Virus record (IMG/VR): IMGVR_UViG_3300010882_000009 | DNA from: a virus | Taxonomy: Duplodnaviria > Heunggongvirae > Uroviricota > Caudoviricetes | DNA length: 64,000 nt | Strand: one strand, 5' to 3' | In this document: positions 1 to 64,000 of the stretch, piece by piece | Layout: every line of letters begins with the position of its first letter | Position numbering within the stretch: the first letter of the stretch is position 1 | Made by a program: the position numbers and the translations under genes | Notes under the pieces: model-generated | What the model saw: only the letters and a program-made list of their open reading frames with translations | Databases searched by the model: none | Told to the model about the DNA's origin: nothing

Positions 1-2
1 CT

Positions 3-212
3 GCTATTGAACAGCTTGCAATAAAAGAGTATATTGATGAAAACGGTACAAGCCGGGGCGGTGAAAATAGAACTCCAGAAGCAATACTCATACGTAGGCT
101 TGCAATAATGACGCATTCATTACCACATATAGGCATAAGCAAGGAGGAATTTATAAATAGAGTAAATAATGTTATAAAATCTTATGTAAATATCAAAGGG
201 ATTGATTGTTAA
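3..212 (+). CDS. hypothetical protein, 3' part (gene starts upstream of window)
   Basis: open frame 3 from window edge to TAA at 210-212. Confidence 0.4.
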   Translation, partial: AIEQLAIKEYIDENGTSRGGENRTPEAILIRRLAIMTHSLPHIGISKEEFINRVNNVIKSYVNIKGIDC

Positions 213-257
213 CTAACTAGTATTTTATATATAGTTATTATATTATAGGGGGTAGTT

Positions 258-635
258 ATGACAGCTCATGATTTACATAAATATTGCTTAGAATCTGGCT
301 TAATAAAATCTTTAACACAAAAAATTAACATCATTGTTAATTTTGATATATCATGTAGAGGATTACAAGGAAAAGATTTAGCAGAAAAATTAGTAAGTAA
401 ATTCTTTAAAAAAGAAAATTTATCTTTTGATGGTTGGCATGTTGCAGAAATACCATTGACCGGGGAGCATGTGTGTATTTGCATTGAGAATTTGGAAACA
501 AAACAAGCTATAGCTCTTTATTTTAAGGAAGACGATTCATTAACCAATATTGCTGTAGGGCAATGTGATGAAGCTTATTGTGAAAGTATAAGAGACGCAA
601 TTAAACATCCAAAATCTTATTATAAAGATAGATAG
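258..635 (+). CDS. hypothetical protein (125 aa)
   Basis: track ORF; RBS tagggggt 8 nt upstream of ATG. Confidence 0.55.
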   Translation: MTAHDLHKYCLESGLIKSLTQKINIIVNFDISCRGLQGKDLAEKLVSKFFKKENLSFDGWHVAEIPLTGEHVCICIENLETKQAIALYFKEDDSLTNIAVGQCDEAYCESIRDAIKHPKSYYKDR

Positions 636-702
636 CTTTTTAGGAGGTTTGAAGCAGTTACGAAATAACGTAACAAACCGTAACAATATATGAAATTCAG
701 TC

Positions 703-731
703 TTGACATATATCTGTTTGTATGATATACT
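703..731 (+). promoter_or_regulatory. sigma70-like promoter TTGACA-17-TATACT upstream of tnpA
   Basis: TTGACA 703-708, 17-nt spacer, TATACT 726-731, ATG at 749. Confidence 0.45.
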
Positions 732-748
732 TAATGTGAGGTGATAAC

Positions 749-1414
749 ATGGATGCTATATTAAGTATACAAAAAGCAGGGAAAATGCTTGGCGTTACTC
801 CTAAAACTCTTAAGCTATGGGATGAACAAAATAAACTTAAACCATATTTTAAAACGTCAGGAGGGCATCGCAGATATAGGCTGTCTGATATTGATGAATT
901 TATTGGATGCAACATTATTATTAAACCAAGGGTTTTTATTTATTGTCGTGTATCTACTAAAAAACAAGAAGATGCTGGGAATCTTTTGCGGCAAGAACAA
1001 AGGCTTGTGTCGTACTGTCAAGATAAAGATTATGAAATAGTCTCTGTGTTCAAAGAAGTAGCATCTGGAATTAATGATAATCGCAGAGAATTAATAAAAA
1101 TGTTTAAAAGGCTATCTGATGCAGATAAAATTATTGTTGAATATAATGACCGTATAGCTAGATTTGGGTTTAATTATCTAAAAGAATTTGCAAATTCATA
1201 TAACGTTGAAATTGAAGCCATTGAAAATAATATTAAATTAGAACCAAATGAAGAAATGGTAAATGATTTGGTAAGTATTGTAACTTGCTTTAGTGCAAAG
1301 ATTTACGGGGTAAGAGGCGGAAAGAAAATCAAGAAAACTCTTGATGAACTTGAAATAAAAAGATTAGAGGGGAGTGATATCAGTGAAGATAACAGTAAAA
1401 TCAATGCTGATTAA
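749..1414 (+). CDS. tnpA: IS607-family transposase TnpA: MerR-like HTH plus serine recombinase (resolvase) catalytic domain
   Basis: N-term HTH LGVTPKTLKLWDEQNKLKP..GGHRRY; catalytic YCRVSTKKQ serine motif; RBS gtgaggtga. Confidence 0.85.
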   Translation: MDAILSIQKAGKMLGVTPKTLKLWDEQNKLKPYFKTSGGHRRYRLSDIDEFIGCNIIIKPRVFIYCRVSTKKQEDAGNLLRQEQRLVSYCQDKDYEIVSVFKEVASGINDNRRELIKMFKRLSDADKIIVEYNDRIARFGFNYLKEFANSYNVEIEAIENNIKLEPNEEMVNDLVSIVTCFSAKIYGVRGGKKIKKTLDELEIKRLEGSDISEDNSKINAD

Positions 1415-2849
1415 TGTTGATAATTCTTGTGACAATATATTATCTAGTATGATGTTAGTCTTCTGCTCTGCTATTAGATTCTCCTTTAAACGCTTGCTAG
1501 AAGATGTTAAAATTTGTGATCTAGAAAAAATAGTTGCTCTTAAATACAATCTAAATATTCGTCAAGCTAAAGATGCTGTAGAAAATGCTAGGCAAACTAT
1601 CGCTTCTCAAAAAGAATTGGTCAAACTCAACTACAAAAATTATACTGCTAAAATTATTACTATAGAAAATGCTTTGAAAAATAATAAATTGTCTGAGAAA
1701 AAACGTAAAGCATTATTGTCTAAGTTCGATAAACGTAAAAGAAAACAATTATATTACAAAAATTTTATTGATACTAATACCATCCCCTCAGTTATATTTG
1801 GAACTAAAGAATTATTCCTTAAACGATGCAAAGGTTTAATCTCAAAACAAGAATGGCAAAATGCTCGTAATAACAGGATTTATAGTAGAGGAGATAAAAC
1901 TAAATCTGGGAACCCTAATCTTAGAGTTATTGTAGATAATGATAGAAATACTTTTCTTGAAATATCTACGTTAGAAAAAACATCAACGAATAGAGCAGTA
2001 AAGATAAGAGTGCCATTATATCTTCCTCAAAAAGTCTCAAAGAAAACTGGTAAAATTAATGGCAGAGACTATAAAAATATGATTATTGATTATGTTAAAA
2101 CCGGAGAGGCTTATCAAGTAGAGTTGATTAAGAAAAACAGCAAATACTATTGCCATATTACTTTTGACGAAGCAAAGATAAGAGATATTACACCTATATA
2201 TACAGGACACAATGCTTTGCTAGGTGTCGATACTAATCCAGATGGATTCGGATTAACTCTTATAAGTAGAGATGGTAATTATAGCAAACATATTTATCTC
2301 AAACAATCCGAATTAAAATATGCACGTAGTAATCGTAGAACAAATTTATGTGGAGAGATATCTAAACAAGTTATAAATTTTGCTAAACAACATAATTGCG
2401 GAATTGCTATTGAAGATTTAAAGTTTGCTAATGATAAAGATGTTGGCAACAAATTCGCTAGAATAAAACATCAATTTATTTATAGTAAACTATTGCATAT
2501 GCTCGAATTATGTTGCAAACGAAATAATGTAGAGATAGTAAAGGTTAAGCCGCAGTTTACGTCTAAGATAGGATTATATAAATACTGCCATCAATATGGA
2601 ATGGATGTGCATAATGGAGCAGCAATGGTTATAGCACGGAGAGCTTATGGACTAAAAGAGAAAGTGCCAAAGTTGTTAAAATACATGTTTGTCAAAGATG
2701 ATAATATAAGTAAATTTAATCAAAAGAACGAGTGGAGCAAGTGGTCAGCGATTAACAAAGAAATACAAAAACAAATAAAAAATATAAAAATGAAGGGAGG
2801 TACTGGTTTCTGGCAACATGATAGGAAGATGATATTAGGACTGGTGTAA
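1383..2849 (+). CDS. tnpB: TnpB-like RuvC-fold protein (IS605 OrfB family), zinc finger degenerate
   Basis: RuvC-I LLGVDTNPDG, RuvC-II GIAIEDLKF, RuvC-III MDVHNGAAMVIARRA; overlaps tnpA 3' end; start uncertain (GTG 1374/1383 or ATG 1404); no CxxC..CxxC. Confidence 0.8.
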   Translation: MKITVKSMLINVDNSCDNILSSMMLVFCSAIRFSFKRLLEDVKICDLEKIVALKYNLNIRQAKDAVENARQTIASQKELVKLNYKNYTAKIITIENALKNNKLSEKKRKALLSKFDKRKRKQLYYKNFIDTNTIPSVIFGTKELFLKRCKGLISKQEWQNARNNRIYSRGDKTKSGNPNLRVIVDNDRNTFLEISTLEKTSTNRAVKIRVPLYLPQKVSKKTGKINGRDYKNMIIDYVKTGEAYQVELIKKNSKYYCHITFDEAKIRDITPIYTGHNALLGVDTNPDGFGLTLISRDGNYSKHIYLKQSELKYARSNRRTNLCGEISKQVINFAKQHNCGIAIEDLKFANDKDVGNKFARIKHQFIYSKLLHMLELCCKRNNVEIVKVKPQFTSKIGLYKYCHQYGMDVHNGAAMVIARRAYGLKEKVPKLLKYMFVKDDNISKFNQKNEWSKWSAINKEIQKQIKNIKMKGGTGFWQHDRKMILGLV

Positions 2850-3060
2850 CAACTGTTCTTTTAGATATAAGCTGCCAAAGTACACGCAGAGAAAGGCTTT
2901 GGCGGTAGGTATGAAAGAGGAATGGGTAACACCTGTAATCTTGTAGAACGTTATTATAATATATAGTAATGGCAATGCGAGATTTTAAGACAACTGTCTT
3001 AATCCTAGTAACTGAATCCTGTGACGTTACCGCTCTATTCATTGCTAATAGAGTGAAAAA
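2790..3060 (+). ncRNA. candidate omega-RNA / IS right-end region (speculative)
   Basis: GC-richer structured segment (GCCAAAG..CTTTGGC hairpin at about 2873-2903) overlapping tnpB 3' end and the 265-bp noncoding stretch before the next RBS-supported start at 3116. Confidence 0.25.
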
Positions 3061-3115
3061 TCATACAAACATATTGATGTTATGTTTTGTTACGATTTTA
3101 GAAACCAGGATTATT

Positions 3116-3499
3116 ATGAAAATTAAAATATTAGATAAAAATAATAGTGCAGTAAAATTTGCATTCTTTAGTGCAATAGGCAGTGAATATTATAAAATAG
3201 ATCAAATAACTGAAGCAGCATATAAAGAAGATGCAGCATATGGACGTGACTATGATATTATATTCACTGTAAATGGAGTAGAATTAAATTTTCAAAACTT
3301 TATTAATAGGCTATGTGATTCATATGATACACAAGTTGAAGATGCTGCAAAAAGATTGATTACAAATAAATTTGCAACATTAAATAATAGGCTTGACGAA
3401 TTAAGCAATAATTTAAATAATAATATTAATGAAATAAATTTAGATATTGATGATATGTTTAAAGCAATAAAAAAGAATGTTAGGAATATATTTGAATAG
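3116..3499 (+). CDS. hypothetical protein (127 aa)
   Basis: track ORF 2969-3499 trimmed to internal ATG with RBS aggatt; upstream 49 codons look like IS end, not coding. Confidence 0.5.
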   Translation: MKIKILDKNNSAVKFAFFSAIGSEYYKIDQITEAAYKEDAAYGRDYDIIFTVNGVELNFQNFINRLCDSYDTQVEDAAKRLITNKFATLNNRLDELSNNLNNNINEINLDIDDMFKAIKKNVRNIFE

Positions 3500-3541
3500 A
3501 ACTGATGTTTGATTCAAATATCTTATATGTAGGAGGGTAAT

Positions 3542-3748
3542 ATGTTAACAGATGAACGCAGAAGAATTATTATTGATGTTTTAAGTAGCAGCAAATATAT
3601 AGAAAGTAATACTCAATTACGTGGAGTTCTTGGAGTATTTTTGCATACAGATAAAGGATGGAGCGCAATAACAAATTCTGAAGTTACAGATGCAGAATTC
3701 AAAAATATATTTGAATTAAAAATTAATGAAATTTTATCAGATGCATAG
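3542..3748 (+). CDS. hypothetical protein (68 aa)
   Basis: RBS aggagggt. Confidence 0.55.
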   Translation: MLTDERRRIIIDVLSSSKYIESNTQLRGVLGVFLHTDKGWSAITNSEVTDAEFKNIFELKINEILSDA

Positions 3749-3778
3749 TATAATGACTATTTTATAGTTTAATATTTT

Positions 3779-3803
3779 AATCAAATTGTTATTCTATTAA
3801 AAT
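3779..3803 (+). promoter_or_regulatory. intergenic palindrome motif copy (variant left half AATCAAA)
   Basis: AATCAAA-ttgtta-TTCTATT-AAAAT. Confidence 0.6.
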
Positions 3804-3823
3804 ATATAATAATGAGGTGCAAA

Positions 3824-4231
3824 ATGTTTGATAGGTATAAATATAAAAATGGTTGGTTAATGCAGGTAACACTTGATTGCGCTTCAGAACTAGCCGGACA
3901 CCAAGGTATTATCTCTTCACGTTTTATAGAAGAAGATAAAGAAGATATTAATGATACTGATATATTCTATATTTTACGCTTTAACGGTAATACAACAGGG
4001 CTATACTCAGAAGGCCAACTTAATCTTATACAAGAAATGGATATAACCAAATCGCAGATGTTCTATCATTCATGCCAATGCGGTGGCGGGGAACTAGAAG
4101 ATGGAGGAAATTTCTATTCTTTTTTAGATATAGGAAGGAATAATAGTATTGAATGCATACATTGTAAAGAGTATATATTTCAAAATGAAGTTGAAATTCA
4201 GGCGGCTATTGATGCATATATAAATACATAA
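3824..4231 (+). CDS. hypothetical Cys-rich protein
   Basis: track ORF trimmed to ATG with RBS atgaggtg; CQCGGG..CIHC. Confidence 0.55.
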   Translation: MFDRYKYKNGWLMQVTLDCASELAGHQGIISSRFIEEDKEDINDTDIFYILRFNGNTTGLYSEGQLNLIQEMDITKSQMFYHSCQCGGGELEDGGNFYSFLDIGRNNSIECIHCKEYIFQNEVEIQAAIDAYINT

Positions 4232-4433
4232 AAAATGCGTATTCAGGAATTAACCAAATTGCAACGCAAATAGATGTTGCATAAAATATTCTACAATGTT
4301 ATAATAAAATCATGAGGTGATTATATGAAAGAATATATTAATCATAAAATTGGCGAACCAATAACAATGCCGGAATATTGCTTTCTCCAATAGAACAGTG
4401 GGAAGAAGGTTGTTATAATTATAAAAATGACTA

Positions 4434-4688
4434 TTGATTTATAAAATACATGTTAAAAGCAAATTTGAATCAAATGATGATTCTATTAAAATATTGAGAG
4501 GGTTGTATAATATGCATATTGGTATTGAAATAGAAATTATGCACTTTAAAAATGGGCCTGTAAAATATTATAGAGCTACATATAAAGATGATTGTACATC
4601 AATAAACTTTAAATGGACTACATGTAAACAAACTGCCATTAATGATATGTTAGATATTATTAATTCTGAAGTATATGACGAAGAATGA
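4434..4688 (+). CDS. hypothetical protein, start uncertain (TTG 4434 or ATG 4512)
   Basis: track ORF; no clear RBS at 4434; RBS gagggttg before ATG 4512. Confidence 0.35.
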   Translation: MIYKIHVKSKFESNDDSIKILRGLYNMHIGIEIEIMHFKNGPVKYYRATYKDDCTSINFKWTTCKQTAINDMLDIINSEVYDEE

Positions 4689-4699
4689 AAGGAAGCATA

Positions 4700-4984
4700 A
4701 TGAATATGAATAATGAATTAATTAGTGCATACGAACTTTTATGCCCACAAAACCATTTTTGTGAAGTAGCGCATTTATCAGTAGATTTATGGATAGTGGT
4801 ATGGACAGTTTTCTATATAGCATATATATATATGTTATATAAAGCAAAATTGGAATTTAATGGCAAAGTAATTAGCAGTATATTTGGTAGGGCTTTATTA
4901 TCATTAGCTCATGCAGGTATTCATACACTTATCATTTGCTTGCCATTATTGATAATACTACATTTTGTATTTGGGATTAGCTAA
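4700..4984 (+). CDS. small membrane protein (2 predicted TM)
   Basis: RBS aaaggaagc; hydrophobic helices. Confidence 0.5.
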   Translation: MNMNNELISAYELLCPQNHFCEVAHLSVDLWIVVWTVFYIAYIYMLYKAKLEFNGKVISSIFGRALLSLAHAGIHTLIICLPLLIILHFVFGIS

Positions 4985-4998
4985 ATTTGGAGGGCAAT

Positions 4999-5223
4999 AT
5001 GAAATTATATGTAGTATATCTTATTGATTATTCTGATAATAATTTTGAAACCCCTGTTGCCGGACAAGTAATAATGAAGTTTGCTGAGAATAGTCAAGAA
5101 GCAATTAAACTTGCTAGTAAAACAATTTGTTCGCATGGGAATTATTGTAAATATATTGCACAGAAAATTGAATTAAATAATATTATTGGTAACAATACTA
5201 TTTATATGGAAATAAAGTTTTAA
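4999..5223 (+). CDS. hypothetical protein
   Basis: RBS ttggaggg before ATG 4999. Confidence 0.5.
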   Translation: MKLYVVYLIDYSDNNFETPVAGQVIMKFAENSQEAIKLASKTICSHGNYCKYIAQKIELNNIIGNNTIYMEIKF

Positions 5224-5224
5224 A

Positions 5225-5266
5225 GCAAACTACCCACTACCATTAATGGTATCGGATTTCTCGCTT
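5225..5266 (-). repeat. structured repeat element copy C (reverse orientation)
   Basis: revcomp AAGCGAGAAATCCGATACCATTAATGGTAGTGGGTAG matches copies at 13868, 16592, 52585. Confidence 0.6.
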
Positions 5267-5289
5267 AACTTTAAAAAAGGAGTGTTAAT

Positions 5290-5706
5290 ATGGATTATAA
5301 AACAATATCAGATAATTACAAAAACTCTCATCCGCGGCTATATGTATTAGCTCATTGTGATACTAACCAGCAAAATACATTTATTCAAGATGCAAGAGAC
5401 AATGGGTATTTCGCAGAGCCAATAAGGGCAAATTGTTTTGAACTTAAATTAGATAACAGGAATATGATATTTGACTGTGATGGTAGTAAGGTTGATATAA
5501 ATGAATACGCATTTGGTAAAACACAATTTACAAAAATAACGCCAAGATTATCAATAACATCAATGTCTCCAGATGATGCAGCATATTACTATAATTGGTG
5601 TCCACTTGAGTGTATGTTAGACCATTCAAAGATTCCATTAAATAACATGCATGATGCTAGGATATACAGTAATGCTTGTATATATGATGATGCTAGTGTA
5701 TTTTAA
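5290..5706 (+). CDS. hypothetical protein (138 aa)
   Basis: RBS aaaaggagtg. Confidence 0.55.
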   Translation: MDYKTISDNYKNSHPRLYVLAHCDTNQQNTFIQDARDNGYFAEPIRANCFELKLDNRNMIFDCDGSKVDINEYAFGKTQFTKITPRLSITSMSPDDAAYYYNWCPLECMLDHSKIPLNNMHDARIYSNACIYDDASVF

Positions 5707-5729
5707 TAGAAGACAAATTCTATTAAAAT
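5705..5729 (+). promoter_or_regulatory. intergenic palindrome motif copy
   Basis: AATAGAA-gacaaa-TTCTATT-AAAAT. Confidence 0.65.
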
Positions 5730-5778
5730 TTATATACATACAATAAAAACAAAAATATTATTTAAAAGGATTGATTTT

Positions 5779-6360
5779 ATGAAAAAGTATAGTTTTACTG
5801 GTGATACTAAGATAGTAAATGGAATAACACTACAAAGAATTAAGGCGAATGTTGATTTTCATTATGTTAGTGTTGGAGACTTGGGTGGATGGATAGAAAA
5901 TGAATCGAATCTTTCAAATAATGTAAATAATAATGCTTGGGTGTCTAATGATGCCCAGGTATACGGTAATGCCCAGGTATCAGGTAATGCCCAGGTATAC
6001 GGTAATACCCAGGTATCAGGTAATGCCCAGGTATCAGGTAATGCCCAGGTATACGGTAATGCTAGGATATACGGTAATGCCCAGGTATACGGTAATGCTA
6101 GGATATATAGTGGAGAGTGGGAAGTATCACCATTATATATACAAGGAACAAAATGGGTGTTCTGTATGGTATCAAAAACTGAAATAAAAATTGGATGCCA
6201 AATTCATACAATAGATAAATGGAGAGAAAATTACAGAATAATAGCAAAGAGACACAACGCAGTTGACATTATTGAAGAATATGTAATGTATTTGAATGTT
6301 GCTATTGCAAGGTATGGACTTGGTGATGCTATTTTACTCGAAGATATTGCTGTAAATTAG
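5779..6360 (+). CDS. hexapeptide-repeat (beta-helix-like) protein, 9 x GNAQV[YS]
   Basis: period-6 aa repeat with aliphatic every 6th residue; RBS aaaaggattg. Confidence 0.6.
   Translation: MKKYSFTGDTKIVNGITLQRIKANVDFHYVSVGDLGGWIENESNLSNNVNNNAWVSNDAQVYGNAQVSGNAQVYGNTQVSGNAQVSGNAQVYGNARIYGNAQVYGNARIYSGEWEVSPLYIQGTKWVFCMVSKTEIKIGCQIHTIDKWRENYRIIAKRHNAVDIIEEYVMYLNVAIARYGLGDAILLEDIAVN
5947..6108. repeat. 9 tandem copies of 18-bp unit ggtaatgcccaggtatac (coding)
   Basis: near-identical units differing at 1-3 positions. Confidence 0.9.
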
Positions 6361-6366
6361 TATTTA

Positions 6367-6391
6367 AATAGAATACAGATTCTATTAAAAT
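6367..6391 (+). promoter_or_regulatory. intergenic palindrome motif copy
   Basis: AATAGAA-tacaga-TTCTATT-AAAAT. Confidence 0.65.
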
Positions 6392-6420
6392 ATTAGTGGT
6401 TGATTAGCTTGCTTAATTTT

Positions 6421-6440
6421 AATAGAATACTTGTTTTGTT
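6421..6440 (+). promoter_or_regulatory. degenerate motif copy
   Basis: AATAGAA-tacttg-TTTTGTT. Confidence 0.35.
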
Positions 6441-6464
6441 GATATTAGAAATGGATGATAAAAA

Positions 6465-6770
6465 GTGTATACTTATACTATAGAACATAAACATGGGCAC
6501 TACCTTATAGTAAAATTTGACGATCAAGCTGGATGGTATCTTGATATAATATATGTTGACGAACAACATCGTGGGAGCGGTATTGCAAAAGAAATGCTTG
6601 CTGAAATAGCAAATGAAGATAACTATGATAGACCAATATATCTAAAAGCATCAAATTGTTATGGGTCTGATGTTTATAGATTAGTAAAGCTATATGAGTC
6701 GTTCGGATTTAGGCAAGCTAGACAGGTAGATATTAGTACGCCATTTGATTACAATATGGTGTTAGATTAG
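6465..6770 (+). CDS. GNAT-family N-acetyltransferase (small)
   Basis: VDEQHRGSGIAKEML matches GNAT motif A (Q/R-x-x-G-x-G/A); GTG start. Confidence 0.6.
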   Translation: MYTYTIEHKHGHYLIVKFDDQAGWYLDIIYVDEQHRGSGIAKEMLAEIANEDNYDRPIYLKASNCYGSDVYRLVKLYESFGFRQARQVDISTPFDYNMVLD

Positions 6771-6781
6771 GGGTGTTTTAC

Positions 6782-7306
6782 ATGGAGTGGAAAAGCATAG
6801 CCATAATACAATCTGAAACAACAAAGTTAGATTATTACAGCGAATTCAATTTTGCTAGAGCTGTTGCACTAACAAAATTTATGAGAGAAATTGAAAGTAA
6901 GTATGCAAATGATTTTAAAATAATTACAGCTTGCCCTTTAATTCTAGTTAATAGAGACTTGTCAAAAGAAGAATGGATTGAAACATTTACTTTAGGATTA
7001 TGGGTTAAGTTTGCAATAGTGGATATGGAGTATTATTTTGAAATGGATAGAAATCCATTCTTTAGTGCATATATTGTAAAAAGCTATAGAGTAGATAGCA
7101 GTACAAAAATGTACGAGTATGCAGGTGAAATGAATGATATGCTATATAAGAATGTTAATTTTAATGCGAATGAAAAAACTATCGCACAACTTGTAAAAAA
7201 CTTTCATAAAGCATTTACTCATGTAATCAAGCGTAATTCTAGTATGTATTTAGAAGAAATACCAGCATATGCAAGAGAACTAAAGCAGACTATATACAAG
7301 CACTAG
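6782..7306 (+). CDS. hypothetical protein
   Basis: RBS taggggtg before ATG. Confidence 0.55.
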   Translation: MEWKSIAIIQSETTKLDYYSEFNFARAVALTKFMREIESKYANDFKIITACPLILVNRDLSKEEWIETFTLGLWVKFAIVDMEYYFEMDRNPFFSAYIVKSYRVDSSTKMYEYAGEMNDMLYKNVNFNANEKTIAQLVKNFHKAFTHVIKRNSSMYLEEIPAYARELKQTIYKH

Positions 7307-7310
7307 TTTT

Positions 7311-7335
7311 CATAGAATTTCTATTCTATTAAAAT
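7311..7335 (+). promoter_or_regulatory. intergenic palindrome motif copy
   Basis: cATAGAA-tttcta-TTCTATT-AAAAT. Confidence 0.6.
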
Positions 7336-7353
7336 AATCTTGGAGTGAGTGTT

Positions 7354-7932
7354 ATGAATAATAAAATGTCAGAAGGAACAATTGCTTACTATATAAACAA
7401 TATAATAGCAGAGACGGAAGCAGAAATTAATTCAAGCAAAGAATATACTGATAAAGCCAAAACAGAAACAGAAAAGTTAAATTATATTCGATATATTGTT
7501 GGGATGCAATTTGTTATTGACAAGCTTAAAGAATTAACTTTTAAAGACAGGTTTCCGTATGCTCCAATGCACGATATTTATAATGGTGATAAAAAATATT
7601 ATGAAATCTCATGGAATTATTACAATCCACGTATTGTTGAATGTGAATCATGTGACACAGAACAAGATGCTATTGATACGCTTATTGATATTATTGAAAA
7701 AGAATGCCATGAAAAAGATATACCAATTGAAGCATTTTTCATTCCATATGACAGAATAAAAGACGAATTGAACGACGATTATGATTATAACAAAGTAAAT
7801 TCAGATATGTATATACAAGGTGGCAATGCAGGATTATATCTTGATACAAATGGGTTATTGCAAATAAAAGAGGTAACGGCTGATGAAGCAAGAATTATTA
7901 ACTATAATATTAAAAATGCATATCCATTCTAG
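7354..7932 (+). CDS. hypothetical protein
   Basis: RBS ggagtgagtg before ATG. Confidence 0.55.
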   Translation: MNNKMSEGTIAYYINNIIAETEAEINSSKEYTDKAKTETEKLNYIRYIVGMQFVIDKLKELTFKDRFPYAPMHDIYNGDKKYYEISWNYYNPRIVECESCDTEQDAIDTLIDIIEKECHEKDIPIEAFFIPYDRIKDELNDDYDYNKVNSDMYIQGGNAGLYLDTNGLLQIKEVTADEARIINYNIKNAYPF

Positions 7933-7954
7933 TTTTTATAAATGAGGTGATGTT

Positions 7955-8245
7955 TTGATAAAACCGATGTTTGGTTCAAACAATCAAGGATACTTTTCAG
8001 TTGTTCAAATGAAAACATTTTTAGATGAACAACAGAAAAAAGGAATAGAAATTAAAAACATATGGTATAACTATGGGCTTCTTAGTATTTTAAGCGAATT
8101 TAAGATAACAGCAAAAGGATTATCTGGATATGATGCTCTCAGTAATTATTGCTACTTTAGCGATTCAAATAATATTAAATTTTGGAAAGCTAATATCATG
8201 CAATATTTTGCTGATGGGATTAATACAAATGCTGTGTCAGCATAA
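7955..8245 (+). CDS. hypothetical protein (TTG start)
   Basis: RBS atgaggtg 6 nt before TTG. Confidence 0.45.
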   Translation: MIKPMFGSNNQGYFSVVQMKTFLDEQQKKGIEIKNIWYNYGLLSILSEFKITAKGLSGYDALSNYCYFSDSNNIKFWKANIMQYFADGINTNAVSA

Positions 8246-8392
8246 TATACAACAGCGACAATATATTATAGAGTGCAATTTTTTGTTGTGCTGCATGCCG
8301 GATATTTGGTATGAATATGGCGGCATGTTGTAGAGCAAAAAACATACAGATACAGGTGTGTGGATATTGTTCTTTAGTTTTTCATAAGTATC

Positions 8393-8419
8393 GCCGGGGC
8401 TGACTGATCCAGTCCCGGC
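8393..8419. other. GC-rich hairpin (10-bp stem, 7-nt loop) in 225-bp ORF-free gap
   Basis: GCCGGGGCTG-actgatc-CAGTCCCGGC; no U-tract on either strand. Confidence 0.5.
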
Positions 8420-8469
8420 ACCTCCCTAAAATAATTCTCCAAGTAAATAATAATGAAAAGGATGAGTAA

Positions 8470-8652
8470 ATGATGAATTTGGAAAAATATTCAGATAATC
8501 AAATTATAAAAATTGTTAATGATAAATTAAAAACTGGCGAATGGAATTGTGACAAGTTCAGAGAATTTGCTGAATATTTTAATACGTATAAGACATGCAG
8601 AGATTATATTCAAGCACAACTACAAAATATTAACGATAGGAAAGATTTATAA
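8470..8652 (+). CDS. hypothetical protein (60 aa)
   Basis: RBS aaaaggatgag. Confidence 0.5.
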   Translation: MMNLEKYSDNQIIKIVNDKLKTGEWNCDKFREFAEYFNTYKTCRDYIQAQLQNINDRKDL

Positions 8653-8682
8653 ACAAAGTTACTGGTAATGTCGTTAAATTTG

Positions 8683-8707
8683 TATAGAACGATTATTTGA
8701 TTAAAAT
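8683..8707 (+). promoter_or_regulatory. motif copy (variant right half)
   Basis: tATAGAA-cgatta-TTTGATT-AAAAT. Confidence 0.55.
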
Positions 8708-8727
8708 ATAATAATAGGGGTGATTAA

Positions 8728-8838
8728 TTGAGATGCATTATTTCTACTTTGCTTGTTTTGGCTTTCTTTTTTGCTGTGTTGTTTAATATTAAAATAGATT
8801 TATCTTGTATACTTGGAACTTTTAATAAATATAATTAA
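8728..8838 (+). CDS. possible 36-aa hydrophobic peptide (TTG start)
   Basis: RBS aataggggtga 5 nt before TTG; below track size cut-off. Confidence 0.25.
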   Translation: MRCIISTLLVLAFFFAVLFNIKIDLSCILGTFNKYN

Positions 8839-8859
8839 ATATAGAAAAGGTGATTGAAA

Positions 8860-9288
8860 ATGATAGATAAATTAAATTTTTTTAGTCTTGATATTGGTGA
8901 AGTAAAAAATATTCTTAAAGAATATATGAATAAAACAAATACTCATAAAGAATTTATTAGTTTTATTCCAGAAATAGCAAGTGATTATCAAGCAAAAATT
9001 GAGCATGAACTATTAAGAACTAAAATGTGTGCGAACGCACTTCTTGTTTGCAATGATATTGAAAAGTGTGTTACAAAAGATAATTGGTTTATATGGGCAA
9101 GATTTTTAGATGTAACAGAAAATGGGATATTTAATAGTATAAATATGTTGCAACCAAATGTTATACTTAATAAGATTATTGAAATAGTTTCAGATAATAA
9201 TATTATAGACAATATTGATATTTGTGGAGAACGTTACAATTTATTGCAACTTATTTGTAAATTAAAACATAAATATTTAAATGATTAA
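8860..9288 (+). CDS. hypothetical protein
   Basis: RBS aaaaggtga 8 nt before ATG. Confidence 0.55.
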   Translation: MIDKLNFFSLDIGEVKNILKEYMNKTNTHKEFISFIPEIASDYQAKIEHELLRTKMCANALLVCNDIEKCVTKDNWFIWARFLDVTENGIFNSINMLQPNVILNKIIEIVSDNNIIDNIDICGERYNLLQLICKLKHKYLND

Positions 9289-9306
9289 TTGGAAAGGAGT
9301 ATTTGT

Positions 9307-9471
9307 ATGTTAGAAATATTACAATATGTATTGCCATTTATATTTTCTAGTTTCTGGAAATGGCTAGGAACAGTAATATTATGTGCTGTGATTTTTGGTG
9401 GGCTTGGATTAATGTTTAGTAGAACTACAAATATTATTAATAAAAATGTCAAAGAAGATAAATTAAAATAA
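9307..9471 (+). CDS. small membrane protein
   Basis: RBS aaaggag; two hydrophobic segments. Confidence 0.45.
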   Translation: MLEILQYVLPFIFSSFWKWLGTVILCAVIFGGLGLMFSRTTNIINKNVKEDKLK

Positions 9472-9484
9472 AGGATGTAATGAT

Positions 9485-9880
9485 ATGACAGTATTAAGAG
9501 TTTATTTTACAAGTAAAACTATTGTAGATGTACCATTCCATGTCCAGCAACTTGAAATGTGGTGTTCTGATGACAAACAAAAGTACAATTCTTATGGAAC
9601 AACTACAATTCCTGATGATGTTTATATTGAAAGTATTGAAGAAGACAAGGAGTATAATTGCATTACCATAAAAATGACAGATGAAACAAAATTATGGACG
9701 TATAAAGTTGGTTATTTTAAAACAGAATGCTATGAAGGAGTGCTACCATCTACTAGAGTAGAGTTAGTTTCTGGTGTTGATCATGTTCTTCCCGGGATGT
9801 ATACTGTTGATGAAATGGCGCGTCTTGATAATATTCTACAATGGAATCCGAAGGTATTACAAACGGTAGATATACCGTAA
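9485..9880 (+). CDS. hypothetical protein
   Basis: RBS aaaggatg. Confidence 0.55.
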   Translation: MTVLRVYFTSKTIVDVPFHVQQLEMWCSDDKQKYNSYGTTTIPDDVYIESIEEDKEYNCITIKMTDETKLWTYKVGYFKTECYEGVLPSTRVELVSGVDHVLPGMYTVDEMARLDNILQWNPKVLQTVDIP

Positions 9881-9915
9881 GATATTTGAATGGTACCATT
9901 ATTTGAAGATGATGA

Positions 9916-10158
9916 ATGGAGAAATTTATAATGCCAAAAATGAATCCTGGTGATACTAGAAAACTATTGCCTATTAAGGCTGGAGAAATATATGGTGGAG
10001 CAGATGTCACGCCATTAATGTCTAAACTAGCTTGTGAAAAAGTAACAATTAAATCAATATATGATGGGGTGTTCTATACGTTAGAGCTACATAAAATACT
10101 TAATGCTGTGGGTCTGTACAATTGTACAGATGAGATGTTTAATTGGGACGATGATTAA
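9916..10158 (+). CDS. hypothetical protein, paralogue of 51117-51344
   Basis: shared TP[LI]MS.LA.E.VTI and CTDEMFNWDDD / WTDAMFDWSD. Confidence 0.55.
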   Translation: MEKFIMPKMNPGDTRKLLPIKAGEIYGGADVTPLMSKLACEKVTIKSIYDGVFYTLELHKILNAVGLYNCTDEMFNWDDD

Positions 10159-10260
10159 TTTGTATCTTTACAATATTTTATATTATGATATACTTATAAG
10201 AAATGATAGCTTTATCATATATCAAAATTAAAAAATAAATCAAAATAGGTGGTGCTTTGC

Positions 10261-10671
10261 ATGGCAGAAATAACTAGTCTTCACATAAAATTTAGGTCTG
10301 TTGCAAAAATTAATCAGGAGAAAACACCTGATATATTTGATACAGGAATGTATATACTTTGTATGGATAAAAATGAAATGGGATTCGCATTTGAAACAAC
10401 GCAAGTAGATATATCATTTAAAGATGGATTCATGTATATAGAATGCAAGCATAAAGATATTGCTGCGCATCATACGTATGAAGATTTTATTAGCGATCCG
10501 TTTACGGCAGATGAATTATGTAAAGCTATTAAAAATTCAAAGATGTCACACTACACACAAGTGTATCATGAATGTAAAATAAATGAATCTGATCCAGACA
10601 ATGTTGATCTTGCAATAGAGAAAATGGTTTTCTATGATAATTTCAATCAAAAATATGATTTATGGGAATAG
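10261..10671 (+). CDS. hypothetical protein
   Basis: RBS aataggtgg before ATG. Confidence 0.55.
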   Translation: MAEITSLHIKFRSVAKINQEKTPDIFDTGMYILCMDKNEMGFAFETTQVDISFKDGFMYIECKHKDIAAHHTYEDFISDPFTADELCKAIKNSKMSHYTQVYHECKINESDPDNVDLAIEKMVFYDNFNQKYDLWE

Positions 10672-10681
10672 CAATAATTTT

Positions 10682-10706
10682 TATAGAATGGCAGTTCTAT
10701 TAAAAT
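10682..10706 (+). promoter_or_regulatory. motif copy
   Basis: tATAGAA-tggcag-TTCTATT-AAAAT. Confidence 0.6.
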
Positions 10707-10725
10707 CATAGAAAGGATTGAGATA

Positions 10726-11136
10726 GTGCAGATTAGTAATAATAATTATCCTTTTATAATAAATAATAAAAAAGGATTCAATGGTTGGAATTTTCAAGAC
10801 GAAGATTACATTAAGCTAGAAACTCCAGTAGTGCTTAGCGATTTTAGCAAATATGAACACGATATAAAATCAACACTTCTTGTAGCAAATATGGATTTGT
10901 TTGAAACATCAGAACTAATTATATTAAATGAATACGGGAAAGCTGCAACTGAAAAAGTAGATAAATTGCTAAAAATCCGTCTTGGATGTAATTATATTCA
11001 TGTTGGCAAGAGAGCTTGGTATGCTGACGAAAATTCGCCGTATTATATGGTTAAGCGTACTACATGGAATATGATTAAATACACTGAAACATTTAGTGAT
11101 TTATGTATATGGCTTGATAGGATAATTGCTACATAA
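10726..11136 (+). CDS. hypothetical protein (GTG start)
   Basis: RBS gaaaggatt. Confidence 0.5.
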   Translation: MQISNNNYPFIINNKKGFNGWNFQDEDYIKLETPVVLSDFSKYEHDIKSTLLVANMDLFETSELIILNEYGKAATEKVDKLLKIRLGCNYIHVGKRAWYADENSPYYMVKRTTWNMIKYTETFSDLCIWLDRIIAT

Positions 11137-11159
11137 TATAAATATGGGGTGGATAGTTT

Positions 11160-11522
11160 ATGTTTATACTAAATAAAAATGCAAGTTATATAAAACCCGG
11201 TGATATTGTTGCGTTTGATCCTGGTGATCACTTAGGAACCAGAAACAAAGAAAAGACACTTGTAAAAGTTACCAGAATTAAAACTGAAGATATTTACTAT
11301 AAAAATAATGCTAGTGAAAAAATACAAGAATGTATAATAGCTTATTTTAATATTATCACATCTATAAATAAAGGATGTAAGATAGATTTAAGCAAAGAAT
11401 ATTTTTGTAATGTGAATTGGCTATTTCGACTGGATGATATCAAACTTCTTATACATGAAGGAATATCAAATAGTAGAATAGCAACTATAATTAAAGATTT
11501 TAATGATGCACAATCTAAATAG
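11160..11522 (+). CDS. hypothetical protein
   Basis: RBS tggggtgg. Confidence 0.55.
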   Translation: MFILNKNASYIKPGDIVAFDPGDHLGTRNKEKTLVKVTRIKTEDIYYKNNASEKIQECIIAYFNIITSINKGCKIDLSKEYFCNVNWLFRLDDIKLLIHEGISNSRIATIIKDFNDAQSK

Positions 11523-11542
11523 AACACGTCTTCTATTAAAAT
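11518..11542 (+). promoter_or_regulatory. motif copy
   Basis: AATAGAA-cacgtc-TTCTATT-AAAAT; overlaps stop of previous gene. Confidence 0.65.
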
Positions 11543-11557
11543 TATAGGCAGGTGATT

Positions 11558-12067
11558 ATGAAGATCATCCGTTATTCAACACAGGGTTTTAAACCTCAAT
11601 ATCAGTCATATCATTATGGTTACATGGTTGACTATTATTTAAGTGGTGAAGCAGAGAAAGTAATTAAAGAAGCTGAACAAAATAATACACTTACTCCTTA
11701 TACTATAAAAAATCTTAAGGAACAATTGCATAAAAATATTGAACAAGCAATGCGTTATAAAAATATTATCAAATATGGCGTATGGGCATTCATTGATGGG
11801 CATAAGAGTAATTTGCTTCTTAATCATCTTACTCGTCCAGTTCCTTGCTGGGAAGCAGAAATAGATAATGATACTGAAGTTATGATTTTTAATATTATTA
11901 GCTTTAACTGTGAGAATCGTGATACATTCAAAGTATCGGAACAGATTTGTAATGCTGGGTTCTTTATCCCAGCTAGTAATATGAGTAGCATAAAAAATAT
12001 AAGAAGAAGATACTCAAAATCATCTTCTATTAAAAAAACAAATAGAAAGGATAGTTGCTATGGCTGA
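11558..12067 (+). CDS. hypothetical protein
   Basis: RBS gcaggtga. Confidence 0.5.
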   Translation: MKIIRYSTQGFKPQYQSYHYGYMVDYYLSGEAEKVIKEAEQNNTLTPYTIKNLKEQLHKNIEQAMRYKNIIKYGVWAFIDGHKSNLLLNHLTRPVPCWEAEIDNDTEVMIFNIISFNCENRDTFKVSEQICNAGFFIPASNMSSIKNIRRRYSKSSSIKKTNRKDSCYG

Positions 12068-12317
12068 TAAAAGCGGATTATTTGAAAAAGTTAGGCAAGC
12101 CTTTATTTTTCTTGTGTCTAAAGAGTATAGAAATATACTCAATGCAAGATGTGAGTTTTGTAAAAGCTGTAACATTAAGGCGGATAATAAGAATTCTGTA
12201 GTATCAAATTATGAAGGAGACACATACATAACATACACAGCAGGATATACGTGCCAAAATTGTTTCGCTAATTCAACTGCAAAGCAGGTTTGGGTAAAGG
12301 ACGAATTCGTATTATAA
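12060..12317 (+). CDS. zinc-ribbon protein, paralogue of 62669-62956
   Basis: CxxC...Y.CQNC..S.A.QVW shared by both. Confidence 0.55.
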   Translation: MADKSGLFEKVRQAFIFLVSKEYRNILNARCEFCKSCNIKADNKNSVVSNYEGDTYITYTAGYTCQNCFANSTAKQVWVKDEFVL

Positions 12318-12344
12318 TTCAAATAGTTAACAAGGAGGAATATC

Positions 12345-12425
12345 ATGGAAAATAATATAGAATATAACCCATACGATGATTCTGAATACGATGATGATTA
12401 TTATGATTTCGAAGACGATTATTAA
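12345..12425 (+). CDS. hyper-acidic 26-aa microprotein MENNIEYNPYDDSEYDDDYYDFEDDY
   Basis: strong RBS aaggagga 5 nt upstream; below ORF-track cut-off. Confidence 0.4.
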   Translation: MENNIEYNPYDDSEYDDDYYDFEDDY

Positions 12426-12445
12426 GATTAGAAAGGAATTATATA

Positions 12446-12637
12446 ATGGATAATATATTTGATTTGACAGTCAATGAATTTTCAACTATACTAAAAATAG
12501 CAATGTTAGAAGCAAATCCTTCATTCATAGTTGATATTGAATGCATTTCAGATGATACAACTTTAACTGAAACAATATTCAAATACAAACGTAATGGGCA
12601 GCGGTTTCAGGTGGCAGTTGTTAAACTTGATGATTAA
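12446..12637 (+). CDS. hypothetical protein
   Basis: RBS gaaaggaa. Confidence 0.5.
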   Translation: MDNIFDLTVNEFSTILKIAMLEANPSFIVDIECISDDTTLTETIFKYKRNGQRFQVAVVKLDD

Positions 12638-12641
12638 TTTA

Positions 12642-12666
12642 AATAGAAGTTATGTTCTATGCAAAC
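12642..12666 (+). promoter_or_regulatory. motif copy
   Basis: AATAGAA-gttatg-TTCTATG-CAAAC. Confidence 0.5.
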
Positions 12667-12690
12667 ATTAAAATTAGGAGTGTGGTAAAC

Positions 12691-12948
12691 ATGAATGATC
12701 TAAATAAATGGTATTGTAGAAATAGTGACGGTTATACACGGTGCTATGTGGCAAATGGGTATAGTCATAAATTTGTAACCATTCAAAAACTATTTGATAT
12801 AGCAAAGGCAGACTTTCCAGAAATTTCAGATGAAGAGTTTGAGGTAAAAACCATAGTAAATAGCGATAGAATAAAGGGTTTTTCCTGTATATCTTTTCTT
12901 GCACATAGAGAGCCGCCGAACGACTATTTTTATAGCGAAGAAAATTAA
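12691..12948 (+). CDS. hypothetical protein
   Basis: RBS aggagtg before internal ATG of track ORF. Confidence 0.5.
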   Translation: MNDLNKWYCRNSDGYTRCYVANGYSHKFVTIQKLFDIAKADFPEISDEEFEVKTIVNSDRIKGFSCISFLAHREPPNDYFYSEEN

Positions 12949-12973
12949 TGTAGATAGGATGGATTAATGTTTG

Positions 12974-12998
12974 CATAGAATATTGATTCGATTAAAAT
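12974..12998 (+). promoter_or_regulatory. motif copy
   Basis: cATAGAA-tattga-TTCGATT-AAAAT. Confidence 0.55.
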
Positions 12999-13021
12999 AT
13001 AATAAATATTTAGGAGGAAAT

Positions 13022-13609
13022 ATGAGTCTTATAGTAGGAAAAATTATATTTGCAGTAGAATCACATTGCGAACATAAATCTACTGCATCTGGAATAATAC
13101 CAGTATTTGAAGAGGCAAGAATAAGAGCAATTATTGATCGTAGATTTGGTGATATTGATATGCTACATCCAACAGTATATCTTGTTGATAACAAATTAGA
13201 AGTATTGCCAATGATTAATGAAAAAAGCAAAAAATATATAAAAGAATTATTGATTGCTAATTTACTAAAAGAAGTTGAATTTGGATGTACTCGATTTATG
13301 AATAGCACAAAACAAATGTTGCGTGGAATTTTACGAGAGCTTCATGATAATAACAATGATAAAATACATGTTTTATGGTCTGAAGAATTAAATAGCGAAG
13401 ACGAAAATAAACCAGAAAGGCTTTCGTTTGACGAATTTATGTCAACATTTGTATCTCCAGCAAATGACTATGTTGGTTCTGATAAATGGTTCGCAAAAAT
13501 GTACAATCATGGCATTAGTAGGTATGACATAAAATGTATATCAAATCATTTATGTAATGGTACTGATGAAAAATTTGTTTATGAAGAATATTATATGCAG
13601 GCATTATAA
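13022..13609 (+). CDS. hypothetical protein
   Basis: RBS taggaggaa; track start 12971 lies inside the motif. Confidence 0.55.
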   Translation: MSLIVGKIIFAVESHCEHKSTASGIIPVFEEARIRAIIDRRFGDIDMLHPTVYLVDNKLEVLPMINEKSKKYIKELLIANLLKEVEFGCTRFMNSTKQMLRGILRELHDNNNDKIHVLWSEELNSEDENKPERLSFDEFMSTFVSPANDYVGSDKWFAKMYNHGISRYDIKCISNHLCNGTDEKFVYEEYYMQAL

Positions 13610-13642
13610 ATAAAAAAGATAATAATATAAGGATGAAAAAAT

Positions 13643-13855
13643 ATGCTTAGAATGAATGTTTGTCTTATGATTATTGGTCTTATACTATTCATTATTACAT
13701 TATTAATAGAAATAAGTCTAAAACTAGCAAATCAAGATAGCTTGGCAAGAATGTTTACAGACAATACAAATGATGTAATATTAACATTGATTACTTTGAT
13801 AATTTGTTTTGTGCTTTGCTTTTGGGGAGCTAAAATCTATAATAATAGGAATTAA
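13643..13855 (+). CDS. small membrane protein (2 TM)
   Basis: RBS ataaggatg. Confidence 0.5.
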   Translation: MLRMNVCLMIIGLILFIITLLIEISLKLANQDSLARMFTDNTNDVILTLITLIICFVLCFWGAKIYNNRN

Positions 13856-13867
13856 TTTATAAAATTA

Positions 13868-13914
13868 TAGCGAGAAACCAGCTACCATTTAGGGTCGGAG
13901 GGTTCACATAAATC
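13868..13914 (+). repeat. structured repeat element copy A
   Basis: TAGCGAGAAACCAGCTACCATTTAGGGTCGGAGGGTTCACATAAATCA. Confidence 0.6.
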
Positions 13915-13990
13915 ATGGATTCTATTCAATTGATTATTTGTTTTATTTATTGTATAATTTTTATAGAATGCTTAGAAGGATGTGATATGA

Positions 13991-14311
13991 ATGGTTTTAA
14001 ATATCTCTATCGAAGATGAACAATCAATTATTAAACAGATTAATACAGCAAGATATAATATTGCAAATGATATATATCTTGTACAAGAATACAAAATATT
14101 GTGGGAAGATGGTATATCTATTGCAGGATGGTATGGTCATGTAATAAAAGAGTCTATGTCGTTAAAAGAAGCTATACAGTTTGCTAAGCAATATGAAAAT
14201 GAACATGGAGAAAATACTGCTGGTGTGTTTGTTGCAGCTACACCATATGGGAATGAATATAATGGACATCTTATAGATGCTATAACAAGAAAGAAATGGG
14301 GGATTGCTTAA
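13991..14311 (+). CDS. hypothetical protein
   Basis: RBS gaaggatg. Confidence 0.5.
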   Translation: MVLNISIEDEQSIIKQINTARYNIANDIYLVQEYKILWEDGISIAGWYGHVIKESMSLKEAIQFAKQYENEHGENTAGVFVAATPYGNEYNGHLIDAITRKKWGIA

Positions 14312-14312
14312 A

Positions 14313-14678
14313 ATGGATAAATATAAAATTGCAGAAAAAATTTATATGATTCACAAAGAAATATCAGAGTATGACAATCATCAATATCATTTCAATGTAT
14401 TTGTAAATAGTGCTGGTGATGTATGGCGAGGAGATTTACATATTAATAGCAATTCATATACGATATCAGATAGCGAGTATATTTATGAATTTAACCTATA
14501 TCCGATTTTTACTACAAACGAAATAGAATCTATGGGCGACAATCCAGAAGATGGAACTGTAATAAGCGAATGGAAAAAAGAATCAGACTCATCAATGAGA
14601 CGCTATGCTAATGAAATCGCTTATGCAATTGTGAATGGTTCGTCAATAGAGGATATATCCCCAAATATGTGGGGTTAA
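14313..14678 (+). CDS. hypothetical protein
   Basis: RBS tggggga before ATG. Confidence 0.5.
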   Translation: MDKYKIAEKIYMIHKEISEYDNHQYHFNVFVNSAGDVWRGDLHINSNSYTISDSEYIYEFNLYPIFTTNEIESMGDNPEDGTVISEWKKESDSSMRRYANEIAYAIVNGSSIEDISPNMWG

Positions 14679-14707
14679 TTAATACATTAAATTGAGTATG
14701 ATTAAAA

Positions 14708-15214
14708 ATGAATAGATTGAGCGTTCTTCCTGTCGGTCTGAAAGTTAAAAACACAAACGGATATGACTATTTGATAATAGCACAAAATGAAAATTATACA
14801 TTGCTATTTAGGAATATAGGTTATACAAAGTATGTTGTAGCATATAATCTTTTTACAGATGACAGACATTACCCAGATGAATTCTATGATATTAGCAATT
14901 GTGTTGATCCATTTGTAAGTTGGCAGAATGGACAATATTTTGAGGATTTATCTGATGCATATAAATACTATATAGGGAAAACTGAATGCAATAGTGATAG
15001 GAAGCACAATACAATCCGGGATATGATTAACGCCGGGATAGAAATTCAAGGTAAGGTTTCATGTATTGTGTGGAATATAGAGCGTTTAACATATGATATA
15101 GTTTTTGATGTTAATAATTTTGAACTAGAAGATATTGAATCTCTTAGAATTGATGATGAAGTAAAATATATGTATACTAATAATAGTATATTGACATTCG
15201 AAGTTAATATTTAA
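14708..15214 (+). CDS. hypothetical protein
   Basis: track ORF; weak RBS. Confidence 0.5.
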   Translation: MNRLSVLPVGLKVKNTNGYDYLIIAQNENYTLLFRNIGYTKYVVAYNLFTDDRHYPDEFYDISNCVDPFVSWQNGQYFEDLSDAYKYYIGKTECNSDRKHNTIRDMINAGIEIQGKVSCIVWNIERLTYDIVFDVNNFELEDIESLRIDDEVKYMYTNNSILTFEVNI

Positions 15215-15242
15215 GAATGATTTTTAGATAGGAGAATTTATT

Positions 15243-15470
15243 ATGGTTAAAATTGAAATTAAAACAGGAAACGCAACATTTAGTGATGGTAATGATGGAA
15301 TAGAAATTGCACGTATTCTAAATAAAGTTGCAAAACAATTCTCAGATGGGTATATGTCTGTTAAGTATGGATGTACAACAGAAGCCAATCTGTCTGATAT
15401 TAATGGTAATAAAATTGGTAAATGCGAGTACAGAAACGACAGCGAGCCAGAAAATGAAGATGAATATTAA
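15243..15470 (+). CDS. hypothetical protein with acidic tail
   Basis: RBS ataggaga. Confidence 0.55.
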   Translation: MVKIEIKTGNATFSDGNDGIEIARILNKVAKQFSDGYMSVKYGCTTEANLSDINGNKIGKCEYRNDSEPENEDEY

Positions 15471-15497
15471 GATGAATATGAAGGGGTAGGAATCGAA

Positions 15498-15671
15498 ATG
15501 AAAAAAGAAAAATTTCTATGCGAAACGAATACACCAGAAGTATACAGTCAAATTGTTAGTGCTGCAGGACTTGATGTTGTGTTTGAATATGGGCAATGGT
15601 ATGTAAAAGTTTGCGGTGCTATGTTTGCCGTAGTTGATACAAATAATGGCATTGCTTTTGAGCAGGCTTAG
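15498..15671 (+). CDS. hypothetical 57-aa protein
   Basis: RBS aaggggtagg; below track cut-off. Confidence 0.4.
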   Translation: MKKEKFLCETNTPEVYSQIVSAAGLDVVFEYGQWYVKVCGAMFAVVDTNNGIAFEQA

Positions 15672-15769
15672 CATTTGGCAGCAATACATATATCAGACAA
15701 AGAATATAGTCCGATATATATTTCAATCAAACGGATATTCTATTCAAATTTGAGTAATGGGGGTTCAGA

Positions 15770-16327
15770 ATGGAGCTTATACGCTTTAAAAAATATCATG
15801 AAACGCCAGAGAAGTGTTATAAATGTGAGCAATTGCTGTATGATTATTGCGATAAGTGTGGGGATTGGAATGGTGTTGCTTGCCCAGAATGCGGAGAAGA
15901 TTTATACATAATTGAAGCGTTTATTGTCTTCACAACTGATAAGTATGATGGTGTGCATAGATGTAGTAGTCATACTGCAACGTTGATTTTAAATGGCAAT
16001 AGTTTCGCTAGTATTCATATAAGTCAAGATGAAAGCGACGAAGGGGGAGATATTGCTTATTTACAATTAGGTTATATAGGTGCTGAACATCAAACAAAAG
16101 AGATTGCCGATATTATCGCTGAATTTGCTAGATGGGCGAGATTTGATTGGGCTAACCCGGACAAGAAAAGCGAGTTGCCAACTCTCGTAAGGCTTCTAGG
16201 ATTTATTGACCACAAAGATATGGCATTCCCGTACAATTTAGAAAAGTTCATCGCACTTAATGACGCTACAAAAATTAATGCAGATCATTTACTAAATGAT
16301 TTTACGTCTAGAGTTGTTGGGGCATAA
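15770..16327 (+). CDS. hypothetical protein with N-terminal zinc ribbon
   Basis: CYKC..CDKC..CPEC; RBS tgggggtt. Confidence 0.55.
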   Translation: MELIRFKKYHETPEKCYKCEQLLYDYCDKCGDWNGVACPECGEDLYIIEAFIVFTTDKYDGVHRCSSHTATLILNGNSFASIHISQDESDEGGDIAYLQLGYIGAEHQTKEIADIIAEFARWARFDWANPDKKSELPTLVRLLGFIDHKDMAFPYNLEKFIALNDATKINADHLLNDFTSRVVGA

Positions 16328-16373
16328 ACTTTTAATTAAATATTAGAGTGCATGAAAGTATCTATGATTTAAA

Positions 16374-16571
16374 ATGGCTATAAAAATAGACCATATAACA
16401 AGGCAAACAGATATGCCAAAATGCTGCACAGAATGCAATTATATATCGGCTAATAGTAATGGTCTTGTTATGTACTGTTACATAACAGGTGAAGTATTAT
16501 ATAGAGCAACTGATAAAGAAGATTGTAAAAATAGAGGTAAAAATTGCCCATTAAAAGAAGTTAACAGATAA
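16374..16571 (+). CDS. small Cys-rich protein
   Basis: CCTEC..C..C; start uncertain. Confidence 0.45.
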   Translation: MAIKIDHITRQTDMPKCCTECNYISANSNGLVMYCYITGEVLYRATDKEDCKNRGKNCPLKEVNR

Positions 16572-16591
16572 CGAATATACTAATTTAAATA

Positions 16592-16637
16592 GCCCGGCGA
16601 GAAATCATATTCCATTTATGGGTAGTTCACATAAATA
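16592..16637 (+). repeat. structured repeat element copy B
   Basis: GCCCGGCGAGAAATCATATTCCATTTATGGGTAGTTCACATAAATA. Confidence 0.6.
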
Positions 16638-16659
16638 AAAATCACAGGAGGGGTGAATT

Positions 16660-16977
16660 ATGAGGAAAATAGATGCAGAATATTTTAAGAGCGACATTCT
16701 TAATTCAAATTGCTTAAATGATAACCTTGAAACTAAAGTAAAAGAATGGTTTGGGAAAGGTGCAAAGTATCATGTTTTAAAAGAATGTGATAATTATACA
16801 TATATTCAATTCATTTGTTGGCACGGTTCTGATATATCACTAGCAAGACTGCTTAAAATAGGCTATGGCATGGGTATTAGCGTTGATTATACTTTATCGC
16901 TTGATGATTGTGATGGACGAATTGACTTTGATGACATATGTTTATTTATTGGTAAAATAAGCGAGTTTTTATTTTGA
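16660..16977 (+). CDS. hypothetical protein
   Basis: RBS aggaggggtg. Confidence 0.55.
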   Translation: MRKIDAEYFKSDILNSNCLNDNLETKVKEWFGKGAKYHVLKECDNYTYIQFICWHGSDISLARLLKIGYGMGISVDYTLSLDDCDGRIDFDDICLFIGKISEFLF

Positions 16978-17000
16978 TAGAACAGTTATTCTATTAAGTT
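16976..17000 (+). promoter_or_regulatory. motif copy
   Basis: gATAGAA-cagtta-TTCTATT-AAGTT. Confidence 0.55.
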
Positions 17001-17020
17001 TATTTTAGGTGGTGATATGT

Positions 17021-17224
17021 ATGAATTACAGAACAATTGGCGATGAGTGCAATGAGTTTGGAGTCGCTTGTATAGATCATAAGATTCCAGAACATCATCA
17101 AAACAAAATAATTAATAAAATGGAAGAATTAATTAATGTTGCGAATAGCGAATTTTTAAAATGGCTTGATGAAAATGGATATGAAAAATATATGTGGTTA
17201 ATAGTCAACAAGCCCATCAGCTAA
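17021..17224 (+). CDS. hypothetical protein
   Basis: RBS taggtggtga before ATG. Confidence 0.5.
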   Translation: MNYRTIGDECNEFGVACIDHKIPEHHQNKIINKMEELINVANSEFLKWLDENGYEKYMWLIVNKPIS

Positions 17225-17237
17225 AGCTAATGGGCTT
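17210..17237 (+). other. perfect 8-bp-stem hairpin spanning stop codon
   Basis: AAGCCCAT-cagctaaagcta-ATGGGCTT, followed by ccgcgccgg (no U-run). Confidence 0.4.
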
Positions 17238-17295
17238 CCGCGCCGGACTATGTGAATAAGTCTAAATAGAATTAGATTATAAGGAGTGATATTAT

Positions 17296-17508
17296 TTGCA
17301 TAAATTAAGTGTATGTCCAGATTGCGGTTCTGAACTAAATTATTCTCAATGGTTTGTAGAAGAAAAATTATACAAGTTAGATATAAATGGTATGCCATAT
17401 AAAAAGGCATACAAAAGCATAAAGCAATTCCCTTATGCTCCTGAGTGTGGTATCATATGTATCAATCCTGAGTGTAGCTATACTGAGGTTCCAAGCAGTA
17501 GAGTTTAA
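17296..17508 (+). CDS. zinc-ribbon protein (TTG start)
   Basis: CPDC..C..C; RBS ataaggagtg. Confidence 0.4.
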   Translation: MHKLSVCPDCGSELNYSQWFVEEKLYKLDINGMPYKKAYKSIKQFPYAPECGIICINPECSYTEVPSSRV

Positions 17509-17527
17509 ATAGAATATTAGTTTTATG
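17508..17527 (+). promoter_or_regulatory. degenerate motif copy
   Basis: AATAGAA-tattag-TTTTATG. Confidence 0.35.
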
Positions 17528-17551
17528 TAGAGTTAATATGAGGATGATAAA

Positions 17552-17791
17552 ATGGAATTTATAAATATATTTTGCGGAGCGTTTAATAAGTTAGCTCCGA
17601 AGCGTGTATATAGTCAATGTGAAATAGCAACAGAATCAATTAGAATATTGAAAGTATCTGATGAAACAGATGAGGCTGGTTTGATTAGAAAAATAACGGG
17701 GAAAAGACATCCTGACGAGCAAATAGAATTAACTGTTGACGAATACACAACAATAGTTGCTGATGTTGTTTCGATTTTTAGGTTTGCATAA
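17552..17791 (+). CDS. hypothetical protein
   Basis: RBS atgaggatga. Confidence 0.5.
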   Translation: MEFINIFCGAFNKLAPKRVYSQCEIATESIRILKVSDETDEAGLIRKITGKRHPDEQIELTVDEYTTIVADVVSIFRFA

Positions 17792-17875
17792 GAGCAAGTT
17801 TGAATAGAATACAACATTTACTAAACCTTTATAATAGTTATTAATTGTAATTACTGATAATAGTATGAGGCTTAA

Positions 17876-18082
17876 ATGATCAACAATCATGATAAATATG
17901 GAATGCTATATGTAAAGCATTATGAAAATGACAATAATGTGTTTTGTCGCTGTGAATGTGGTTTAAATATAATTATCGCCGCCGACCAATTGAATGACAG
18001 TAGTTCTTGTGGTTGTATAAACAGAAAACTACTTCTTTCACTGGTAGGTGCTGTATCCGCGCTGGTTTTGATGTTGCAGTAA
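17876..18082 (+). CDS. hypothetical Cys-rich protein; may continue by frameshift into 18007-18222
   Basis: overlaps a TTG-start ORF in another frame in a GC-richer stretch. Confidence 0.4.
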   Translation: MINNHDKYGMLYVKHYENDNNVFCRCECGLNIIIAADQLNDSSSCGCINRKLLLSLVGAVSALVLMLQ

Positions 18083-18236
18083 GTCAAAGTGCAGGTGTTC
18101 TTGGATTTACGGCTGGTGATTTACGTAGAATGTATAATGGAGTAGTTCAAGATTGGACAACAAGTTTAGACTTGGATACTCCATTTGAACAAATACCTGA
18201 TGACGAACATATATGGTTATAAAAATTGATAGTTTT

Positions 18237-18261
18237 AATAGAACTGTAGTTCTATTAAGAT
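18237..18261 (+). promoter_or_regulatory. motif copy
   Basis: AATAGAA-ctgtag-TTCTATT-AAGAT. Confidence 0.6.
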
Positions 18262-18280
18262 ATAGATTGGAGATTAAATT

Positions 18281-18658
18281 ATGACTTTATTTGAATTAAA
18301 CAAAATAGAAAACGATTTATATATGCGATATAATAATAACATTCCAGAAGCTTGTGAAGAATTAAATAATATACAAAGGCAAAAAATAAATGCTGTACTT
18401 GAAAAATATGGCACAGCATATATTGGCAACACTAATTACTATGGAGATGAACGTAAAAAATTAACTGCTGATAAAATATTTAAAGAATATAATGGGCAAC
18501 ATATTTACAATTTTGCTGCATCAATTGTTATTCCAAAAAAAGATGATAAATTAGAAGAATTAATTTTAAATTTCAATAAAACTTCTTCTCCTAGCATTCT
18601 TGATATTATATGGAATAGAGTTATCGCACTTGGCGGAGCTAATTTGATATGGAGTTGA
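18281..18658 (+). CDS. hypothetical protein
   Basis: RBS ttggagatt. Confidence 0.55.
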   Translation: MTLFELNKIENDLYMRYNNNIPEACEELNNIQRQKINAVLEKYGTAYIGNTNYYGDERKKLTADKIFKEYNGQHIYNFAASIVIPKKDDKLEELILNFNKTSSPSILDIIWNRVIALGGANLIWS

Positions 18659-18749
18659 TTTAAAAACACTTTATTGCTTGCATATAAAAAATAGATGTGA
18701 TATTATTATACTATTGAATTAAAAAATTATACGAACGGATGGTATTAAT

Positions 18750-19208
18750 ATGAATATGTCAGAAGATAATTTTGCAAATAGCATTATGGAGTTTTTAAAT
18801 AGCAAAGAACTAAAACAATACACTGTAAATGGAAATACATTTTATAACAAAACAGATGCTATAAACACTTTATTAGAATTGATTACTAGCCAAGATGATG
18901 ATGGAGATATTGTAAACGGCAAATTAAATATTGATAATGCAAATAAATTTAAAAGAGCCTGTGATATTGCATATAAATTATGCAATAATGTTGGAAGTAT
19001 AAGTATAGACTTTAATGATAAAAATAGTATTGCAATGTGTTGGATAAACTGCGCAGAGGTTATGGTTGATAAACATGATTGTAAATATAGTAATATATTA
19101 TCTGAATTTGATAGTCTAATAAGCTTTCTAGCAATCACAAAGGGGAGTGCTGCTTATCCTCATGATACTCAAGTTGTATTCTCGGTAAGCGATGTATTCT
19201 ATGAGTAA
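18750..19208 (+). CDS. hypothetical protein
   Basis: RBS acggatgg. Confidence 0.55.
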   Translation: MNMSEDNFANSIMEFLNSKELKQYTVNGNTFYNKTDAINTLLELITSQDDDGDIVNGKLNIDNANKFKRACDIAYKLCNNVGSISIDFNDKNSIAMCWINCAEVMVDKHDCKYSNILSEFDSLISFLAITKGSAAYPHDTQVVFSVSDVFYE

Positions 19209-19237
19209 TATTAAATAAAATAAGGGCGGAATTTATT

Positions 19238-19450
19238 GTGGTTATTCATAAGAAGTATAATTGTATTGTAACTTCAACTGAAAGTGCTATTAATAAAATA
19301 AAAAGTATTGGAATAAATGCTTCTATAGTAACAAAAGACAAAAGAACGGGTAAGTATTTACATATGTATAGAAATAGCGATTTTACACTAGAACAACGTA
19401 TTGTAATTAATAAAATAATATTAACATGTACATCTAACAAAGCAGCATAA
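19238..19450 (+). CDS. hypothetical protein (GTG start)
   Basis: RBS aagggcgg. Confidence 0.4.
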   Translation: MVIHKKYNCIVTSTESAINKIKSIGINASIVTKDKRTGKYLHMYRNSDFTLEQRIVINKIILTCTSNKAA

Positions 19451-19486
19451 TAATATTTGTATAATAAAAAAATGTAAGGAGCATAT

Positions 19487-19717
19487 ATGTTTAAATCATA
19501 TTACAAAGCTACCTTACATATGAAGAGCGGAAATACTTTAGAATACTTTATATTATCAGATAAAAAAAATACGGCTGATATATATGAAGAAGTAATGTTT
19601 CAAGAAGGTACAAATGATTTTGTTAAAGTTGCTGAATTCTATACAAAGCCAAATAGATTAACTGGGATTTCATATGTTAGCCCTATAGATATTGAATCTA
19701 TTGATATTAATTATTGA
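19487..19717 (+). CDS. hypothetical protein
   Basis: RBS taaggagc. Confidence 0.55.
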   Translation: MFKSYYKATLHMKSGNTLEYFILSDKKNTADIYEEVMFQEGTNDFVKVAEFYTKPNRLTGISYVSPIDIESIDINY

Positions 19718-19766
19718 TAAAGAAATTATATTATAATATAAAAATTTAAAAAGGATGGTGCTTATA

Positions 19767-20441
19767 ATGAATAAATTAAATTTAGCAATGGTTTCAGGTA
19801 ATAATAGCAGTATTTTTTATGGTGTTTGTGGAGAAGAGGCTTTTATAGACAGCCATGGAGATATGTTATACACTGGAGATTTAGTCAGATTATTTTATGA
19901 TGAAGACGGAACGAATTATGGCTTGCGCGCTGTTTGCAAATACGAAAATAAATTCATTGTTATGGGGCTTGCTGAATTGGGAGCTGACTATCATGAAGTT
20001 TGGAGTGTTTATAAAGAGAAGTCCTATAAGAGTATGAAGATTGGCGATTCTGATTCTGCAGGAACTATGTATATAAGTTCAGAAGATGTAGTGAGCAACA
20101 AAGAAACTAAATCTAATAGGTCTATAAATATAGAAACAGATGAAAGTATTAATCCAACAACCGTATTGTTAACATGTAAAAAAACAGGTGTAGAAGAGTT
20201 AAGAAAGGCTGTTGTAGTTGATGATATGATTGTATTATTTAACTATGCAGATTTAAATTTTAATAGTCTAGTTGGCGATATACTTCCATTTACAGTAAAG
20301 GAAATTACAAAAGAAGAACAAGATGATTTTATGCATAAGTTAACTATGAATACAATAAACAAATTAATTGAAGAATATAATAAAAATAGCGATGATAATA
20401 TATTTTATGAATTTGATAGGTTTAAATTTCATAAAAGTTAA
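19767..20441 (+). CDS. hypothetical protein
   Basis: RBS aaaaggatggtg. Confidence 0.55.
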   Translation: MNKLNLAMVSGNNSSIFYGVCGEEAFIDSHGDMLYTGDLVRLFYDEDGTNYGLRAVCKYENKFIVMGLAELGADYHEVWSVYKEKSYKSMKIGDSDSAGTMYISSEDVVSNKETKSNRSINIETDESINPTTVLLTCKKTGVEELRKAVVVDDMIVLFNYADLNFNSLVGDILPFTVKEITKEEQDDFMHKLTMNTINKLIEEYNKNSDDNIFYEFDRFKFHKS

Positions 20442-20468
20442 AAATAAAATATATAATAGGTGATAAAA

Positions 20469-20768
20469 ATGATAATTACCAAACATGCAGCGCAAAGAAC
20501 AAAGGAGCGTTGTGGCATTCCTAAAAAATCTGCTGAAAGGATAGCAATGATAGCTTTTGAGAATGGAATTTCTCATAAAGAGTGTAATGGAAAACTAAGA
20601 AGATATATTGACAAAATATTCTTAACATATAATAAGGGTGCTAATATAAGAATATATAATAATCATATATACATATTTACAACAAATGGAACTCTTATAA
20701 CTGTTCTTACATTGCCAAGTGAGTTTAGTGGGACAGTCAATAAGCTAATGAAAAAAAAGAGATGTTAA
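20469..20768 (+). CDS. hypothetical protein
   Basis: RBS ataggtga. Confidence 0.5.
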   Translation: MIITKHAAQRTKERCGIPKKSAERIAMIAFENGISHKECNGKLRRYIDKIFLTYNKGANIRIYNNHIYIFTTNGTLITVLTLPSEFSGTVNKLMKKKRC

Positions 20769-20795
20769 TATAGATTTTTAAATTAGTTATGTTTA

Positions 20796-20820
20796 CATCA
20801 AATATGTCTTCTATTAAAAC
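20796..20820 (+). promoter_or_regulatory. motif copy (variant left half)
   Basis: cATCAAA-tatgtc-TTCTATT-AAAAC. Confidence 0.5.
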
Positions 20821-20839
20821 ATTGAAAGGATAAACAAAT

Positions 20840-21172
20840 ATGTATTATAATGAAACAAAAGTTAGACAAATATCTATTTCTGAACTTGCCTATAAAATTG
20901 CAGCAATAAGTTCATATGACGTTACTATTGATTTTTGGGAAGATATTGATTTTGCAGGACGTGGTATAAATGTTTATTCGGCTAAATTTATTCATGAATT
21001 TGATTCAGATATGCTTATAATTAATATATGGGGCGGCGGCTCATCAACAGTTATTGACTTTTCGCCGGGAGAAACATGCGATGATGAAATTATCAGATTA
21101 ATTGATTGTTTAAATAAATATGCTGATTATATTGGTACTGAATGTTTTTATATTCCTGTTAATGAACTCTAA
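20840..21172 (+). CDS. hypothetical protein
   Basis: RBS gaaaggata. Confidence 0.55.
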   Translation: MYYNETKVRQISISELAYKIAAISSYDVTIDFWEDIDFAGRGINVYSAKFIHEFDSDMLIINIWGGGSSTVIDFSPGETCDDEIIRLIDCLNKYADYIGTECFYIPVNEL

Positions 21173-21217
21173 GTTTGAATAAAATAAACATTCTATAGGA
21201 ATTGGGTGATGTGATAT

Positions 21218-21997
21218 ATGATTAAAGTTAAACGAGATACTACTGCTGATCTGTTCAATGAAGTATTAAGTCTTGTAAAGAATAATGGGCATTATAAAAA
21301 AGCAAGAGATATTATTGAATATGAAACAAGTTATAAGCCTCCAATTGAATTATCAAATTATGAATTTGATTTTAATGCCGTTGTAAATTTTGGTACAAAT
21401 GAAGGGGTATATATTAACGTATTTTTATCTGGTAACTATCTTGAATCAGACAACAACCCAAGAAAAATATATGATATTGGAACATTTTTAACTCTAAGAT
21501 CTGATTTAGAAGCAATGCAAATTATGGGAGAGCTTTGTGGTTCATTAACTTATTATGCTAGTAAATATATTAATGAAAATATTGATAGATATACACCAAC
21601 AAAAGAATTTGAATTGGAAATAAGAAAGAAAAATGCTAGTGATGCACGTAATCAATATATTTCTTCATTGTCTAAAATTAAAGCAAAAGATGAAGATTGT
21701 GGCGAATGCAAAATATGCTACTATAATTTATGCCATGGAAAACAGTATGGTTGTAATGCTGGAATTAATAGGTTTATAATGAAAGAAGTTGACAGCTATT
21801 TAAATAGATTTGATAGTGATAATAATTATTTTTGTATATTAGATAATTCGTACAATAAGAATTGCGATACATTTTCACATTATGTTACTATTCTAACTGG
21901 GCATGACTACTGTGACTTAGATATTTATAAGTCTATAGCTTATGTTTATATTTGGTTATGTACGAGAAAACAAGATTTTGAACATTTAAAACTCTAA
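21218..21997 (+). CDS. hypothetical Cys-rich protein; C-terminus formed by a duplicated segment
   Basis: RBS ttgggtgatg; contains repeat copy 1 and ends inside copy 2. Confidence 0.55.
   Translation: MIKVKRDTTADLFNEVLSLVKNNGHYKKARDIIEYETSYKPPIELSNYEFDFNAVVNFGTNEGVYINVFLSGNYLESDNNPRKIYDIGTFLTLRSDLEAMQIMGELCGSLTYYASKYINENIDRYTPTKEFELEIRKKNASDARNQYISSLSKIKAKDEDCGECKICYYNLCHGKQYGCNAGINRFIMKEVDSYLNRFDSDNNYFCILDNSYNKNCDTFSHYVTILTGHDYCDLDIYKSIAYVYIWLCTRKQDFEHLKL
21481..21600 (+). repeat. direct repeat copy 1 (about 120 bp, about 88% identical to 21981-22100)
   Basis: aacatttttaactctaagatctgatttagaagcaatgcaaattatggg... Confidence 0.85.
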
Positions 21998-22100
21998 GAT
22001 CTGATTTAGAAACAATGCAAATTATTGGTGAACTTTGTGGCTCATTAACATATTATGCTTATCAATATGTTAATGCAAATATTGATAGATATAAACCAAA
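21981..22100 (+). repeat. direct repeat copy 2; encodes start-less paralogous peptide in another frame
   Basis: translates TFKTLRSDLETMQIIGELCGSLTYYAYQYVNANIDRYKPNLI after a TGA. Confidence 0.85.
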
Positions 22101-22126
22101 TTTAATATAGAAACGAGGTGTCGTAA

Positions 22127-22360
22127 GTGAATTATATTCAAGAGTTAATGGACTCAAAGAATATTAATACAGAAGAAAGGTTTATGCTTATTGATAAAAA
22201 AGATGGATATATTTTTGACAAACTCTATTATTTTAATGAAGATTATATATTAATAATTGATCATAGCAAAGATGGATTGTTTATAGGAATTGAAAGTATT
22301 GCAAGTATTGAAATTTACAGCCAGTTAATGTCTGGAATGCTTGAAGTGAAAACAATATAG
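22127..22360 (+). CDS. hypothetical protein (GTG start)
   Basis: RBS aacgaggtg. Confidence 0.45.
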   Translation: MNYIQELMDSKNINTEERFMLIDKKDGYIFDKLYYFNEDYILIIDHSKDGLFIGIESIASIEIYSQLMSGMLEVKTI

Positions 22361-22374
22361 ATAAAAAATATTTT

Positions 22375-22394
22375 AATAGAATCAACGATTGATG
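22375..22394 (+). promoter_or_regulatory. motif copy (variant right half)
   Basis: AATAGAA-tcaacg-ATTGATG. Confidence 0.4.
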
Positions 22395-22420
22395 CAAAGT
22401 AAAAAAGGAGGCGATGAAAA

Positions 22421-22774
22421 TTGTACAATAAGAACAATCCCAATTTTTGGGATATCGAAAACGAATATGATGCAACTCATTATTTACATTCCATGATTGC
22501 CAACATATCAAGTATTGATGACAACAGTGAAAGAAACAAGTTATTTACAATATACAACTCACGAAAATACGAGCTGAGAGAGAGGGGGATGTATCCAGCG
22601 GAAACAGTAGAAGAACAGCTAACAGAGATAAGCGTCAGTCAAGTTGAATTTGACGTGGTTGAGCGAGTAGTAGACGACTACTGTATCCATTGTCCATACC
22701 TATTCCCGGATGAAGATGACCCGTGCAATGGCTGTCACGTAAGAGGTATTATCGACTCGATGAAAGTTAGATAG
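22421..22774 (+). CDS. hypothetical protein with C-terminal Cys cluster (TTG start), GC-richer
   Basis: RBS aaaaggaggcg; CIHCP..CNGCH. Confidence 0.45.
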   Translation: MYNKNNPNFWDIENEYDATHYLHSMIANISSIDDNSERNKLFTIYNSRKYELRERGMYPAETVEEQLTEISVSQVEFDVVERVVDDYCIHCPYLFPDEDDPCNGCHVRGIIDSMKVR

Positions 22775-22779
22775 GTTTG

Positions 22780-22804
22780 AATCAAACCAACATTCTATTA
22801 AAAT
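22780..22804 (+). promoter_or_regulatory. motif copy (left AATCAAA)
   Basis: AATCAAA-ccaaca-TTCTATT-AAAAT. Confidence 0.6.
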
Positions 22805-22836
22805 AAAATTATGATTTATAAGGAGATATAAATAAA

Positions 22837-24093
22837 ATGAAAAATAATACATATAGAATTACCAATAATGATATAAAAGGAATGGAAGTACTCGAAATTA
22901 GCTATAAAATATTCAATAATGATTGGACTACTCAATATGGGAACTATTGCTATGTAGATGAAAATGGTAATGTAGAAGGCTCTATTCATAAAGTTGATGG
23001 CGATATTAATGCTTGTAACTGGGGCCTACATTCAAGTAAAAACCCATTAGATTGCTTAAAATTCTATCCAATGGTTCAGTGGAATAAATATGCAATTGTA
23101 AAATCTTATGGCAAAGCAAAAGAACATTCAGATGGAGATAAAATAGTTTCGCAAATATTGAAAATTGATAAAGTTTTATCATGGAGCGAATTCCTTAACG
23201 AAATAAAAAATTATAATAATGGTAATACCGATATGCATGGCTCTGGCATTAGTGATGGCTCTGGCATTAGTGATGGCTATGGCATTAGGAATGGCTATGG
23301 CATTAGGAATGGCTATGGTATTAGGAATGGCTCTGGCATTAGGAATGGCTATGGTATTAGTGATGGCTATGGCATTAGGAATGGCTATGGTATTAGTGAT
23401 GGCTATGGCATTAGGAATGGCTATGGTATTAGTTATGGCTATGGCATTAGTGATGGCTATGGCATTAGGAATGGCTCTGGCATTAGTGATGGCTCTGGCA
23501 TTATGAATAGCTCTGGCATTAGGAATGGCTATGGCATTAGTGATGGCTATGGCATTAGTGATGGCTATGGTATTAGTTATGGCTATGGCATTAGTGATGG
23601 CTATGGCATTAGTTATGGCTATGGCATTAGTGATGGCTATGGCATTAGGAATGGCTCTGGCATTAGTGATGGCTATGGCATTAGGAATGGCTCTGGCATT
23701 AGTGATGGCTATGGCATTAATTATGGCTATGGCATAAACAATTCAAAATACTGTTATAAATGCGAAGGTATATCAAGATGTATAATGTGTTATGATTTTA
23801 CGGGGAAGTTATCTGTGTTTAATAAGCCTATAACAGAAACACGGTTTAATGAAATAAATAATACAATAGAAGAATTATCGGATGGCTGGTATCCTAAGTT
23901 TAATAATGCTTTTGATTTATATAGTCAAAACAATAGCAAATGGGAATCAACACCAGTAACGATGATAAAAGAAAAATCAATAAAAGAAGCATATACAGAT
24001 ATGCCGAAAGAATTAATTGAGTATATCAAGTCTATTAATGAATATGATGAAAATATATTTAATATAATTATTGGATTAAAGGATGGGGAATAA
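22837..24093 (+). CDS. tandem hexapeptide-repeat protein, 28 x G[YS]GI[SR][DN]
   Basis: period-6 aa, aliphatic every 6th residue; N-terminus resembles that of 5779-6360; RBS taaggaga. Confidence 0.6.
   Translation: MKNNTYRITNNDIKGMEVLEISYKIFNNDWTTQYGNYCYVDENGNVEGSIHKVDGDINACNWGLHSSKNPLDCLKFYPMVQWNKYAIVKSYGKAKEHSDGDKIVSQILKIDKVLSWSEFLNEIKNYNNGNTDMHGSGISDGSGISDGYGIRNGYGIRNGYGIRNGSGIRNGYGISDGYGIRNGYGISDGYGIRNGYGISYGYGISDGYGIRNGSGISDGSGIMNSSGIRNGYGISDGYGISDGYGISYGYGISDGYGISYGYGISDGYGIRNGSGISDGYGIRNGSGISDGYGINYGYGINNSKYCYKCEGISRCIMCYDFTGKLSVFNKPITETRFNEINNTIEELSDGWYPKFNNAFDLYSQNNSKWESTPVTMIKEKSIKEAYTDMPKELIEYIKSINEYDENIFNIIIGLKDGE
23239..23742. repeat. 28 tandem 18-bp units ggctatggcattagtgat (coding)
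   Basis: units differ only at 3 codon positions (tat/tct, agt/agg, gat/aat). Confidence 0.9.
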
Positions 24094-24566
24094 TGTTAAA
24101 AATTATTGATGGCGATATTTTTGAATCTAATGCAGATATAATAGCTCATCAGGTAAATTGTCAAGGGGTAATGGGCGGTGGTATCGCGCTTCAAGTAAAA
24201 AGAAAATATCCAAATGTATTTAAGGAATATAATAAATATTGCAACAGATATAAAGGCGTTTCGTTTAATTTGTTAGGTAATATATATACTGTAGGCATAC
24301 AATCTCAATATCCTGATTTGCCAAGACGAAGATATATATGCAATTTATTTGGACAAGATGAATTTGGTGGCAATAGATGTCACACAGATTATGATGCGTT
24401 AAGGTTATGTTTAAAGAAATTAAATATTATAGCAATAGGAAATACTGTAGCAATACCATATATGATGAGTTGTGCATTAGCAGGTGGCGATTGGGATATC
24501 GTATCAAAAATGATTGAAGAAACACTTACTGATTGTGATATAACATTATATAGATATAGCGTTTAA
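24093..24566 (+). CDS. macro domain protein, TARG1/OARD1/DarG-like ADP-ribose hydrolase fold
   Basis: GDIF..ADIIAHQVNCQGVMGGGIALQVKRKYP and ..GGDWDIVSKMIEE..DCDITLY match TARG1 architecture; ATG overlaps upstream stop (taATG). Confidence 0.7.
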   Translation: MLKIIDGDIFESNADIIAHQVNCQGVMGGGIALQVKRKYPNVFKEYNKYCNRYKGVSFNLLGNIYTVGIQSQYPDLPRRRYICNLFGQDEFGGNRCHTDYDALRLCLKKLNIIAIGNTVAIPYMMSCALAGGDWDIVSKMIEETLTDCDITLYRYSV

Positions 24567-24571
24567 CTTTG

Positions 24572-24596
24572 AATAGAAGTACGATTCTATTAAAAT
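24572..24596 (+). promoter_or_regulatory. motif copy
   Basis: AATAGAA-gtacga-TTCTATT-AAAAT. Confidence 0.65.
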
Positions 24597-24621
24597 TTTA
24601 TTGAGGTGTGGATGGTTAAAT

Positions 24622-25107
24622 ATGAACAATATATTATTTGATGCTGATTCTAATAATATAGTATTATGCAATGAGTGCAATTATGAGTTTAAATACGTAA
24701 ACTTGAAATGTTATGGATATGATTGGTATGCGGTATGTCCAATATGTGAATGTTATATAGATGTTAAAGTTGATGATATATATAATGATTATCTACATGG
24801 ACGTTGCGATGAATATGCATTAAAAAAATATCAAGATGGCGATATATTTATCATTGTAACTGAATATGATGAAGATATTAATCGTATTTGTTTGATGCAT
24901 TGTTTCTTAAAGAGAGAAGATAAATATATTGATGCAAGAGGAATATTAAATACTATTAATGATGTATTAGATGAATTTAATATAAATGATGATGATATTA
25001 ATCGCTATGATGAATATGATATTTATAAGTGTGATAGTATAAATGAATTTAAAAAGTTATACAAATATTTAGGATGGAAACATTTAAAATTTAATAAAAT
25101 ATTATAG
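24622..25107 (+). CDS. hypothetical Cys-rich protein
   Basis: RBS tgaggtgtgg; CNEC..CPICEC. Confidence 0.5.
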   Translation: MNNILFDADSNNIVLCNECNYEFKYVNLKCYGYDWYAVCPICECYIDVKVDDIYNDYLHGRCDEYALKKYQDGDIFIIVTEYDEDINRICLMHCFLKREDKYIDARGILNTINDVLDEFNINDDDINRYDEYDIYKCDSINEFKKLYKYLGWKHLKFNKIL

Positions 25108-25126
25108 TATATTGGAGGAATTTAAT

Positions 25127-25354
25127 ATGAAACTATTTAGTGTTAATGTTCAATGGGGAGACGATACAGGAGATACAATTCATACTTTGATTGCCGAATG
25201 CAATTCATGGCATAATTTGCCTATAGGATATTCAGATGAACAGATATTCTTCTATGGTATGAATGAAAATAATGTGCGAAATGCCGTAGCCAGTGGAGAA
25301 TTATATGAGGATGAATGGAGAATATTAGAACTTTATGAAGTAATTGAATATTAA
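25127..25354 (+). CDS. hypothetical protein
   Basis: RBS ttggagga. Confidence 0.5.
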   Translation: MKLFSVNVQWGDDTGDTIHTLIAECNSWHNLPIGYSDEQIFFYGMNENNVRNAVASGELYEDEWRILELYEVIEY

Positions 25355-25380
25355 TAAGCAAATAATAGGAGCTGATAATT

Positions 25381-25518
25381 ATGCCTAGTTTTTTGAAGTG
25401 GTTATTAGTAGCGTTATTAATTGAGCCATTAACACTACTTTTTCTTTGGAATGTGATTATTGTTGCTATGTTTGACACATCAAAACAACATTTGGTGAAT
25501 GGTTTTGGATTTCTGTAG
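25381..25518 (+). CDS. possible 45-aa membrane peptide
   Basis: RBS taggagctg; hydrophobic. Confidence 0.35.
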   Translation: MPSFLKWLLVALLIEPLTLLFLWNVIIVAMFDTSKQHLVNGFGFL

Positions 25519-25560
25519 TAGTTAATTCTATATATATAATTGTAAACGGAGCAGAATTTA

Positions 25561-25585
25561 AATAGAAAATACATTTTATTAAAAA
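25561..25585 (+). promoter_or_regulatory. motif copy
   Basis: AATAGAA-aataca-TTTTATT-AAAAA. Confidence 0.55.
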
Positions 25586-25604
25586 ATATTAGGAGGCAAC
25601 GAAT

Positions 25605-25859
25605 ATGACTGAAACAGAATATGCTAAAGAAACAAGTCGTGAAAAAATTATTGAACGCATGAAAGGTATAAATAAAGAATTGCTCGAAATTTTAGTAGAC
25701 ATTGCATTTGAAAATATTGATGGAAAACAGTTTGACTATGTAAATAGTTATCAACTAGCAGACGCTACAACAAGCATACATAATATTATATTAAATATTA
25801 ATCATATTGTATTTCAATGCGAAGATGATGACAACGAATATGATAGTAAGTTTGAATAG
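25605..25859 (+). CDS. hypothetical protein
   Basis: RBS taggaggc. Confidence 0.55.
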   Translation: MTETEYAKETSREKIIERMKGINKELLEILVDIAFENIDGKQFDYVNSYQLADATTSIHNIILNINHIVFQCEDDDNEYDSKFE

Positions 25860-25879
25860 AAAGTATATTCTATTAAAAT
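25855..25879 (+). promoter_or_regulatory. motif copy
   Basis: AATAGAA-agtata-TTCTATT-AAAAT; overlaps upstream stop. Confidence 0.65.
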
Positions 25880-25892
25880 TTGGAGGGACAAT

Positions 25893-26132
25893 ATGAATAA
25901 AAAAGCATGGCGCAAACTTATAAAGGATTACACAAATAAAGACAACTGCGACTTCATGAAAAAGCATAAACTCACAATACATAATATGAATGTTTTTTGT
26001 ATGTGTGCCAACGAATATGAAAAAGCAGGATCAACAAGAACATGCATAAGCGATGTAGCTAAACTGTTTGAATATTTTGGGTTTGATGTTGCGTTTGAAG
26101 ATGGGAATAGAATCAATTATGCAATAACATAA
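25893..26132 (+). CDS. hypothetical protein
   Basis: RBS ttggaggga. Confidence 0.55.
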   Translation: MNKKAWRKLIKDYTNKDNCDFMKKHKLTIHNMNVFCMCANEYEKAGSTRTCISDVAKLFEYFGFDVAFEDGNRINYAIT

Positions 26133-26142
26133 CCTATATTTG

Positions 26143-26162
26143 AATAGAAATTACAATTGATG
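26143..26162 (+). promoter_or_regulatory. motif copy (variant right half)
   Basis: AATAGAA-attaca-ATTGATG. Confidence 0.4.
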
Positions 26163-26172
26163 GGGTGTATAT

Positions 26173-26598
26173 ATGAACGATTTTTTAAGTAATTCTGACG
26201 ATATGACAAACAATACAGCAAGTCAACTCATTGGATTAGAAATCTCAGAAGCGATAGACAAGCTCGGAAATAAGTGGACTTGCCTTGAAAAAAGTAGTTC
26301 GCAATGTACACTTGTAAGGGCTGGTGTTGGCTTGATAATGCTTATTATGAATGGAAATAGCATTGTTGTTCAAACGCCGACAAGCAATATTTTGACAGAT
26401 GAGCAATGCTTCGAATGCATAAGTAATATAGTTTTTAATAAACTTTTAGACAATGAAGGTACTGCGGACTACTCAATACATGATGCGATTTATGATGTAT
26501 CTACAGAATATAACTTTGATATTCCTGCTGATGATGGAAAGTATATCACTCTTGTTGATAATTTGCTGAGAAGCATTGAATTCCGTCTAGGTGATTGA
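26173..26598 (+). CDS. hypothetical protein
   Basis: RBS tggggtg. Confidence 0.55.
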   Translation: MNDFLSNSDDMTNNTASQLIGLEISEAIDKLGNKWTCLEKSSSQCTLVRAGVGLIMLIMNGNSIVVQTPTSNILTDEQCFECISNIVFNKLLDNEGTADYSIHDAIYDVSTEYNFDIPADDGKYITLVDNLLRSIEFRLGD

Positions 26599-26603
26599 GT
26601 TTG

Positions 26604-26628
26604 AATCAAAGCTGTCTTCTATTAAAAT
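26604..26628 (+). promoter_or_regulatory. motif copy (left AATCAAA)
   Basis: AATCAAA-gctgtc-TTCTATT-AAAAT. Confidence 0.6.
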
Positions 26629-26647
26629 ATTAGAAAGTTGGGATAAT

Positions 26648-27262
26648 ATGGAATATTATAGGAATGTACATTTTAGAATAGATAGTGGCTATAAGTGGGG
26701 TAGCGGTTGGCAAGGATGTTCGTCTGAATCTATAGAAGGATTTAATAAAGAAATACAACAAATATTTATAGATGCTGGATGGACAATAACACTTGCTAGA
26801 TTTTCATCATCATGTCCAAATGCTATTAAAGGAAAAAGCAAATTATACCTTCACCCGATGGAAGTAGGTGGAGCTGTTGAAATTGGGCTAATTAAAGAAG
26901 TCGAACAAATACTGTCAAATGGACAATTCTTTGTGTATCAAGAGACATATATCTATGGCGTTCTACATGATATGTCTGACGAAGAATATTATGCATATCT
27001 TGAGGCTAAGAAAAGTGATATTGAAAATGAAATTATCAATCAGTTTAAAACAAAGCGTAAAAATCTTTATATTACTGCAACATGGAAGCCACTAGAAAAT
27101 ATAAGAGAAAAATTCAGAGTTAAACGGATAGACTGTAATATTGGGCGGGCTAGTAGCGACATAGAATTGCTGTATATCAATGAATTATTTATTGCGTTAT
27201 TAGCAGATGGGAAAATTATCGAGTCTAAGACTAAAAGCGGCGTAGGATATAGAACAGCATAG
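26648..27262 (+). CDS. hypothetical protein
   Basis: RBS gaaagttggg; track start lies upstream of the motif. Confidence 0.55.
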   Translation: MEYYRNVHFRIDSGYKWGSGWQGCSSESIEGFNKEIQQIFIDAGWTITLARFSSSCPNAIKGKSKLYLHPMEVGGAVEIGLIKEVEQILSNGQFFVYQETYIYGVLHDMSDEEYYAYLEAKKSDIENEIINQFKTKRKNLYITATWKPLENIREKFRVKRIDCNIGRASSDIELLYINELFIALLADGKIIESKTKSGVGYRTA

Positions 27263-27281
27263 TATATAATGTGAGGTAAAT

Positions 27282-27572
27282 ATGGACGATCAATTAATAC
27301 TTATAGGATTCATATTTAAAAGCACTTATGAATATGAAGATGATGGGTTCTGCCACATATGGGTAAGAGTAAATGCCAATGTATCGTCAGTGTATGATAC
27401 TATGCGCGAAGTTATAAATAGAAATAAGCATATAATTGAATATGATAACGATAGCGACAAAGATGATTTATGTGACATTGTAGAAGCAATTATGAAAGAT
27501 TCTGGATACGATTGGTATTATCATATATCGCTCCCAGTATTAATAAATGGTGTTATTGCATTTCATGTGTAA
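27282..27572 (+). CDS. hypothetical protein
   Basis: RBS tgaggtaa. Confidence 0.55.
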   Translation: MDDQLILIGFIFKSTYEYEDDGFCHIWVRVNANVSSVYDTMREVINRNKHIIEYDNDSDKDDLCDIVEAIMKDSGYDWYYHISLPVLINGVIAFHV

Positions 27573-27610
27573 AAATATATATAATAAAATATAACAAATG
27601 GAGGTTTAAA

Positions 27611-27955
27611 ATGTATTCAAGAGAATTTTTAGAACAAATGAATAAAGATGATATAATAACGCTGTTTCTAGCGAATATAAAAGATTCAAGTAATATAAGA
27701 GATTCAAATGATGAAATTTATATTTGTGGCTATGTAAAGAGGATATGCGATGGATGCCCGTCTGTATTTATGTTTCATGATATTAATGGTTATTCCTATC
27801 GTTTTTGTCTTAGATATGGTAGTTGGAGATTAGAAAATACTACATGGGATAAACTTGTATGTTTAGGGAATGCAGATAATAGAATGGATGGAATATGTAG
27901 TTGGAGTGATGCGAAAAGATTTATGGCTAAAGCAGGATATTATATTATTGAATAA
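27611..27955 (+). CDS. hypothetical protein
   Basis: RBS aaatggaggt. Confidence 0.5.
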   Translation: MYSREFLEQMNKDDIITLFLANIKDSSNIRDSNDEIYICGYVKRICDGCPSVFMFHDINGYSYRFCLRYGSWRLENTTWDKLVCLGNADNRMDGICSWSDAKRFMAKAGYYIIE

Positions 27956-27984
27956 TAGCAAAAAAAATAATTGGAGTGATATGT

Positions 27985-28248
27985 ATGAAAACTATATCGG
28001 CTAGTGAAATTAATAAAATCCGTGAAGCAAGCGATAAACTAAAAGGCACAAATGAGTATAACAAATATTATATGGAGATTGATACAAAATGTAGTAACAC
28101 ATGGAAATTCCTTAGTCATGGTCTTCCTATGACTGGTAGTATTGATGGAATTATTAAGAAGGTAAAAAATAGAACATATTTAATTATTGATGACACTCGA
28201 TATGAGCTAAGAGATGTGCATATTGAATTGCTAAATATTAGAGTATAG
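27985..28248 (+). CDS. hypothetical protein
   Basis: RBS ttggagtga. Confidence 0.5.
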   Translation: MKTISASEINKIREASDKLKGTNEYNKYYMEIDTKCSNTWKFLSHGLPMTGSIDGIIKKVKNRTYLIIDDTRYELRDVHIELLNIRV

Positions 28249-28395
28249 TATTGAGGTGTAATTATTAAGATACGTGAAGCATTAAATGATGATACTATTA
28301 GTTTTATAGATTTTTTCAATGCTATAAACCAAACTGAAACAGGATATTTAGATGGTATTAATAGCAGAGACATTATAGAACAATATATTATAGAA

Positions 28396-28581
28396 ATGAT
28401 TCAAAATGGGGTGGCTGTGTCTCATATACTATCAGCTATTGAGAATTCACAAGCAGATATTTTTGCTATTGATTTAGGATGGTCGCTGAATACACCATAT
28501 CCAATAGAGTCAAAGCAAGAATTAGTTAATGCACTTGAACTTGATGAAAATGATATGGATAAAGATATAGAATTTAAATAG
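28396..28581 (+). CDS. hypothetical protein; open frame extends 45 codons upstream to about 28261 without a canonical start
   Basis: protein-like upstream frame after RBS gaggtg at 28253-28258; only ATT/ATA candidates there. Confidence 0.45.
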   Translation: MIQNGVAVSHILSAIENSQADIFAIDLGWSLNTPYPIESKQELVNALELDENDMDKDIEFK

Positions 28582-28601
28582 AAACTACGTTTTATTAAAA
28601 T
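28577..28601 (+). promoter_or_regulatory. motif copy
   Basis: AATAGAA-actacg-TTTTATT-AAAAT. Confidence 0.6.
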
Positions 28602-28636
28602 ATAACTGGTAGCGACCAACGCTGGAGGTAACGATT

Positions 28637-29005
28637 ATGGGTTATTGCATGTATATGCAAGATAGTAGTTTTAAAATCATTAGTGCAAATAAAGACAAGG
28701 CATTGGCACTTCTAAAAAAGTTCGTGGAAGATAAAGAACGTATGTATTGGGTAATACCAAGTATGGTAATGCATGCAGATAACTTAACTGATGCTATCGA
28801 GGAGTGCCGCTGGATCGTTGAGGAAGACAATGATGGTAATATTGTCTCTATTGAATTTACTGGAGATAAACTAGGTGAAGATGAGCAAATTTTTAACGCA
28901 ATAGCACCTGCCGTTGAGAACGATTCATATATCAAGATGGAAGGTGAAAATGGTGAGATATGGAAATGGGTGTTTAATAATGGTAAGTGTAAAGAAGAAT
29001 ATTAA
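28637..29005 (+). CDS. hypothetical protein
   Basis: RBS tggaggtaa. Confidence 0.55.
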   Translation: MGYCMYMQDSSFKIISANKDKALALLKKFVEDKERMYWVIPSMVMHADNLTDAIEECRWIVEEDNDGNIVSIEFTGDKLGEDEQIFNAIAPAVENDSYIKMEGENGEIWKWVFNNGKCKEEY

Positions 29006-29012
29006 AAGTTTA

Positions 29013-29037
29013 AATAGAAACTCTGTTCTATTAAAAT
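29013..29037 (+). promoter_or_regulatory. motif copy
   Basis: AATAGAA-actctg-TTCTATT-AAAAT. Confidence 0.65.
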
Positions 29038-29050
29038 ATGGGGTAGTACT

Positions 29051-29422
29051 ATGATTAATTTATTAAAAAACTATATGAACGGATGGACTTGTACTGACGC
29101 AAGCGATTATCAGTATCAAAAAAAGCTAAGTGCAACTGTTTTCGCAATGATACAGGTAATAGAGATTTCAAACAACACATGGACAATAGTTGCCGACACA
29201 ATTGACATTGAAGAATACAGCGAAGAAGAAATTGAATCATATGTAGTTGGATATTATGAGTCATTAGATGAACTAATTAAAGAATATAAAAAATGCTCAA
29301 ACGGAGTTATTGCTGAATGTATATTCGAATGCACAGGATTTGGTGATTATGAGTTAGAAGAAACAGTCATAACTGAGGCGCAAGCTGTAGACTTTATTTA
29401 TAGATATATTAATAAGGAGTGA
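29051..29422 (+). CDS. hypothetical protein
   Basis: RBS tggggtag. Confidence 0.55.
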   Translation: MINLLKNYMNGWTCTDASDYQYQKKLSATVFAMIQVIEISNNTWTIVADTIDIEEYSEEEIESYVVGYYESLDELIKEYKKCSNGVIAECIFECTGFGDYELEETVITEAQAVDFIYRYINKE

Positions 29423-29427
29423 TATAT

Positions 29428-29700
29428 ATGTTTAAGTTTATTAACAAAGAATATATTGTATTAGATTCGCCTATACCAAATGATGAAATTGAAAAAATGG
29501 AATGTGGCGATATAGTAGAAGGTGTTGTGGCTGTATGGATTGCCGATTTAGTTCAATTGGAATTTGAGGATTGTATTGATTTTTTATCAGATAAATTAAT
29601 TGATAATGAATATGATTTGCATTGGATTGATTATAAAACAGTAGGAGTTGCTGATAACGGGAAAATACTTGTTCATGTCAGCGGAGAGATTCAGAAATAA
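29428..29700 (+). CDS. hypothetical protein
   Basis: RBS aaggagtga. Confidence 0.5.
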   Translation: MFKFINKEYIVLDSPIPNDEIEKMECGDIVEGVVAVWIADLVQLEFEDCIDFLSDKLIDNEYDLHWIDYKTVGVADNGKILVHVSGEIQK

Positions 29701-29704
29701 TTTA

Positions 29705-29729
29705 AATAGAAACACTCTTTTATTAAAAT
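29705..29729 (+). promoter_or_regulatory. motif copy
   Basis: AATAGAA-acactc-TTTTATT-AAAAT. Confidence 0.6.
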
Positions 29730-29758
29730 ATTTGTAAAAAATAAAAGGAGAGTATTAT

Positions 29759-30220
29759 ATGCCAATATTTAAATTTGGAGACAAGGTAAAAATTAAAGAT
29801 GATATTGTTCCACATAATTTTTATGGTAGGGGGAAATTGTATTTTGGTTCTAAAATGAACAAGTTAAAGAATAAGGTATTAACAATTTCTAGTGTTGAAC
29901 ATCTAGATACTATATATCATGTTTTAGAAGATAATGATAATTGGTCTTTTAATGATGAGATGTTTGATATAGTGGAAATGGCAGACAATAAACGATATAA
30001 TATTGCTATTTCAAAAAAATCAGATGAAAATTTTGAGAAAGATTATGTTTATAATATTTATGATATTACAAATAATTATGTATCGTTGGCTAATGATAAC
30101 AATAAATGTTCTCTAATTGGAATTAACAGCCAAGATATGTTATTTATATTTAATGCAACGCAAGATGAATTAATGATTTTAATTGATAAAGGTTATAACT
30201 TCTCAAAGTATAAGTTTTAA
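29759..30220 (+). CDS. hypothetical protein; C-terminal half paralogous to 43104-43343
   Basis: shared YNIAISK..NIYDIT..FIFNAT..KGYNFSKYKF. Confidence 0.55.
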   Translation: MPIFKFGDKVKIKDDIVPHNFYGRGKLYFGSKMNKLKNKVLTISSVEHLDTIYHVLEDNDNWSFNDEMFDIVEMADNKRYNIAISKKSDENFEKDYVYNIYDITNNYVSLANDNNKCSLIGINSQDMLFIFNATQDELMILIDKGYNFSKYKF

Positions 30221-30240
30221 AAATAATGAGGTGTTGGATT

Positions 30241-30561
30241 ATGACTAAGGTTATATTTAGAAAGCACAAGGACTATAAAAAATTAGCAGGCGATGGAATT
30301 GTAGCTTTCTTTCCTGGAGAGGAAGTTGCCTATGATAGAATATTATGTTATGAACATTGCGGTCAGCATAATGAAGCAAGTTATTCGTATTATCTAGAAA
30401 ATACAGTTAAGGCTAAGCCAGAAGAATATGCGAGCCTACTAAACGAACTGATAAATATTGTTGGATATGACGACCTAAAAATTATGCAGAAAGTCATGCA
30501 TAGCACAATATCTGATAGCTGGCGCAGATGTTATAAGCATAGTAATGAGATTAATATTTAA
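30241..30561 (+). CDS. hypothetical protein
   Basis: RBS atgaggtgttgg. Confidence 0.5.
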   Translation: MTKVIFRKHKDYKKLAGDGIVAFFPGEEVAYDRILCYEHCGQHNEASYSYYLENTVKAKPEEYASLLNELINIVGYDDLKIMQKVMHSTISDSWRRCYKHSNEINI

Positions 30562-30585
30562 ATAGAAATCATCTTCTATTGAAAT
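30561..30585 (+). promoter_or_regulatory. motif copy
   Basis: AATAGAA-atcatc-TTCTATT-GAAAT. Confidence 0.6.
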
Positions 30586-30664
30586 TTAAAAATATATATG
30601 TTATTATAATTTTAATAAGGTGTTGAATTTTCTATTCAAAATATAAATAAAAGGAGAATGCAAA

Positions 30665-31102
30665 ATGAAAAAAGATTATTATACCATGAATGGATGTATT
30701 GATTTAGGTAATAATGAAGTATCAATGGTAGCAGATAACGATGCAGATTTTTGGAGTATTTATTATACACGCGATGCATATTCTTTGGGTGAACAACAGT
30801 GGATTGCTGATTTTGAAACAAAATATGATGCCGAAAAGTATAATGAAAAAATGAATGAATTATGTAAAGACTATAACGCGAAACCAACCGTTTTGCAAGT
30901 TAGAAATATGCTTAACAAAGAAACAGTTGTTTCATTTATTTTGAAAAAAGATTTCCGCGCAGGTATGTATAATTATATTGTATATGATAAAAAAATCGCG
31001 GATTGTGTTGATATAATTAAATTATATGATTATTATCAGATTGATGAAATGTTGAACTCATATTTGCGATCATCAATATGCTTATTGATTGAAGAAGTAT
31101 AG
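30665..31102 (+). CDS. hypothetical protein
   Basis: RBS aaaaggaga. Confidence 0.55.
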   Translation: MKKDYYTMNGCIDLGNNEVSMVADNDADFWSIYYTRDAYSLGEQQWIADFETKYDAEKYNEKMNELCKDYNAKPTVLQVRNMLNKETVVSFILKKDFRAGMYNYIVYDKKIADCVDIIKLYDYYQIDEMLNSYLRSSICLLIEEV

Positions 31103-31168
31103 TATAGTTATAATGAATGCTCGAAAAGCTAACTCATTTAGGTGTGGGAGTGGGAGTGGTGAAAAGAT

Positions 31169-31501
31169 ATGCAAGTCAATAAGAACTTATTATTATGCAT
31201 AACATCAATTTTAGGAATGGTTGTAACATTATTTTCATTTGTTTTATTTAGAAATATTATTAATAGCGTTGTTATTGCAATAAAGACTGATGTTAACTTC
31301 TCATATTTTCAAGGTAATGTTGGAATGTTGGTAGTAGAACTTAGTAATAATATTAATATTATCAAGGCTTCAAATTTAATATTACATTTTATAATATTAT
31401 TACTAATTACAACTTGTGCATTGAATAATTGGAATTTGTATTTAAAAAACAAAAATATTAAAAGAGTAACTGGAGGATTTGAAAATGATAAAAATAATTA
31501 A
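31169..31501 (+). CDS. small membrane protein (NfeD-like partner position)
   Basis: 2-3 hydrophobic helices; overlaps downstream SPFH gene by 17 nt. Confidence 0.5.
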   Translation: MQVNKNLLLCITSILGMVVTLFSFVLFRNIINSVVIAIKTDVNFSYFQGNVGMLVVELSNNINIIKASNLILHFIILLLITTCALNNWNLYLKNKNIKRVTGGFENDKNN

Positions 31502-32534
31502 TCTTAAAAAAGCAATGGTGTTAGTGTTTATGTCAGTTATCTTATTGTCTCAAACCGGATGTTTTGTAAGGCCATATAATAAGCCTTCTGTAGTACAAGT
31601 TGAAACAAATGAATCCGCATTTCTAGTTGATATGCGTTCTGATGCAGCAGTAACGACGGATTCTATGACACTTATTCAACGCAAAGATATTATAATAGAT
31701 GGTTATTGGATACAGACAGGAAGGCTCCCAATAAGTGGGCATTATCGTCCTACACAACGTGTATTAGTTGTTCCACGCCGCCCAGTTGAGGTTCAATGGA
31801 ATGGGAACAATGGGAATCCTGTAGTTCGTGCTGTTAGCAGTGAATCAGTTGGATTTCAAGTCCCATTAGTATTGAATGCAACAATTCAAACAGATGAAGA
31901 CGCATTAAAATATTTAAACTGGTTTCGCTCAAATAATAATATTGATGGCGGTGCAATGAACAATGTTAGGGAAGAAGCAGAGGCATTAGAAATTACACTA
32001 AACAGGGTAGTGTTTCCAGTTATTAATAATGTACTATCTAGTATGTTTTTAGAAAAGACTATAATTGAGGCTGAATCACACAGAGTAGAATTTGTAAAAC
32101 AAGCTTTTGAAGCTGCAAAAGAAGAGGCGTATAAATATGGAATAACACTTTTAATTCTTTCGTCTACAGATGGTCTTTTGTATGATGATTCAGAATTCCA
32201 GAATAGAATAAATCAATTGGCTGTCGCAAAGATGCGTGAAAATGTTCTAGAACAAGAAAATGCTAATGCTTTAGCTGAACAACAGGTTGCTATGACTAAC
32301 GCTAACACTGCTGCTGAAGTTGCAAAAATACAAGATTTAACATTAGACATCCAACGTCGCCAAATGGAAATTGAGGGGCAACGTAAGTTATATGAAGCAG
32401 AGGCCGATGCGATACGTTCAAGAGGTAAAAACCAATGGCCCACAACTCTTATTGTGCAAGATTTAGATGCACTTGGGAACCTTGGTATAATACCTGTAAT
32501 AAATAACAATCAACAACAAACAACACAACCATAA
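31485..32534 (+). CDS. SPFH/band-7 (stomatin-prohibitin-flotillin) family lipoprotein
   Basis: signal peptide plus lipobox LSQTGC; SPFH-like core and Ala/Glu-rich coiled-coil C-term; locally much higher GC. Confidence 0.6.
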   Translation: MIKIINLKKAMVLVFMSVILLSQTGCFVRPYNKPSVVQVETNESAFLVDMRSDAAVTTDSMTLIQRKDIIIDGYWIQTGRLPISGHYRPTQRVLVVPRRPVEVQWNGNNGNPVVRAVSSESVGFQVPLVLNATIQTDEDALKYLNWFRSNNNIDGGAMNNVREEAEALEITLNRVVFPVINNVLSSMFLEKTIIEAESHRVEFVKQAFEAAKEEAYKYGITLLILSSTDGLLYDDSEFQNRINQLAVAKMRENVLEQENANALAEQQVAMTNANTAAEVAKIQDLTLDIQRRQMEIEGQRKLYEAEADAIRSRGKNQWPTTLIVQDLDALGNLGIIPVINNNQQQTTQP

Positions 32535-32563
32535 TCTAATCCTATCACTGAATAATCTTACAT

Positions 32564-32604
32564 ATATTGCTGCCTACTATATTAGTGTATGTAGGCAGCA
32601 ATAT
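32564..32604 (+). terminator. intrinsic-terminator-like hairpin (perfect 14-bp stem)
   Basis: ATATTGCTGCCTAC-(13 nt)-GTAGGCAGCAATAT then atatacattt; just after SPFH gene. Confidence 0.45.
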
Positions 32605-32666
32605 ATATACATTTCAAGTTTACAAAAGATGCGCGGCAAGCCAACTCATAAAGGAGGATCTGATAT

Positions 32667-32951
32667 ATGTTAGGTTCATGGCATTCTATAAAATCACCTA
32701 GAGATTTTAGTGAAATCGAAAAGCATTCAAATGCTAAATATAAAAATGATTTTGTTAAACCAGAATTCCCATTTGTATTTGTATACAGATTAAATAATGG
32801 TGAAAACGAAGTGATGTTTACTAAAACTATTGATTCAGCAAATAATTGGATAGAACAGCTAACTAATATTCATGGTGATGAATTTATTGTAATTGACTTG
32901 TATGAAATAAATCTAATTAAGCATCATGTTTTTAGTCAAAATTTTAAATAG
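32667..32951 (+). CDS. hypothetical protein
   Basis: RBS aaaggagga. Confidence 0.55.
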   Translation: MLGSWHSIKSPRDFSEIEKHSNAKYKNDFVKPEFPFVFVYRLNNGENEVMFTKTIDSANNWIEQLTNIHGDEFIVIDLYEINLIKHHVFSQNFK

Positions 32952-33001
32952 AAAATGTATTCATATCAAACAAATTATATAAGTAAAGGGAGTTTTTTAT
33001 T

Positions 33002-33169
33002 ATGGTTTATGAGAAGGTTAATTCAGGTGCAAAAAAAATATTAATAGATATAAGTCAACCAACTTATAAGGTTAATGCAGAGGCTGGATATCTAAAAGAT
33101 AATGGCTATGTGTGTACAGATTTTACTGAAGATTCTTTAGTGTTTGAATTAGAAATTAAATTCGAGTAA
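33002..33169 (+). CDS. hypothetical 55-aa protein
   Basis: RBS aaagggag; below track cut-off. Confidence 0.4.
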   Translation: MVYEKVNSGAKKILIDISQPTYKVNAEAGYLKDNGYVCTDFTEDSLVFELEIKFE

Positions 33170-33197
33170 CATTAAATTAAGAAAAGGGGTATGATTT

Positions 33198-33428
33198 ATG
33201 TGTAAAATTAATTTAGCTAATGCTATTACACAACAGAAAAATCTAGATATTCATCAAGACTGGTGGGTGAATAAAACAGAACAAGAGTTGATAGATGGGC
33301 TTCAAAAGAAAGTTGAAGATATGCAAAATATTATCTCAAAAATTGAAAGATATGAAGATATAACACAGCATGAAATGGCACTAGTTTATGATTTGAAAAA
33401 GTATATCAAGATAATAACTGCCGAATAG
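33198..33428 (+). CDS. hypothetical protein
   Basis: RBS aaaaggggta. Confidence 0.5.
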   Translation: MCKINLANAITQQKNLDIHQDWWVNKTEQELIDGLQKKVEDMQNIISKIERYEDITQHEMALVYDLKKYIKIITAE

Positions 33429-33439
33429 GATAGTGTTAT

Positions 33440-34114
33440 ATGAAATTGCGTCTAAGTACCGAATTGCTTCCAGTTGTAGACGTTGGAATGTATTGTTCAC
33501 ATCTTTCTGTGGATGAGATATTTGGCGTATGCATCTATGAAATAGAATCCAGTAACATACTCACGCCAGATGAAATTGACTACGCGCTTAACGCTCCATT
33601 TGATATTGATAAATATGAGAATGTCGTGACGAAGTATGCGATGGAACAATTAGATGATTTCTTTAAAGATATTGCTTATTGGGATAACATACACGCTACA
33701 CTGCTACCGGACGGTTCTATTCATAGTCCGAGTGAGTATAACTTTCGCACGAATGAGCTTCATTTTGAGCTTGATATTCATGAATCAGAAATAAGAAAGA
33801 TTCAATCAAGAACAATTGGAGATAAGGATTTCATGAAATGGATATATGATAAATATAAAAGTTGTAGTGGTTTCATAAGCTTTATGCCATACAGAGAGGA
33901 TGAGTATGTTAAAGCAATACATGGTAAAGACCTAGAAAGAGCAGTTGCTATGTACTTGGCGTACTTATTCAGAAATAATAGCAATAAGGATTACTATACA
34001 GAAAGTGTCATAGAATTAGTATCAAGCAATCATGGGTATTTCGATTTCGTTAATGACGACAGAGCGCATGAGATATATGCTAAGGTTGTAGATGCAGACA
34101 ATTGCGCATCTTAA
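33440..34114 (+). CDS. hypothetical protein, paralogue of 41178-41858
   Basis: shared LP[VI]VDVGMY and KxFxKWxYxxYKSxxGFxxxxP..xDE[YF]. Confidence 0.55.
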   Translation: MKLRLSTELLPVVDVGMYCSHLSVDEIFGVCIYEIESSNILTPDEIDYALNAPFDIDKYENVVTKYAMEQLDDFFKDIAYWDNIHATLLPDGSIHSPSEYNFRTNELHFELDIHESEIRKIQSRTIGDKDFMKWIYDKYKSCSGFISFMPYREDEYVKAIHGKDLERAVAMYLAYLFRNNSNKDYYTESVIELVSSNHGYFDFVNDDRAHEIYAKVVDADNCAS

Positions 34115-34129
34115 ACAAGCATACAATTA

Positions 34130-34154
34130 AATAGAATTGTAATTCTATATAAAT
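34130..34154 (+). promoter_or_regulatory. motif copy
   Basis: AATAGAA-ttgtaa-TTCTATA-TAAAT. Confidence 0.55.
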
Positions 34155-34168
34155 ATGAGGTGATATGA

Positions 34169-34465
34169 TTGTTTGATATAAATTTATATTTACAATTATG
34201 CAAAGAATATGGTGTTCAAGCTGCAGATATACAAGAAGGTAGTATAATTGTTGATAGTAAAACGCCTGAAATAGATTATATTGTAGAGACTATATGGGAT
34301 GAGCTTGAAGATATTCCAATAAATCTAGAAGATGAAACACTTGATGAAGACTTTTATATATGGGAGAAAGGCGATGACAAGTATGAAGATGTGTGGAGGT
34401 GGTTTGACGTACACCACTCAAAAGGCGTTGCATATCTTGTCAATGAATATGAAGGGAAGGATTAA
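34169..34465 (+). CDS. acidic hypothetical protein (TTG start)
   Basis: RBS atgaggtga. Confidence 0.45.
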   Translation: MFDINLYLQLCKEYGVQAADIQEGSIIVDSKTPEIDYIVETIWDELEDIPINLEDETLDEDFYIWEKGDDKYEDVWRWFDVHHSKGVAYLVNEYEGKD

Positions 34466-34470
34466 ATTTC

Positions 34471-34495
34471 AATAGAATAATACTTCTATTAAAAC
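34471..34495 (+). promoter_or_regulatory. motif copy
   Basis: AATAGAA-taatac-TTCTATT-AAAAC. Confidence 0.6.
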
Positions 34496-34529
34496 TAACA
34501 ATTATATTAATTAAAATGGAGGAATTTTA

Positions 34530-35501
34530 ATGAAGGAAAAGTTTATGGAATGGGTAAAGTCAACCGACCAGAGTATCACAATTAAAGATAGTAGTCGTAC
34601 TTGCCATTTTTTTAGATTCCCTCGTAATAAAAGTCTTGACCTTATCTTCTGCCAAAGTATATATCATAGCAACCATATTGTAAACAATGATTTTAAATAC
34701 TATGCAATATATGATAATAGAACCTGTGAGTTGCATGATATTAAATATAACCTTGCTCATTGTTTGGGAATAAAAAATAACAAAAACTATAGTGAAAATT
34801 GCAAAGAAGGTTACGGCAAAGATTATGTAGAAAAGGTTCAAGAGAAGCTAAATATTCTTATAAACAACGATATAAATAATACTCTAGTTAAAAGCGATGA
34901 AGAAATTAGAAATAAGAATTGGAATATGCGAGAGATCGAATACATTAGAGAGCATAGGGCAGACAATGATGTTAGACAGTATTTCTTGGCAGGGAATGTT
35001 CCTTCTGACATCGTGTTTAATGCATGTTATACTATTAGCGAATGGACGTATGACTTATTCATTGAATATCTTATGGATGAGGAAGCATCTGTTAATAAAG
35101 GTGTTGAAAATATGTTGGAGAAAAAGGCAGACGATATCTATAAGCAATTCGTAGAGAATGCTATCATACGGGAAGACCTAGCAAAATTAATTGCTGAAGC
35201 AGATGAAGGTAATGAGCTTTATATTGCTAGAAATATAATAAACGCAATTAAGCCATTAGATATCAAAACAGTTAAAGTTACAATAAACATGAACGATAAA
35301 GAATTAACTTTTAAAACAGATGCTAATCAGTACACGTATTATAGCGGTAATAAGTATTGGGGTTATAATGTTGCTTCAGCAGATAGGGTGGCATATGCAA
35401 AGATGTTTGGTAATATAAATAATGATTATTTGCCTAGTAATATTGTACGAATAACACATGGCAAGAAAGTATTGTATGAAAACGTGAAATTAGCAAATTA
35501 A
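34530..35501 (+). CDS. hypothetical protein (323 aa)
   Basis: RBS atggaggaa. Confidence 0.55.
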   Translation: MKEKFMEWVKSTDQSITIKDSSRTCHFFRFPRNKSLDLIFCQSIYHSNHIVNNDFKYYAIYDNRTCELHDIKYNLAHCLGIKNNKNYSENCKEGYGKDYVEKVQEKLNILINNDINNTLVKSDEEIRNKNWNMREIEYIREHRADNDVRQYFLAGNVPSDIVFNACYTISEWTYDLFIEYLMDEEASVNKGVENMLEKKADDIYKQFVENAIIREDLAKLIAEADEGNELYIARNIINAIKPLDIKTVKVTINMNDKELTFKTDANQYTYYSGNKYWGYNVASADRVAYAKMFGNINNDYLPSNIVRITHGKKVLYENVKLAN

Positions 35502-35749
35502 ATATACGTGGGTGACAACTAATATGTTTGAAGTTTGGAAATATGATATTAAAAATGGTGTGTGCGTTATAAATTAAATAGTTCTAATGAATGGAATTTT
35601 ATGTATACATATTCAGCAAAGAAAGAAGAAGCAGAATCATTGCGAGACAATCTATTAGAATATTCGAAGAATGCAAAACAATATATTCTATCAAGAATTG
35701 AAATTTAAAACCCGATGATGATATAAGATGTATGGGGGGAATAACTATT

Positions 35750-36073
35750 ATGCTTGATAATATAAAAATGACTGATAAAATATTTGATTTGATATATTCA
35801 GCAAAAACTGCAGAACTGAATAATATCTGCACATTATATAAATGCAATGAACAAGATTTTATATTAACATTAAAGCGTAAACTATTAGCAAGTAATATGC
35901 ACTGTGGAGCATGTAATATGGCAGTAGATTTTTTAATTATTGAGTCAAATAAAGGCATATTGCATAATACTTATGAAATAGCTATAGCTGAAAACATACT
36001 TGCAGCCGCAGTATATTATGCAAACGGTTGTGGGAAAGATCCATATTATTCATTTAATTTAAAATTGATTTAG
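35750..36073 (+). CDS. hypothetical protein
   Basis: RBS tggggggaa before ATG. Confidence 0.5.
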   Translation: MLDNIKMTDKIFDLIYSAKTAELNNICTLYKCNEQDFILTLKRKLLASNMHCGACNMAVDFLIIESNKGILHNTYEIAIAENILAAAVYYANGCGKDPYYSFNLKLI

Positions 36074-36087
36074 GTTGGAGAATATAT

Positions 36088-36255
36088 ATGATTGGATGGA
36101 TTTTATTATATTTATTAATAGGAATATTATTTTCAACAGGATATTCAAAATTAATTGATGATGATGATATTTTTATTCTTGGTATTATTGCAATTGTATG
36201 GATAGTATTATTGCCAGTAGTAATTATATTGGTACCATTGGAGCTATTGTTTTAA
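36088..36255 (+). CDS. 55-aa two-TM membrane peptide
   Basis: RBS ggttggag; MIGWILLYLLIGILF..IIAIVWIVLLPVVIILV. Confidence 0.4.
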   Translation: MIGWILLYLLIGILFSTGYSKLIDDDDIFILGIIAIVWIVLLPVVIILVPLELLF

Positions 36256-36273
36256 TTTTTAATAAAATATTTT

Positions 36274-36293
36274 AATAGAAATTCCATTTGATG
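36274..36293 (+). promoter_or_regulatory. motif copy (variant right half)
   Basis: AATAGAA-attcca-TTTGATG. Confidence 0.4.
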
Positions 36294-36311
36294 AAGATTG
36301 GAGGGACTTAT

Positions 36312-36617
36312 ATGAATAATTCATTATCTTTATCAATTATTGACAAGGCAGAGCGTATAGTTCTCCAACAGCAATATCAAAAATTAATATATGACACACT
36401 ATGTTATTGCGATAAATTGAATGGTCTTGGAGATGAAGAAGATAAAGTTGAAGCAAAACGTTTAGAATCCGTAGTGATTGAGATGAAATACAATTCATTG
36501 CCTTCAAATTTTGAAGAATTATCAACTAATGATTTCGCATTTTTTTATGGACAATTTTATGGAATGCGAACTGGATTGGATTTAATGCAGTCTGAACTTG
36601 ATGATGAAGGATTGTGA
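36312..36617 (+). CDS. hypothetical protein
   Basis: RBS ttggaggga. Confidence 0.5.
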   Translation: MNNSLSLSIIDKAERIVLQQQYQKLIYDTLCYCDKLNGLGDEEDKVEAKRLESVVIEMKYNSLPSNFEELSTNDFAFFYGQFYGMRTGLDLMQSELDDEGL

Positions 36618-36684
36618 TGATTATGAATATAAAAATAAAAGACAATAGGTGTTGGCATTATGAAGTAATCGAGTAATTAATTTT

Positions 36685-36709
36685 AATAGAACTCTCATTC
36701 TATCAAAAT
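36685..36709 (+). promoter_or_regulatory. motif copy
   Basis: AATAGAA-ctctca-TTCTATC-AAAAT. Confidence 0.6.
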
Positions 36710-36733
36710 TATAAAGTGGGGGGAATATAAATA

Positions 36734-37237
36734 ATGGCTAATATAATATTTTCTAAAATATATACAAAAGAAGAAATGATACAAAACTGTTGGTCATTAT
36801 GTGGTAGAAGATGCTATGATTGCCGTGATTGTAATTTCTATAATGTTATTGGTTCAACTAAGTACGAGTATACAGAAACAATATGTGATAACGGTAAATT
36901 GTTAAATGAATGGAATGAAGTTGAATTAACATTTGATAAGTTATATGAAATAGCAAATGCAAGAGAAGATTGGGAGTGTATACCAATACACCCTGAAATA
37001 GTAACATTTGAAAATGATGTTCGATATGCTGCTATGTTAGAAACTGATTGTTTTATAGGTTATACAGAGGGGATGCACATAGCTGAATATGCAAAAACTA
37101 AGATAGATAAACTTGGAATATTAGATGCAATAAAATTTGCGAAAGATATTACAAAACAAATTGTAAGTGAAAAGAATGATCAAGGGCTTAAATGGATTGA
37201 CAATTTTGATGTAGTAAAATATATTAGTGGAGCATAG
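36734..37237 (+). CDS. hypothetical Cys-rich protein
   Basis: RBS gtgggggga. Confidence 0.55.
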   Translation: MANIIFSKIYTKEEMIQNCWSLCGRRCYDCRDCNFYNVIGSTKYEYTETICDNGKLLNEWNEVELTFDKLYEIANAREDWECIPIHPEIVTFENDVRYAAMLETDCFIGYTEGMHIAEYAKTKIDKLGILDAIKFAKDITKQIVSEKNDQGLKWIDNFDVVKYISGA

Positions 37238-37240
37238 TCT

Positions 37241-37537
37241 ATGCATGTTGTGTTGTTATATATTGTATCATATGGATATGGATTGACACCAATTCATATC
37301 AAAATTCTAGCAAATCAATTAAATGTTGACGAAGATTATAGGTTTATTGAGTTGCATGAAAATAACTTATCTGCATATGGATTTATTTCAAGTAGTTATT
37401 ATCATGAATATGATTATAATTCAGAAAGAATAGCAGTGCAGATGCATGAAATAATTGGTGATTGGACATTGTTAAGTTATCATAATGAATATACTATTAG
37501 TGATAATAAAACATTCTTAATATATTGTGAGAGATAA
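37241..37537 (+). CDS. hypothetical protein
   Basis: closely follows upstream gene. Confidence 0.5.
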   Translation: MHVVLLYIVSYGYGLTPIHIKILANQLNVDEDYRFIELHENNLSAYGFISSSYYHEYDYNSERIAVQMHEIIGDWTLLSYHNEYTISDNKTFLIYCER

Positions 37538-37549
37538 TGAGGTGAAATA

Positions 37550-38023
37550 TTGAAAAATAACGGATTAAGGATTGTTAATGACTTTGACTATATCATTCTT
37601 GATAGAATAATGGAAGATAATCAGAATATTATTGATAGTGGTATGTGTTGGAATGAAAATTATATTACACTTGATGATATTCGAAGTGGAATCGCTAATA
37701 GAATAGAAGAACAAACCGAACAATACAAACCACACTACTATAAACATGAAACTTTTAAATCTGATGAGTGGCACATTGGCAGAGTAATATATTTTGTAAA
37801 TAATCCAGACATGATAACGCCTATAGATATTACAGCAGATATTTATAGCAATAGATATAAGTGCATACAAAAAACAAATGTTAGTATTGATGATGGTCAT
37901 CATAGACTAATAGCACACTTGATTTTAGGTAATAAAATTATTAAGGCATACTACAGTGGAAGGTGTGACTTACTAGATTATCTAACCGGGCAGACTGACA
38001 AGAAGCCTATAGAGTGGGTATGA
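37550..38023 (+). CDS. ParB/Srx-fold (ParB-like nuclease domain) protein (TTG start)
   Basis: C-terminal DDGHHRLIAHLILGNKIIKAY resembles ParB N-domain core; RBS atgaggtga. Confidence 0.5.
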   Translation: MKNNGLRIVNDFDYIILDRIMEDNQNIIDSGMCWNENYITLDDIRSGIANRIEEQTEQYKPHYYKHETFKSDEWHIGRVIYFVNNPDMITPIDITADIYSNRYKCIQKTNVSIDDGHHRLIAHLILGNKIIKAYYSGRCDLLDYLTGQTDKKPIEWV

Positions 38024-38099
38024 TATACTCATTATTAATATAGCAAGTATCAGAAATACAAAGAATAAAATTATAAATAGGATTAAAGGGGATGATATT

Positions 38100-38387
38100 A
38101 TGACAGTATATGTTGTTACATATCATTATAATACAAAAAAAGATTGTTCTGGAGCGATGTGTGTTGGTACTTTTGCTGATGAGAATGAAGCATATAGTAA
38201 AATGCTAAATGAATATGCAGATAAATATGAGGAAATTATAAGAAATGGAAATTCAGGCTACATTAATCTTGAATCTACTTATATAGATAATTTAGAAGCA
38301 AAAATAAAACTTGACTTGAATTCAGAAGAGATATACATATTGAATTGGTGTATTTCAGAACATACAGTACGGCAAAATGCAATATGA
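38100..38387 (+). CDS. hypothetical protein
   Basis: RBS aaaggggatga. Confidence 0.55.
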   Translation: MTVYVVTYHYNTKKDCSGAMCVGTFADENEAYSKMLNEYADKYEEIIRNGNSGYINLESTYIDNLEAKIKLDLNSEEIYILNWCISEHTVRQNAI

Positions 38388-38463
38388 GAAAATTATTAGT
38401 CGGTGCAAATATTAATATGCGATATGCAGAGCAGCTTATAATTAAAATAGAAAGGTTGATACT

Positions 38464-38697
38464 ATGTTAAATATATTTGAACAAGCTGATAATAACCTGA
38501 GTAAAGGATGCGAAAGAGAAGTTATGGATAGAATATACGACAAATTATTCAACAACGATGAAATGCCAAAGTTCCCAATAGAAGAAATAGATGACCAATG
38601 TATAAACCATGACGAAAAAAGAATTGAGTTTGCAATAAGAGGGAATTTATACCATGTTCATGTTGCATTAGCAGATCAAAAATTGGTGATAAAATGA
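38464..38697 (+). CDS. hypothetical protein
   Basis: RBS gaaaggttga. Confidence 0.55.
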   Translation: MLNIFEQADNNLSKGCEREVMDRIYDKLFNNDEMPKFPIEEIDDQCINHDEKRIEFAIRGNLYHVHVALADQKLVIK

Positions 38698-39014
38698 TTA
38701 ATAATAATAAAACAGATAATAGCAACAAAATTATACTTGATTTATGTGGTGGAACAGGGAGTTGGGCTAAACCATATGCTGATGCAGGATATAATGTAAT
38801 AACAATAACATTGCCTGATTATGATGTAACAGATGTTGTGTTTTCAGATGATTATATGGTGTTTAATAAACAAACATATAATGTAAATGATTTGGGAATT
38901 AAATATGAAGATGTTTATGGAATATTAGCGGCCCCACATATTACTATTAATGCATGCTTAAAGATTATAGAAAAATGCAAACCTAAATTTTGGGCATTAG
39001 AGAATCCAGTTTGA
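38694..39014 (+). CDS. hypothetical protein
   Basis: ATGA stop/start overlap with upstream gene. Confidence 0.5.
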   Translation: MINNNKTDNSNKIILDLCGGTGSWAKPYADAGYNVITITLPDYDVTDVVFSDDYMVFNKQTYNVNDLGIKYEDVYGILAAPHITINACLKIIEKCKPKFWALENPV

Positions 39015-39042
39015 TATCTGCGCGAAAATAAGTAATATAGTG

Positions 39043-39067
39043 AATAGAACCGTTATTCTATTCAAAT
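39043..39067 (+). promoter_or_regulatory. motif copy
   Basis: AATAGAA-ccgtta-TTCTATT-CAAAT. Confidence 0.6.
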
Positions 39068-39105
39068 AAAAGATATAAACTGTTATGTAGATTAGGAGGC
39101 CTGAT

Positions 39106-40218
39106 ATGAAAACATATGTAGGTAAGTACGAGTCAGCAAGAAAACTTGGTGAAAAAATTAAAGCAAATGGATACAATCATGTGGTAGAAAGAATTGATGG
39201 CAATGTAACTGGTAAAATAGTTTTAACACGTACTACCAATTTTGAAGAAGGCCGTGAACACTGGACAGAAGTTGATAAAATAATACTTACTACATCTTTT
39301 AATGGTGAGACAGATAACAAAGTAGAAGTTTTTGAACAGTCTGAACATGTAAATGAGATTATAAATAAAAGAACAATAAAACATATTATCAAAGAAGTCG
39401 ATCCAGATGGTTGTGAATTTAGTTTCTATTTTGAAGACGATGGAATTAAAAGCAATATTGATTGGAGAGAAACAGAAAAGAAATTTAGTACTTATACCGA
39501 ATGGGAATATAAGCGTGATGATAATGGTATATGCATCCGCAATAATAAACTTGATTCAAATGGCAACCCAATAACAAAACAATATGAGTTGAATCCGTAT
39601 GGTTATAATTTATTCGTAATATGCAATGATCGCTATGGTAGAACAAGTGGGTTTAATAATGAAGAATATAATATACTTGTAAAAGAATTTGACAAATGCG
39701 CAGAAGAAGTATTAGACATTGACTGTGCATGCTCTAATTACAGTAGCTATGGTGCAATGCTAGTTGATTACGGATTGATTAACAATAAATATAATGGTAA
39801 GGCAATCAAGTCTCTTGTGGAATTATTTAAAGATGATTGTGAATCTTCAGCAGAAAATATAGCAAGAATGCTTTCTATTGTAAGAAAAGAAGAGTGGGAC
39901 ATTATTAGTGTATCAGGTTATAGCCAGGGTGATTACGCTTATGTTCTTTACTGTAAAGATCACTTTAAAGATGAGAAGTCAGCACGTTCTTATGGAGAGA
40001 TATGGTTAGGTTGTGGAAAAGAATTTTATGTAATTGATTTAGATGAAGACGGAGAAGAAACACATTCTTGTGGTGGTTATATTATATCAGATTGTCAAGC
40101 GTATCGCGATGAAGATTATAAAAAGATTATTTGTGAGTGGGCTTGTATAAAAGAAGAAGAAACAGAATTACAGATGATTGATGGAAGTAGTATAGAATAT
40201 AGTTATCGTATTGCATAA
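39106..40218 (+). CDS. hypothetical protein (370 aa), GC-richer than surroundings
   Basis: RBS taggaggcc; no recognisable domain. Confidence 0.6.
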   Translation: MKTYVGKYESARKLGEKIKANGYNHVVERIDGNVTGKIVLTRTTNFEEGREHWTEVDKIILTTSFNGETDNKVEVFEQSEHVNEIINKRTIKHIIKEVDPDGCEFSFYFEDDGIKSNIDWRETEKKFSTYTEWEYKRDDNGICIRNNKLDSNGNPITKQYELNPYGYNLFVICNDRYGRTSGFNNEEYNILVKEFDKCAEEVLDIDCACSNYSSYGAMLVDYGLINNKYNGKAIKSLVELFKDDCESSAENIARMLSIVRKEEWDIISVSGYSQGDYAYVLYCKDHFKDEKSARSYGEIWLGCGKEFYVIDLDEDGEETHSCGGYIISDCQAYRDEDYKKIICEWACIKEEETELQMIDGSSIEYSYRIA

Positions 40219-40224
40219 TATTTA

Positions 40225-40249
40225 AATAGAATTGAATTTCTATTCAAAT
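40225..40249 (+). promoter_or_regulatory. motif copy
   Basis: AATAGAA-ttgaat-TTCTATT-CAAAT. Confidence 0.6.
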
Positions 40250-40282
40250 ATTATTAATAAAATATTAAAGAGGAGTAGTTTT

Positions 40283-40651
40283 ATGTTAAATAAAATTAAA
40301 CTTTATTCTTTAGTTAACTACTTTGATGTATGGGGTAATGATGAAGATGGTTATGAGGTTAATAATATAAGTTTTTACTGTAATAATATTCCTATTTCAG
40401 ATGATACTAGCCAACAAGATATACTCGATATGTTAGTTAAAATTGGATTCTTAACAACAAATAATATTTCTCTATATGAAATTTCGGATAATGCTGATGG
40501 ATTCATTGAAATATTCCAAGCAGATAATTTGTATCCGTTGTGTTCATTAAGAGAACACTCACCTAGCAATGGAAGCCCATACCCTACTATGTCAGATAAG
40601 AAGATTATAAAATTATTAGCTGGTTTTTATTTTAACCTGCTAACAATCTAG
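40283..40651 (+). CDS. hypothetical protein
   Basis: RBS agaggagtag. Confidence 0.5.
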   Translation: MLNKIKLYSLVNYFDVWGNDEDGYEVNNISFYCNNIPISDDTSQQDILDMLVKIGFLTTNNISLYEISDNADGFIEIFQADNLYPLCSLREHSPSNGSPYPTMSDKKIIKLLAGFYFNLLTI

Positions 40652-40695
40652 TTTAAAACAAAATATAAAATAAACATAAAAGGCTGGTGTATTTT

Positions 40696-41145
40696 ATGGT
40701 TGTGGAAAATAGTATGCCTTGTAATGATTGTATACATGAGGATGTATGCATGTACAAAGAAAAATATAAAGAATCTTTTCATATTATTATGAATGTAGAA
40801 ATTGCAAACGAAGATTTGATTGATGTAGAAGTAAAATGCAAGAAACAAAATTTAAAAAGCATCGTCAGTCCAAGTGTTAATATGAAAGCAGAAACTAAGG
40901 AATTGTATAATTATACTATTAATAATTTTGAAAAAGAATTAAATAATAAAGAATTAAATAATGTAAGCCTAACAAGCGTTGTGCCTATTATTAAGGTTGG
41001 ACTTATTGTTAAGAAGGCAATGACAATGTATATACAAAACTATTGTAATACTTCTGATATACTTTCTGATAACAATCCCTTCTCTAAAAATGATTTTATA
41101 AATGCTGCAAATATGGTTTGGGAATATAGACAAAATATGAATTGA
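40696..41145 (+). CDS. hypothetical protein
   Basis: RBS aaaggctggtg. Confidence 0.5.
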   Translation: MVVENSMPCNDCIHEDVCMYKEKYKESFHIIMNVEIANEDLIDVEVKCKKQNLKSIVSPSVNMKAETKELYNYTINNFEKELNNKELNNVSLTSVVPIIKVGLIVKKAMTMYIQNYCNTSDILSDNNPFSKNDFINAANMVWEYRQNMN

Positions 41146-41177
41146 TAACAAGCATATATTATAAGGAGTTGATATAA

Positions 41178-41858
41178 ATGGCAACTATAAAAATAGATTT
41201 AGATACAGATATTTTGCCAATAGTAGACGTTGGAATGTATGAAACTATTCTATCTATAGATAACATGTTTGATGAGACTGATAGTGTTGTATATGAGGCA
41301 AGTAATATATCTAAAAACGACAAAATATATTATGAAGCACACTGCAATACTAATATAGAGAAATATAAAAATATTATTACTGAATATGCATTAAATTGTA
41401 TAAAAGACTTCTTCAATGTACATATGAATAAAGAAGGTTGGGATGTTAAAGTTCTCGATAAGGCATGGATTTGGAGTCCTCAATATTATAACTATAATTC
41501 AGACCGCTTAGAATTTTCTATAGAAATAGATGATAAAGAATTTGCAAAATTGTGTGACACAGCACTTGGAGATAAGAAATTTTTAAAATGGGCATACGAA
41601 CAATATAAATCATATGATGGATTTATGTGTTTATTTCCACAGACAAAAGATGAGTTTATTCAATCAATATGTAAAAAAGATTATTATAAAATTGTATCAG
41701 CATGGTTTAGTTATCTTGGTGGATATTTTATAGGAAAATACGGATATATATATGATATATGCGAAGATATTGGATGCAACTATTCATATTATGACTTTTT
41801 AGAAGATGATAAATCAAAGCAGATATGGTTAGATGCATATGATGGAAGAATAAAATAG
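41178..41858 (+). CDS. hypothetical protein, paralogue of 33440-34114
   Basis: RBS taaggagttg; shared motifs listed at 33440. Confidence 0.55.
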   Translation: MATIKIDLDTDILPIVDVGMYETILSIDNMFDETDSVVYEASNISKNDKIYYEAHCNTNIEKYKNIITEYALNCIKDFFNVHMNKEGWDVKVLDKAWIWSPQYYNYNSDRLEFSIEIDDKEFAKLCDTALGDKKFLKWAYEQYKSYDGFMCLFPQTKDEFIQSICKKDYYKIVSAWFSYLGGYFIGKYGYIYDICEDIGCNYSYYDFLEDDKSKQIWLDAYDGRIK

Positions 41859-41901
41859 AATTATGTGTATATAAAAAATACAGAAAGGTGGTAAGTTTAT
41901 T

Positions 41902-42084
41902 ATGAAAGAAAAAAATAGCGAAATAATATACCAGTTTTATCCTGCTGTTATAATGTTCAAAAGCGGAAAGACTAATGAATTTAATATTTCGGCAAGATCA
42001 AATGATGAAGCAGAAGAATTATTACAAATTAAAGCTTCAAGACGCAAATGTGTTACTGGTACATTTTTAGAGTATAAAGACTAA
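41902..42084 (+). CDS. hypothetical protein
   Basis: RBS gaaaggtgg. Confidence 0.5.
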   Translation: MKEKNSEIIYQFYPAVIMFKSGKTNEFNISARSNDEAEELLQIKASRRKCVTGTFLEYKD

Positions 42085-42123
42085 TAGATTATGATCCAAT
42101 ATAATAAATAAAGGATGGTTATT

Positions 42124-42375
42124 ATGAGAATTGTAAAAACAGGAATTAATTGCATAATTATTAACGACAATATGCTTATAAGCTACGAAACTCACGTAGC
42201 AAGTGTTGTAAATAAAAAAATAGTAAGGCACTGGGATGGGTATAGCATGTCAACATTAAAACATATTAATATGTTCTTAGATTATAACGGCATTGAGAAA
42301 ATAAATAAGAAAATTTGGGAAAGTATGCCTATTGTTCAAGCAGTTGTTAGCGTTGAGTTGAAAGCTGCATCATAA
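42124..42375 (+). CDS. hypothetical protein
   Basis: RBS aaaggatgg. Confidence 0.5.
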   Translation: MRIVKTGINCIIINDNMLISYETHVASVVNKKIVRHWDGYSMSTLKHINMFLDYNGIEKINKKIWESMPIVQAVVSVELKAAS

Positions 42376-42510
42376 TTCAATCTTTATATAATGGTTTTTA
42401 TATATAAAAAAGAATATAATAGAATGCATAAAGTGGCTTGGACTACATATTATTTTTAGGATAGTGCTTTGGGAATTTTATGGAGTATCATTTATTAGGG
42501 GGAATCCGTT

Positions 42511-42717
42511 ATGATTAAACATACAAGAATGATAATTGTAGTAAGTGGAGGTAGGGTTCAAAATGTATATTCAGATAATTTAAATGTTGACATAGAAGTT
42601 CTTGATGAAGATACTATTGAGTATAACTATGATGATGATACAGGAGAATATAATAATCTACCAAGTGAATATGTAGAGTTATATGATGAAATTAAAGAAT
42701 TAAAACGAGTGCTTTAA
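42511..42717 (+). CDS. acidic hypothetical protein
   Basis: RBS tagggggaa. Confidence 0.55.
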   Translation: MIKHTRMIIVVSGGRVQNVYSDNLNVDIEVLDEDTIEYNYDDDTGEYNNLPSEYVELYDEIKELKRVL

Positions 42718-42721
42718 TCTA

Positions 42722-42746
42722 AATAGAACTGCTATTTGATTAAAAT
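42722..42746 (+). promoter_or_regulatory. motif copy (variant right half)
   Basis: AATAGAA-ctgcta-TTTGATT-AAAAT. Confidence 0.55.
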
Positions 42747-42835
42747 GGGGTGTGCTGATTGTTATAATAATAAGTATTGCAATTATTATTTATCTATGAT
42801 ATTATTAATAATAAATATTAGATAGGGGTACATTA

Positions 42836-43054
42836 ATGGATATTAATAAAAATAAAATTGATAAAACTCATTGGAAACGAATTAACTTCTATGATAATAA
42901 ATATACTATTCTAATTAACGAAAATGGAGTTCCTATGGAAGCATTACGATATGGAGAACCATGGCAAGATATAATAGGAGATAATCTAATATATCATATG
43001 CTTTGTAGGATATTAGAATTAGAAGATGAAATAGAATCTCTTAAAGCAATATAA
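42836..43054 (+). CDS. hypothetical protein
   Basis: RBS ataggggta. Confidence 0.5.
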   Translation: MDINKNKIDKTHWKRINFYDNKYTILINENGVPMEALRYGEPWQDIIGDNLIYHMLCRILELEDEIESLKAI

Positions 43055-43103
43055 TATAAATATTAATTAGCAATTTATTTTATCATAAAAAAGGAGAATA
43101 AAA

Positions 43104-43343
43104 ATGGAAAATAAATTATATAATATTGCAATATCAAAATTTACAGATGAAATATTTGAGAAAAATAAAGCATATGATATAGATAATATTATTGATAATT
43201 GTATATATATTACATCACGTAGGAATAAAAATATTATTTTAGGAATTGATGATACTGATTTTATATTTATTTTGAATGCTACAAAAGAATTTCTGATTCA
43301 GATATTTAATATATATGGTATTACCAACTATAAATTTGAATAG
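43104..43343 (+). CDS. hypothetical protein, paralogue of C-terminal half of 29759-30220
   Basis: RBS aaaaggaga. Confidence 0.5.
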   Translation: MENKLYNIAISKFTDEIFEKNKAYDIDNIIDNCIYITSRRNKNIILGIDDTDFIFILNATKEFLIQIFNIYGITNYKFE

Positions 43344-43363
43344 AACTAAGTTTCTATTAAAAT
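43339..43363 (+). promoter_or_regulatory. motif copy
   Basis: AATAGAA-ctaagt-TTCTATT-AAAAT. Confidence 0.65.
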
Positions 43364-43507
43364 ATTTTATAACATATATAAGGAGTGATAATTATTTGGT
43401 ATATTGTAATATCTGTTGTAGCATTAGTAACGATATGTTTTTTAAATAAATTTAAAATAAATAAATATAAACATAATGATAATGATAAATATAGGAGCAA
43501 AATTAAT

Positions 43508-43978
43508 ATGCAAGAATATTATATGTCAGATTATACCAGAGCATTATGTAGAGCTATAATTGCACATGATAAACAATATGATGAATCAGGATTGCCATAT
43601 GTGATTCATTTAATAGCAGCATCTGAACTTCTTGATACTAATGAAGGAAAAATAGCAGCTATATTACATGACATCATTAACATGAATCATGATAACGATT
43701 TATTAAATATAAATTTAATAGAAAAAGACTTTGATGAAAATATTGCAAGTATTGTTGATTGTCTTACAAAACAAGAAAGAGAAACATATGAACAATATAT
43801 GCATCGTGTTTGCAAAAATGAAATTGCAATTAAAATAATAATTGCTAAATTAAAAATTAAAATAAATAAAACACTATATGATGAAGATATTATTGTTAAA
43901 TTAGAAGATAAATTTAATGAATGGAATAAATGGATTAATATTTTAGAAAAATGTTTAGAAAAATATAATAAAAAATGA
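43508..43978 (+). CDS. HD-domain protein with RelA/SpoT (Mesh1-like small alarmone hydrolase) fold; ED diad not conserved
   Basis: AHDKQYDESGLPYVIHLIAASELL..KIAAILHDIINM matches SpoT HD region; RBS ataggagc; track start 43385 would add a TM segment. Confidence 0.55.
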   Translation: MQEYYMSDYTRALCRAIIAHDKQYDESGLPYVIHLIAASELLDTNEGKIAAILHDIINMNHDNDLLNINLIEKDFDENIASIVDCLTKQERETYEQYMHRVCKNEIAIKIIIAKLKIKINKTLYDEDIIVKLEDKFNEWNKWINILEKCLEKYNKK

Positions 43979-43988
43979 GGGCGATTGC

Positions 43989-44675
43989 ATGAATTTGTAT
44001 GATTTAAAGTCTGGAATGAGAGTAAGAACAAGAAATAATAATATGTATTTAGTAATTGAAAACTATATTACCGAAAAATATGGTAAACTTAATTTTATAT
44101 TGGCAAATTTTAATGGAGGAGGATTTAACGTCCCATGTTCTTATTCTGAAAATATGTGTAATCATTCAAATAATTTATATGATATAATGGAAGTATATAT
44201 TCCATGTACAGATAATGATATATTAAAAACATGTGAAAGTAGAATTAAATCAATTTGGCAACGCAATGAAGTAACTTTTGATAATTGTGATAATAGAATC
44301 TTGTATATAGACGATATGTTTTGTGATAGTAGAATATTGAGACAAGATATTGTCAATATGATGAAAAATAAAAATATACATACAAGCGTTATAGATTTAA
44401 GAGATGTAGATAATTTGCCAAGTGAAATTTGTGATTTTGATTTCATTTTGATAAATATTAATGATGTAACTAATTATATTTTATTATTAATAAGTAGGTT
44501 GCAAAAAATATTTTCATATTCATATTTTATAATTCTAACAAAAAATGATTCAGTTTCAGCAATGAAAGAATTAATTAATAATGGAATTAATGGTTATATT
44601 AATACAAGCAGCGATGAATATGATATTGTTTTAAATGATATTAGTTCACTCATAGATAGAAAGTTAGCGGAATAA
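43989..44675 (+). CDS. two-domain protein: N-domain paralogous to 51769-52110, C-terminal CheY-like receiver (REC) fold
   Basis: DFDFILININD..IILTKNDSVSAMKELINNGINGYI resembles REC acidic pocket and alpha4-beta5; RBS tgagggcg. Confidence 0.5.
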   Translation: MNLYDLKSGMRVRTRNNNMYLVIENYITEKYGKLNFILANFNGGGFNVPCSYSENMCNHSNNLYDIMEVYIPCTDNDILKTCESRIKSIWQRNEVTFDNCDNRILYIDDMFCDSRILRQDIVNMMKNKNIHTSVIDLRDVDNLPSEICDFDFILININDVTNYILLLISRLQKIFSYSYFIILTKNDSVSAMKELINNGINGYINTSSDEYDIVLNDISSLIDRKLAE

Positions 44676-44701
44676 ATTAAGATTATGTTGTATTATATTT
44701 A

Positions 44702-44726
44702 AATAGAATCATTATTCTATGAAAAC
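44702..44726 (+). promoter_or_regulatory. motif copy
   Basis: AATAGAA-tcatta-TTCTATG-AAAAC. Confidence 0.55.
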
Positions 44727-44758
44727 TTTTGTGATAATTAATAATAGGAGTGTTTATT

Positions 44759-44983
44759 ATGTCAAAATTTATTAGAAATTATAATGTTATATCAACTGGA
44801 AACGAAGATTTTAATACAATGATAGTAGATAAATATACTTGTATTATTTATAATAGAAGTTCAGGGCATAGTGATAAGGTGTTTTATCAAATGATTAATA
44901 ATGCATCCTCTAAAATAAAACCAGAACCATATTGGGCAAAGCATTATACAAATAGTAATGTTATGCATAGGTATTTTGGATAA
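44759..44983 (+). CDS. hypothetical protein
   Basis: RBS taggagtg. Confidence 0.45.
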   Translation: MSKFIRNYNVISTGNEDFNTMIVDKYTCIIYNRSSGHSDKVFYQMINNASSKIKPEPYWAKHYTNSNVMHRYFG

Positions 44984-45020
44984 CAAATTATTAATAATAA
45001 AAAGAATGCGTAGGTGAACG

Positions 45021-45122
45021 ATGGTGAAAAACAAAATATTATTCGTATTATCTTGTATATTAGGACAGCTTATTTTGGGATATATTATTTTTGGTATACT
45101 ATATTTATTATTTATTAAATAA
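45021..45122 (+). CDS. possible 33-aa membrane peptide
   Basis: RBS gtaggtga; fully hydrophobic. Confidence 0.3.
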   Translation: MVKNKILFVLSCILGQLILGYIIFGILYLLFIK

Positions 45123-45144
45123 GCAAATTTATGGAGATGGCTAT

Positions 45145-45441
45145 ATGATTATAAATATTGATCCAAATAAAAGATATATGTTAACTACAATTTCACATTC
45201 TGTAGGATGGAATATATATAGTGAGATATATACAGACTATACATCTGCATATAATGAAATGGTTAATAAATTAAATGCAAGTGTATGTAATGCATATAAT
45301 GATGTTACAGGTAAATTTGAAGAATGTACGCTAGATGATTATGAAGAAGGAGATTTTTGGGGTTTATCAAATGATTTTGCATGGTCTGATATTAGTCATA
45401 ATTGTTCAGATGCTTGGGTTATTACAGAATTAATAATATAA
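45145..45441 (+). CDS. hypothetical protein
   Basis: RBS atggagatgg before ATG. Confidence 0.45.
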   Translation: MIINIDPNKRYMLTTISHSVGWNIYSEIYTDYTSAYNEMVNKLNASVCNAYNDVTGKFEECTLDDYEEGDFWGLSNDFAWSDISHNCSDAWVITELII

Positions 45442-45474
45442 ATATTAAATAATAATTTAAGGAGATGATAATTA

Positions 45475-45927
45475 ATGGCTGGAGCAGATTATGGAGTTCT
45501 TATCTTTAATAAAGATAGATTATTAAATAATAATGGCAATGATACAACATATAAAGGAATTGACTTTCTAACTTGTAGAGGAACTATTTTTAGAATTAAA
45601 AATAGATATTGGAAAATAGATGGATTGATTAATGAGTTAGATGGATTTAATAATATTAGTACAGATGAAAATATTGTATTTGGAAAATATGAACATGACT
45701 TGATTACTGCATTTGCACTAGTTGATGAGCATGATATTACATATATGCAGATTGACATTAGTGGAATAAAATTTTATACTGTAGGCGGATATATTTATAA
45801 TGATATATTGCTTGAAACATATTTTAATTCATCATTAAAAGATGATTTTAAAATAAAAAATTTTCAACGTATAGCAATAGATGATATTAAAAATCGCATT
45901 ACAAGATATAAAAAATTATATAAATAG
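45475..45927 (+). CDS. hypothetical protein
   Basis: RBS taaggagatg. Confidence 0.55.
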   Translation: MAGADYGVLIFNKDRLLNNNGNDTTYKGIDFLTCRGTIFRIKNRYWKIDGLINELDGFNNISTDENIVFGKYEHDLITAFALVDEHDITYMQIDISGIKFYTVGGYIYNDILLETYFNSSLKDDFKIKNFQRIAIDDIKNRITRYKKLYK

Positions 45928-45946
45928 ATTATAAGGAGATGATAAT

Positions 45947-46126
45947 ATGGATAATAATATGATAAAAGAAAAAATTGTACGAAGAGATAAAGACGGTCAT
46001 TTAGAAATATTTTTAGGGGATGGCTTTTATAAAGCATATATGATTTTTGCACACGAAGATATTAAAAATTTTATTTTTGATGCAGCGGAACGTATATTAG
46101 AGTACGAACAAAAAGATAACGAGTAA
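45947..46126 (+). CDS. hypothetical 59-aa protein
   Basis: RBS taaggagatg; below track cut-off. Confidence 0.45.
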   Translation: MDNNMIKEKIVRRDKDGHLEIFLGDGFYKAYMIFAHEDIKNFIFDAAERILEYEQKDNE

Positions 46127-46139
46127 ATAATAATAAGAG

Positions 46140-46565
46140 ATGAGTGGTAATATGTATGTTAATTGGATTAAATGTAATGATAGAATGCCAGGAACAGAAG
46201 ATGTAAATAATATTGTAAGTTATGTTTGGACATTTAATAAGTACCATAAAGTAGGAATTTCTCACTGGATTGATGTAAGAAGTGATGTTAAGATGAATGG
46301 GGTTACACATTGGGCGGCTATATACATAGAAAAACCTTCTAACTATCCCAATTATCCAAATCAAGAAATAGAAAATAATGTTAGCTATTCTGTTGTGTCA
46401 GAAGATAAAGAATATGGAGAATATATTGAAGAAGACTATGGCGATAATTATGACGATGCATTATCTGGATATAATAGTTTAATTAACGATAGTTTAGCTT
46501 CGCAGGAATATAAATTTGTTCATCTTATACAAACGAAAATATTAGAACAATCTGATTTTAACTAG
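46140..46565 (+). CDS. hypothetical protein
   Basis: track ORF; start 46140 or 46152. Confidence 0.5.
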   Translation: MSGNMYVNWIKCNDRMPGTEDVNNIVSYVWTFNKYHKVGISHWIDVRSDVKMNGVTHWAAIYIEKPSNYPNYPNQEIENNVSYSVVSEDKEYGEYIEEDYGDNYDDALSGYNSLINDSLASQEYKFVHLIQTKILEQSDFN

Positions 46566-46616
46566 TATTAACATAAAATAATAGATTGTGTATGAATATG
46601 CGCTATGAAGTATCTT

Positions 46617-46641
46617 AATAGAAGTATGCTTCTATTAAAAA
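46617..46641 (+). promoter_or_regulatory. motif copy
   Basis: AATAGAA-gtatgc-TTCTATT-AAAAA. Confidence 0.65.
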
Positions 46642-46665
46642 TTATATTTAAAGGAGCTTATTAAA

Positions 46666-47091
46666 ATGGCTGAATTATATATTAATGGTTTTGTTGTAAC
46701 TGATGACTGCGGTGTTATTTCAGTTGATGAAACAAATAGAAAAGTGAAATTATGTGAAGCTAACTCTATACCTAAATTAGTTCATAATTTTGCATATGAT
46801 AATGGAAGTGTAAAAGGAATTAAGGATGGACTAGGTGGTGAAATGTCATATATCTATGATGCCAGTCTTCGAATTTACTTTACTAATCATAAATCTACAT
46901 TAGATGAAGCAGTTGGTTCATTGATATGTAAATTAGAAGGCGATATCGAAACAGATATAAGACTAACTGGATATTCAGAATATGCTATTACTGGGTATTG
47001 CTTAGAAACATTCCATATTGGCGGTTATGACTTAGAACGAGAAATCCATTCTCACATGGGAGAATATATGCATTTTATATTAGAGTGTTAA
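46666..47091 (+). CDS. hypothetical protein
   Basis: RBS aaaggagc. Confidence 0.55.
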   Translation: MAELYINGFVVTDDCGVISVDETNRKVKLCEANSIPKLVHNFAYDNGSVKGIKDGLGGEMSYIYDASLRIYFTNHKSTLDEAVGSLICKLEGDIETDIRLTGYSEYAITGYCLETFHIGGYDLEREIHSHMGEYMHFILEC

Positions 47092-47117
47092 TATTTATTA
47101 TATCAATTTATAGTTTT

Positions 47118-47142
47118 AATAGAAGATCATTTCTATTTAAAT
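47118..47142 (+). promoter_or_regulatory. motif copy
   Basis: AATAGAA-gatcat-TTCTATT-TAAAT. Confidence 0.65.
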
Positions 47143-47161
47143 ATTTTGAGGAGGAATTATA

Positions 47162-47479
47162 ATGGCAATAGAAGCCAATAACCAAATTATGAAATTTAAA
47201 GTAACAAATGATAAACTAAAAATGGAAATCACACTAAAGGATTTAGTATGGTTATTTCATAATAGCCCTAATAATATTGAAGATGACAAACTATTTGCAA
47301 AAGTAATTCCTGGGAAAAGAAAAGAGTTTGCTGAATGGGTTGTAAGTATGATGAATAGCGGCTCTCCTGATAACGAAGAGAATCCTGTATGGGGACAGCT
47401 ATTAGAAGAGATATTTAATATTATTTTCGAGGGGTATGACCCTTGCGATGAGTTTATTAATATTGCAGATGATTATTAG
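47162..47479 (+). CDS. hypothetical protein
   Basis: RBS tgaggagga. Confidence 0.55.
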   Translation: MAIEANNQIMKFKVTNDKLKMEITLKDLVWLFHNSPNNIEDDKLFAKVIPGKRKEFAEWVVSMMNSGSPDNEENPVWGQLLEEIFNIIFEGYDPCDEFINIADDY

Positions 47480-47589
47480 AATTAATTATAATTTGAAATA
47501 AAAGCTGCGTATGGTAGTTCACTAGAATATTATTTCTATTCATATATTTTTAGTGATAAAATATAATCAAATTTGCGAAAATATATTCT

Positions 47590-47889
47590 GTGAAGGATTT
47601 GATAGCATTGCGAGATACACTTATTGGTAAATTGGCAATAGTAAGAAAAGATTTAATTGAACATGAATTTTATGGTGGAATTAATGCTCAAGGTGCCCAT
47701 GTTCATTATGGTGGGCGTAGTGGAGAAATTATTGATCGTTGTCGGAATGATTATTCCAATGTAATGATGTACAGGATACGCCATATAGATATGTGGTTCA
47801 CAGAAGCAATGTTTGAACAAGTCTTATGCTCTTGCCGTGTTCAAAAAGAAAAAGAGATAAATATATGGGATACAGAAAATCGCGTTTAG
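47590..47889 (+). CDS. hypothetical protein (GTG start, no clear RBS)
   Basis: track ORF only. Confidence 0.4.
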   Translation: MKDLIALRDTLIGKLAIVRKDLIEHEFYGGINAQGAHVHYGGRSGEIIDRCRNDYSNVMMYRIRHIDMWFTEAMFEQVLCSCRVQKEKEINIWDTENRV

Positions 47890-47899
47890 CAGTTATAAA

Positions 47900-47970
47900 A
47901 CAGTGTATAATTATACATTTTTGATGTATAATTAATGTATAAAGTATTGAATAATGTATAAATATACATA
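47900..47970. promoter_or_regulatory. cluster of TGTATAA half-sites including two perfect palindromes (operator/iteron-like)
   Basis: TGTATAATTATACA at 47904-47917 and ATGTATAAATATACAT at 47954-47969 plus extra half-sites. Confidence 0.4.
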
Positions 47971-47978
47971 AAAATTTG

Positions 47979-48003
47979 AATAGAAGACGCATTCTATTCA
48001 AAT
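47979..48003 (+). promoter_or_regulatory. motif copy
   Basis: AATAGAA-gacgca-TTCTATT-CAAAT. Confidence 0.6.
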
Positions 48004-48041
48004 TAAAAAATAAAAATATTATAATAAAAGGGGTTATTTAT

Positions 48042-48998
48042 ATGTATTTGTTTAAAAGTGGAATTATTTTAAAGGATAGAGTTTTTATACCAGACTACGA
48101 CAATTATGCAGATATGTTTAAAGAATTAAATATAGATGGCAATCCCGAAAATACTAAGCCTATTTTTGTACGTGTAGAACTTATTCCACAAGACAATAAT
48201 GTCTTTTCTGATATTGCTACATGGAGATTTAATGTTAACCAAGATATAGTGCCTGACTGGTTTGTTAAAGATTATGAAAAAGAACGCATGATCACTGCAG
48301 TAAAAGAATGGGCTAAATCCCGTATTTATATTGGTGTTGACGGATTAGAATTGTCAACAGGAGCTAATTATTATTTAAAAGATTGTAACGATATTATATT
48401 GACAGGCAATGTAAATATTGCAATGTTGAAAAGCTCAACTGTGCGTCTGATGTGTGATAGCACAATTGTAGAAAAGATGTGTGATAGCTCAACTGTAGGA
48501 GTGATGTGGGATAGCTCAAATATAAGAGAGATGTGTGATAGCTCAACTGTAAGAGAGATGTGGGATAGCTCAAATATAAGAGAGATGAATGATAGCTCAA
48601 TTGTAGAAAAGATGTGGGATAGCTCAACTGTAGGAGTGATGAGGCAAAGATCAATTGTAGAAAAGATGTTGCAAGGATCAACTGTTAGAGATATGAGAGA
48701 TAGCTCAACTGTGCGTCTGATGTGTGATAACTCAACCGTAGAAACGATGTGGGAAAGCTCAATTGTAGGAGTGATGAGTGGAAGTTCAAATATAAGAGAG
48801 ATGTGGGGTAGCTCGACTGTAAGAGAGATGAGAGATAGCTCAATTGTGTCAATACAAAATAATTTGTTCTCAAAAGGTATAAAACAAGATAGTATTATAC
48901 TGTGTGATAATGCTGTAATAAAAGACAGTCGTACAAAAACAATCTATCATAGCGGAGATTGGAAACTAGTTTTAATTGAGAATTCTGAAATTAGGTGA
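48042..48998 (+). CDS. tandem 9-aa-repeat protein (16 x DSSTVREMW-like)
   Basis: RBS aaaaggggtt; period-9 aa repeats. Confidence 0.6.
   Translation: MYLFKSGIILKDRVFIPDYDNYADMFKELNIDGNPENTKPIFVRVELIPQDNNVFSDIATWRFNVNQDIVPDWFVKDYEKERMITAVKEWAKSRIYIGVDGLELSTGANYYLKDCNDIILTGNVNIAMLKSSTVRLMCDSTIVEKMCDSSTVGVMWDSSNIREMCDSSTVREMWDSSNIREMNDSSIVEKMWDSSTVGVMRQRSIVEKMLQGSTVRDMRDSSTVRLMCDNSTVETMWESSIVGVMSGSSNIREMWGSSTVREMRDSSIVSIQNNLFSKGIKQDSIILCDNAVIKDSRTKTIYHSGDWKLVLIENSEIR
48425..48860. repeat. about 16 tandem 27-bp units (coding)
   Basis: unit tgtgatagctcaactgtaagagagatg with point variants. Confidence 0.85.
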
Positions 48999-49002
48999 AT
49001 AT

Positions 49003-49563
49003 ATGTTTAAAACTATTGTACAACCAGGAATATTAACTAATATGCTGTTAGAAAGACTTGAAAAAGATGGAGAAACAAATGATAATGGGGATAGATGTGC
49101 AGGGGACTATTGTTTATTCTTAGAAGACAAAAATGGGAATAAAGCTTCACTACATATAACTGAAGAAAAATGGGATTTAGAACCAAGTGAATATTATTAT
49201 TCTATTCATCTTATCAACAACATAACATTTACAGATTGCAAGTTTTTATATTCTAATAATTTATCAAAAGATGACCTATTAAAAATTGTTGCTGAAATAA
49301 TCGAAAGCGAAACTATTGCTTCTAAAGAAGCGATAGAAATAGAAGAAAGAAGCATACAAGAAAAAGAAAAAGAAAAAGAATCAATAATTAATATATCATT
49401 TGATGAGTTGATTGTAAATAATGTGACAGAATATATATTTAGGCTTATAGATGATGGATGGACAGTTATAGATATTTATAACAATCTAAGCGATACATTC
49501 ACATATGAATTCATTATGCAGTGGAATGAAGATTGTGGAGACGGGATTTTTGATTTATTATAA
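49003..49563 (+). CDS. hypothetical protein
   Basis: RBS aggtga formed by upstream stop. Confidence 0.5.
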   Translation: MFKTIVQPGILTNMLLERLEKDGETNDNGDRCAGDYCLFLEDKNGNKASLHITEEKWDLEPSEYYYSIHLINNITFTDCKFLYSNNLSKDDLLKIVAEIIESETIASKEAIEIEERSIQEKEKEKESIINISFDELIVNNVTEYIFRLIDDGWTVIDIYNNLSDTFTYEFIMQWNEDCGDGIFDLL

Positions 49564-49579
49564 ATGGAAGGTATATAAT

Positions 49580-49858
49580 ATGAAAAGATATATATATTAT
49601 TTTCTTTATTTTAAAATCTCTTCAAAGTTCATTTTGTTGTCTAAACGATGTGAGAAATGTCATAATAAAGTGAAACTGAAAACAATGTGGAATGTAATTA
49701 ATAACATAAATAGCTGGAAGGGGTTGCAGAATGTTTGTGATAATATTATTTGCCACTACTTCTGCAGTAAATGCTTTAGTATTGATGATATAGGAAGGAA
49801 TGAATTAGAAGATTATCTTAAAATTAATGGCGTAGGATATACTAAACGTGCGTTGTAG
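49580..49858 (+). CDS. hypothetical Cys-rich protein
   Basis: RBS atggaaggta; CEKCH..C..C..C. Confidence 0.45.
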   Translation: MKRYIYYFLYFKISSKFILLSKRCEKCHNKVKLKTMWNVINNINSWKGLQNVCDNIICHYFCSKCFSIDDIGRNELEDYLKINGVGYTKRAL

Positions 49859-49919
49859 ATAATATTAAAAACGGAGCAAGCATTAATACATTTATAAATA
49901 AGGTTTAGATAAGGAGTAT

Positions 49920-50186
49920 ATGAAGATGTTTTTATATTTATTGTTAGGATTTATTACGGCTATGTTATTTATATCTTTTGCAAAAGATTCAAATGGGGTA
50001 AAGATTTTTAATAAAGACGACGACTATGTTAATAACGCTATTATTATAGTAGCATTAACAATAATTTTTCCATTAGTTTGGCTTTTGTATATTTGTTATA
50101 TATTTAGTGAATTAGTATTATTATGCTCTCATAAAATAAAAATATATGTTGATATTATAAAAAAGAAATACGATAGATATAATTAA
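49920..50186 (+). CDS. membrane protein (2 TM)
   Basis: RBS taaggagta. Confidence 0.5.
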   Translation: MKMFLYLLLGFITAMLFISFAKDSNGVKIFNKDDDYVNNAIIIVALTIIFPLVWLLYICYIFSELVLLCSHKIKIYVDIIKKKYDRYN

Positions 50187-50223
50187 TAAGTAGAATCATA
50201 AATTATATTATAAGGATGATTAG

Positions 50224-50457
50224 ATGTTAAAAATAATATCAAAAGATTATGATAAAGAGATTAGATGTAATGTCTGGCATTCACTAGAAGAATTTTTTGA
50301 TGATAATAGCAGTGAGTATCCAACAGTTAGTTTTGACGATGAAGTTATAGCAGTTATTCTTTTTGGTGCAACAATTTATTCATCATTCACTAAATATAAT
50401 GATAATAAAGATGATAAAGTATTTATTAAAGATATATATGAGTGGTTAAATAATTAA
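50224..50457 (+). CDS. hypothetical protein
   Basis: RBS taaggatga. Confidence 0.5.
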   Translation: MLKIISKDYDKEIRCNVWHSLEEFFDDNSSEYPTVSFDDEVIAVILFGATIYSSFTKYNDNKDDKVFIKDIYEWLNN

Positions 50458-50465
50458 AATATTTT

Positions 50466-50490
50466 AATAGAATATTTCTTCTATTAAAAT
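50466..50490 (+). promoter_or_regulatory. motif copy
   Basis: AATAGAA-tatttc-TTCTATT-AAAAT. Confidence 0.65.
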
Positions 50491-50555
50491 TTGTATTAAA
50501 ATTTTATTTGCAAAGAAATGAATTTTCACAAATTTTAGTTTAAGGATTGGTCATT

Positions 50556-51080
50556 ATGAATAATGAAATTATAGATAATATTATTAATATCTCTATTCTA
50601 GCTGGGACTCTTATTAATAAGAATATTATTAGTGATGATGATTTTAAAAGCAAAGATGGATTAGAAGGTACAATTATTAAAATTGCAAATGAAATGGAAG
50701 AAAGAAGCAAATATGATAATTGTTTTGATATTAATAAATTCGCATACGACAAATTATTAATCGCTTCAGGTAGAAAAAAAACGTTTAATATTAAAAGATT
50801 TTTAGAATTTCATAATATTTTAAATTGTATCCTCATTATAAATTGTAAAACAGAAGAAGAAGCTATAGATTTATTTAGAATATTTAGTGATAATAATATT
50901 AAATGGCATTCGTCATCTATTATTGACAAACAAAATACATACTGGCAATCACACAAAGAAAATACATGCTATTGTATAGAGAATGGTTGCATTTCATATG
51001 GGGCTTTAGTATATTTTAAACATTGTGAATACTATCATTATAGTAAAATATTAAGCTACTCAGATATTTTATTTGTATAA
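50556..51080 (+). CDS. hypothetical protein
   Basis: RBS aaggattgg. Confidence 0.5.
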   Translation: MNNEIIDNIINISILAGTLINKNIISDDDFKSKDGLEGTIIKIANEMEERSKYDNCFDINKFAYDKLLIASGRKKTFNIKRFLEFHNILNCILIINCKTEEEAIDLFRIFSDNNIKWHSSSIIDKQNTYWQSHKENTCYCIENGCISYGALVYFKHCEYYHYSKILSYSDILFV

Positions 51081-51116
51081 TTATTATTTGTAATAAATTT
51101 TTGGAGGGATATAATT

Positions 51117-51344
51117 ATGAAAATGGAATCTGAAGATTCGCGAAGATTATTATCAAATTTAAAAGCATTTGATACATATGATGGTATAATGGTTACTCCA
51201 ATAATGTCAGTATTGGCAGGAGAAATTGTTACAATTAATACTGTTGGAGATAAGACATATTCAATATGCAATCATGAAAAATCAAAATATTGTGTAATGT
51301 ATGATTGGACAGATGCTATGTTTGATTGGAGTGATAGTGAATGA
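51117..51344 (+). CDS. hypothetical protein, paralogue of 9916-10158
   Basis: RBS ttggaggga. Confidence 0.5.
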   Translation: MKMESEDSRRLLSNLKAFDTYDGIMVTPIMSVLAGEIVTINTVGDKTYSICNHEKSKYCVMYDWTDAMFDWSDSE

Positions 51345-51592
51345 GCAAAGAAAGATTTATAAAAGAATGCGGAATATTATTTAACTGTGCTGAAAGTTAT
51401 TTTCAAAAATTTGAATTAATAAAAGGTTCTGATCTTAGTAGCGACAGATATATAGATAACGATGATTATGTATTAGTATATTGTAAAGATGGATTACAAT
51501 ATGCAATTCATATAAATCCAAATTCAATCACTAGAATAGATATTATTAATGATATAGCGAATGGAATTAAATCAATAAGAATACAAAGATAG
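51341..51592 (+). CDS. hypothetical protein
   Basis: ATGA overlap with upstream gene. Confidence 0.5.
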   Translation: MSKERFIKECGILFNCAESYFQKFELIKGSDLSSDRYIDNDDYVLVYCKDGLQYAIHINPNSITRIDIINDIANGIKSIRIQR

Positions 51593-51768
51593 AACGAATA
51601 GGCATAGTAAAAATACATTTATATATCAATTATATCGGAAAACAGTACATGATTTTTAGTTTTTATTATTTATTAAAAACATAGGCAGAATGCACTTTTA
51701 TAATGGTGTGCAAAAATTAAATATGGCGCATACTTTTCGCATGAATAATTTCATAAAGGGGGGAGTAA

Positions 51769-52110
51769 ATGAAACTTAAAGATCTAAAAAATGGTATGAG
51801 AATAGTAGTTAGAAATAAAAGTATATTCGTTGTGTTTGAAAATATAAATACACGAATGAATGGGTTTGTAGAAAAATTTTTTGTAAAGTTTAGTGAACAC
51901 GAAGACGAAGAACTTAAAATTATACTATCGCGTTTATATGATATAAATATAGGATGCGGATTTATGGGTTCAAATAAGTATAATGAAGATATGCTTTGCC
52001 CAACAGATAAAGCATTTGATATTATGAAAGTCTTATACCCAAGAGGTGATATTTTCTTTTTATCACGAAAACTAGAAAATATGGATTTAATATGGGAGAG
52101 GAATAAATAG
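51769..52110 (+). CDS. hypothetical protein, paralogue of N-domain of 43989-44675
   Basis: RBS aaagggggga; shared M.L.DLK.GMR...RN......EN. Confidence 0.55.
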   Translation: MKLKDLKNGMRIVVRNKSIFVVFENINTRMNGFVEKFFVKFSEHEDEELKIILSRLYDINIGCGFMGSNKYNEDMLCPTDKAFDIMKVLYPRGDIFFLSRKLENMDLIWERNK

Positions 52111-52161
52111 GTGTATTATGTGGGTGTACATGAGATATTCAAGTGATAGGGGGTAAGTGAA

Positions 52162-52533
52162 ATGCCAAAGCGCATAGCAAATTTTGACACAACTGATGTA
52201 GATATTGTTAGTGAACCTATTCCAAAGAAAAAAAGAAGTTGGAAAAGCAGGATAGAAGAATCAGAAGATTTTGAAAATAAAATGAAGGAAGCAGCAACAT
52301 TAAAAGCAAGAGTAAATAAAACAAAAGATAGATGTAGTTTGTTTAAAACTGGATCTAGAGTAATAATAAATTTATATCCAGATACAGTAAGCGCATGGGT
52401 TGCTGATGATGTAGCTAAAACACTAGAAGGAACAGTAGTGCAAAAACTATATCATTTTATGTCTATAAAAACAGATAAATATACAACAAGCGTAAGTTAT
52501 ATAGATATAGATGATGTAAATTTAGTTGCTTAA
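52162..52533 (+). CDS. hypothetical protein
   Basis: RBS atagggggtaa. Confidence 0.55.
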   Translation: MPKRIANFDTTDVDIVSEPIPKKKRSWKSRIEESEDFENKMKEAATLKARVNKTKDRCSLFKTGSRVIINLYPDTVSAWVADDVAKTLEGTVVQKLYHFMSIKTDKYTTSVSYIDIDDVNLVA

Positions 52534-52541
52534 ACAATCAT

Positions 52542-52570
52542 TTGACAATAAACAATAGATATGGTATAAT
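52542..52570 (+). promoter_or_regulatory. consensus sigma70-type promoter TTGACA-17-TATAAT
   Basis: perfect -35 and -10 hexamers with 17-nt spacer. Confidence 0.5.
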
Positions 52571-52584
52571 AAATATTCTGTCAA

Positions 52585-52622
52585 TGCCCCACGCCCCTAA
52601 AGGGTAGCGGGTTTCTCGCTTG
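52585..52622 (-). repeat. structured repeat element copy D (reverse orientation), just downstream of the promoter
   Basis: revcomp CAAGCGAGAAACCCGCTACCCTTTAGGGGCGTGGGGCA. Confidence 0.55.
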
Positions 52623-52771
52623 TTCCTTATAAAAATTTTTCATTGCAAGAATTATATGAAAAGCTTAATAAAGAAATAAAGTATGAAATTATAGAATCAA
52701 AAGTTAAGCAATGGATAGAAAGTGGTTATTTATTTGAATATCCAACTGGAAGGTATATAATTAAAATATAA
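52601..52771 (+). pseudogene. start-less gene fragment (winged-helix-like C-terminus) homologous to 62020-62268
   Basis: ..NFSLQELYEKLNKEIKYEIIESKVKQWIESGYLFEYPTGRYIIKI*; no ATG/GTG; shares 17-bp identical core tgaatatccaactggaa. Confidence 0.35.
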
Positions 52772-52791
52772 TTAATAATTAAAAATATTGC

Positions 52792-52820
52792 TTGACTTTA
52801 TTATTTAATCATACTATAAT
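52792..52820 (+). promoter_or_regulatory. sigma70-type promoter TTGACT-17-TATAAT
   Basis: 24 nt upstream of ATG 52845. Confidence 0.5.
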
Positions 52821-52844
52821 GATATTATTTGAAAGGATATATAT

Positions 52845-53192
52845 ATGGAGAGTAGTATTATACATATACCTGCAGAAGTAGTATTAGCAAATTTATTAGC
52901 TAATAATAAAAATGATAATGGTATTTCTATTGATGATATTATGCAATATTATTCGCTTGTTAGTAAAATAGAAGGACTATTATATGATATTGTATTTAAT
53001 ATCAATACAAATGATATGAATTATGCTGTAATACAATATCCAAAATTATTCTATAAATTCCAGGATAGATATTATTGCAAACAAAATGCAAAAATAAATT
53101 TGCATAATTTTAATGGAAGGTATAGCCAAATTATAAACTATATATTAACAGATTGCGCAAACAACCTTAATATGAATAAGGAGATAAAATGA
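52845..53192 (+). CDS. hypothetical protein
   Basis: RBS gaaaggata. Confidence 0.55.
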   Translation: MESSIIHIPAEVVLANLLANNKNDNGISIDDIMQYYSLVSKIEGLLYDIVFNINTNDMNYAVIQYPKLFYKFQDRYYCKQNAKINLHNFNGRYSQIINYILTDCANNLNMNKEIK

Positions 53193-53737
53193 TAAATTTT
53201 AATGATATCCCACAATTCACAGAAAGTGGACAATGGGAATGTAGTTATAGTTTTAAATCTTTATTGGAATTCATTGATGAAGAAGTATCAGAGCGTGGAT
53301 TGCAGTTGAATCCAGATTTTCAACGTGGGAGGGTTTGGAGTAATGAACAAAGTTCTAAATATATAGAGTTTGTTTTACAAGGTGGTAGGACTGCAAATAT
53401 AATTTATCTCAACAATCCTTCATGGCATACTGTTGTTGATATTGATGATAATAGATATAATGATTTTGTATGCGTAGATGGATTGCAACGGCTTACATCA
53501 ATACGACAATTTATGAATAATGAGATAAAAGTATTTGATAATTATTATAAAGATTTTACTGGAACAAATAGAATGAGAATGTTAAATTTACGAGTAAATG
53601 TAAATGATTTAAAAACACGAGAGCAAGTTTTGCGTTGGTATTTAGAAATGAATAGTGGTGGGGTTGTTCATACTAAAGAAGAAATTGATAAGGTTAAGAG
53701 ACTGCTTGATGAAGAATTAAAAGTTAATTCAAAATAA
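53189..53737 (+). CDS. DUF262 (ParB/Srx-fold, GmrSD N-domain-like) protein
   Basis: NPDFQRGRVW and VDGLQRLTS motifs; ATGA overlap upstream. Confidence 0.6.
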   Translation: MINFNDIPQFTESGQWECSYSFKSLLEFIDEEVSERGLQLNPDFQRGRVWSNEQSSKYIEFVLQGGRTANIIYLNNPSWHTVVDIDDNRYNDFVCVDGLQRLTSIRQFMNNEIKVFDNYYKDFTGTNRMRMLNLRVNVNDLKTREQVLRWYLEMNSGGVVHTKEEIDKVKRLLDEELKVNSK

Positions 53738-53753
53738 AGATTGGAGACTTGCT

Positions 53754-54077
53754 ATGAATTATTTATATTCTGTTATTGCAAGTTGTAATAACGATGTTTA
53801 TATTAAAAAATATGAAATTATTAAAGAAACTGAAAAGCAATTTAAAATTAAAGATAATGGCTCATATTGTGAACGAACAATTAATAAGAGTTCACTTATG
53901 AATATAGATAGAGACTTTTTACTAGGTGTATTTTGCTATGAAGAACAGATTAATGATGCGATAAACTTATTAATTCTACACTATGATTCAAATATTGAAG
54001 CTTTACAGAAGCGTATTGACGGAGCTAATTTAATAATTGGTAAATTACATGCTTATGCTAAACTAAAATCTAAATAG
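53754..54077 (+). CDS. hypothetical protein
   Basis: RBS ttggagac. Confidence 0.5.
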   Translation: MNYLYSVIASCNNDVYIKKYEIIKETEKQFKIKDNGSYCERTINKSSLMNIDRDFLLGVFCYEEQINDAINLLILHYDSNIEALQKRIDGANLIIGKLHAYAKLKSK

Positions 54078-54097
54078 AACGTCCATTTGATTAAAAG
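54073..54097 (+). promoter_or_regulatory. motif copy (variant right half)
   Basis: AATAGAA-cgtcca-TTTGATT-AAAAG. Confidence 0.5.
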
Positions 54098-54152
54098 TAA
54101 TATATATAGTATAATTATAACCACAATAATTAGTTTTATAAGGAGGAATAAA

Positions 54153-54488
54153 ATGGCGATAAAGTTCAATAGCAAAGAGTTGCAAGAATTAGACGCAATA
54201 TGTAGAAAACACGGATATTTTGTAAATACAATAAGGCGATTCGCTAAAGCAGATATTCCAAATATTCATATAGCATCTTTGGGCGAAAGATATTATTCTG
54301 AAATATATCAGGTAGGTATAGATGCAACAAATGCATTTTCTGCTCAAACAATATCTTATGGTGCATTTGAAATTGATGAATATGAAAAATTTGTAGATGC
54401 ATCAAATAATATTTTAAAATTATTAAAAATACTTAATAATTTTGATTTTGCTAAAATATCTGAATGTGATTATTATTATGAATCATAA
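54153..54488 (+). CDS. hypothetical protein
   Basis: RBS taaggagga. Confidence 0.5.
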   Translation: MAIKFNSKELQELDAICRKHGYFVNTIRRFAKADIPNIHIASLGERYYSEIYQVGIDATNAFSAQTISYGAFEIDEYEKFVDASNNILKLLKILNNFDFAKISECDYYYES

Positions 54489-54515
54489 TATTATTTGTTT
54501 GTGAAGGAGATAACT

Positions 54516-55013
54516 ATGAATAATAATATATGTTTGAGTAAGCATGAAGAAAATTTTAAATATTTAGAAGGATGTTGTCTTAATGAAATTAATTGTGTAA
54601 AGACAAAGTTAAGAGATTTGTTATATAAACAAGAGCAAAATCAATTTTATAAAAGACAAATTGATTTTGCAAAATCTAATAATATTTGTCAATTTGATGA
54701 ATATAAATTCATGCAAAATGAAAGAACTTCTTATGAATATGAATTAGAACAAAAATATTTTACAGATTATGATATTAATAATATTATACTTAGTAGTATT
54801 GGCATTGGGATAAAAGATAAAAATGGAAGAGATATTCATATTGGTAATAAAATTAAGCATAATGATGATATATGGATAATAGGTTTTGGAGAATATATTG
54901 ATGAAGGTTTGGGATATAGTTATAATGCATATGGAACATATATACGTAGTATTGGGAATGATACTATGCCAATTGATTTGGATATTATTAAAGAATGTGA
55001 AGTAATTAGCTAA
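54516..55013 (+). CDS. hypothetical protein
   Basis: RBS tgaaggaga. Confidence 0.5.
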   Translation: MNNNICLSKHEENFKYLEGCCLNEINCVKTKLRDLLYKQEQNQFYKRQIDFAKSNNICQFDEYKFMQNERTSYEYELEQKYFTDYDINNIILSSIGIGIKDKNGRDIHIGNKIKHNDDIWIIGFGEYIDEGLGYSYNAYGTYIRSIGNDTMPIDLDIIKECEVIS

Positions 55014-55054
55014 TTAAATTTTTAAAAACACGGCGAGAATAGGAGATGATATAA

Positions 55055-55411
55055 ATGGATTTTGAAAAATTTATTGATGAAATAGTATTAGATAATCTGT
55101 ATAAAGAAGCAATTAATAATAGAATAGTATCATGTATTAGACGTATTGAATTACAATTTGCTAAACATACAGTATCAGTTCTTGTTCCATATGATTTTAT
55201 AGCGTATATTATTGGTGAGTTGAATGGAATGTTTAATGCTTGGAGTATGTTAAAAATTGTTAGAAATATGAATATTAAATTGGATTATAATAATAAGTTG
55301 ATTATCTTTAATAATTTAGAAGACAATTCGCAAATTAAGCCATATAATATTTCAATAAAAATACCATATGATACATTTATCCAAGATAAAATAAACGAAC
55401 AATTTAAATAG
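55055..55411 (+). CDS. hypothetical protein
   Basis: RBS ataggagatg. Confidence 0.55.
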   Translation: MDFEKFIDEIVLDNLYKEAINNRIVSCIRRIELQFAKHTVSVLVPYDFIAYIIGELNGMFNAWSMLKIVRNMNIKLDYNNKLIIFNNLEDNSQIKPYNISIKIPYDTFIQDKINEQFK

Positions 55412-55502
55412 AACAATACATTTATGAAAATTGAGGAGTAGATTATATGGGATTTGGAACCTCAGCGTCAGGGAAAGCATGTAATACAGGGGGTAATCAA
55501 TT

Positions 55503-55820
55503 TTGAAAATTAATGATTGCAATTCTTATCGAGTAGACCACAACTTTATCAATCGTATTAAAGAGTTACATGAGATTTATGGTGAATCATACCAAGAAAT
55601 TATGGCAATCGAAGAAATGGCAGAGCTTACTAAGGCTCTAATAAAGAAATTGCGCAAGAAGGAAAATATTAATGATATAATTGAAGAAGTAGCCGATTCG
55701 CTTATTTGTATTATATCATTAGCTCATTTATATGGATACGAAAAGGTAATGAGTATTATAAATCAAAAGTGGCAGCGGCAAAGTGAACGAGATAGTTTAG
55801 AGAAGTATGCTAATAAATAG
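55503..55820 (+). CDS. MazG-like nucleotide pyrophosphohydrolase (all-alpha NTP-PPase) (TTG start)
   Basis: EEMAELTKAL...EEVADSLICIISLA paired EExxE/D helices. Confidence 0.55.
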   Translation: MKINDCNSYRVDHNFINRIKELHEIYGESYQEIMAIEEMAELTKALIKKLRKKENINDIIEEVADSLICIISLAHLYGYEKVMSIINQKWQRQSERDSLEKYANK

Positions 55821-55960
55821 AGTAATATTACAGCTAACGAATTTTATATAGAAGTGTAATTTGATTCAAATTTTTGGATGATAGATAGGAGAATAAAATT
55901 GACAGTTAAAGAATGGAATAATTATAATGAACACAAAAATATGTGTATATTAAGGATAAA

Positions 55961-56203
55961 ATGATATATAAAGCAATATATGCATATGAAGATGCACATG
56001 AAGAAATATATGAGCTTCCAATAAATAGCGCATATAATTGTAGACCAAATAAAATAGCATATCCAGATTGTTGCGATTATGAATTTGTAAAAATATTAAA
56101 TGAGTGTGGAGTGGATTTATTATTTTCAAAATACATTGCATGTAGATTAAAAGAAGATGAAAAATATTATGGTGAAATATTAGATTATAATAATGGAGAA
56201 TAA
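55961..56203 (+). CDS. hypothetical protein
   Basis: RBS taaggata; alternative start 55943. Confidence 0.45.
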   Translation: MIYKAIYAYEDAHEEIYELPINSAYNCRPNKIAYPDCCDYEFVKILNECGVDLLFSKYIACRLKEDEKYYGEILDYNNGE

Positions 56204-56256
56204 AATATGCTAACTTTATCAGGTGATTCAGAAATCAAAAGAGAGGGTTGATTAAT

Positions 56257-56508
56257 ATGTTTGCTCAAATTTGTAAATTAAACGAAAAATATCCTATATA
56301 TAATAATGAAGATGAAATAATTGGCTATACTGATGAAAATGATACGATAATAATTACTGATGTAAAATCTGAATGGATATATGATATTTGCAAAGCAAAA
56401 TATGAATATTATACAATTATTATAAGTGGAGAGTATATAGGATATAATTCTTTAGTTCTTGATGAGTCTGATGTTGACAAATTAATAGATGTAGAAAGCA
56501 AGTTTTAA
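56257..56508 (+). CDS. hypothetical protein
   Basis: RBS agagggttg. Confidence 0.5.
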   Translation: MFAQICKLNEKYPIYNNEDEIIGYTDENDTIIITDVKSEWIYDICKAKYEYYTIIISGEYIGYNSLVLDESDVDKLIDVESKF

Positions 56509-56531
56509 TAGAAGAACTCTTCTATTAAAAT
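56507..56531 (+). promoter_or_regulatory. motif copy
   Basis: AATAGAA-gaactc-TTCTATT-AAAAT. Confidence 0.65.
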
Positions 56532-56555
56532 TTAGTGAAGGGAGTGGTATAATTT

Positions 56556-56768
56556 ATGGATAAAGATTATATGTTTTTAGGACATAGCCCAAACGGTTTA
56601 GAAATGTTTGGGAGGTTGATTGACAACAAAAAAAAATTAGACATAACAATATTTGTAGACGGTAGGCATATGCATTATGCAGAATATTCAAAAAACGATT
56701 TGGTTATTGCGACTAATGCATATGAAAAGTTTTGCAATTCACTTAATGGAGATAGCGAGATGATATAA
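56556..56768 (+). CDS. hypothetical protein
   Basis: RBS gaagggagtgg. Confidence 0.5.
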   Translation: MDKDYMFLGHSPNGLEMFGRLIDNKKKLDITIFVDGRHMHYAEYSKNDLVIATNAYEKFCNSLNGDSEMI

Positions 56769-57316
56769 TGGGTTATTTTACTATGTTTATTCTTTTGATT
56801 GTATTTTTTATTGTAGTTTCAAAATTGTATCGTGACGATTTTGAAAGAAAAATGAAAGCATCTGGCGAAATGCGTATAAAAAAAGATATTGAAACTGCTG
56901 TAAATATAGTAAGGAACACTAGAAATAAATCACATAGAAAGTTAAACATTGAAGATTTTTATAATGTAGCAAATAATTTTATATTATATGTAGATAGCGT
57001 GCCAACAAAATCCCTTATAAATTTTGCAAAGTCAGGACAATTACCAAATGATATGGAACAAAAGTTATTATTTTTATTAGAAGATGAACTTGTTGCATAT
57101 GCGATAAAAACATGTTATGTGCTTGGCGTTAATAGAAAAGAAGCATGTAATAATTATAAATTAGCAAGAAGCGAACTTAATATATTTTTAATCGAATGTC
57201 TTAACTATATTGAAACACAAATGGCTATAGATACTTATGACGATTTGTATACTATAGAATCTGATAATACACGACAATGTTTTGACGGCAAAGAAATTGA
57301 ATCTATTTTTGACTAA
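56768..57316 (+). CDS. N-terminally membrane-anchored protein upstream of FtsK-like ATPase
   Basis: TM helix FTMFILLIVFFIVVS; start overlaps upstream stop (taATG). Confidence 0.55.
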   Translation: MGYFTMFILLIVFFIVVSKLYRDDFERKMKASGEMRIKKDIETAVNIVRNTRNKSHRKLNIEDFYNVANNFILYVDSVPTKSLINFAKSGQLPNDMEQKLLFLLEDELVAYAIKTCYVLGVNRKEACNNYKLARSELNIFLIECLNYIETQMAIDTYDDLYTIESDNTRQCFDGKEIESIFD

Positions 57317-57336
57317 AGCTAAAGGCGGGAATTTTC

Positions 57337-58533
57337 ATGATTGATAAATATGCACAAGTACAAAATATATTAAAAGTGCTTGGTATAAATGCAATTGTAA
57401 TTGGAGATATACAAGGTCGTGTAACAACAACATACGAACTTCATATGGTAGACGGCGAAAAATCGGCAAAACTAAAAAGAGCTAAAGAAGATATACGTAT
57501 AAGGTTGAAAGCGGAAACTGTACAAATTGTGCAGATGGCTAATAATTCAATTGGAATAGAAGTTTCTAATAAATCTAATGAGATATTGAGAATTGGAGAT
57601 ATTATAAGATCTTCAGAATACAAAAGCTCAACAGCTCCGCTAAAGTTTGCAATTGGAGAAAGTCAATGCGGGGAAAAAATATATGGAAGCCTACCGGAGT
57701 TAAGAAACATATTAATCGCTGGGGCATCAGGTTCTGGCAAGTCTGTATTTATAAATGTATTAATATCAAGTTTAATAATGGAACCAGTAAAAGAATTACG
57801 GCTTGTATTATTAGACCCAAAGAAAGTGGAATTAACACCTTATGAAAATATTCCACATCTATTGGCCCCAGTTATAACAGATGAAAAAAAAGCAGAAATA
57901 ATGCTAGAATGGCTTTGCGAAGAAACAAATAGAAGATATGAATTATTAAATCAGATAGCAAAGCTAAATAATATTCCTATAAGAAATATAGATAGATACA
58001 ATGAGATATTAGAAAAGAATAATATGAATGACAAAAAGTTATATAGGATAGTAGTTATAATTGATGAATTATCTCAGCTTATAATGTCATCATCAAAAAA
58101 AGTAGAAGATGCAATAATTAAAATATCTCAGCTAAGTAGAGCTGCTGGGATTCATTTAATAGTAGCAACACAAAGACCATCTGCTGATATTATAACTTCC
58201 CGCATAAAAGATAACTTGCAGACTAAAATAGTATTTGCAGTAGATAAACCACAAAGTTCTATGGTTGCACTAGGTAGGACAGGTGCTGAATCATTACTTG
58301 GAAAGGGTGATATGCTATTTAAAAGAGAAAATGATATGAATCCTATGAGGATACAAGGGGCATATATCAGCGATGATGAAGTAGAAAGAGTAATTAATTA
58401 TTTCAGAAGTAAAAATATTTATCCTGTATTTGATAAAAGTATTATTGATGCACTGGAAGGAAAGCATGGGAATAATAGTAATGAGTTTCTAAGTAATATT
58501 TTTAGTGGATTAAGTAATAATGGTATATATTAG
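57337..58533 (+). CDS. FtsK/SpoIIIE-family DNA translocase ATPase (motor domain)
   Basis: Walker A GASGSGKS, Walker B VVIIDELSQL, ATQRPS, FtsK-like N-terminal beta-region; RBS aaaggcggg. Confidence 0.8.
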   Translation: MIDKYAQVQNILKVLGINAIVIGDIQGRVTTTYELHMVDGEKSAKLKRAKEDIRIRLKAETVQIVQMANNSIGIEVSNKSNEILRIGDIIRSSEYKSSTAPLKFAIGESQCGEKIYGSLPELRNILIAGASGSGKSVFINVLISSLIMEPVKELRLVLLDPKKVELTPYENIPHLLAPVITDEKKAEIMLEWLCEETNRRYELLNQIAKLNNIPIRNIDRYNEILEKNNMNDKKLYRIVVIIDELSQLIMSSSKKVEDAIIKISQLSRAAGIHLIVATQRPSADIITSRIKDNLQTKIVFAVDKPQSSMVALGRTGAESLLGKGDMLFKRENDMNPMRIQGAYISDDEVERVINYFRSKNIYPVFDKSIIDALEGKHGNNSNEFLSNIFSGLSNNGIY

Positions 58534-58554
58534 ACTAAAGGGGGCAATTATATT

Positions 58555-58962
58555 ATGTATACATCACAGCCTAATAACACATGGGTGGAACCTAAATCAA
58601 CAAGACAGTTTGCAGAATATGTTTTGGCATGTCCTAATACAATACATACATTTGCGACAAATGAGGCATATGTTAATAATGCCGATACTACAGAAACATA
58701 TGAAATTGTATGTGCAGATGTATATAACAATGGAGAGTATTATGCAGCAATAGGATTTGATTTGCCACCAACTACAATATTAGAAGATGCAGTATGGGTT
58801 GGCAAGTTAGAACATTACAATAGTGAACTAGAAGAAGAATTAGAGCCACAGTCAATGAAGTGCGTAAATGAATTAATAGATCTAATTATAAAGTTTAAAA
58901 AAGCCGTTGGTGCAAATAACAACAGAATATATGTAGATACTGAATATGTTGTTTATTTGTAA
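58555..58962 (+). CDS. hypothetical protein
   Basis: RBS taaagggggc. Confidence 0.55.
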   Translation: MYTSQPNNTWVEPKSTRQFAEYVLACPNTIHTFATNEAYVNNADTTETYEIVCADVYNNGEYYAAIGFDLPPTTILEDAVWVGKLEHYNSELEEELEPQSMKCVNELIDLIIKFKKAVGANNNRIYVDTEYVVYL

Positions 58963-58968
58963 TTAATC

Positions 58969-58997
58969 TTGACAATTACCCACGGCTAATATATATT
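58969..58997 (+). promoter_or_regulatory. sigma70-like promoter TTGACA-17-TATATT
   Basis: upstream of recombinase-like ORF; about 50-nt leader. Confidence 0.35.
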
Positions 58998-59053
58998 ATA
59001 TGAAACATGATATATAAACTATGTATAAATTAAATAAAGGATGGTGATTAGTC

Positions 59054-60109
59054 GTGGGTAAACAAGTTAGGACATTAATGTTTAACAGGAATTTGAAAGA
59101 AGAGTACATTGATTTTGAAAAAAAGGAAAGCAATAAAATTGCATTGGAAAACTATTTTAAACGACTATACGATGCAGAGGTTTCAACTGGCGATAATGGT
59201 ACAGATATAATATTTATGACTTACGATGAATTAAAAATAGCATTTTTATCACTAGGGATAAGACGAGATTTATCAATATCTCATTTTTTAGCATCAATGA
59301 GAGGATATGCATCGTGGGCTTTGTTAGTAAAGGGGATTACAAAAGACAAAAAGGCTTTTGACATAATGACTGTAGATGCATTAAAAGAAAAAAGCACAAT
59401 CACTAGTAAGATGCTAGGGGATTATGAACAGCTTAAAACTATTATTTTTAATGGACTTGATACAGTTAATTATCCTAATGCATCTATGCGAAATAGTTTA
59501 GTATTACATTTGGTTTTTGACGGGTTAACATTCAATGATATTGTAGATTTAAAAAAATCCGATCTTGATTTAAATACAAATTCAATAACGCTGGGGGGTG
59601 GATATATTGTAAAGTTATCTGACGAGACAGTTGATTTGTGGCTTAGATTTCAAGATGTTGATGGAATAGAAAAGAAAAATGCACAGGCGGAAAGATCAAC
59701 AAAATCAACAACAGAAGAATATATAATGATTCCTCTAATAGATAACGACTACTTAATACGACCACAATTAAGGCAAAATGCAAGAACACAGCAAACACAG
59801 ATTCCGTTATCTTCATTAAATCGTATTATACGTGTTATATATAAGACTTCAAAATCAAGCGAACAGCTATCTCCTTCTACTGTTCGCATATCAGGTGTAT
59901 TTCATAGATTATATCAGTGTGAGCTAAAAGGAGAAATAAATGGTGTAAAAATTACATCTGATATTGATAATTATGAATATGAAATTGCAAAATATCTTGC
60001 ATATCATCTTCGTGTTGAGTATAATGACAAAGGAGAGTTGATGTTAAAATTATTGAGATGGAGGAAAGATTATAGCGATTGGAAGTATGCATTTGGTTAC
60101 ACATCTTAA
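59054..60109 (+). CDS. divergent tyrosine-recombinase-like protein (GTG start), call tentative
   Basis: candidate box I R in SMRNSLVLHLVFDGLTFNDIVDLKKSDLDL, K in GYIVKLSDE, box II-like STVRISGVFHRLY, C-terminal Tyr candidates; RBS aaaggatggtg. Confidence 0.4.
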   Translation: MGKQVRTLMFNRNLKEEYIDFEKKESNKIALENYFKRLYDAEVSTGDNGTDIIFMTYDELKIAFLSLGIRRDLSISHFLASMRGYASWALLVKGITKDKKAFDIMTVDALKEKSTITSKMLGDYEQLKTIIFNGLDTVNYPNASMRNSLVLHLVFDGLTFNDIVDLKKSDLDLNTNSITLGGGYIVKLSDETVDLWLRFQDVDGIEKKNAQAERSTKSTTEEYIMIPLIDNDYLIRPQLRQNARTQQTQIPLSSLNRIIRVIYKTSKSSEQLSPSTVRISGVFHRLYQCELKGEINGVKITSDIDNYEYEIAKYLAYHLRVEYNDKGELMLKLLRWRKDYSDWKYAFGYTS

Positions 60110-60143
60110 ATAATAGTAGTCAAATTAGAAGGGAGATGCTTTT

Positions 60144-61244
60144 ATGCCAGCAGCAAGAACAAAAGCAAAAGCAAAAGAAAAATCAAATATGATAGTGCCC
60201 GAGCATGTTGTAAAGCCAGTATATGTAGTAATAGAACCTGAGTCAAGCAAGGTTGATATGAGTGTATCAAGTGTTGCAAACAAATTTAAAAACAGAACTA
60301 TTATTACAGATATTTTAGAACAACGTGGTGATGTTTGGCATCCTATTGTTAAAGGAATGTTTATTCGCGCCTTAATAAGAGGTGTCCAAATACCACCATT
60401 GTACTTCAACAAAGCTGAAAAGACTAGCGAAGCGTTAGACGGACAGCAGAGGATTAGAACAATCTCAGGATTTATTCATGGAGAATTTTCTATCCATAAA
60501 GATGTTCCACCTATACGTGTAGAAAAAGATGGAGTTGCTGAAGATTTTGTAATAGCACGACTATATTTTAAAGACTTACCTACTGATATACAGGATAAGT
60601 TAAAATCAACTGTATTATTATCTTTTACATTTTTTAATATGACACATGAAGAGAAGGTTAATTTTTTCATTGAAATAAATAGCAACAAACCTATATCCCC
60701 TGCTGACTTTTCCCGTATAAGAATATGCAGTAGACATATATTCATTAAACTTGCAAAACTTCCGGGGATAGCCAGTGTATTAAAGGATAGTAAGAAAAAG
60801 AAGTTGGAAGACGAAGATATTCCGGCAGATGCAGCAATAATGGCATACGCTAGTAACCATTCATTGATGAACGATAAAAACGGAAGACATATTCTTTGGA
60901 CGCAAGAAATAACTCCTGAGCAGGAAGAAGAAATGACAAAAGCACTTGACTATATGAAGACATTCTTTGTTATTATGGCAGACATGAAAAAAATGTCTAA
61001 TAAAATAAAGAATAGAAAAACGCACATGGTTTCATTAATGTACATGGCTATAATTGCTATTCAGAGATGTATAAGCGCAGAAGACTTCGCAGAGAGGGTT
61101 AAAGGATTTTTTAATACAAATGATGACCGGGCAAGTCACGATGAAGGATACAACAATGCATGTTCAGCGGCAAGCGCAAAATTATTAAGCGTATCTATAC
61201 GCAGAGATATATTGCGAAATGTAATTTATAGAGATATTGGATAA
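60144..61244 (+). CDS. DUF262 (ParB/Srx-fold) protein with DGQQR motif
   Basis: EQRGDVWHP...LDGQQRIRTISGF; RBS gaagggagatg. Confidence 0.6.
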   Translation: MPAARTKAKAKEKSNMIVPEHVVKPVYVVIEPESSKVDMSVSSVANKFKNRTIITDILEQRGDVWHPIVKGMFIRALIRGVQIPPLYFNKAEKTSEALDGQQRIRTISGFIHGEFSIHKDVPPIRVEKDGVAEDFVIARLYFKDLPTDIQDKLKSTVLLSFTFFNMTHEEKVNFFIEINSNKPISPADFSRIRICSRHIFIKLAKLPGIASVLKDSKKKKLEDEDIPADAAIMAYASNHSLMNDKNGRHILWTQEITPEQEEEMTKALDYMKTFFVIMADMKKMSNKIKNRKTHMVSLMYMAIIAIQRCISAEDFAERVKGFFNTNDDRASHDEGYNNACSAASAKLLSVSIRRDILRNVIYRDIG

Positions 61245-61265
61245 AAATAAGTAAATAACAGATTA

Positions 61266-61285
61266 GGCGAAAGCCTTTTCTGATA
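61266..61285 (+). terminator. weak terminator-like hairpin plus T-run
   Basis: AGGC-gaa-AGCC followed by ttttct. Confidence 0.25.
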
Positions 61286-61419
61286 TATCACATTACAATA
61301 TACAATAGATATTAGGGGGATAGAAATTTGCTATACATTTTATGGTATCTTGATAATGATATTAATATGTCATTATTAAGATGCTATAAAATAAAAATGG
61401 AGGTGTGGTGATAAATTGA

Positions 61420-61563
61420 ATGTTTAAATTTTTGATGTCTAAATATTCATTAAGTTGTTGGTTATGTAGAACAGAATGGACTTATTATAGTAAAAAAGAA
61501 GTAAAATCATTTTTAGATGGAAGCAAATATAAATGCCCGAATTGCAATGGAAATATTTCATAG
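61420..61563 (+). CDS. 47-aa zinc-ribbon protein
   Basis: CWLC..CPNC; RBS tggaggtgtgg (long spacing). Confidence 0.35.
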   Translation: MFKFLMSKYSLSCWLCRTEWTYYSKKEVKSFLDGSKYKCPNCNGNIS

Positions 61564-61710
61564 ATTCCACTTGGCCCAAATATTCCTATACCAAAAAAAC
61601 AAGAACAATAAGAAATTTCTGCGCCATTAGAAACTTGTATAGATGGCTATTCCATGTTACATTTATACAGCCGGGAAAAGATTTGTAGGAATATATCAAT
61701 TGATTGATAC

Positions 61711-61739
61711 TTGACAATATACAAACGTTATATTATAAT
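61711..61739 (+). promoter_or_regulatory. consensus sigma70-type promoter TTGACA-17-TATAAT
   Basis: perfect hexamers; 32 nt upstream of ATG 61772. Confidence 0.5.
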
Positions 61740-61771
61740 ATACAAATGATATATAGAAAGGATTATAATTA

Positions 61772-61987
61772 ATGCATCCATACCTAAAAGAACATGGATT
61801 TCCTCAGATTCCAAAAGGGGTTGTTATATGGGTAGGCTATTGGAAAGATGGAAAGATTACACATGTATGTATTGGGAAGCCAACAGAGCGTAATGTGTAT
61901 CATTTATGTGAGGTTGTAGACGGGAAGCTAGTTAAAATAACAAAAGATTCTGATTCTAGGAAGTTCGATGATATAGTGTTCTCTTAA
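61772..61987 (+). CDS. hypothetical protein
   Basis: RBS gaaaggatt. Confidence 0.55.
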   Translation: MHPYLKEHGFPQIPKGVVIWVGYWKDGKITHVCIGKPTERNVYHLCEVVDGKLVKITKDSDSRKFDDIVFS

Positions 61988-62019
61988 GAATAAAAAATAT
62001 ATTTAATAAAAAAATAGGT

Positions 62020-62268
62020 GGATTTTATAAGTTAGAAATTAATGCTAATAATTCAGAAATATATAATGCTAAGATATTAAATGTAATTTATAAGCTTAAA
62101 TCTTTTTCATTAAAGCAGTTGTATGACAATCTTGATAAAAGTATTCCAATAGAGATTATTAATTCTAAAGTTAAATCATGGCTAGACGATGGATATATAT
62201 ATGAATATCCAACTGGAATATATACATTATGTAATAACGATAAATATTTAGCAGAAATGTTGCATTGA
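62020..62268 (+). pseudogene. start-less gene fragment homologous to 52601-52771
   Basis: ..SFSLKQLYDNLDKSIPIEIINSKVKSWLDDGYIYEYPTGIYTL..*; open frame from 61972 with no ATG/GTG; core 62202-62218 identical to 52735-52751. Confidence 0.35.
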
Positions 62269-62364
62269 TATGGCGGCGAATAGATATACTATAATTATGC
62301 TTTATAGGCATAAATAATTCATATAGATAGTATGATATCATACCGCAAAGGCATAAAATATTTT

Positions 62365-62389
62365 AATAGAAGTGCAGTTCTATTAAAAT
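62365..62389 (+). promoter_or_regulatory. motif copy
   Basis: AATAGAA-gtgcag-TTCTATT-AAAAT. Confidence 0.65.
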
Positions 62390-62448
62390 ATATGTATACG
62401 GAAGATGAGAATGTTTGTATGTAAATAAATTCTAGGAGAGAACATATC

Positions 62449-62610
62449 ATGAAAAGGTTTTTTCAGACAATAGCAATCTTGCTAGTAATGCTACTGTTAA
62501 TTTTGGGATCTACATATCTTCTGAATATTTTTAATTTTGAAAGATCAATGGCATTACTTGCATTATTGCTATGTATTGTCGGTATTTCTATATATAAGAA
62601 TTTGCCTTAG
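62449..62610 (+). CDS. 53-aa two-TM membrane peptide
   Basis: RBS taggagaga. Confidence 0.4.
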   Translation: MKRFFQTIAILLVMLLLILGSTYLLNIFNFERSMALLALLLCIVGISIYKNLP

Positions 62611-62628
62611 TATGTTAATGAATATTTT

Positions 62629-62653
62629 AATAGAAGAATTATTTGATTAAAAT
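62629..62653 (+). promoter_or_regulatory. motif copy (variant right half)
   Basis: AATAGAA-gaatta-TTTGATT-AAAAT. Confidence 0.55.
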
Positions 62654-62668
62654 ACTAGGAGCAAACTA

Positions 62669-62956
62669 ATGGTAATTATTGATAAAATAGATTCATTTTT
62701 CAAAAAACCAAAGGAAATCACAGATAAATGTTGTGCATTCTGTAACAGTTCAAATGTCACTGTTACAAATAATATAGAGGAAGACAAACATATTTCAGAC
62801 TGTTTTAGAATTGTAAAGTATACTGCTGATTATGACTGCCAGAACTGTGGCTGCTCATGTAAAGCAGAGCAAGTATGGAATGCTTCAAAGTGTTGGAATA
62901 TTCATGAATGGGTTAGGCCGTTTAAATATAATAAATATAAATATAAATATAAGTAG
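62669..62956 (+). CDS. zinc-ribbon protein, paralogue of 12060-12317
   Basis: RBS taggagca. Confidence 0.55.
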   Translation: MVIIDKIDSFFKKPKEITDKCCAFCNSSNVTVTNNIEEDKHISDCFRIVKYTADYDCQNCGCSCKAEQVWNASKCWNIHEWVRPFKYNKYKYKYK

Positions 62957-62973
62957 TGAATTGAGGGGTATTA

Positions 62974-63192
62974 ATGAGAAAAAATGAAGAAGTTAAGTTG
63001 CCTAAAGAGTTAACTAGGATTCCTGAACCTATAACTGTAAAAGAGGATTTTGATTTAGGATTTCCAGGGCCACCTGATCCAGAGGTAGTCGAAGACAAAC
63101 GACATAAATTTGATTATGCTTGTTTGATTTTGATTTCAATATTTATAATTGCAATATTTTTCATAGGTATGATTTTGCCAATGTTTCAATAG
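62974..63192 (+). CDS. hypothetical protein with C-terminal TM helix
   Basis: RBS tgaggggta. Confidence 0.5.
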   Translation: MRKNEEVKLPKELTRIPEPITVKEDFDLGFPGPPDPEVVEDKRHKFDYACLILISIFIIAIFFIGMILPMFQ

Positions 63193-63212
63193 AAGGCTTA
63201 TTTTATTAAAAT
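63188..63212 (+). promoter_or_regulatory. motif copy
   Basis: AATAGAA-ggctta-TTTTATT-AAAAT. Confidence 0.6.
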
Positions 63213-63228
63213 AAAAAGGAGATTTTAT

Positions 63229-63858
63229 ATGAGTCATAGCAGTTTATATGTAATTGATAAAGAGTTTTATGGCAGTATAGAATTTGAGTATAGTAATTCA
63301 TGGTTATTTAGTCCAATAATTTGGGATGTATTGCTTGATAAATATATGAAAAAAGAAATACAAACAGAATTTGGATACAGGAAAAATATGATTAGAGATG
63401 GTAATGAACTTCATCCAAAATTAAATGATATAATAAATAATTGCAATAGTCTTTCAGATAGAATATGCTGGGAATTATCAAATCAACAGATATTTCATAC
63501 AAAAGACAAAGATATTATTATACAAGGAATAAAACATTTTTTATCTACTAATAATAAATATCATATCCAAAATGAAGAAAAAACTTCTTATTTAAATTTA
63601 GAACATATAATAAAAAGATTTACAGAGATTGCTGATGATATAAAATCATTAGATGAAAATGAAAGCCCTTACTTTATACTAAAGAATACATCATGTGATT
63701 CTAGTGTAGAATTTTTGTTTACAAGGTGCGATGAAGAAGAATATGTAGAACAATCATTGTCAGAGTTAAATGAGGCAGTAATTGAGTTTGTATCAATAGA
63801 AAATAATACTATTAACTTTATTGATAATTTAAGCTATTTTAATAAATTATATAATTAG
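63229..63858 (+). CDS. hypothetical protein
   Basis: RBS aaaggagat. Confidence 0.55.
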   Translation: MSHSSLYVIDKEFYGSIEFEYSNSWLFSPIIWDVLLDKYMKKEIQTEFGYRKNMIRDGNELHPKLNDIINNCNSLSDRICWELSNQQIFHTKDKDIIIQGIKHFLSTNNKYHIQNEEKTSYLNLEHIIKRFTEIADDIKSLDENESPYFILKNTSCDSSVEFLFTRCDEEEYVEQSLSELNEAVIEFVSIENNTINFIDNLSYFNKLYN

Positions 63859-63913
63859 AAGCTATTTATATATTCGCTCCAAATAAAGTAATGCTAGGAA
63901 TAGGAGAATGTTA

Positions 63914-64000
63914 ATGAGTCGTACTACATTTACAATTTATGCAATAATTATTTCTTTAATTTGTGTTTTATCTGGATTAAAAACTGGACTTACAATTGGA
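63914..64000 (+). CDS. membrane protein, 5' part (continues past window end)
   Basis: RBS ataggagaatg; hydrophobic N-terminus. Confidence 0.4.
   Translation, partial: MSRTTFTIYAIIISLICVLSGLKTGLTIG

Follow-up and report, generated by a model that had tools for sequence, protein, structure and literature searches.

An intact IS607-family insertion sequence with a zinc-fingerless, histidine-type TnpB and a candidate ωRNA at a Shine-Dalgarno site

Near the left end of the window (the whole 64,000-nucleotide stretch of viral DNA analysed here) lie two overlapping genes resembling the transposase and TnpB of an IS607-family element. The locus raises the question of whether these genes form an ordinary mobile element or, as the original prediction proposed, a domesticated RNA-guided nuclease, and of what a TnpB lacking its canonical zinc finger might do there. 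The segment at 648–3109 (+ strand) is a complete IS607-family insertion sequence of 2462 bp, counting the right-hand GG inside the element, and the phage- or plasmid-like element that carries it comes from an AT-rich Firmicute. We consider it highly probable that this is an autonomous IS607 element with a TnpB and a guide-RNA candidate, located at a Shine-Dalgarno (SD) site and having a life cycle of the kind inferred from IS607, CboIStron and ISDra2. It is an ordinary mobile element, and its TnpB carries the signature of a clade that is catalogued and biochemically unproven; two features at family level may be new.

Genes and boundaries of the element

The tnpA gene (749–1414, + strand) encodes a 221-aa IS607-type serine transposase in which a MerR helix-turn-helix (HTH; residues 6–43) is fused to a resolvase core (Resolvase domain, residues 62–187; both Pfam) that includes the motif YCRVSTKKQ. 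This domain fusion and the IS607 assignment, both predicted earlier from the sequence, are borne out by Pfam and by the NCBIfam equivalog NF033518 'IS607 family transposase' (175.6 bits, cutoff 110); the protein also matches the PHROGs family phrog_6620 'transposase' (E = 4.7e-49). The tnpB gene (1383–2849; 488 aa) follows on the same strand with a 32-nt overlap. Its GTG codon at 1383 is the true start, as in the overlapping frame first proposed, because homologues start MKITIKA..., and the annotation of identical contigs gives a 488-aa product with the Pfam domain PF27229 (SSO2105_N). Upstream of tnpA, at 703–731 (+ strand), is the expected TTGACA-17-TATACT sequence, a putative sigma-70-type promoter with a TG extension and 11 of 12 consensus positions matched; the left ends of homologues have a -10-like hexamer at the equivalent place.

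The ends of the element are defined by comparison of 43 homologous loci, in which conservation falls off sharply after 3109. The last conserved letters are ...TTTAGAAAYCAGG, a right-end motif with a single exact match in the window. At the left, the family consensus GGAGG|TAACAACAGYTG corresponds to GGAGG|TTTGAAGCAG in the window. The left end (648–748, + strand) contains repeated GTAAC/ATAACA motifs (at about 657–686), and ATAACA repeats are also present in homologous left ends; these are probable TnpA binding sites. AT-rich imperfect subterminal inverted repeats, an IS607 trait, are present, with 664–685 pairing with 3078–3099 (82% complementary) and 706–726 with 3060–3080 (86%). A GG dinucleotide, the presumptive crossover site, is found at both junctions (646–647 and 3108–3109), and GG never varies, either among the listed right ends of 45 relatives or in 37 left junctions, for the latter of which the search pattern itself required GG. 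The right copy (3108–3109, + strand) lies within CCAGG, differing at positions -4 and -5 from the GGAGG at the left, and right ends throughout the family read [T/C/G]CAGG.

The insertion lies exactly between a host GGAGG Shine-Dalgarno sequence (643–647, + strand), which contributes the left GG copy, and the ATG of a rightwards-transcribed gene of no assigned function (3116–3499, annotated with a 127-aa product on identical contigs). Joining of the flanks at precise excision would give AGGAGG-N6-ATG. The palindrome ATAGAA-N6-TTCTAT is present in 35 copies in the window (1.1 expected), none of them inside 648–3109, in agreement with the first description of the locus; the lack of this host motif points to a foreign origin for the element.

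Active site, fold and relatives of TnpB

In an alignment of 33 sequences, with relatives 23–59% identical, the RuvC-I motif GVDTN (D283) and the RuvC-II motif IAIEDL (E344) are invariant or nearly so. The RuvC-III segment, 'DVHNGAAMVIARRA', contains an aspartate (Asp408) that varies among relatives (D/V/Y/G/I/N/E/L/A) and a histidine, His410, that is invariant and aligns with the catalytic Asp361 of ISDra2 TnpB; this placement comes from a global alignment of the RuvC region with an ISDra2 sequence 100% identical to 8bf8_A, as hhalign of the family profile against that single sequence aligned RuvC-I alone, and with low probability. The triad is therefore D283/E344/H410, and not the canonical D-E-D. 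Of the three RuvC motifs claimed originally, the first two stand as described, whereas the conserved residue of the third is His410 and not the variable Asp408.

The prediction that the canonical zinc finger is missing holds for this TnpB and its aligned relatives alike. No relative in the 33-sequence alignment has CxxC...CxxC, and the C4 zinc finger (TNB domain) is absent from the interval between RuvC-II and RuvC-III, with the Pfam TNB model matching over its first 30 positions only. The zinc ribbon corresponds to a 22-aa gap relative to ISDra2 TnpB, and the residues KYCHQYG align with the first zinc knuckle QLCHDCG, leaving CHQY as a vestige where ISDra2 has CHDC.

Profile matches are modest: 46.5 bits to NCBIfam NF040570 'RNA-guided endonuclease TnpB', below its cutoff of 100, 32.2 bits to TIGR01766, just over its cutoff of 32, and no family in a PHROGs profile search. 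A PDB profile search returned Cas12f/TnpB-related chains (E ~1e-9), with alignments stopping at 'YTS', and Foldseek with the AF2 model (pLDDT 82) retrieved Cas12k, Cas12f, ISFba1 TnpB and ISDra2 TnpB at probability 1.0. The protein as modelled thus has a TnpB/Cas12-type fold (WED, REC and split RuvC), with a domain order consistent with the WED-REC-WED-RuvC arrangement of ISDra2 TnpB (PDB 8BF8, 8EXA, 8H1J). D283 and E344 are equivalent to D191 and E278 of ISDra2, and the RuvC-III AAxxI.RR helix also aligns. Unlike ISDra2 TnpB, however, the protein carries a long helical insertion towards its N-terminus (Pfam SSO2105_N), and its C-terminus is prolonged by a conserved stretch of ~70 aa (NEWSKW, NRKxxLG); its partner is a serine transposase and not Y1, and its predicted target-adjacent motif (TAM) is G-rich, not TTGAT.

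The RuvC-III histidine and the zinc-finger loss together define RIIIr-4, which Altae-Tran et al. (2023, PNAS, PMC10691335) present as one of five major TnpB clades, with RuvC-III Asp replaced by His and the C4 zinc finger lost. As this signature is published, zinc-finger loss is a clade trait and not a peculiarity of the present copy. Other RIIIr-4 features are a size larger than that of typical TnpBs (488 aa here), association with serine recombinases, and occurrence in viruses; SD targeting and the ωRNA architecture described below are, in contrast, unmentioned in that description. The best TnpB match beyond the identical contigs is 69% identical, and there is no close sister copy. A His-type representative in the tree file of PMC10278001 is 28% identical (E = 1e-45) and has no clade label there; a match to 'RIII' in File S3 of that paper was discarded as a clade label, being the amino-acid string CRIIIS.

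The only RIIIr-4 protein assayed in the literature is orthologue 39 of Nocardiopsis dassonvillei (Nety et al. 2023, PMC10278001, File S2), for which the ωRNA was processed and the dsDNA TAM screen was inactive. The two proteins align weakly (21% identity, E = 6e-4, pairwise BLASTP) and colinearly through the WED (wedge) domain, RuvC-I and RuvC-II; the scaffold of orthologue 39 is 466 nt long, and no transposase gene lies beside it. A phage-borne distant relative is found in ISCaje4 of Campylobacter phage CP220, annotated as IS200/IS605-family and composed of a resolvase remnant and a TnpB. Its TnpB (27% identity over 59% of the query) likewise has no zinc finger and its tnpA is of resolvase type, although truncated; the annotated right end is 5 nt before the next gene's ATG, with GG six bases upstream of the ATG. 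It differs in having no aligned His in the RuvC-III region, a left flank that is not GGAGG, and a shorter length of 1.7 kb.

Possibly this D-E-H, zinc-fingerless TnpB does not home by cutting dsDNA and is instead an RNA-guided binder or regulator akin to the nuclease-dead TldR proteins, an enzyme acting on ssDNA or RNA, or one that processes its own RNA only; it could then act on transposition control or on the expression of SD-proximal genes. We regard this as rather unlikely, although it accommodates the clade-wide change of the catalytic RuvC-III Asp to His, a predicted guide that covers a translation-initiation region, and the behaviour of orthologue 39, whose authors suggest other substrates for such TnpBs (PMC10278001). 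Against it, all three residues of the D283/E344/H410 triad show little or no variation even in relatives of only 23% identity, and this argues from sequence for a retained catalytic function. Some RuvC resolvases, that of Thermus among them, also have histidine in the active site. Mobility and multiple copies are traits that the family shares with nuclease-active TnpB elements. Moreover, known TldRs have lost transposon ends and association with a transposase, whereas the present copy keeps both. The negative in vitro transcription-translation (IVTT) result for an orthologue only 21% identical is itself weak evidence. Retention of catalytic function in the His-type clade is also inferred in PMC10691335.

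The 3' tail and predicted guide

Downstream of tnpB is a conserved non-coding tail of 260 nt (2850–3109), which was described at the outset as GC-richer and hairpin-rich, and is both: its GC content is 35.4% compared with 28.8% for the window, and the stretch 2860–3129 has a minimum free energy of -69.5 kcal/mol (z = -4.4). Nine covarying helices form the candidate ωRNA scaffold (2872–3109, + strand). Helix H1 (2872–2905) is followed by H2 (2919–2921/3003–3005), which encloses H3 (2922–2936), H4 (2938–2944/2977–2983), H5 (2949–2971) and H6 (2985–3002); H7 (3008–3030), H8 (3031–3055) and H9 (3057–3099) are followed by the single-stranded tail AGAAACCAGG (3100–3109), such that the helices stop 10 nt short of the sharp conservation boundary at 3109. 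Across homologous loci, 45 of the 60 pairs have compensatory changes and 94.8% of cells are paired, compared with 37–46% when partners are slid, a level equalled by none of 500 shuffles. Many of the pairs are G-U, valid on the + strand only. The tail is thus a candidate ωRNA-type structured RNA of ~240 nt, ending at the right transposon boundary.

We think it highly unlikely that the 260-nt tail is instead a long right end functioning as DNA, with an array of TnpA sites and no guide RNA. IS607 ends do carry multiple TnpA-binding repeats, and 3060–3099 contains GTAAC/TGTTAC motifs together with inverted repeats that it has in common with the left end. The covariation, however, spans all nine helices from 2872 to 3099, far past the terminal repeats; most pairs show compensatory changes, pairing collapses when partners are slid, and the many G-U pairs would become A-C mismatches if the opposite strand folded. 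Serine recombinases work on duplex DNA, where hairpins are unnecessary, and the left end suffices with ~100 bp.

The candidate ωRNA has no counterpart in Rfam, and the covariance-model search proposed for a known IS607 ωRNA gave no family match. With permissive filters and E up to 10, the 551 nt of 2650–3200 gave one chance-level match on the opposite strand only, and with default filters and E up to 1, positions 1–6000 gave chance-level matches only and no group I intron. RAGATH-18 RNA (the reRNA reading), the IS605-orfB motif and a group I intron are therefore rejected as identities of the tail; an IStron with a 5' group I intron is also not compatible with a left end of only ~100 bp. Two open reading frames that overlie the covarying RNA, 2752–3042 (- strand) and the extension 2969–3115 (+ strand), are not called on identical contigs and were rejected as genes.

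On the TnpB paradigm, the boundary between scaffold and flank predicts a guide, ATTATTATGAAAATTAAAAT (3110–3129, + strand; length assumed), which spans the spacer and the start codon and runs into the first codons of the gene downstream.

Target sites, mobility and life cycle

The placement at an SD sequence is a family habit. At 37 left junctions, G is found at -5 in 33, at -4 in 32, and A at -3 in 30, preceding the GG. In C. arbusti, two copies with almost the same left end are preceded by different pentamers, GGAGG in one and GGGGG in the other, which assigns the three bases ahead of GG to the target. Of 45 elements, 38 (84%) have the start codon of an ORF of at least 50 aa 4–13 nt past the right end, compared with 34% of GGAGG sites (binomial p = 3e-12) and 14% of GG sites (p = 8e-26) in the same flanks. 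With left ends abutting GGAGG and a start codon just beyond the right end, the family thus inserts into Shine-Dalgarno sites, and by sequence GGAGG is the likely TAM; part of the bias could reflect purifying selection against intragenic insertions and not enzyme specificity. No description of this SD-landing habit was found in the literature searched.

The family comprises 80 genomic loci, with several copies per genome and unrelated flanks; tnpA is full-length in 11 of these and fragmentary or absent elsewhere. The close family barely features in IMG/VR (three distant loci only), no near-identical DNA was found in the phage collection, and an exact-protein look-up of P0001 returned no record. 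Empty sites were not found in viral contigs (joined-flank pattern), in metagenome contigs (two patterns), or among exact-protein contigs for both flanking genes, all of which carry the IS. The four or five public contigs with the flanking genes are near-identical copies of one genome, so the presence of the element in all of them says little. A homologue search with the downstream protein retrieved only itself; a distant homologue lies on an IMG/VR contig, L081, the only related phage locus found, which is without any IS, and no relatives of the flanking genes have tnpA/tnpB as conserved neighbours; the two ORFs are thus not seen as conserved syntenic genes. With neither an empty site nor an IS-free relative of this locus found, insertion is deduced from family-wide boundaries and not from a before/after pair. 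That tnpA and tnpB are domesticated, fixed genes of a phage or plasmid is scarcely credible, as the universal presence on these contigs and the missing empty sites are countered by an intact, full-length transposase, ends and GG junctions that match the family consensus, placement at the family's standard GGAGG target, absence of the host's regulatory palindrome, multi-copy relatives with unrelated flanks, and flanking-gene relatives that lack the pair; the domesticated nuclease originally proposed is accordingly not upheld.

The intact mobile element closely resembles CboIStron of Clostridium botulinum (Žedaveinytė et al., bioRxiv 10.1101/2023.11.20.567912), which combines an IS607-family TnpA_S, TnpB and ωRNA, and H. 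pylori IS607. Like these, it encodes a serine transposase with a MerR HTH, and the tnpB behind tnpA overlaps it; GG stands at both junctions, with no sign of a duplicated target; the subterminal inverted repeats are imperfect and AT-rich; the structured RNA stops at the right end, the predicted guide falling in the flank; and the target motif ends in GG and doubles as the predicted TAM. The present TnpB differs from both in lacking a zinc finger and in having His, not Asp, in RuvC-III, and the candidate ωRNA is longer, lies wholly past the stop codon and belongs to no Rfam family. A group I intron is lacking, with nothing in Rfam matched and a left end of just ~100 bp, and the target is a 5-nt SD GGAGG and not TGGG. 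The right end departs from the TAM in both systems, TCGG for TGGG in CboIStron and CCAGG for GGAGG here (one or two bases).

By analogy with IS607 and CboIStron, TnpA would excise the element as a dsDNA circle with crossover at GG, re-sealing the donor to leave the predicted joint ...AGGAGG|ATTATTATG, and would integrate it at other GGAGG sites. In Firmicutes these are mostly ribosome-binding sites, and coding sequences would therefore be kept intact; the right end (..CAGG) would leave a weak SD with the original spacing retained. Transcription from the element's promoter would pass through tnpA, tnpB and, as no terminator is predicted there, the tail, yielding an ωRNA with the flank as its 3' guide. 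As proposed for ISDra2 and CboIStron, TnpB-ωRNA may then recognise the emptied site (5'-GGAGG followed by ATTATTATGAAAAT...) and cut or bind it, with recombination with a filled copy restoring the element (homing), and the filled site would be spared because its junction reads CCAGG. GG crossover, a TAM identical to the TnpA target, and self-avoidance through a one-base right-end difference all have precedent in CboIStron (bioRxiv 10.1101/2023.11.20.567912).

As one more IS607 copy the element is routine, yet it is a clean, intact exemplar of the RIIIr-4 type that supplies a transposase, TnpB, full ωRNA candidate, exact ends, and predicted TAM and guide. The candidate TAM GGAGG and the exact scaffold/guide boundary may explain the failure of a heterologous screen on a distant orthologue. 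With 84% of insertions falling in the gap that separates an SD from its start codon, the family would be following a 'safe-harbour' strategy, with a logic like that of IStron splicing, and the placement bears on operon expression, phage-phage competition and annotation; start codons beside such elements are easily mis-called, as in the spurious 176-aa ORF 2969–3499. We tentatively suggest, with somewhat more doubt than conviction, that the His-variant zinc-fingerless TnpB subfamily is a ribosome-binding-site homing transposon in which the transposase and TnpB-ωRNA both read GGAGG, as target and TAM, a reading not described in the literature searched. If so, every guide would come from a translation-initiation region, and the element, whose right end would re-create a weak SD, would ride in operons at little cost; on a phage, it could serve as an RNA-guided gene drive directed at co-infecting genomes that lack the IS. 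Were the D-E-H site catalytically active, the protein would in addition be a compact nuclease, independent of zinc and with a 5-nt, G-rich TAM.

The IS607-family element and its ends

A mobile element whose two ends can be placed to the nucleotide occupies 648–3109 (2462 bp, + strand; GG at both junctions), as set by the left and right boundaries seen across its family. It contains two overlapping genes, both of which are also called on identical public contigs. The first, tnpA (749–1414, + strand), codes for a 221-aa protein with a MerR HTH (residues 6–43) and a resolvase catalytic domain (residues 62–187), which passes the IS607 transposase equivalog model (NCBI NF033518; 175.6 bits, cutoff 110) and also matches phrog_6620 'transposase'. 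The second, tnpB (1374/1383–2849, + strand), codes for 488 aa; its homologues begin MKITIKA..., which fixes the start at GTG 1383, as originally predicted. The 260 nt between tnpB and the next gene contain no credible ORF. The original prediction of an IS607-family tnpA-tnpB element with a zinc-fingerless TnpB is upheld by the family models, the ends and the alignment.

Scanning a single genome for each species turned up 80 loci of the family, mainly in Clostridia, with more than one copy per genome in Desnuesiella, Oceanirhabdus, C. arbusti and C. tanneri, and eight copies in C. tepidiprofundi, most of them at contig ends. Full-length tnpA genes lie upstream at eleven loci and many other loci have tnpA fragments or none, a range that is the usual IS607/IS1341 decay series. 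The aligned 3' flanks of 43 loci are strongly conserved through ...TTTAGAAAYCAGG and unrelated directly beyond; this motif occurs once in the window, where the conservation boundary is at 3109. The family left ends read GGAGG|TAACAACAGYTG, and that of the window GGAGG (643–647)|TTTGAAGCAG. The pentamer belongs to the target and not to the element: in C. arbusti, two copies whose left ends are almost the same are preceded by GGAGG in one case and GGGGG in the other, and the logo of 37 left junctions (G33, G32, A30, G37, G37) gives way farther out to just A/T richness. Imperfect inverted repeats rich in GTAAC/TGTTAC are present near both ends.

These ends match the paradigm of the C. botulinum IStron, with its GG crossover, scarless donor joint, a target-adjacent motif (TAM) that TnpA also targets, and a single-base difference between TAM and right end (bioRxiv 10.1101/2023.11.20.567912); in the present family the right end reads [T/C/G]CAGG and the target GGAGG. 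Excision by TnpA would leave the donor joint ...TAGGAGG|ATTATTATG. In one sub-lineage (loci L007, L008, L017, L019, L021 and L045) TTTAGG(T/G)AGCAGG replaces TTTAGAAAYCAGG at the right end, and H9, a helix of the RNA tail, is also shortened.

TnpB and the RIIIr-4 clade

TnpB matches its family models weakly (46.5 bits for NF040570, whose cutoff is 100, and 32.2 for TIGR01766, whose cutoff is 32), and also matches the N-terminal model TIGR01765 and the first 30 positions alone of the Pfam Cas12f1-like TNB model; Pfam PF27229 (SSO2105_N) is carried by the 488-aa product on the identical public contigs. Relatives are numerous, with at least 552 clusters in a word-indexed search and 1645 clusters (50% identity) at E ≤ 1e-3 in an exhaustive one; the nearest among the matches listed are ~60–69% identical, ~480 aa long and mainly from Clostridia. 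The family profile matches solved Cas12f/TnpB-related chains (E ~1e-9), with alignments that end at 'YTS', immediately before the zinc finger. An AlphaFold2 model (pLDDT 82) has an order of secondary structures consistent with WED-REC-WED-RuvC, and its Foldseek matches are Cas12k, Cas12f, ISFba1 TnpB and ISDra2 TnpB.

In an alignment of 33 relatives, with identities down to 23%, D283 (GVDTN), E344 (IAIEDL), H410, K400 and R419/R420 are invariant or nearly so, with residues counted from the GTG codon. The RuvC-III aspartate was initially placed in 'MDVHNGAA', but this position varies among relatives (D/V/Y/G/I/N/E/L/A) and the conserved RuvC-III residue is a histidine. Global alignment of the RuvC regions with the reference RNA-guided ISDra2 TnpB (sequence 100% identical to PDB 8BF8_A) pairs D283 with D191, E344 with E278, and DVHNGAAMVIARR with DRDENAALNIRRE, which puts H410 opposite the catalytic D361. 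KYCHQYG pairs with QLCHDCG and is followed by a 22-residue gap in the window protein, into which the zinc ribbon and second CxxC of ISDra2 TnpB fall. The protein is a real TnpB with a non-canonical (D-E-H) active site. Residues ~420–488 (nt 2640–2846) form a C-terminal helical extension (NEWSKW...NRKxxLG) in which W451, W454 and R481 are family-invariant; it has no counterpart in ISDra2 TnpB, and may compensate for the absent zinc-finger/TNB domain.

The combination of a missing zinc finger and a RuvC-III histidine is already catalogued as RIIIr-4, a major TnpB clade defined by Altae-Tran et al. 2023 that 'lacks the C4 zinc finger' and is over-represented in viruses (PMC10691335). The two defining traits, together with weak homology, suggest that the window TnpB is a member. 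The RIIIr-4 member assayed by Nety et al. 2023, orthologue 39 from Nocardiopsis, processed a 466-nt guide RNA (ωRNA) but was inactive in a dsDNA TAM screen (PMC10278001). This orthologue is colinear with the window TnpB across WED, RuvC-I and RuvC-II, at just 21% identity; another His-type representative, from the tree file of that study (PMC10278001), is 28% identical (E = 1e-45). The anatomy of the proposed mechanism is observed and its biochemistry we infer, the weakest step being that a D-E-H site would cut dsDNA.

The structured RNA tail

The region downstream of tnpB is predicted to form a structured RNA, a candidate ωRNA. RNAalifold applied to thirty-one aligned tails gives 52 pairs in 8 helices, with compensatory changes in 38; adding one helix found by eye brings this to 60 pairs in 9 helices (H1–H9), with double changes in 45 pairs. 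Pairing is seen in 94.8% of cells, compared with 37–46% when partners are slid by 1–3 columns, and none of 500 column shuffles matches the values observed. G-U pairs are frequent and would turn into A-C on the opposite strand, so the structure belongs to the tnpB-sense transcript. Covariation delimits the candidate scaffold as 2872–3099 (+ strand), followed by single-stranded AGAAACCAGG; window 2860–3129 folds at -69.5 kcal/mol (z = -4.4), and no Rfam 15 match was found for the tail. The field places the start of the guide at the abrupt loss of conservation that lies farthest downstream (PMC10278001), and since that loss is at 3109, the predicted guide begins at 3110 (+ strand; ATTATTATGAAAATTAAAAT).

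Some tails carry 50–110-nt insertions in loops of the candidate ωRNA, with the helices kept; locus L022 has a ~70-nt insert within H8, and L021 has inserts after H5 and in H7. Two contigs from one sample (L083 and L085; Logan assembly SRR10512951) break at the equivalent of window 3002–3031, the most conserved part of the candidate ωRNA (the GAATCCTGTGA region), and overlap by ~30 nt, as would be expected of a de Bruijn graph given other copies of the IS family in the sample.

Genomic context and placement before start codons

The window is laid out as a run of small + strand ORFs. The palindrome ATAGAA-N6-TTCTAT occurs 35 times (1.1 expected) at sites between 5706 and 63206, with none of the 35 copies within the IS. 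It usually lies inside TTTAAATAGAA-N6-TTCTATTAAAAT (e.g. 6368–6385, 25856–25873 and 40226–40243), is present in many inter-ORF gaps, directly upstream of ORF starts at the sites checked, and resembles a promoter/operator signal used by the host phage or plasmid. Long in-frame tandem repeats at 5913–6114 (near 6 kb; period 18 nt, 8 copies), 23129–23843 (period 18 nt, 27 overlapping copies, inside ORF 22837–24093) and 48369–48901 (period 27 nt, 13 copies, inside ORF 47976–48998) suggest repeat-containing structural or surface proteins. Genes for an FtsK/SpoIIIE-like ATPase (57337–58533; phrog_1358, E = 2e-77) and a tyrosine-integrase-like protein (59054–60109; phrog_5830) are adjoined by one for a conserved protein of unknown function (60144–61244). 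This cluster hints that the 225-kb source, a JGI contig that encodes an identical TnpB, is an integrative/conjugative element or phage-plasmid and not a classical phage.

A single distant homologue of the gene downstream of the element (3116–3499) was found, on an IMG/VR contig of 152 kb where no IS adjoins it. All public contigs with the flanking genes also carry the IS, and no IS-free site was found in viral/metagenome contigs or homologue searches, so that we infer the insertion at this locus rather than observe it. There is no sign of the domestication raised in the original prediction: the copy is intact, with both ends present, at the standard target of the family.

Members of the family insert into ribosome-binding sites. 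In 38 of 45 elements the right end is followed, at 4–13 nt (mode 7), by a co-oriented start codon that opens an ORF of 50 codons or more, against 14% of GG sites (binomial p = 8e-26) and 34% of GGAGG sites (p = 3e-12) in the same flanks; the excess over general GGAGG sites could come from a further sequence preference or from counter-selection of insertions within genes. Excision in the window would re-form TAGGAGG-ATTATT-ATG for gene 3116–3499, and the filled junction, ACCAGG-ATTATT-ATG, keeps AGGA as a weak Shine-Dalgarno (SD) sequence. Transcription from the element could plausibly read through into this gene, as a near-consensus promoter is matched at 703–731 (+ strand) and no intrinsic terminator is predicted in 500–3300. 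The literature searched yielded no link of IS607/TnpB to SD targeting or a GGAGG TAM.

In Oceanirhabdus sp. W0125-5 (L014) the gene starting 7 nt past the right end of the element (4676–5310) is an IS607-type tnpA, 34% identical at the protein level to the window TnpA, and one IS607 is thus inside the ribosome-binding site of another. A distant relative carried by a phage is ISCaje4 of Campylobacter phage CP220 (L086, 972–2691), which has the remnant of a resolvase and a TnpB that lacks the zinc finger, but no His in its RuvC-III region and no GGAGG as its left flank. Its annotated end is 5 nt upstream of an exonuclease gene's ATG, which has GG six bases before it, and placement directly before start codons may thus extend beyond the Clostridial subfamily.

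Start codons adjoining such elements are easily mis-called by automatic annotation, as in the mechanically called ORF 2969–3499 (176 aa), which runs gene 3116–3499 upstream into the right end (2969–3115). The element is of a known kind; worth following up are the SD targeting seen across its family and the ωRNA candidate with its nine helices.

Follow-up and report, generated by a model that had tools for sequence, protein, structure and literature searches.

Dispersed 29-bp intergenic palindromes in an uncultivated phage as possible sites for an MrpR/SroF-family repressor

Described systems with dispersed repressor sites

Proteins of the MrpR/SroF family bind long AT-rich repeated boxes that are dispersed over the SPbeta and phi3T genomes. 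The targets of MrpR in SPbeta are 10 copies of its repeated element, situated between genes or at promoters (PMC10516654), and SroF clamps a 24-26-bp AT-rich box present at several sites across the genome; both proteins bind asymmetric boxes as monomers, the core-binding (CB) domain reading the central 6 bp (bioRxiv 10.1101/2025.11.27.690993). Many intergenic repressor sites are also found in Cluster A mycobacteriophages, where these stoperators stop elongation (PMC9283540).

The window analysed here is a stretch of 64,000 nucleotides of a Caudoviricetes record (IMGVR_UViG_3300010882_000009), which we take to represent a large uncultivated SPbeta-like temperate phage. The SPbeta element, re-derived from AF020713, is an imperfect AT-rich palindrome located immediately ahead of ribosome-binding sites, as at yopM and yopV, or within or beside promoters. 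It has no sequence resemblance to the palindrome of the window, which is present at about five times more sites. In addition, the SroF and MrpR boxes are asymmetric, whereas the two halves of the window site form a near-perfect dyad around a centre free of sequence constraint, and the binding mode would therefore have to differ in this phage.

Occurrence and placement of the palindromic sites

The initial annotation had reported about 43 copies of a 30-bp palindrome, the first at 3779. The abundance was borne out, with 45 matches to AATAGAA-N6-TTCTATT (≤2 mismatches) in the window against 2.5 ± 1.5 expected, a number attained in 0 of 100 shuffles, and an iterated weight matrix (PWM) converged on 52 sites of 29 bp between 3491-3519 and 63184-63212, so that one copy precedes the supposed first. 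At least two additional degenerate copies lie at 26139 and 32943. The array extends past the window at both ends, with 8 more palindromes in 9.7 kb upstream (L025) and 2 more downstream (L014).

The sites are given below as left arm, spacer and right arm, with coordinates and PWM score in bits. The first are TTTGAATAGAA-ctgatg-TTTGATTCAAAT (3491-3519; 31), TTTTAATCAAA-ttgtta-TTCTATTAAAAT (3775-3803; 31), TTTGAATCAAA-tgatga-TTCTATTAAAAT (4464-4492; 29), TTTTAATAGAA-gacaaa-TTCTATTAAAAT (5701-5729; 33) and TTTAAATAGAA-tacaga-TTCTATTAAAAT (6363-6391; 35), followed by TTTTAATAGAA-tacttg-TTTTGTTGATAT, a palindrome with a degenerate right arm (6417-6445; 22), TTTTCATAGAA-tttcta-TTCTATTAAAAT (7307-7335; 31) and TTTGTATAGAA-cgatta-TTTGATTAAAAT (8679-8707; 30). 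From 10 kb onwards there are TTTTTATAGAA-tggcag-TTCTATTAAAAT (10678-10706; 29), TCTAAATAGAA-cacgtc-TTCTATTAAAAT (11514-11542; 34), TTTAAATAGAA-gttatg-TTCTATGCAAAC (12638-12666; 32), TTTGCATAGAA-tattga-TTCGATTAAAAT (12970-12998; 32), TTTCAATCAAA-cggata-TTCTATTCAAAT (15721-15749; 32), TTTTGATAGAA-cagtta-TTCTATTAAGTT (16972-17000; 25), TTTAAATAGAA-tattag-TTTTATGTAGAG (17504-17532; 22) and TTTTAATAGAA-ctgtag-TTCTATTAAGAT (18233-18261; 32). Beyond 20 kb, TTTACATCAAA-tatgtc-TTCTATTAAAAC (20792-20820; 28), TTTGAATCAAA-ccaaca-TTCTATTAAAAT (22776-22804; 28), TTTGAATAGAA-gtacga-TTCTATTAAAAT (24568-24596; 34), TTTAAATAGAA-aataca-TTTTATTAAAAA (25557-25585; 26), TTTGAATCAAA-gctgtc-TTCTATTAAAAT (26600-26628; 33), TTTAAATAGAA-actacg-TTTTATTAAAAT (28573-28601; 30) and TTTAAATAGAA-acactc-TTTTATTAAAAT (29701-29729; 33) were found, together with two sites having a start codon 13 nt downstream, TTTGAATAGAA-agtata-TTCTATTAAAAT (25851-25879; 33) and TTTAAATAGAA-actctg-TTCTATTAAAAT (29009-29037; 36).

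Further along, the right arm of TTTAAATAGAA-atcatc-TTCTATTGAAAT (30557-30585; 33) overlaps the −35 of TTGAAA-17-TATTAT, and it is followed by ATTAAATAGAA-ttgtaa-TTCTATATAAAT (34126-34154; 22), TTTCAATAGAA-taatac-TTCTATTAAAAC (34467-34495; 31), TTTTAATAGAA-attcca-TTTGATGAAGAT (36270-36298; 26), TTTTAATAGAA-ctctca-TTCTATCAAAAT (36681-36709; 33), AGTGAATAGAA-ccgtta-TTCTATTCAAAT (39039-39067; 25), TTTAAATAGAA-ttgaat-TTCTATTCAAAT (40221-40249; 33), TCTAAATAGAA-ctgcta-TTTGATTAAAAT (42718-42746; 27), TTTGAATAGAA-ctaagt-TTCTATTAAAAT (43335-43363; 33), TTTAAATAGAA-tcatta-TTCTATGAAAAC (44698-44726; 34), TCTTAATAGAA-gtatgc-TTCTATTAAAAA (46613-46641; 28), TTTTAATAGAA-gatcat-TTCTATTTAAAT (47114-47142; 30), TTTGAATAGAA-gacgca-TTCTATTCAAAT (47975-48003; 35) and TTTTAATAGAA-tatttc-TTCTATTAAAAT (50462-50490; 36). 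Degenerate sites are TTTTGATAAAA-ccgatg-TTTGGTTCAAAC, which overlaps a called start codon (7953-7981; 20), TTTGAATAGAA-tacaac-ATTTACTAAACC (17799-17827; 21), TTTGAATAAAA-taaaca-TTCTATAGGAAT (21174-21202; 19), TTTTAATAGAA-tcaacg-ATTGATGCAAAG (22371-22399; 22), GTTCACTAGAA-tattat-TTCTATTCATAT (47517-47545; 18) and the one clearly intragenic match, ATTTAATAGAA-aaagac-TTTGATGAAAAT, in a called gene (43713-43741; 22).

The IS607-like element (749-2849) has no sites, in agreement with the initial annotation, which had also called the motif rare in the 52.5-62.3 kb module; four sites are present there, namely TCTAAATAGAA-cgtcca-TTTGATTAAAAG (54069-54097; 28), TTTAAATAGAA-caatac-ATTTATGAAAAT (55403-55431; 25), TTTATATAGAA-gtgtaa-TTTGATTCAAAT (55843-55871; 24), with TTGACA-18-TATAAT 28 nt downstream, and TTTTAATAGAA-gaactc-TTCTATTAAAAT (56503-56531; 36), heading an operon with an FtsK-like gene. 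The last sites are TTTTAATAGAA-gtgcag-TTCTATTAAAAT (62361-62389; 36), TTTTAATAGAA-gaatta-TTTGATTAAAAT (62625-62653; 30) and TTTCAATAGAA-ggctta-TTTTATTAAAAT (63184-63212; 32).

When genes are called on the + strand (coding fraction 0.84), the centres of 49 of the 52 sites fall in gaps (binomial p = 2e-35), and another gene-call set leaves 51 of 52 palindromes intergenic. The sites are wedged between the stop codon of one small gene and the Shine-Dalgarno sequence of the next. In 26 of 52 sites this stop overlaps the left arm or is no more than 5 nt away; the commonest overlapping stop is TAG at positions 3-5 of AATAGAA. The next start codon is 13-25 nt past the last T in 28 of 52 sites (mode 19-20 nt).

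DNA site, RNA hairpin or promoter

The consensus is AAA(A/G)TTTn AATAGAA N6 TTCTATT (A/c)AAAT(A/T)T, of which the full 29-bp element is (A/G)TTTnAATAGAA-N6-TTCTATT(A/c)AAAT. As first described, the sequence of the arms is conserved and the spacer always measures 6 nt, whatever its letters. The spacer also shows no preference for pairing, and the half-sites are nearly always paired, TTTnAATAGAA being found outside full sites just twice.

No selection for base pairing across the arms was detected. The variants AATCAAA and TTTGATT, previously thought to co-vary as complements, never face each other; AATCAAA is always opposite TTCTATT, and TTTGATT always opposite AATAGAA-type arms. At pair (4,17) the 52 sites have A-T 35, A-G 11, C-T 6 and C-G 0, although 6 C and 11 G are present, and at pair (5,16) G-C 27, G-T 17, A-C 7 and A-T 1. 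Paired cells (80.2%, against 79.8% in shuffles) are in no excess over the column consensus, and arm covariation was 0.136 against 0.132 shuffled, a value that 177 of 500 shuffles reached or exceeded. Mean RNA folding energies were −8.1 kcal/mol in the 18 perfect copies, but −3.5 and −4.2 kcal/mol in the remaining 34, and most copies would fold weakly; random 36-mers fold at −2.45 ± 2.2 kcal/mol, and in about two thirds of the sites the hairpin would be little stabler than random sequence. Since pairing and covariation are at the shuffled level, the spacer is free and the half-sites occur only paired, selection acts on the DNA sequence and not on pairing. A double-stranded DNA site for a sequence-specific protein therefore fits the data better than an RNA hairpin; this conclusion of the initial annotation stands on the conserved arms, the free spacer of fixed length and the paired half-sites, while its covariation argument fails.

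A promoter with a −10-like TAAAAT in the tail is a weak reading. The TATTAAAAT tail, formerly likened to an extended −10, mostly just mirrors the left flank, the conservation of the palindrome is two-fold symmetric, and the G position of the presumed −35 shows the lowest conservation of all bases. The Shine-Dalgarno sequence follows TAAAAT at a median distance of 7.5 nt, so close that a sigma-70-type start would be inside or past it in about half of the sites, which would lose it; in related phages the right arm directly abuts the Shine-Dalgarno sequence. Position 21 (A, 36/52) exceeds its mirror partner, position 0 (T, 18/52; Fisher p = 0.0008), in conservation, which may point to a further, orientation-dependent constraint, for instance a −10 element. 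Textbook TTGACA-17-TATAAT promoters are located in gaps without a palindrome, and textbook sigma-70-type promoters are present inside the motif-rich part too (~10.17, 13.9 and 18.7 kb). Of the two transcription regimes suggested before, the two signal classes remain, but they are interleaved and not spatially separated.

The MrpR/SroF-family protein and its possible role

The candidate site binder is encoded at 59054-60109 (+) and is a full-length MrpR/SroF homologue with a tyrosine-recombinase fold (Pfam MrpR_N_CB, 33.3 bits; MrpR_C_cat among the precomputed hits), 25% identical to SPbeta YopR over 337 aa and lacking the catalytic Arg-I and His. The closest PDB folds to its predicted model (AF2 pLDDT 94.6) are 8A0A/8BJ6 (MrpR/YopR) and 9RD5 (SroF-DNA). 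The gene, to which the initial annotation made no reference, is preceded by a textbook promoter, TTGACA-17-TATATT (58969-58997, +), in a gap without a palindromic site, and is followed by a gene for a GmrSD_N/DUF262 protein (60144-61244, +), a conserved downstream partner of MrpR-like genes. Homologues in L016, L017, L021 and L022 are likewise behind TTGACA promoters. Pfam and PHROG scans of the 131 window proteins gave no other recognisable transcription regulator except a sub-threshold PapB-like hit (56768-57316); the MerR-HTH recombinase of the IS607 element was scanned separately.

The cross-genome association of palindrome and MrpR-like gene is mixed. The same palindrome is kept in the relatives L017 and L021, whose MrpR-like proteins are just 26-27% identical to that of the window; in L021, a strong TTGACA-17-TAATAT promoter just upstream of the gene is immediately followed by AATAGAA-caagtg-TTCGAAA, a classical operator position. 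The palindrome was not found in the 10-15 kb examined near the closer homologues of L016 (33%) and L022 (30%). A cluster of related palindromes is carried by L035, an apparently unrelated 138-kb phage, and no MrpR-like gene was seen in 10.9 kb of it.

Our preferred reading, to which we give somewhat less than even odds, is that the palindromes are dispersed operator or roadblock sites whose most likely binder is the MrpR/SroF-family repressor at 59054-60109; the boxes of MrpR and SroF and the mycobacteriophage stoperators are precedents for it. One sequence-specific regulator would then control, through these double-stranded DNA sites, an array of small genes, accessory or early and all on one strand, that spans 80 kb or more. 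This recombinase-derived protein, which has a strong sigma-A-type promoter of its own, would bind the dyad as two copies, or as one in either orientation, at the stop-to-Shine-Dalgarno junction ahead of roughly every third gene, and binding would repress transcription. The bound repressor would halt RNA polymerase during elongation and so silence read-through and spurious starts in this 29%-GC DNA, and it would cover either the weak promoter-like TAAAAT of the right arm or promoters abutting the site. Upon release of the repressor, the entire array would open at once.

Palindromic sites and the phage that carries them

A search for AATAGAA-N6-TTCTATT with up to two mismatches gave 45 matches in the window against 2.5 expected, and an iterated weight matrix gave 52 sites, from 3491 to 63212. 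The repeated intergenic palindrome, which the initial annotation had put at about 43 copies, was thus confirmed and is more extensive than claimed. The array also extends past the window, with 8 sites in 9.7 kb of upstream flank and 2 downstream at lower density, giving more than 60 copies in the window and its flanks (52 + 10). The consensus of the sites is AAA(A/G)TTTnAATAGAA-N6-TTCTATT(A/c)AAAT(A/T)T, and CATAGAA left arms are common among the 8 upstream flank sites. No conservation beyond this consensus was found in a scan to −70 and +90, hence there is no separate conserved promoter upstream to −70. Lone half-sites are nearly absent from the window.

The site centres were intergenic in 49 of the 52 cases (51 of 52 in the other gene-call set) against 16% expected (p = 2e-35). 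In 26/52 sites the stop codon of the preceding gene overlaps the left arm or is no more than 5 nt from it, and the next start codon follows 13-25 nt past the last T, with the site directly upstream of the RBS, in 28/52. No copy was found inside the IS607-like element (749-2849), as the initial annotation had stated. This element, composed of a serine recombinase with MerR-HTH (749-1414) and a 488-aa partner with a weak SSO2105_N match (ending at 2849), has its own consensus promoter (703-731) and interrupts the motif array mid-way, with motif copies on either side.

The window has a G+C content of 29%, a strong uniform G > C skew and about 136 genes, essentially all on the + strand and mostly small ORFans. 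The few annotatable genes include those encoding an FtsK/SpoIIIE-type ATPase (57337-58533), an MrpR-like tyrosine-recombinase-fold protein (59054-60109, Pfam MrpR_N_CB), two GmrSD_N/DUF262 proteins, and single macro, GNAT, HD and SPFH domains. Matching metagenome contigs were recovered from JGI 3300010167, two Logan runs and one ENA assembly; all copies, including contigs L007, L008, L014 and L025, were 100% identical to the window, and the longest contig with the window's MrpR-like protein was 225 kb. From these features we infer that the window is part of a large SPbeta-like temperate phage of a low-GC Firmicute.

No close relative of this phage was found across the viral, genome and metagenome searches. 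A megablast of 12 kb of the window against 50,697 phage records gave no match, and exact-motif scans of viral, genome and metagenome collections gave isolated matches only, the metagenome set missing even the window's own contig. The full 29-mer occurred in 185,579 species-representative genomes only as four single chance matches. Following the DUF7666 protein led to an ordinary small prophage (L023) and to a similar small-gene array in which the motif was absent (L024). The relative L017 (QMCD01000014.1), which has an MrpR-like gene, shares a CCA-adding enzyme (65% identity) and several small proteins with the window phage. Rfam and tRNA scans were empty.

Several other repeats and gaps were observed in the window. 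In-frame tandem repeats are present in the gene encoding the DUF7666/beta-solenoid protein (23237-23735, 18-nt period) and inside two further genes (48423-48848 and 5951-6107), and the gene at 48.0-49.0 kb has an 85%-identical paralogue upstream of the window (L025 4340-4964). Segments 52630-52763 and 62097-62229, both in long "intergenic" gaps, are 74% identical and are probably paralogous small ORFs missed by gene calling. The 224-nt gap 8245-8470 contains G+C-rich inverted repeats, such as GCCGGGGCTGACTGATCCAGTCCCGGC, which are atypical for a 29%-GC genome, and may represent a non-coding RNA or a terminator without a T-run. A common element of about 45 nt (5224-5289 and 52575-52640) runs from CCCAC through a short hairpin to CGGnTTTCTCGCTT, and its two hairpins show compensatory differences (ACCATTAATGGT versus CCCCTAAAGGG). 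The 52575-52640 copy lies just 3' of the window's best promoter, TTGACA-17-TGGTATAAT at 52542; the element has no Rfam match and may be a small structured RNA or leader.

DNA site, RNA hairpin or promoter

Across the 52 sites, pair (4,17) was A-T in 35, A-G in 11, C-T in 6 and C-G in none, and pair (5,16) was G-C in 27, G-T in 17, A-C in 7 and A-T in 1. The AATCAAA left arm (6 sites) faces TTCTATT every time, and the TTTGATT/G right arm (11 sites) faces an AATAGAA-type arm every time. In the 52-row alignment, 80.2% of cells were paired versus 79.8% in shuffles, and the covariation score was 0.136 versus 0.132, with 177 of 500 shuffles reaching or exceeding the observed value, indicating that the two arms vary independently. 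The half-site variants therefore do not co-vary as complements, as had been proposed from the sequence. The conclusion drawn from that proposal, sequence-specific recognition by a protein rather than an RNA hairpin, was retained on different grounds. The arms are conserved, the centre is free in sequence and constant in length, half-site pairing is obligatory and a second permitted half-site recurs, a combination that marks recognition of double-stranded DNA by a protein.

The same data bear on the alternative that the element works as a hairpin in RNA (or single-stranded DNA), serving as an intercistronic stabiliser, ribonuclease processing site, attenuator or terminator. A perfect 12-bp inverted repeat with a 6-nt loop is present in 18 copies, the intercistronic place directly after a stop codon is typical of such elements, and no credible intrinsic terminator was found in 20-40 kb. 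For a target of a host RNase, conservation of one element in unrelated phages would be expected, and phage SP82, cited in PMC4838370 for RNase III sites in its early mRNA, offers a comparison. However, mean folding energies were −8.1 kcal/mol for the 18 perfect copies, −3.5 for 16 hybrids and −4.2 for 18 others, so that 34 of the 52 copies lie near random window 36-mers (−2.45 ± 2.2 kcal/mol). There is no compensatory change, no closing pair in the 6-nt spacer, and the recurrent AATCAAA/TTCTATT form has two mid-stem mismatches. A conserved stem sequence with a free loop is also the reverse of the usual targets of hairpin-binding proteins. The arms together hold a single G-C pair and AAAAT comes after them, so the features of an intrinsic terminator (G+C-rich stem, 3' T-run) are absent, and no Rfam family matched the element. 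The excess of G-T (28) over A-C (10) on the sense strand would favour pairing in RNA, but it is confounded with, and largely predicted by, the G > C skew of that strand, and was discarded as evidence. Taken together, the hairpin reading is improbable.

The initial annotation had also proposed a phage-specific promoter/operator. The DNA-site part stands, but a promoter is not the best general reading. As a promoter for an activator, a sigma-like factor or a phage RNA polymerase, with TAAAAT as the −10 or initiation region, the element would place each marked gene at the head of its own middle or late transcription unit. The position of the sites before the RBS and start codon suits this, and the element read as a sigma-70-type promoter, TTnAAT-16-TAAAAT, scores 9/12 when n = G. 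Position 21, the would-be −11A, is A in 36/52 sites while its mirror position 0 is T in 18/52 (p = 0.0008). Precedents exist in the PeSL cassettes of T4-like phages, whose inverted repeat often lies between −35 and −10 (PMC2839356), and in SPbeta, where the repeated element lies within the promoters of yonP and yorE. In addition, the genes near the MrpR module of L017 include one for a small sigma-70 region-4 protein.

Against this, conservation of the element is symmetric, its tail is largely the mirror of the left flank, and no position is less conserved than the would-be −35 G (T 34%, A 32%, G 25%); the would-be −11 position is C in 19% of sites. The Shine-Dalgarno sequence starts at a median of 7.5 nt past TAAAAT (34 sites with a nearby start) and no more than 7 nt past it in 14 of the 28 sites that could be scored; at this distance a transcript starting 6-8 nt downstream would truncate or precede it. 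The right arm also runs straight into the Shine-Dalgarno sequence in L035 (TTCTATTGAAAGGAG), a contig of another, 138-kb phage, and in L017 (TTCTATTAAAATGGAG, with the start codon 12 nt away). TTGACA-17-TATAAT consensus promoters, many of them with TG, were found at about 0.70, 10.17, 13.9, 18.7, 52.54, 55.90, 58.97 and 61.71 kb, almost all in motif-free gaps. A few copies overlap or abut a good promoter (30557, 54069, 55843; position 453 in the relative L021), but for most the weak TTnAAT-16-TAAAAT is all there is. A search of the window and its 20 kb of flanks revealed no gene for a sigma factor or RNA polymerase, and an L017-style sigma-like factor was not found downstream of the window. 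A promoter for a specific phage factor is rather improbable as a general reading. On manual inspection, the TTTGATT right arm would supply the −35 of a downstream promoter in only 1-2 of 11 sites.

An upstream-extended box, AAAATAG(T/C)(G/A)CTTGACA, is common to strong promoters in the relatives (L017 9322-10001, L022 9322-9426 and L016 9916-10001), which suggests a phage-specific promoter subclass or a UP-like element.

The MrpR-like protein and other candidate binders

The protein encoded at 59054-60109 (+) matched Pfam MrpR_N_CB at 33.3 bits (cut-off 27) and, from precomputed matches, MrpR_C_cat. In BLASTP its full length aligned with SPbeta YopR/MrpR (E = 2e-9, 25% identity over 337 aa). 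A word-indexed homologue search returned only the protein itself or Bacillus YopR types, while an exhaustive search revealed a family with 87 representatives, about 320 aa in length; tblastn against phages gave no match. The AlphaFold (AF2) model, built from a 45-sequence alignment, had a pLDDT of 94.6 and a pTM of 0.90, and its best Foldseek PDB matches were 8A0A, 8BJ6 and 8BPZ (MrpR/YopR) and 9RD5 (phi3T SroF-DNA, TM 0.56-0.60), with Tn1549 Int, XerA and Cre ranking below them. By reference to the catalytic residues in Table 3 of PMC10516654, Arg-I, His and His/Trp are gone, being replaced by gap/D, S and Y at the columns of MrpR V137/S138, N254 and V291. Arg-II is kept, as an Arg in the V257 column adjacent to MrpR R258, and so is the catalytic Tyr, whose column is Y in 27 of 29 members.

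The gene lies behind its own TTGACA promoter in a gap without the palindrome, and its homologues in L016, L017, L021 and L022 also lie behind TTGACA promoters. AATAGAA-caagtg-TTCGAAA comes directly after a strong promoter that lies shortly before the MrpR-like gene of L021. No LexA box was found near the repressor gene, the sole GAAC-N4-GTTC of the window lying by chance within site 18233, and no arbitrium genes were seen.

The module MrpR-like, GmrSD_N/DUF262 and PemK-type toxin, around 59054-61244 in the window, recurs in L016, L017/L018, L021 and L022, and in two relatives it is followed by a large serine recombinase at an apparent prophage end beside a host SASP gene. In SPbeta the neighbour of YopR is the DndB-like YopQ, of the same ParB-like clan as GmrSD_N/DUF262, which suggests that the repressor is functionally paired with a DUF262/DndB-type protein. 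The idea that YopQ is an FtsK homologue, which would have extended the synteny, was ruled out by this DndB-like assignment.

The reading given most weight is that the sites are dispersed operators or roadblocks, which the MrpR/SroF-family repressor encoded in the window would bind. It is a tentative reading, with somewhat less than an even chance. The operator, other-binder, promoter, hairpin and linker readings may overlap, and none of them is mutually exclusive with the others.

A related possibility is that the sites have the same DNA-level function and are bound by another two-fold symmetric protein, such as a small phage regulator or a host factor that the hosts of several AT-rich Firmicute phages have in common. 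At its inner core, TAGAA-N6-TTCTA, the site is spaced 5-N6-5 as sites of HTH dimers typically are, with half-site centres about 11 bp apart. SroF contacts 24 of the 26 bp of its box as a monomer, centre included (bioRxiv 10.1101/2025.11.27.690993), and a dyad with a free centre suits a dimer better than such a monomeric clamp.

The distribution of the motif in relatives is mixed. L017 has one perfect and at least two degenerate copies and L021 has two, although their MrpR-like proteins are only 26-27% identical to that of the window; L016 and L022, with closer MrpR homologues, and L019, also with an MrpR-like gene, have no copy in the stretch fetched. The 138-kb phage of L035/L048, in whose available 10.9 kb no MrpR-like gene was seen, carries five or six related palindromes at successive stop-to-Shine-Dalgarno junctions. 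Because of the asymmetric SroF reading and this mixed pattern, another dimeric regulator of phage or host origin is a serious rival. Against it, Pfam/PHROG scans of the window gave no candidate HTH regulator, although most small proteins are unannotatable. A host regulon using the exact full 29-mer is unlikely, since the motif is absent from the 185,579 genomes apart from chance matches; nor is it known to match the consensus of any host regulator. On balance, another binder is a real possibility, if still an unlikely one.

Further features of these contigs were observed. The L035/L048 phage (IMG/VR UViG_3300042923_000524 and 3300042922_000329) is AT-rich and shows no protein similarity to the window within 10.9 kb. 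Its palindromes (L035 6300-8400; L048 100-670) follow at intervals of about 270 bp, one per small gene. It encodes a RecD-like helicase, a metallophosphoesterase and, at L035 4104-4496, a protein of 130 aa that has an RNA polymerase alpha C-terminal domain, which is unusual in a phage. In L017, about 1.6 kb behind a consensus promoter (18092-19732) is gene-free and adjoined by genes for the CCA-adding enzyme and RtcB; it appears to hold tRNA genes in an array, with a repeated CAGCAATC-type sequence between them.

Known systems, possible recombination and the proposed role of the sites

The operator reading was compared with the repeated elements SPBRE of SPbeta and Phi3TRE of phi3T. MrpR maintains lysogeny in SPbeta, whose repeated element it binds at ten sites that are intergenic or in promoters (PMC10516654). 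The SPbeta element, re-derived here from AF020713, is aCAAATACAAAwAATATGTATAta, an imperfect AT-rich palindrome. Besides its places within promoters at yonP and yorE, it precedes the −35 at aimR and stands between promoter and RBS at yopM and yopV. Like these elements, the window site is a long AT-rich intergenic box, repeated in same-strand early genes of a large temperate Firmicute phage (29 bp at 52 + 10 sites, against about 23-26 bp), and it often lies directly before an RBS, with a few copies touching a good promoter. As in SPbeta, a full-length family member is encoded, with a fold closest to 8A0A and 9RD5, and the repressor gene has a ParB-clan neighbour, DndB-like YopQ there and GmrSD_N here.

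There are also clear differences. No core could be aligned between the window site and the phi3T box (CAGTAATTTTATTTTTATTCTTAATG) or the SPbeta element. The dyad in the window is near-perfect (12 + 6 + 12) and its centre is free; an SPBRE/Phi3TRE box is asymmetric or at most loosely symmetric, and a single monomer reads its whole length. The window phage has more than 60 copies rather than about ten, most of those in the window stand without an adjacent consensus promoter, and neither arbitrium genes nor a LexA box were seen.

The second comparison is with the stoperators. Brown et al. in 1997 reportedly described sites scattered in short intergenic spaces, many touching stop or start codons, that stop elongation. 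In cluster A mycobacteriophages, many intergenic stoperators keep the prophage silent because both initiation and elongation are stopped (PMC9283540). The window resembles this in having dozens of candidate repressor sites in short intergenic spaces, many at stop or start codons. In contrast, stoperators are 13-bp, asymmetric and orientation-dependent, while the window site is a 29-bp palindrome. Their binder is a monomeric HTH + stoperator-domain protein (L5 gp71-type), none of which was found in Pfam/PHROG scans of the window, and their hosts are Actinobacteria, unrelated to that of the window phage.

In layout the element is like PeSL, since both are repeated composite elements that fill the stop-to-Shine-Dalgarno gap between small ORFans in hyperplastic regions. 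PeSL differs in carrying near-consensus sigma-70 boxes 17 bp apart, against TTnAAT-16-TAAAAT with a free n here, and its stems are stable, G/C-rich, variable in sequence and terminate transcription, while the window arms are conserved, A/T-rich and weak.

Core sites of the dif type have an architecture of 11-12 + 6 + 11-12 bp. The window site matches dif, loxP and FRT in this geometry (inverted arms of 11-13 bp around an unrecognised centre of 6-8 bp), and a recombinase-fold protein is encoded nearby. This leads to the alternative that the copies are recombination linkers or a selfish dispersed repeat (PeSL-like junctions, dif/lox-like sites, or REP/MITE-like) involved in the shuffling of small ORFans, any regulatory role being secondary. 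Between one and three small ORFans are flanked by each copy, a related motif is found in L035 without genes in common in the fetched parts, as if cassettes or junctions travel, and PeSL provides a precedent (PMC2839356, PMC4122927). However, the only recombinase-fold protein nearby is without Arg-I and His, in a family documented as inactive (PMC10516654), and tens of copies are present where dif, loxP and FRT have one or two. No two spacers are alike, which leaves no overlap homology for strand exchange. Spacers and flanks of different copies are not co-copied, which argues against recent copy-and-paste, and self-comparison of the window revealed no duplicated cassettes bounded by sites. A recombination linker is thus highly improbable as the main role.

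A combined version of the repressor and linker readings was considered, in which two protomers of the repressor, having kept an ancestral recombinase-style binding, would occupy dif-like 12 + 6 + 12 dyads at about every third gene junction. This would form a silencing lattice of more than 60 sites over an 80-kb ORFan array, whose junctions may also be cassette exchange points. Cassette exchange between unrelated AT-rich phages would explain the related palindromes in L035, L017 and L021. This combined version is quite improbable in its entirety.

Since at least one defining feature of each known system fails, the element was not filed as a member of any of them and is treated as a novel form of dispersed operator. 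By analogy, its closest functional counterparts are SPBRE/Phi3TRE with MrpR/SroF and the cluster A stoperators, with PeSL closest in layout and the dif-type core site in geometry. The observation made in the initial annotation stands, and its interpretation stands in part, as to a DNA site though not as to covariation; its promoter part is weak.

If a protein of the MrpR/SroF type binds these sites, the reach of this recombinase-fold repressor family would far exceed what is known, and its mode would differ, with symmetric sites at more than 60 gene junctions in place of a handful of promoters. It would link an SPbeta-type switch with stoperator-style genome-wide silencing, known only from mycobacteriophages, and one 29-mer and one protein would provide a handle on the silencing of scores of potentially toxic small genes in very large temperate phages. 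If the element is a promoter or processing site instead, it would still delimit a regulon of some 50 genes in this uncultivated phage. In practice, the motif is a clean marker of transcription-unit or cassette boundaries in an otherwise unannotatable ORFan region.

Follow-up and report, generated by a model that had tools for sequence, protein, structure and literature searches.

The window analysed here, a stretch of 64,000 nucleotides from a Caudoviricetes virus (IMG/VR record IMGVR_UViG_3300010882_000009), has all its sizeable genes on the + strand, and four short repeats lie between + strand ORFs, themselves in both orientations; a sequence-only reading of the same DNA had described them as intergenic and present in either orientation. 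When the whole window was scanned with the pattern GCGAGAAAYCNNNTWCCMTTWAKGG, exactly four matches were obtained, at 5240-5264 (−), 13870-13894 (+), 16597-16621 (+) and 52595-52619 (−), against a chance expectation of 0 (100 shuffles, up to 3 mismatches tolerated), confirming the four-copy repeat. The GC-richness noted earlier was also correct (38-58% G+C in the repeats versus 23-33% in the background). We refer to the copies as 5225 (also 5224), 13861 (also 13868), 16589 (also 16592 and 16596) and 52580 (also 52579 and 52585). They have exact 9-mers and 12-mers in common and an identity of only about 68% in an alignment that includes the flanks, with no identical pair, and the tail GTTCACATAAAT, claimed to be shared by copies 13861 and 16589, is exactly common to them. 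The promoter reported ahead of copy 52580 proved to be perfect, TTGACA-17-TATAAT with an extended TG, the copy following 8 nt after it, and the partial relative TGGTAGTTCAC is present at 47512-47522, a few bases off the quoted 47505. The repeats are indeed not tRNA-like; the small internal palindrome pointed out in them is present, as the inner stem within an imperfect hairpin that is longer and has two parts.

Table 1. Repeat copies and neighbouring features, with E-values under the end models R1, R2 and R3 (n.s., not significant) and log-odds of the flanks (+, LE-like; −, RE-like).
Feature	Coordinates	Strand	Sequence	Context	R1	R2	R3	5' flank	3' tail
Putative single-hairpin IS605-end derivative	5225..5272	−	T-run (5273-5278), AAAGTTAA-GCGAGAAA-TCCGA TACCA TTAA TGGTA GTGGG-TAGTTTGC	24 nt upstream of ORF at 5290	0.012	0.25		+6.0	+6.4 (ambiguous, not clearly RE-like)
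Putative single-hairpin derivative	13861..13907	+	TTTAT (13856-13860), 17-nt linker ending GCGAGAAA, imperfect hairpin, GTTCAC	Flanked by small membrane ORF stop and TTGATT-17-TATAAT promoter	2.6e-4	2 (n.s.)	n.s.	+9.2	−15.7
Putative truncated single-hairpin derivative, outer stem lost	16589..16630	+	TTTAA, ...GCGAGAAA-TCATATTCCATTTATGGG-TAGTTCAC	22 nt upstream of RBS of ORF at 16660	0.056	5.8 (n.s.)	n.s.	+11.4	−12.8
Putative single-hairpin derivative, best preserved	52580..52628	−	TTTAT (52629-52633), AAGGAACAA-GCGAGAAA-CCCGC TA CCC TTTA GGG GC GTGGGG-CATTGAC	+ strand is first ~50 nt of transcript from 52542-52570 promoter	2.4e-6	0.001	5.6e-4	+6.7	−10.7
Perfect sigma-70-type promoter	52542..52570	+	TTGACA-17-TATAAT with TG	Outside element; reads into copy 52580 reverse complement
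Putative internally deleted fragment	47498..47522	+	ATAAAAGCTGCGTATGGTAGTTCAC	Tail identical to known right-end tails
Additional good copy, right-end-type flanks	17204..17244	−	GGCGCGGAAG-CCCATTAGC TTT AGCTGATGGG-CTTGTTGAC	Overlaps last ~20 nt of ORF 17009-17224; close to right ends of L072, L081, L086; absent from the sequence-only reading	0.35	0.0033	0.011
Doubtful degenerate candidate	31116..31158	+		5' UTR of ORF at 31169	0.49	no match	no match
Further copy outside window	L103 19433-19477			9 kb past window end; transposon-end model match

The identity of the repeats came from running the same strict pattern against public genomes and metagenomes as well as viral contigs; its matches fell on transposon ends. 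In two sequences (L004, L005) the pattern lay at the left end (LE), on the tnpB strand and 50-70 nt ahead of tnpB ORFs, and in a third (L003) on a gene-less element of ~250 nt with a second hairpin, of which L010 is the TnpB-carrying variant; L006 carried another solo copy. A model made from 12 ends of such pattern-retrieved, TnpB-linked loci, none of them from the window (R1), had the four repeats as its top four window matches, and on 80 viral-contig TnpB loci gave 29 matches, every one on the tnpB strand and located either 80-540 nt ahead of tnpB or at its 3' end. Models R2 and R3, from loci retrieved by protein only, were significant alone for copies 52580 and 17204 among the window copies; copies 5225, 13861 and 16589 were not significant alone in these protein-retrieved models and are tied in by R1, by the typing of their flanks and by the motif that the copies share inside the window.

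Members of the IS200/IS605 family carry a Y1 "peel-and-paste" transposase, TnpA; some also encode the RNA-guided nuclease TnpB, others do not. The tnpB ORFs of the relatives match OrfB_IS605, HTH_OrfB_IS605 and Cas12f1-like_TNB (Pfam), and the opposite-strand ORF between LE and tnpB is a Y1 transposase (Y1_Tnp, PF01797, E=3.4e-29 and 5.6e-34). Intact relatives (L020-L022, L056, L059, L072, L075, L081, L086) have the order LE, tnpA (opposite strand), tnpB. On the top strand their LE reads TTTAT, a ~17-nt linker ending (A/G)GCGAGAAA, a GC-rich imperfect hairpin with a TTTA loop, and ATGAAAGCG, and their right end (RE), located where tnpB has its 3' end, reads ...GAAG/GAAT, a related hairpin, and (A)GTTCAC or GAGCGTCAA. 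The four repeats are homologous to these ends, and it is probable that they are ~42-49-nt derivatives of them. The target-like TTTAT precedes the hairpin foot by 17 nt in 14 of the 18 left ends as well as in copies 13861 and 52580, and the right-end boundary, defined where related elements diverge, lies 7-8 nt 3' of the foot; IS608 has 19 nt and 10 nt for these two spacings and a guide tetranucleotide on the 5' side of the foot (PMC3597680). The geometry of the ends matches that of IS608, and by analogy TnpA would be predicted to recognise the hairpins as single-stranded DNA, while the bases 5' of the foot would pair with the cleavage/target site.

The pairing itself is strand-specific. The motif strand folds to −17.8 and −15.1 kcal/mol versus −9.5 and −10.8 for the complement (the first values being those of copy 5225, z about −3.9 to −4.0), which fits recognition of top-strand single-stranded DNA. 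The G-U pairs and bulges found in the stems are mismatched on the opposite strand. In the homologues, collected here as 24 protein-retrieved ends, the hairpin covaries: 84% of cells are paired versus 65% in shuffled alignments (0/500), 8/9 pairs change on both sides, and compensatory cells number 41 versus 14 expected (0/500), with only 30-53% paired in slid registers. The hairpins of copy 13861 (z=−0.4) and L006, both with chimeric flanks, pair poorly.

The chimeric nature of the flanks was seen by typing them with leave-one-out log-odds on 15 left and 15 right ends. Genuine left ends were LE-like at the 5' flank in 15/15 and at the 3' tail in 14/15, and genuine right ends were RE-like in the same proportions (15/15 and 14/15), whereas copies 13861, 16589 and 52580 and the solo copy in L006 joined an LE-like 5' flank (+6.7 to +11.4) to an RE-like 3' tail (−10.7 to −20.6). 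This combination, an LE-type AGCGAGAAA 5' flank and an RE-type 3' tail around one hairpin, occurs in 0/30 genuine ends. The tail of copy 16589, GGGTAGTTCAC, is identical to the right ends of L056, L063, L072, L081 and L086, and the 3' half of copy 52580 is nearly identical to the right-end hairpin of L003. The 5' flank of one genuine right end, that of L106, is of the GAGAAA type, so some of the "chimeras" could be plain solo right ends. The fragment at 47498-47522 interrupts a copy of an AT-rich palindrome (TTTGAA, insert, TAGAATATTATTTCTATT), and its excision in silico restores a 27.1-bit palindrome motif, a score that ranks no higher than near the 95th percentile in a noisy null.

Among known systems, the IS200/IS605 elements (IS608, ISDra2 and IS605-type tnpA-tnpB) share several features with the repeats: on one strand, an imperfect GC-rich subterminal hairpin whose foot is preceded by conserved bases; the T-rich, target-like TTTAT about 17 nt before the left hairpin; an end that follows the right hairpin by 7-8 nt; and direct sequence similarity to both ends. 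The window units differ in having one hairpin instead of two, neither tnpA nor tnpB, a length of 42-49 nt instead of 1.3-1.9 kb, and a left-end 5' flank joined to a right-end 3' tail. PATEs, gene-less IS605 derivatives that have already been described (PMC10055086) and of which the ~250-nt element of L003 is an example, are likewise intergenic members of this family, but they keep separate LE and RE hairpins and so remain TnpA substrates, whereas the window units are collapsed to one, often mismatched, chimeric hairpin. REP elements with their RAYT (TnpA-REP) resemble the units, as far as PMC8266576 and general background go, in being imperfect GC-rich hairpins of ~35-45 nt whose 5' flank is conserved, in the intergenic position in both orientations and the link to the Y1/HUH transposase superfamily; on the same basis the window lacks the conserved GTAG/GGAG 5' tetranucleotide, a RAYT gene and a high copy number, and its units are homologous in sequence to IS605 ends, not to REPs. 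The RE hairpin followed by ...GTTCAC at the tnpB 3' end also recalls the 3' hairpin of the TnpB omegaRNA or a CRISPR-like repeat, the omegaRNA being reported to overlap the tnpB 3' end (PMC10055086), and the right end of L004 weakly resembles CRISPR-DR35 (E=1.9), but the window copies have no upstream scaffold inside tnpB and an IS605-type TnpB is absent, making a guide-RNA role very unlikely. Rho-independent terminators are similar as GC-rich stem-loops in AT-rich intergenic DNA, but the + oriented copies have no U-tract, and the flanks are conserved, asymmetric and homologous to transposon ends.

No Y1 tnpA or IS605-type tnpB was found in the window, and none is on record as a Pfam match among the called genes of two 10-kb extensions; the only tnpB-like gene of the window is IS607-type, with a serine recombinase. 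Neither an empty site nor presence/absence polymorphism was found among contigs carrying these loci, all of which are either 100% identical to the window or keep its gene spacing at the 52580 locus; the lack of an empty site follows from this identity. With one hairpin and no tnpA in about 84 kb, the copies are most likely immobile scars, either solo-hairpin products of a collapse or minimal derivatives of IS605-family elements. Recombination or replication slippage involving the direct-repeat, partly identical LE and RE hairpins would have reduced full or miniature elements to single-hairpin units, in a manner that would resemble solo LTR formation. The homology to IS605 ends, the positions, strands and structure of the copies and their chimeric flanks are directly shown; we infer this collapse, recognition by TnpA, the exact cleavage sites and the present immobility, and we lean modestly towards the copies being immobile products of it. 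The suggestion of a small mobile or miniature element essentially stands for the origin, from IS200/IS605 (TnpA-Y1/TnpB) ends, and not for current mobility, the units being incomplete, single-hairpin and diverged.

The 5-7 independent insert-then-collapse events that this requires in about 85 kb are many, leaving room for active miniature transposons (REP-like, or minimal PATEs) with left TTTAT and right ...TTCAC cleavage sites, moved in trans by a Y1 TnpA of the phage or host. The chimeric architecture recurs 4-6 times here and also in unrelated viral contigs (L006, L107), the TTTAT, 17-nt linker, AGCGAGAAA flank and right-end tail persist despite diverged stems, copy 5225 and the L103 copy have excellent hairpins (z=−4.0 and −6.3), and most tnpB elements are non-autonomous and moved in trans (PMC10055086). 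We nevertheless consider such activity unlikely: in known IS200/IS605 transposition a TnpA dimer holds two hairpins, LE and RE (PMC3597680), the copies include no identical pair at ~68% identity, one is truncated and another internally deleted, the poor pairing of the 13861 and L006 hairpins is as expected of two different arms joined, and neither a nearby tnpA nor insertion polymorphism was seen. Chance GC-rich islands, unrelated once properly aligned, would fit copies 13861 and 16589, whose folds do not beat those of shuffles and whose R2 and R3 matches are weak, but this reading has practically no probability left and is refuted by the statistics of the 25-position pattern, the shared exact words, the external matches to transposon ends and the R1 matches.

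Whatever their origin, the elements might have been taken over as cis-acting phage RNA signals: the two copies antisense to the motif (hairpin then UUUCUCGCUU) could be read-through attenuators or terminators, and the copy after the 52542 promoter a 5' stabilising stem-loop. All copies lie in short intergenic spacers adjoining promoters or ribosome-binding sites, copy 52580 begins about 8 nt after its perfect promoter and overlaps a terminator-like match (52606-52620), and the AT-rich palindrome, near-universal elsewhere, gives no match in the intergenic regions of the copies. The proteins flanking the copies have no relatives. However, the mixed orientation against uniformly + genes means that no single RNA form is common to the copies, the two + oriented copies lack a U-run, conservation falls on exactly the parts that transposon ends conserve, and Rfam gave no match at gathering thresholds in the whole window, so the regulatory RNA structure that had been proposed is unsupported and we regard such a role as improbable. 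The protein-binding site also proposed, as a double-stranded operator for a phage DNA-binding protein, would suit short, repeated, intergenic units of partial dyad symmetry, but is highly improbable, because the pairing is strand-asymmetric, its G-U pairs and bulges becoming mismatches on the other strand. The conserved flanks are likewise asymmetric (GCGAGAAA versus GTTCAC), the stems vary with compensation, keeping structure rather than sequence, and the obvious operator-like repeat of the window is a different, AT-rich perfect palindrome.

Since a left-end flank, one hairpin and a right-end tail are kept, the repeats, of about 47 bases each, are probably transposon debris in a phage-like genome and are not a new RNA family. 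Their sole present effect would be a stable stem-loop in intergenic transcripts; for one copy it would lie at the 5' end of an mRNA with a strong promoter.

The GC-rich repeat that the sequence-only reading had reported in four copies proved to be real, since the pattern GCGAGAAAYCNNNTWCCMTTWAKGG matches only those four sites in the window and gave no match in 100 dinucleotide-preserving shuffles with three mismatches permitted. Most of what had been said of it also held: all four copies are intergenic and GC-rich (38-58% G+C vs 23-33% in the window), the 13861 and 16589 copies have a common tail, GTTCACATAAAT, a partial relative lies near 47505 (its true position is 47512-47522), and a promoter stands just upstream of the 52580 copy, with a perfect TTGACA-17-TATAAT. 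That the repeat is not tRNA-like agrees with a tRNA scan of the window, which found no tRNA or tmRNA gene, and Rfam 15 at gathering thresholds gave no match in the window and seven related loci. BLAST of two copies against cultured phages returned one chance match and was otherwise empty, and a 7-kb stretch of the window had no match in cultured phages.

Coordinates of the repeats and of other features in the window and the related loci (numbers in brackets denote the same copy)
Feature	Location	Strand	Remarks
Copy 5225 (5224)	5264->5225	-	motif-strand read GCGAGAAATCCGATACCATTAATGGTAGTGGGTAGTTTGC
Copy 13861 (13868)	13870	+	motif-strand read GCGAGAAACCAGCTACCATTTAGGGTCGGAGGGTTCACATAAAT
Copy 16589 (16596)	16597	+	motif-strand read GCGAGAAATCATATTCCATTTATGGGTAGTTCACATAAAT
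Copy 52580 (52579, 52585)	52619->52580	-	motif-strand read GCGAGAAACCCGCTACCCTTTAGGGGCGTGGGGCATTGAC
Extra copy	17204-17244	-	good right-end type; overlaps 3' end of ORF 17009-17224; absent from the sequence-only reading
Extra copy	L103 19433-19477	+	very well formed; about 9.2 kb past window end; directly upstream of an RBS; absent from the sequence-only reading
Extra copy, doubtful	31116-31158	+	degenerate IS605-end-like hairpin; absent from the sequence-only reading
Fragment of a unit	47498-47522		
Promoter	52542-52570		
AT-rich palindrome, examples	5705-5724, 18237-18256, 25855-25874, 29013-29032, 40225-40244, 56507-56526		
MrpR-like protein gene	59054-60109		
IS607-type unit	749-2849	+	non-coding sequence on to about 3000
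IS607-type TnpA ORF	749-1414		MerR-HTH/serine recombinase
TnpB-like ORF	1374-2849		491 aa
Tandem coding repeats	23129-23843, 48369-48901, 5913-6114		long, in frame
Hydrophobic small ORF	13643-13855	+	70 aa (34 aa from internal ATG)
L003 miniature	7008-7265	-	about 250 nt, in a 52-kb viral contig
L010 element	347-1598	+	
L004 right-end hairpin	5135-5164	-	

The window itself has the look of a portion of a large temperate phage, or of some comparable mobile element, from a low-GC bacterium. It has about 140 short + strand ORFs (every sizeable ORF lies on this strand) and matches to 35 PHROG families. Recognisable genes encode an FtsK-like ATPase, two GmrSD_N/DUF262 proteins, an MrpR-like protein with a recombinase fold and an IS607-type unit. 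In this unit the TnpA ORF overlaps a TnpB-like ORF that gave only a weak Cas12f1-like_TNB match (PF27229 SSO2105_N is on record), and the GC-rich hairpin motif is absent from the ends of the unit. Three ORFs of the window also contain tandem coding arrays. One, of 418 aa, has 18-nt units that encode GYGI(S/R)(D/N)-type repeats, and two public assemblies break within this first array; a 340-aa ORF has 27-nt units, and a YdcK-like beta-solenoid ORF has 18-nt units. A strongly hydrophobic small ORF stops 5 nt before the 13861 copy, and its predicted product resembles the small membrane toxins that type I toxin-antitoxin loci encode; SPbeta-like phages are known to have such loci.

A strict pattern scanned over public collections gave few matches. 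In two of them, L004 (a Bacteroidetes MAG) and L005 (a Micrarchaeota MAG), the motif preceded a same-strand tnpB ORF by 50-70 nt, and the 3' end of tnpB in L004 carried a second related hairpin, GAAGCCGCTATCCCTTTAGGGTAGCGGAGTTTCAC, with a tail akin to the GTTCAC tail of the window. This right-end hairpin of L004 also showed a non-significant likeness to CRISPR-DR35 in an Rfam E-value run on the element (18.7 bits, E=1.9), in line with the known TnpB-Cas12 relationship. In the viral contig L003 a second hairpin, CTACCCTTTAGGGGCGTGGGTGCGTCAA, near-identical to the 3' half of the 52580 copy, followed about 210 nt past the motif. L010 is a variant of L003 in which the first hairpin and the internal sequence are alike (99% identity) until the two diverge inside the second hairpin after CTACC, where L010 runs into a tnpB gene. 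Judged from this comparison, L003, with a left and a right hairpin and no gene, is a miniature of a TnpB element, and the two loci illustrate an IS605-type element before (L010) and after (L003) internal deletion in nature. L006 held a lone copy of the window type. Three further matches were set aside as probable chance matches: a perfect long hairpin with convergent genes on either side (L007), a site inside a miaA-like ORF (L008) and a GC-rich match (L108).

The TnpB proteins of these loci retrieved 9 and later 80 further viral-contig loci, and at least 456 TnpB relatives were confirmed among the 600 candidate stretches listed. A model (R1) of 12 ends, all taken from TnpB-linked loci outside the window, gave 29 matches over the 80 TnpB loci. 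Every one of them is on the tnpB strand, and they are confined to two places, 80-540 nt ahead of tnpB and the tnpB 3' end. Between the upstream match and tnpB lies an opposite-strand ORF of about 133 aa that encodes a Y1 transposase (PF01797, E=3.4e-29 and 5.6e-34), and the tnpB ORFs match OrfB_IS605, HTH_OrfB_IS605 and Cas12f1-like_TNB. Because of these positions and domain matches, the related loci are classical IS605-type elements in the order left end, tnpA (leftward), tnpB (rightward), right end.

When R1 was run over the window with filters off, the four copies ranked 1-4 (E = 2.4e-6, 2.6e-4, 0.012 and 0.056). Because some R1 sequences had been retrieved with a pattern derived from the window, making R1 partly circular, two further models were built from 24 ends retrieved through proteins only, one with structure (R2) and one of sequence only (R3). 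Both detected the 52580 copy (E=0.001 and 5.6e-4) and a further copy at 17204 (E=0.0033 and 0.011), and the 5225, 13861 and 16589 copies were individually non-significant with both. The membership of these three rests on the motif common to the window copies, on R1 and on the analysis of flanks described below. Taken together, these comparisons show homology between the repeats and the ends of elements with Y1 TnpA and/or TnpB, ends that have the right position and strand.

The ends have a subterminal imperfect-palindrome hairpin on one (top) strand, as IS200/IS605 ends do. Read on the motif strand, the 5225 and 52580 copies folded at -17.8 and -15.1 kcal/mol vs -9.5 and -10.8 for the complement; the structure is a two-part imperfect hairpin, weak in the 13861 and 16589 copies, which are both degraded. 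In all, 36 distinct ends and copies were folded. The covariation analysis that the sequence-only reading had called for supported the hairpin over the 24 protein-retrieved genuine ends, where 84% of the cells were paired vs 65% after shuffling (0/500) and 30-53% in slid registers; eight of the nine pairs change on both sides, with 41 compensatory cells vs 14 expected (0/500).

The left-end consensus consists of TTTAT, about 17 nt ending in (A/G)GCGAGAAA or GCCGTAAAA, a hairpin with a TTTA loop, and ATGAAAGCG or ATGTAAGGC. TTTAT stands 17 nt from the hairpin foot in 14 of 18 left ends and exactly 17 nt ahead of it in the 13861 and 52580 units; variants occupy the site in the 5225 (TTTTT) and 16589 (TTTAA) units. 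This spacing and the conserved guide bases at the foot are those of IS200/IS605 left ends, the cleavage position being a predicted one. In the left ends, a purine-rich internal loop (GAGAAA or AUGAAA) is moreover enclosed by a short closing helix (GCC...GGC, GGC...GCC or GC...GC). Readings of GAGAAA...GAUGAAAGCG as a hammerhead, a K-turn or a C/D box were rejected, since the strands misfit those cores; the motif is a transposon left end.

In the right-end consensus the hairpin follows ...CGAAG or CAGAAT and precedes (T)AGTTCAC or GAGCGTCAA, directly after which the element stops. We took the boundary as the point at which close relatives inserted in different surroundings cease to match, which is right after GTTTCAC in L004 and L011 and after GCGTCAA in L020, L021 and L022; the boundary is 7-8 nt 3' of the foot of the right hairpin, within the range of about 7-10 nt that marks IS200/IS605 elements. 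The tails of the window copies read GTTCAC (twice), CATTGAC and AGTTTGC. IS608 is cleaved 19 nt 5' of its left hairpin and 10 nt 3' of its right hairpin, and the cleavage site is recognised through pairing with a guide tetranucleotide that lies 5' of the hairpin foot (PMC3597680); these distances closely match the geometry of the ends in the related loci. At the right ends, the type of the four-base flank 5' of the hairpin and that of the tail closing the element occur together, GAAT with tails ending in TCAA and GAAG with tails ending in TCAC (L020-L022, L004, L011, L018, L056, L063, L072, L081 and L086), which would reflect pairing between guide and cleavage site. This co-occurrence and the closing helix look like the rules for guide/cleavage-site pairing and for an extended left-end structure in this clade.

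We scored the 5' flank and the 3' tail by left-end versus right-end log-odds with leave-one-out validation. Genuine left ends were left-like at the 5' flank in 15/15 cases and at the 3' tail in 14/15, and genuine right ends were right-like in the same proportions (15/15 and 14/15). The 13861, 16589 and 52580 copies and L006 combined a left-like 5' flank (+6.7 to +11.4) with a right-like 3' tail (-10.7 to -20.6). The 5225 copy had a left-like 5' flank and an ambiguous 3' tail, the L103 copy, from the extension of the window past its end, had a right-like 3' tail and an ambiguous 5' flank, and the 17204 copy, unscored, looked right-like on both sides by eye. By these scores the window copies appear to be neither ordinary left ends nor ordinary right ends. 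The right end of L106 carries a GAGAAA-type 5' flank, so plain solo right ends may account for some of the chimera signal.

L006 has the 5' arm of the left end of the L020-L022 family and the 3' arm and tail of the right end of the same family, and its hairpin pairs poorly (z=-0.7 vs -3 to -5 in genuine ends), as is expected at a junction of two different arms; the same applies to the 13861 copy. The 16589 copy additionally lacks the outer stem. From the chimeric flanks and mismatched arms we therefore infer a collapse, in which the left and right hairpins of a full or miniature element, being direct repeats, would have been joined and the element reduced to a solo hairpin of about 47 nt, analogous to a solo LTR. 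Left and right hairpins have common cores such as CCCTTTAGGGTAG, and a collapse by slippage or recombination would predict chimeric junctions inside the common CCCTTTAGGG core.

Each window unit has one hairpin, not the two in direct orientation of a complete element; distances of 2.7 kb and 47 kb separate the nearest copies on the same strand, and these pairs have only left-type 5' flanks. No Y1 transposase (PF01797) that could act in cis or in trans was found among 138 window ORFs, and no called gene in the two 10-kb extensions has a recorded PF01797 match. Aligned with their flanks, the copies share about 68% identity. The window sequence is unchanged in several metagenomic samples, and all contigs from four samples that carry the loci were 100% identical or, at the 52580 locus, equal in gene spacing. 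In a search for diverged relatives with empty sites, two of the flanking proteins had no relatives in viral contigs, and a third matched only itself among 5.8 billion proteins.

An AT-rich perfect palindrome, (A/G)TTT(A/G)AATAGAA-N6-TTCTATTAAAAT, is far commoner in the window than the GC-rich repeat. It occurs at 45 sites with two or fewer mismatches vs 2.5 expected, 41 of them outside ORF bodies, and the next + strand ORF starts a median of 30 nt downstream. With a TTGAAT left arm it forms a promoter-like TTGAAT-16-TAAAAT; a sigma-70 promoter scan of the window (175 matches vs 161 expected) was uninformative in such AT-rich DNA. The MrpR of SPbeta binds a repeated 15-bp element, SPBRE, at about 10 promoters (PMC10516654), and by analogy the palindrome and the MrpR-like protein of the window may constitute a much denser promoter/operator system of this kind. 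Preceding most genes, the palindrome is a more striking feature of the window than the GC-rich repeats. The idea that every GC-rich copy splits such a palindrome was rejected, as the four main copies failed it in a deletion scan with a position weight matrix. Removal of the 47498-47522 fragment, which is an internally deleted single-hairpin unit, restores the palindrome TTTGAA followed directly by TAGAATATTATTTCTATT, suggesting that the fragment split a copy of it, although the score of 27.1 bits ranks only near the 95th percentile of a broad null.

Of the origins that the sequence-only reading had left side by side, the mobile-element one stood, in the form of IS200/IS605 debris, and a new RNA or regulatory system did not. 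The TnpA of IS200/IS605 elements is a dimer in action and holds the left-end and the right-end hairpin together (PMC3597680). Because of this requirement, the lack of a tnpA match in about 84 kb and the divergence of the copies, the single-hairpin units are most likely immobile relics. That they are instead an active REP-like transposon with a single hairpin is rather unlikely in our judgement. The chimeric architecture does recur, in the window, L006 and L107, and motifs like cleavage sites are kept. A REP/RAYT system is marked by a RAYT gene, by a GTAG-type tetranucleotide conserved on the 5' side and by copy numbers that run from tens to hundreds in a genome; the window units have GCGAGAAA as their 5' flank, no Y1-family gene accompanies them in the window, and there are 4-7 copies in about 84 kb. 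The boldest form of this idea, which we hold to be improbable, is that TTTAT, a linker ending in AGCGAGAAA, one hairpin and GTTCAC make up the smallest functional IS200/IS605 substrate, a REP-like element of about 47 nt whose one hairpin serves as both ends. Acting in trans, a Y1 TnpA would carry it from one phage genome to another, perhaps with the T-rich arm of the phage's own promoter/operator palindrome as the target.

The copies might also have been taken over as an RNA signal. The 52580 copy makes up the first 50 nt or so of the mRNA from the perfect promoter, and the 5225, 16589 and L103 copies lie 0-25 nt upstream of an RBS or start codon. A regulatory side-effect is possible; adoption as a signal seems to us a poor prospect. 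A double-stranded operator, or chance, has negligible probability beside the one-strand folding, the covariation and the shuffled controls. Returning to relics of IS605-type elements, the data establish where the repeats come from and how they are built, and their present effect is probably limited to an added stem-loop in intergenic transcripts.

IS200/IS605 ends and their gene-less, PATE-like derivatives are well known (PMC3597680, PMC10055086). The collapsed single-hairpin chimera of left and right end is a variant of this known family, of which we found no description in a literature search not aimed at chimeras. The candidate new structured RNA is struck off, since the repeats derive from transposons of a kind that is very common. 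Uncultured phage genomes often carry tnpA-tnpB elements of the IS605 type and debris from them, as the TnpB count (at least 456 among the 600 stretches listed) indicates, and unmodelled solo hairpins will go on being flagged as novel by annotation pipelines and RNA-motif screens. Mobility of the units, if it were shown, would tie IS605 elements to single-hairpin repeats of the REP kind. TTTAT and the flank/tail pairing predict the target-adjacent motif (TAM) and the end rules of this TnpB clade, which may be useful in mining it for genome editing.
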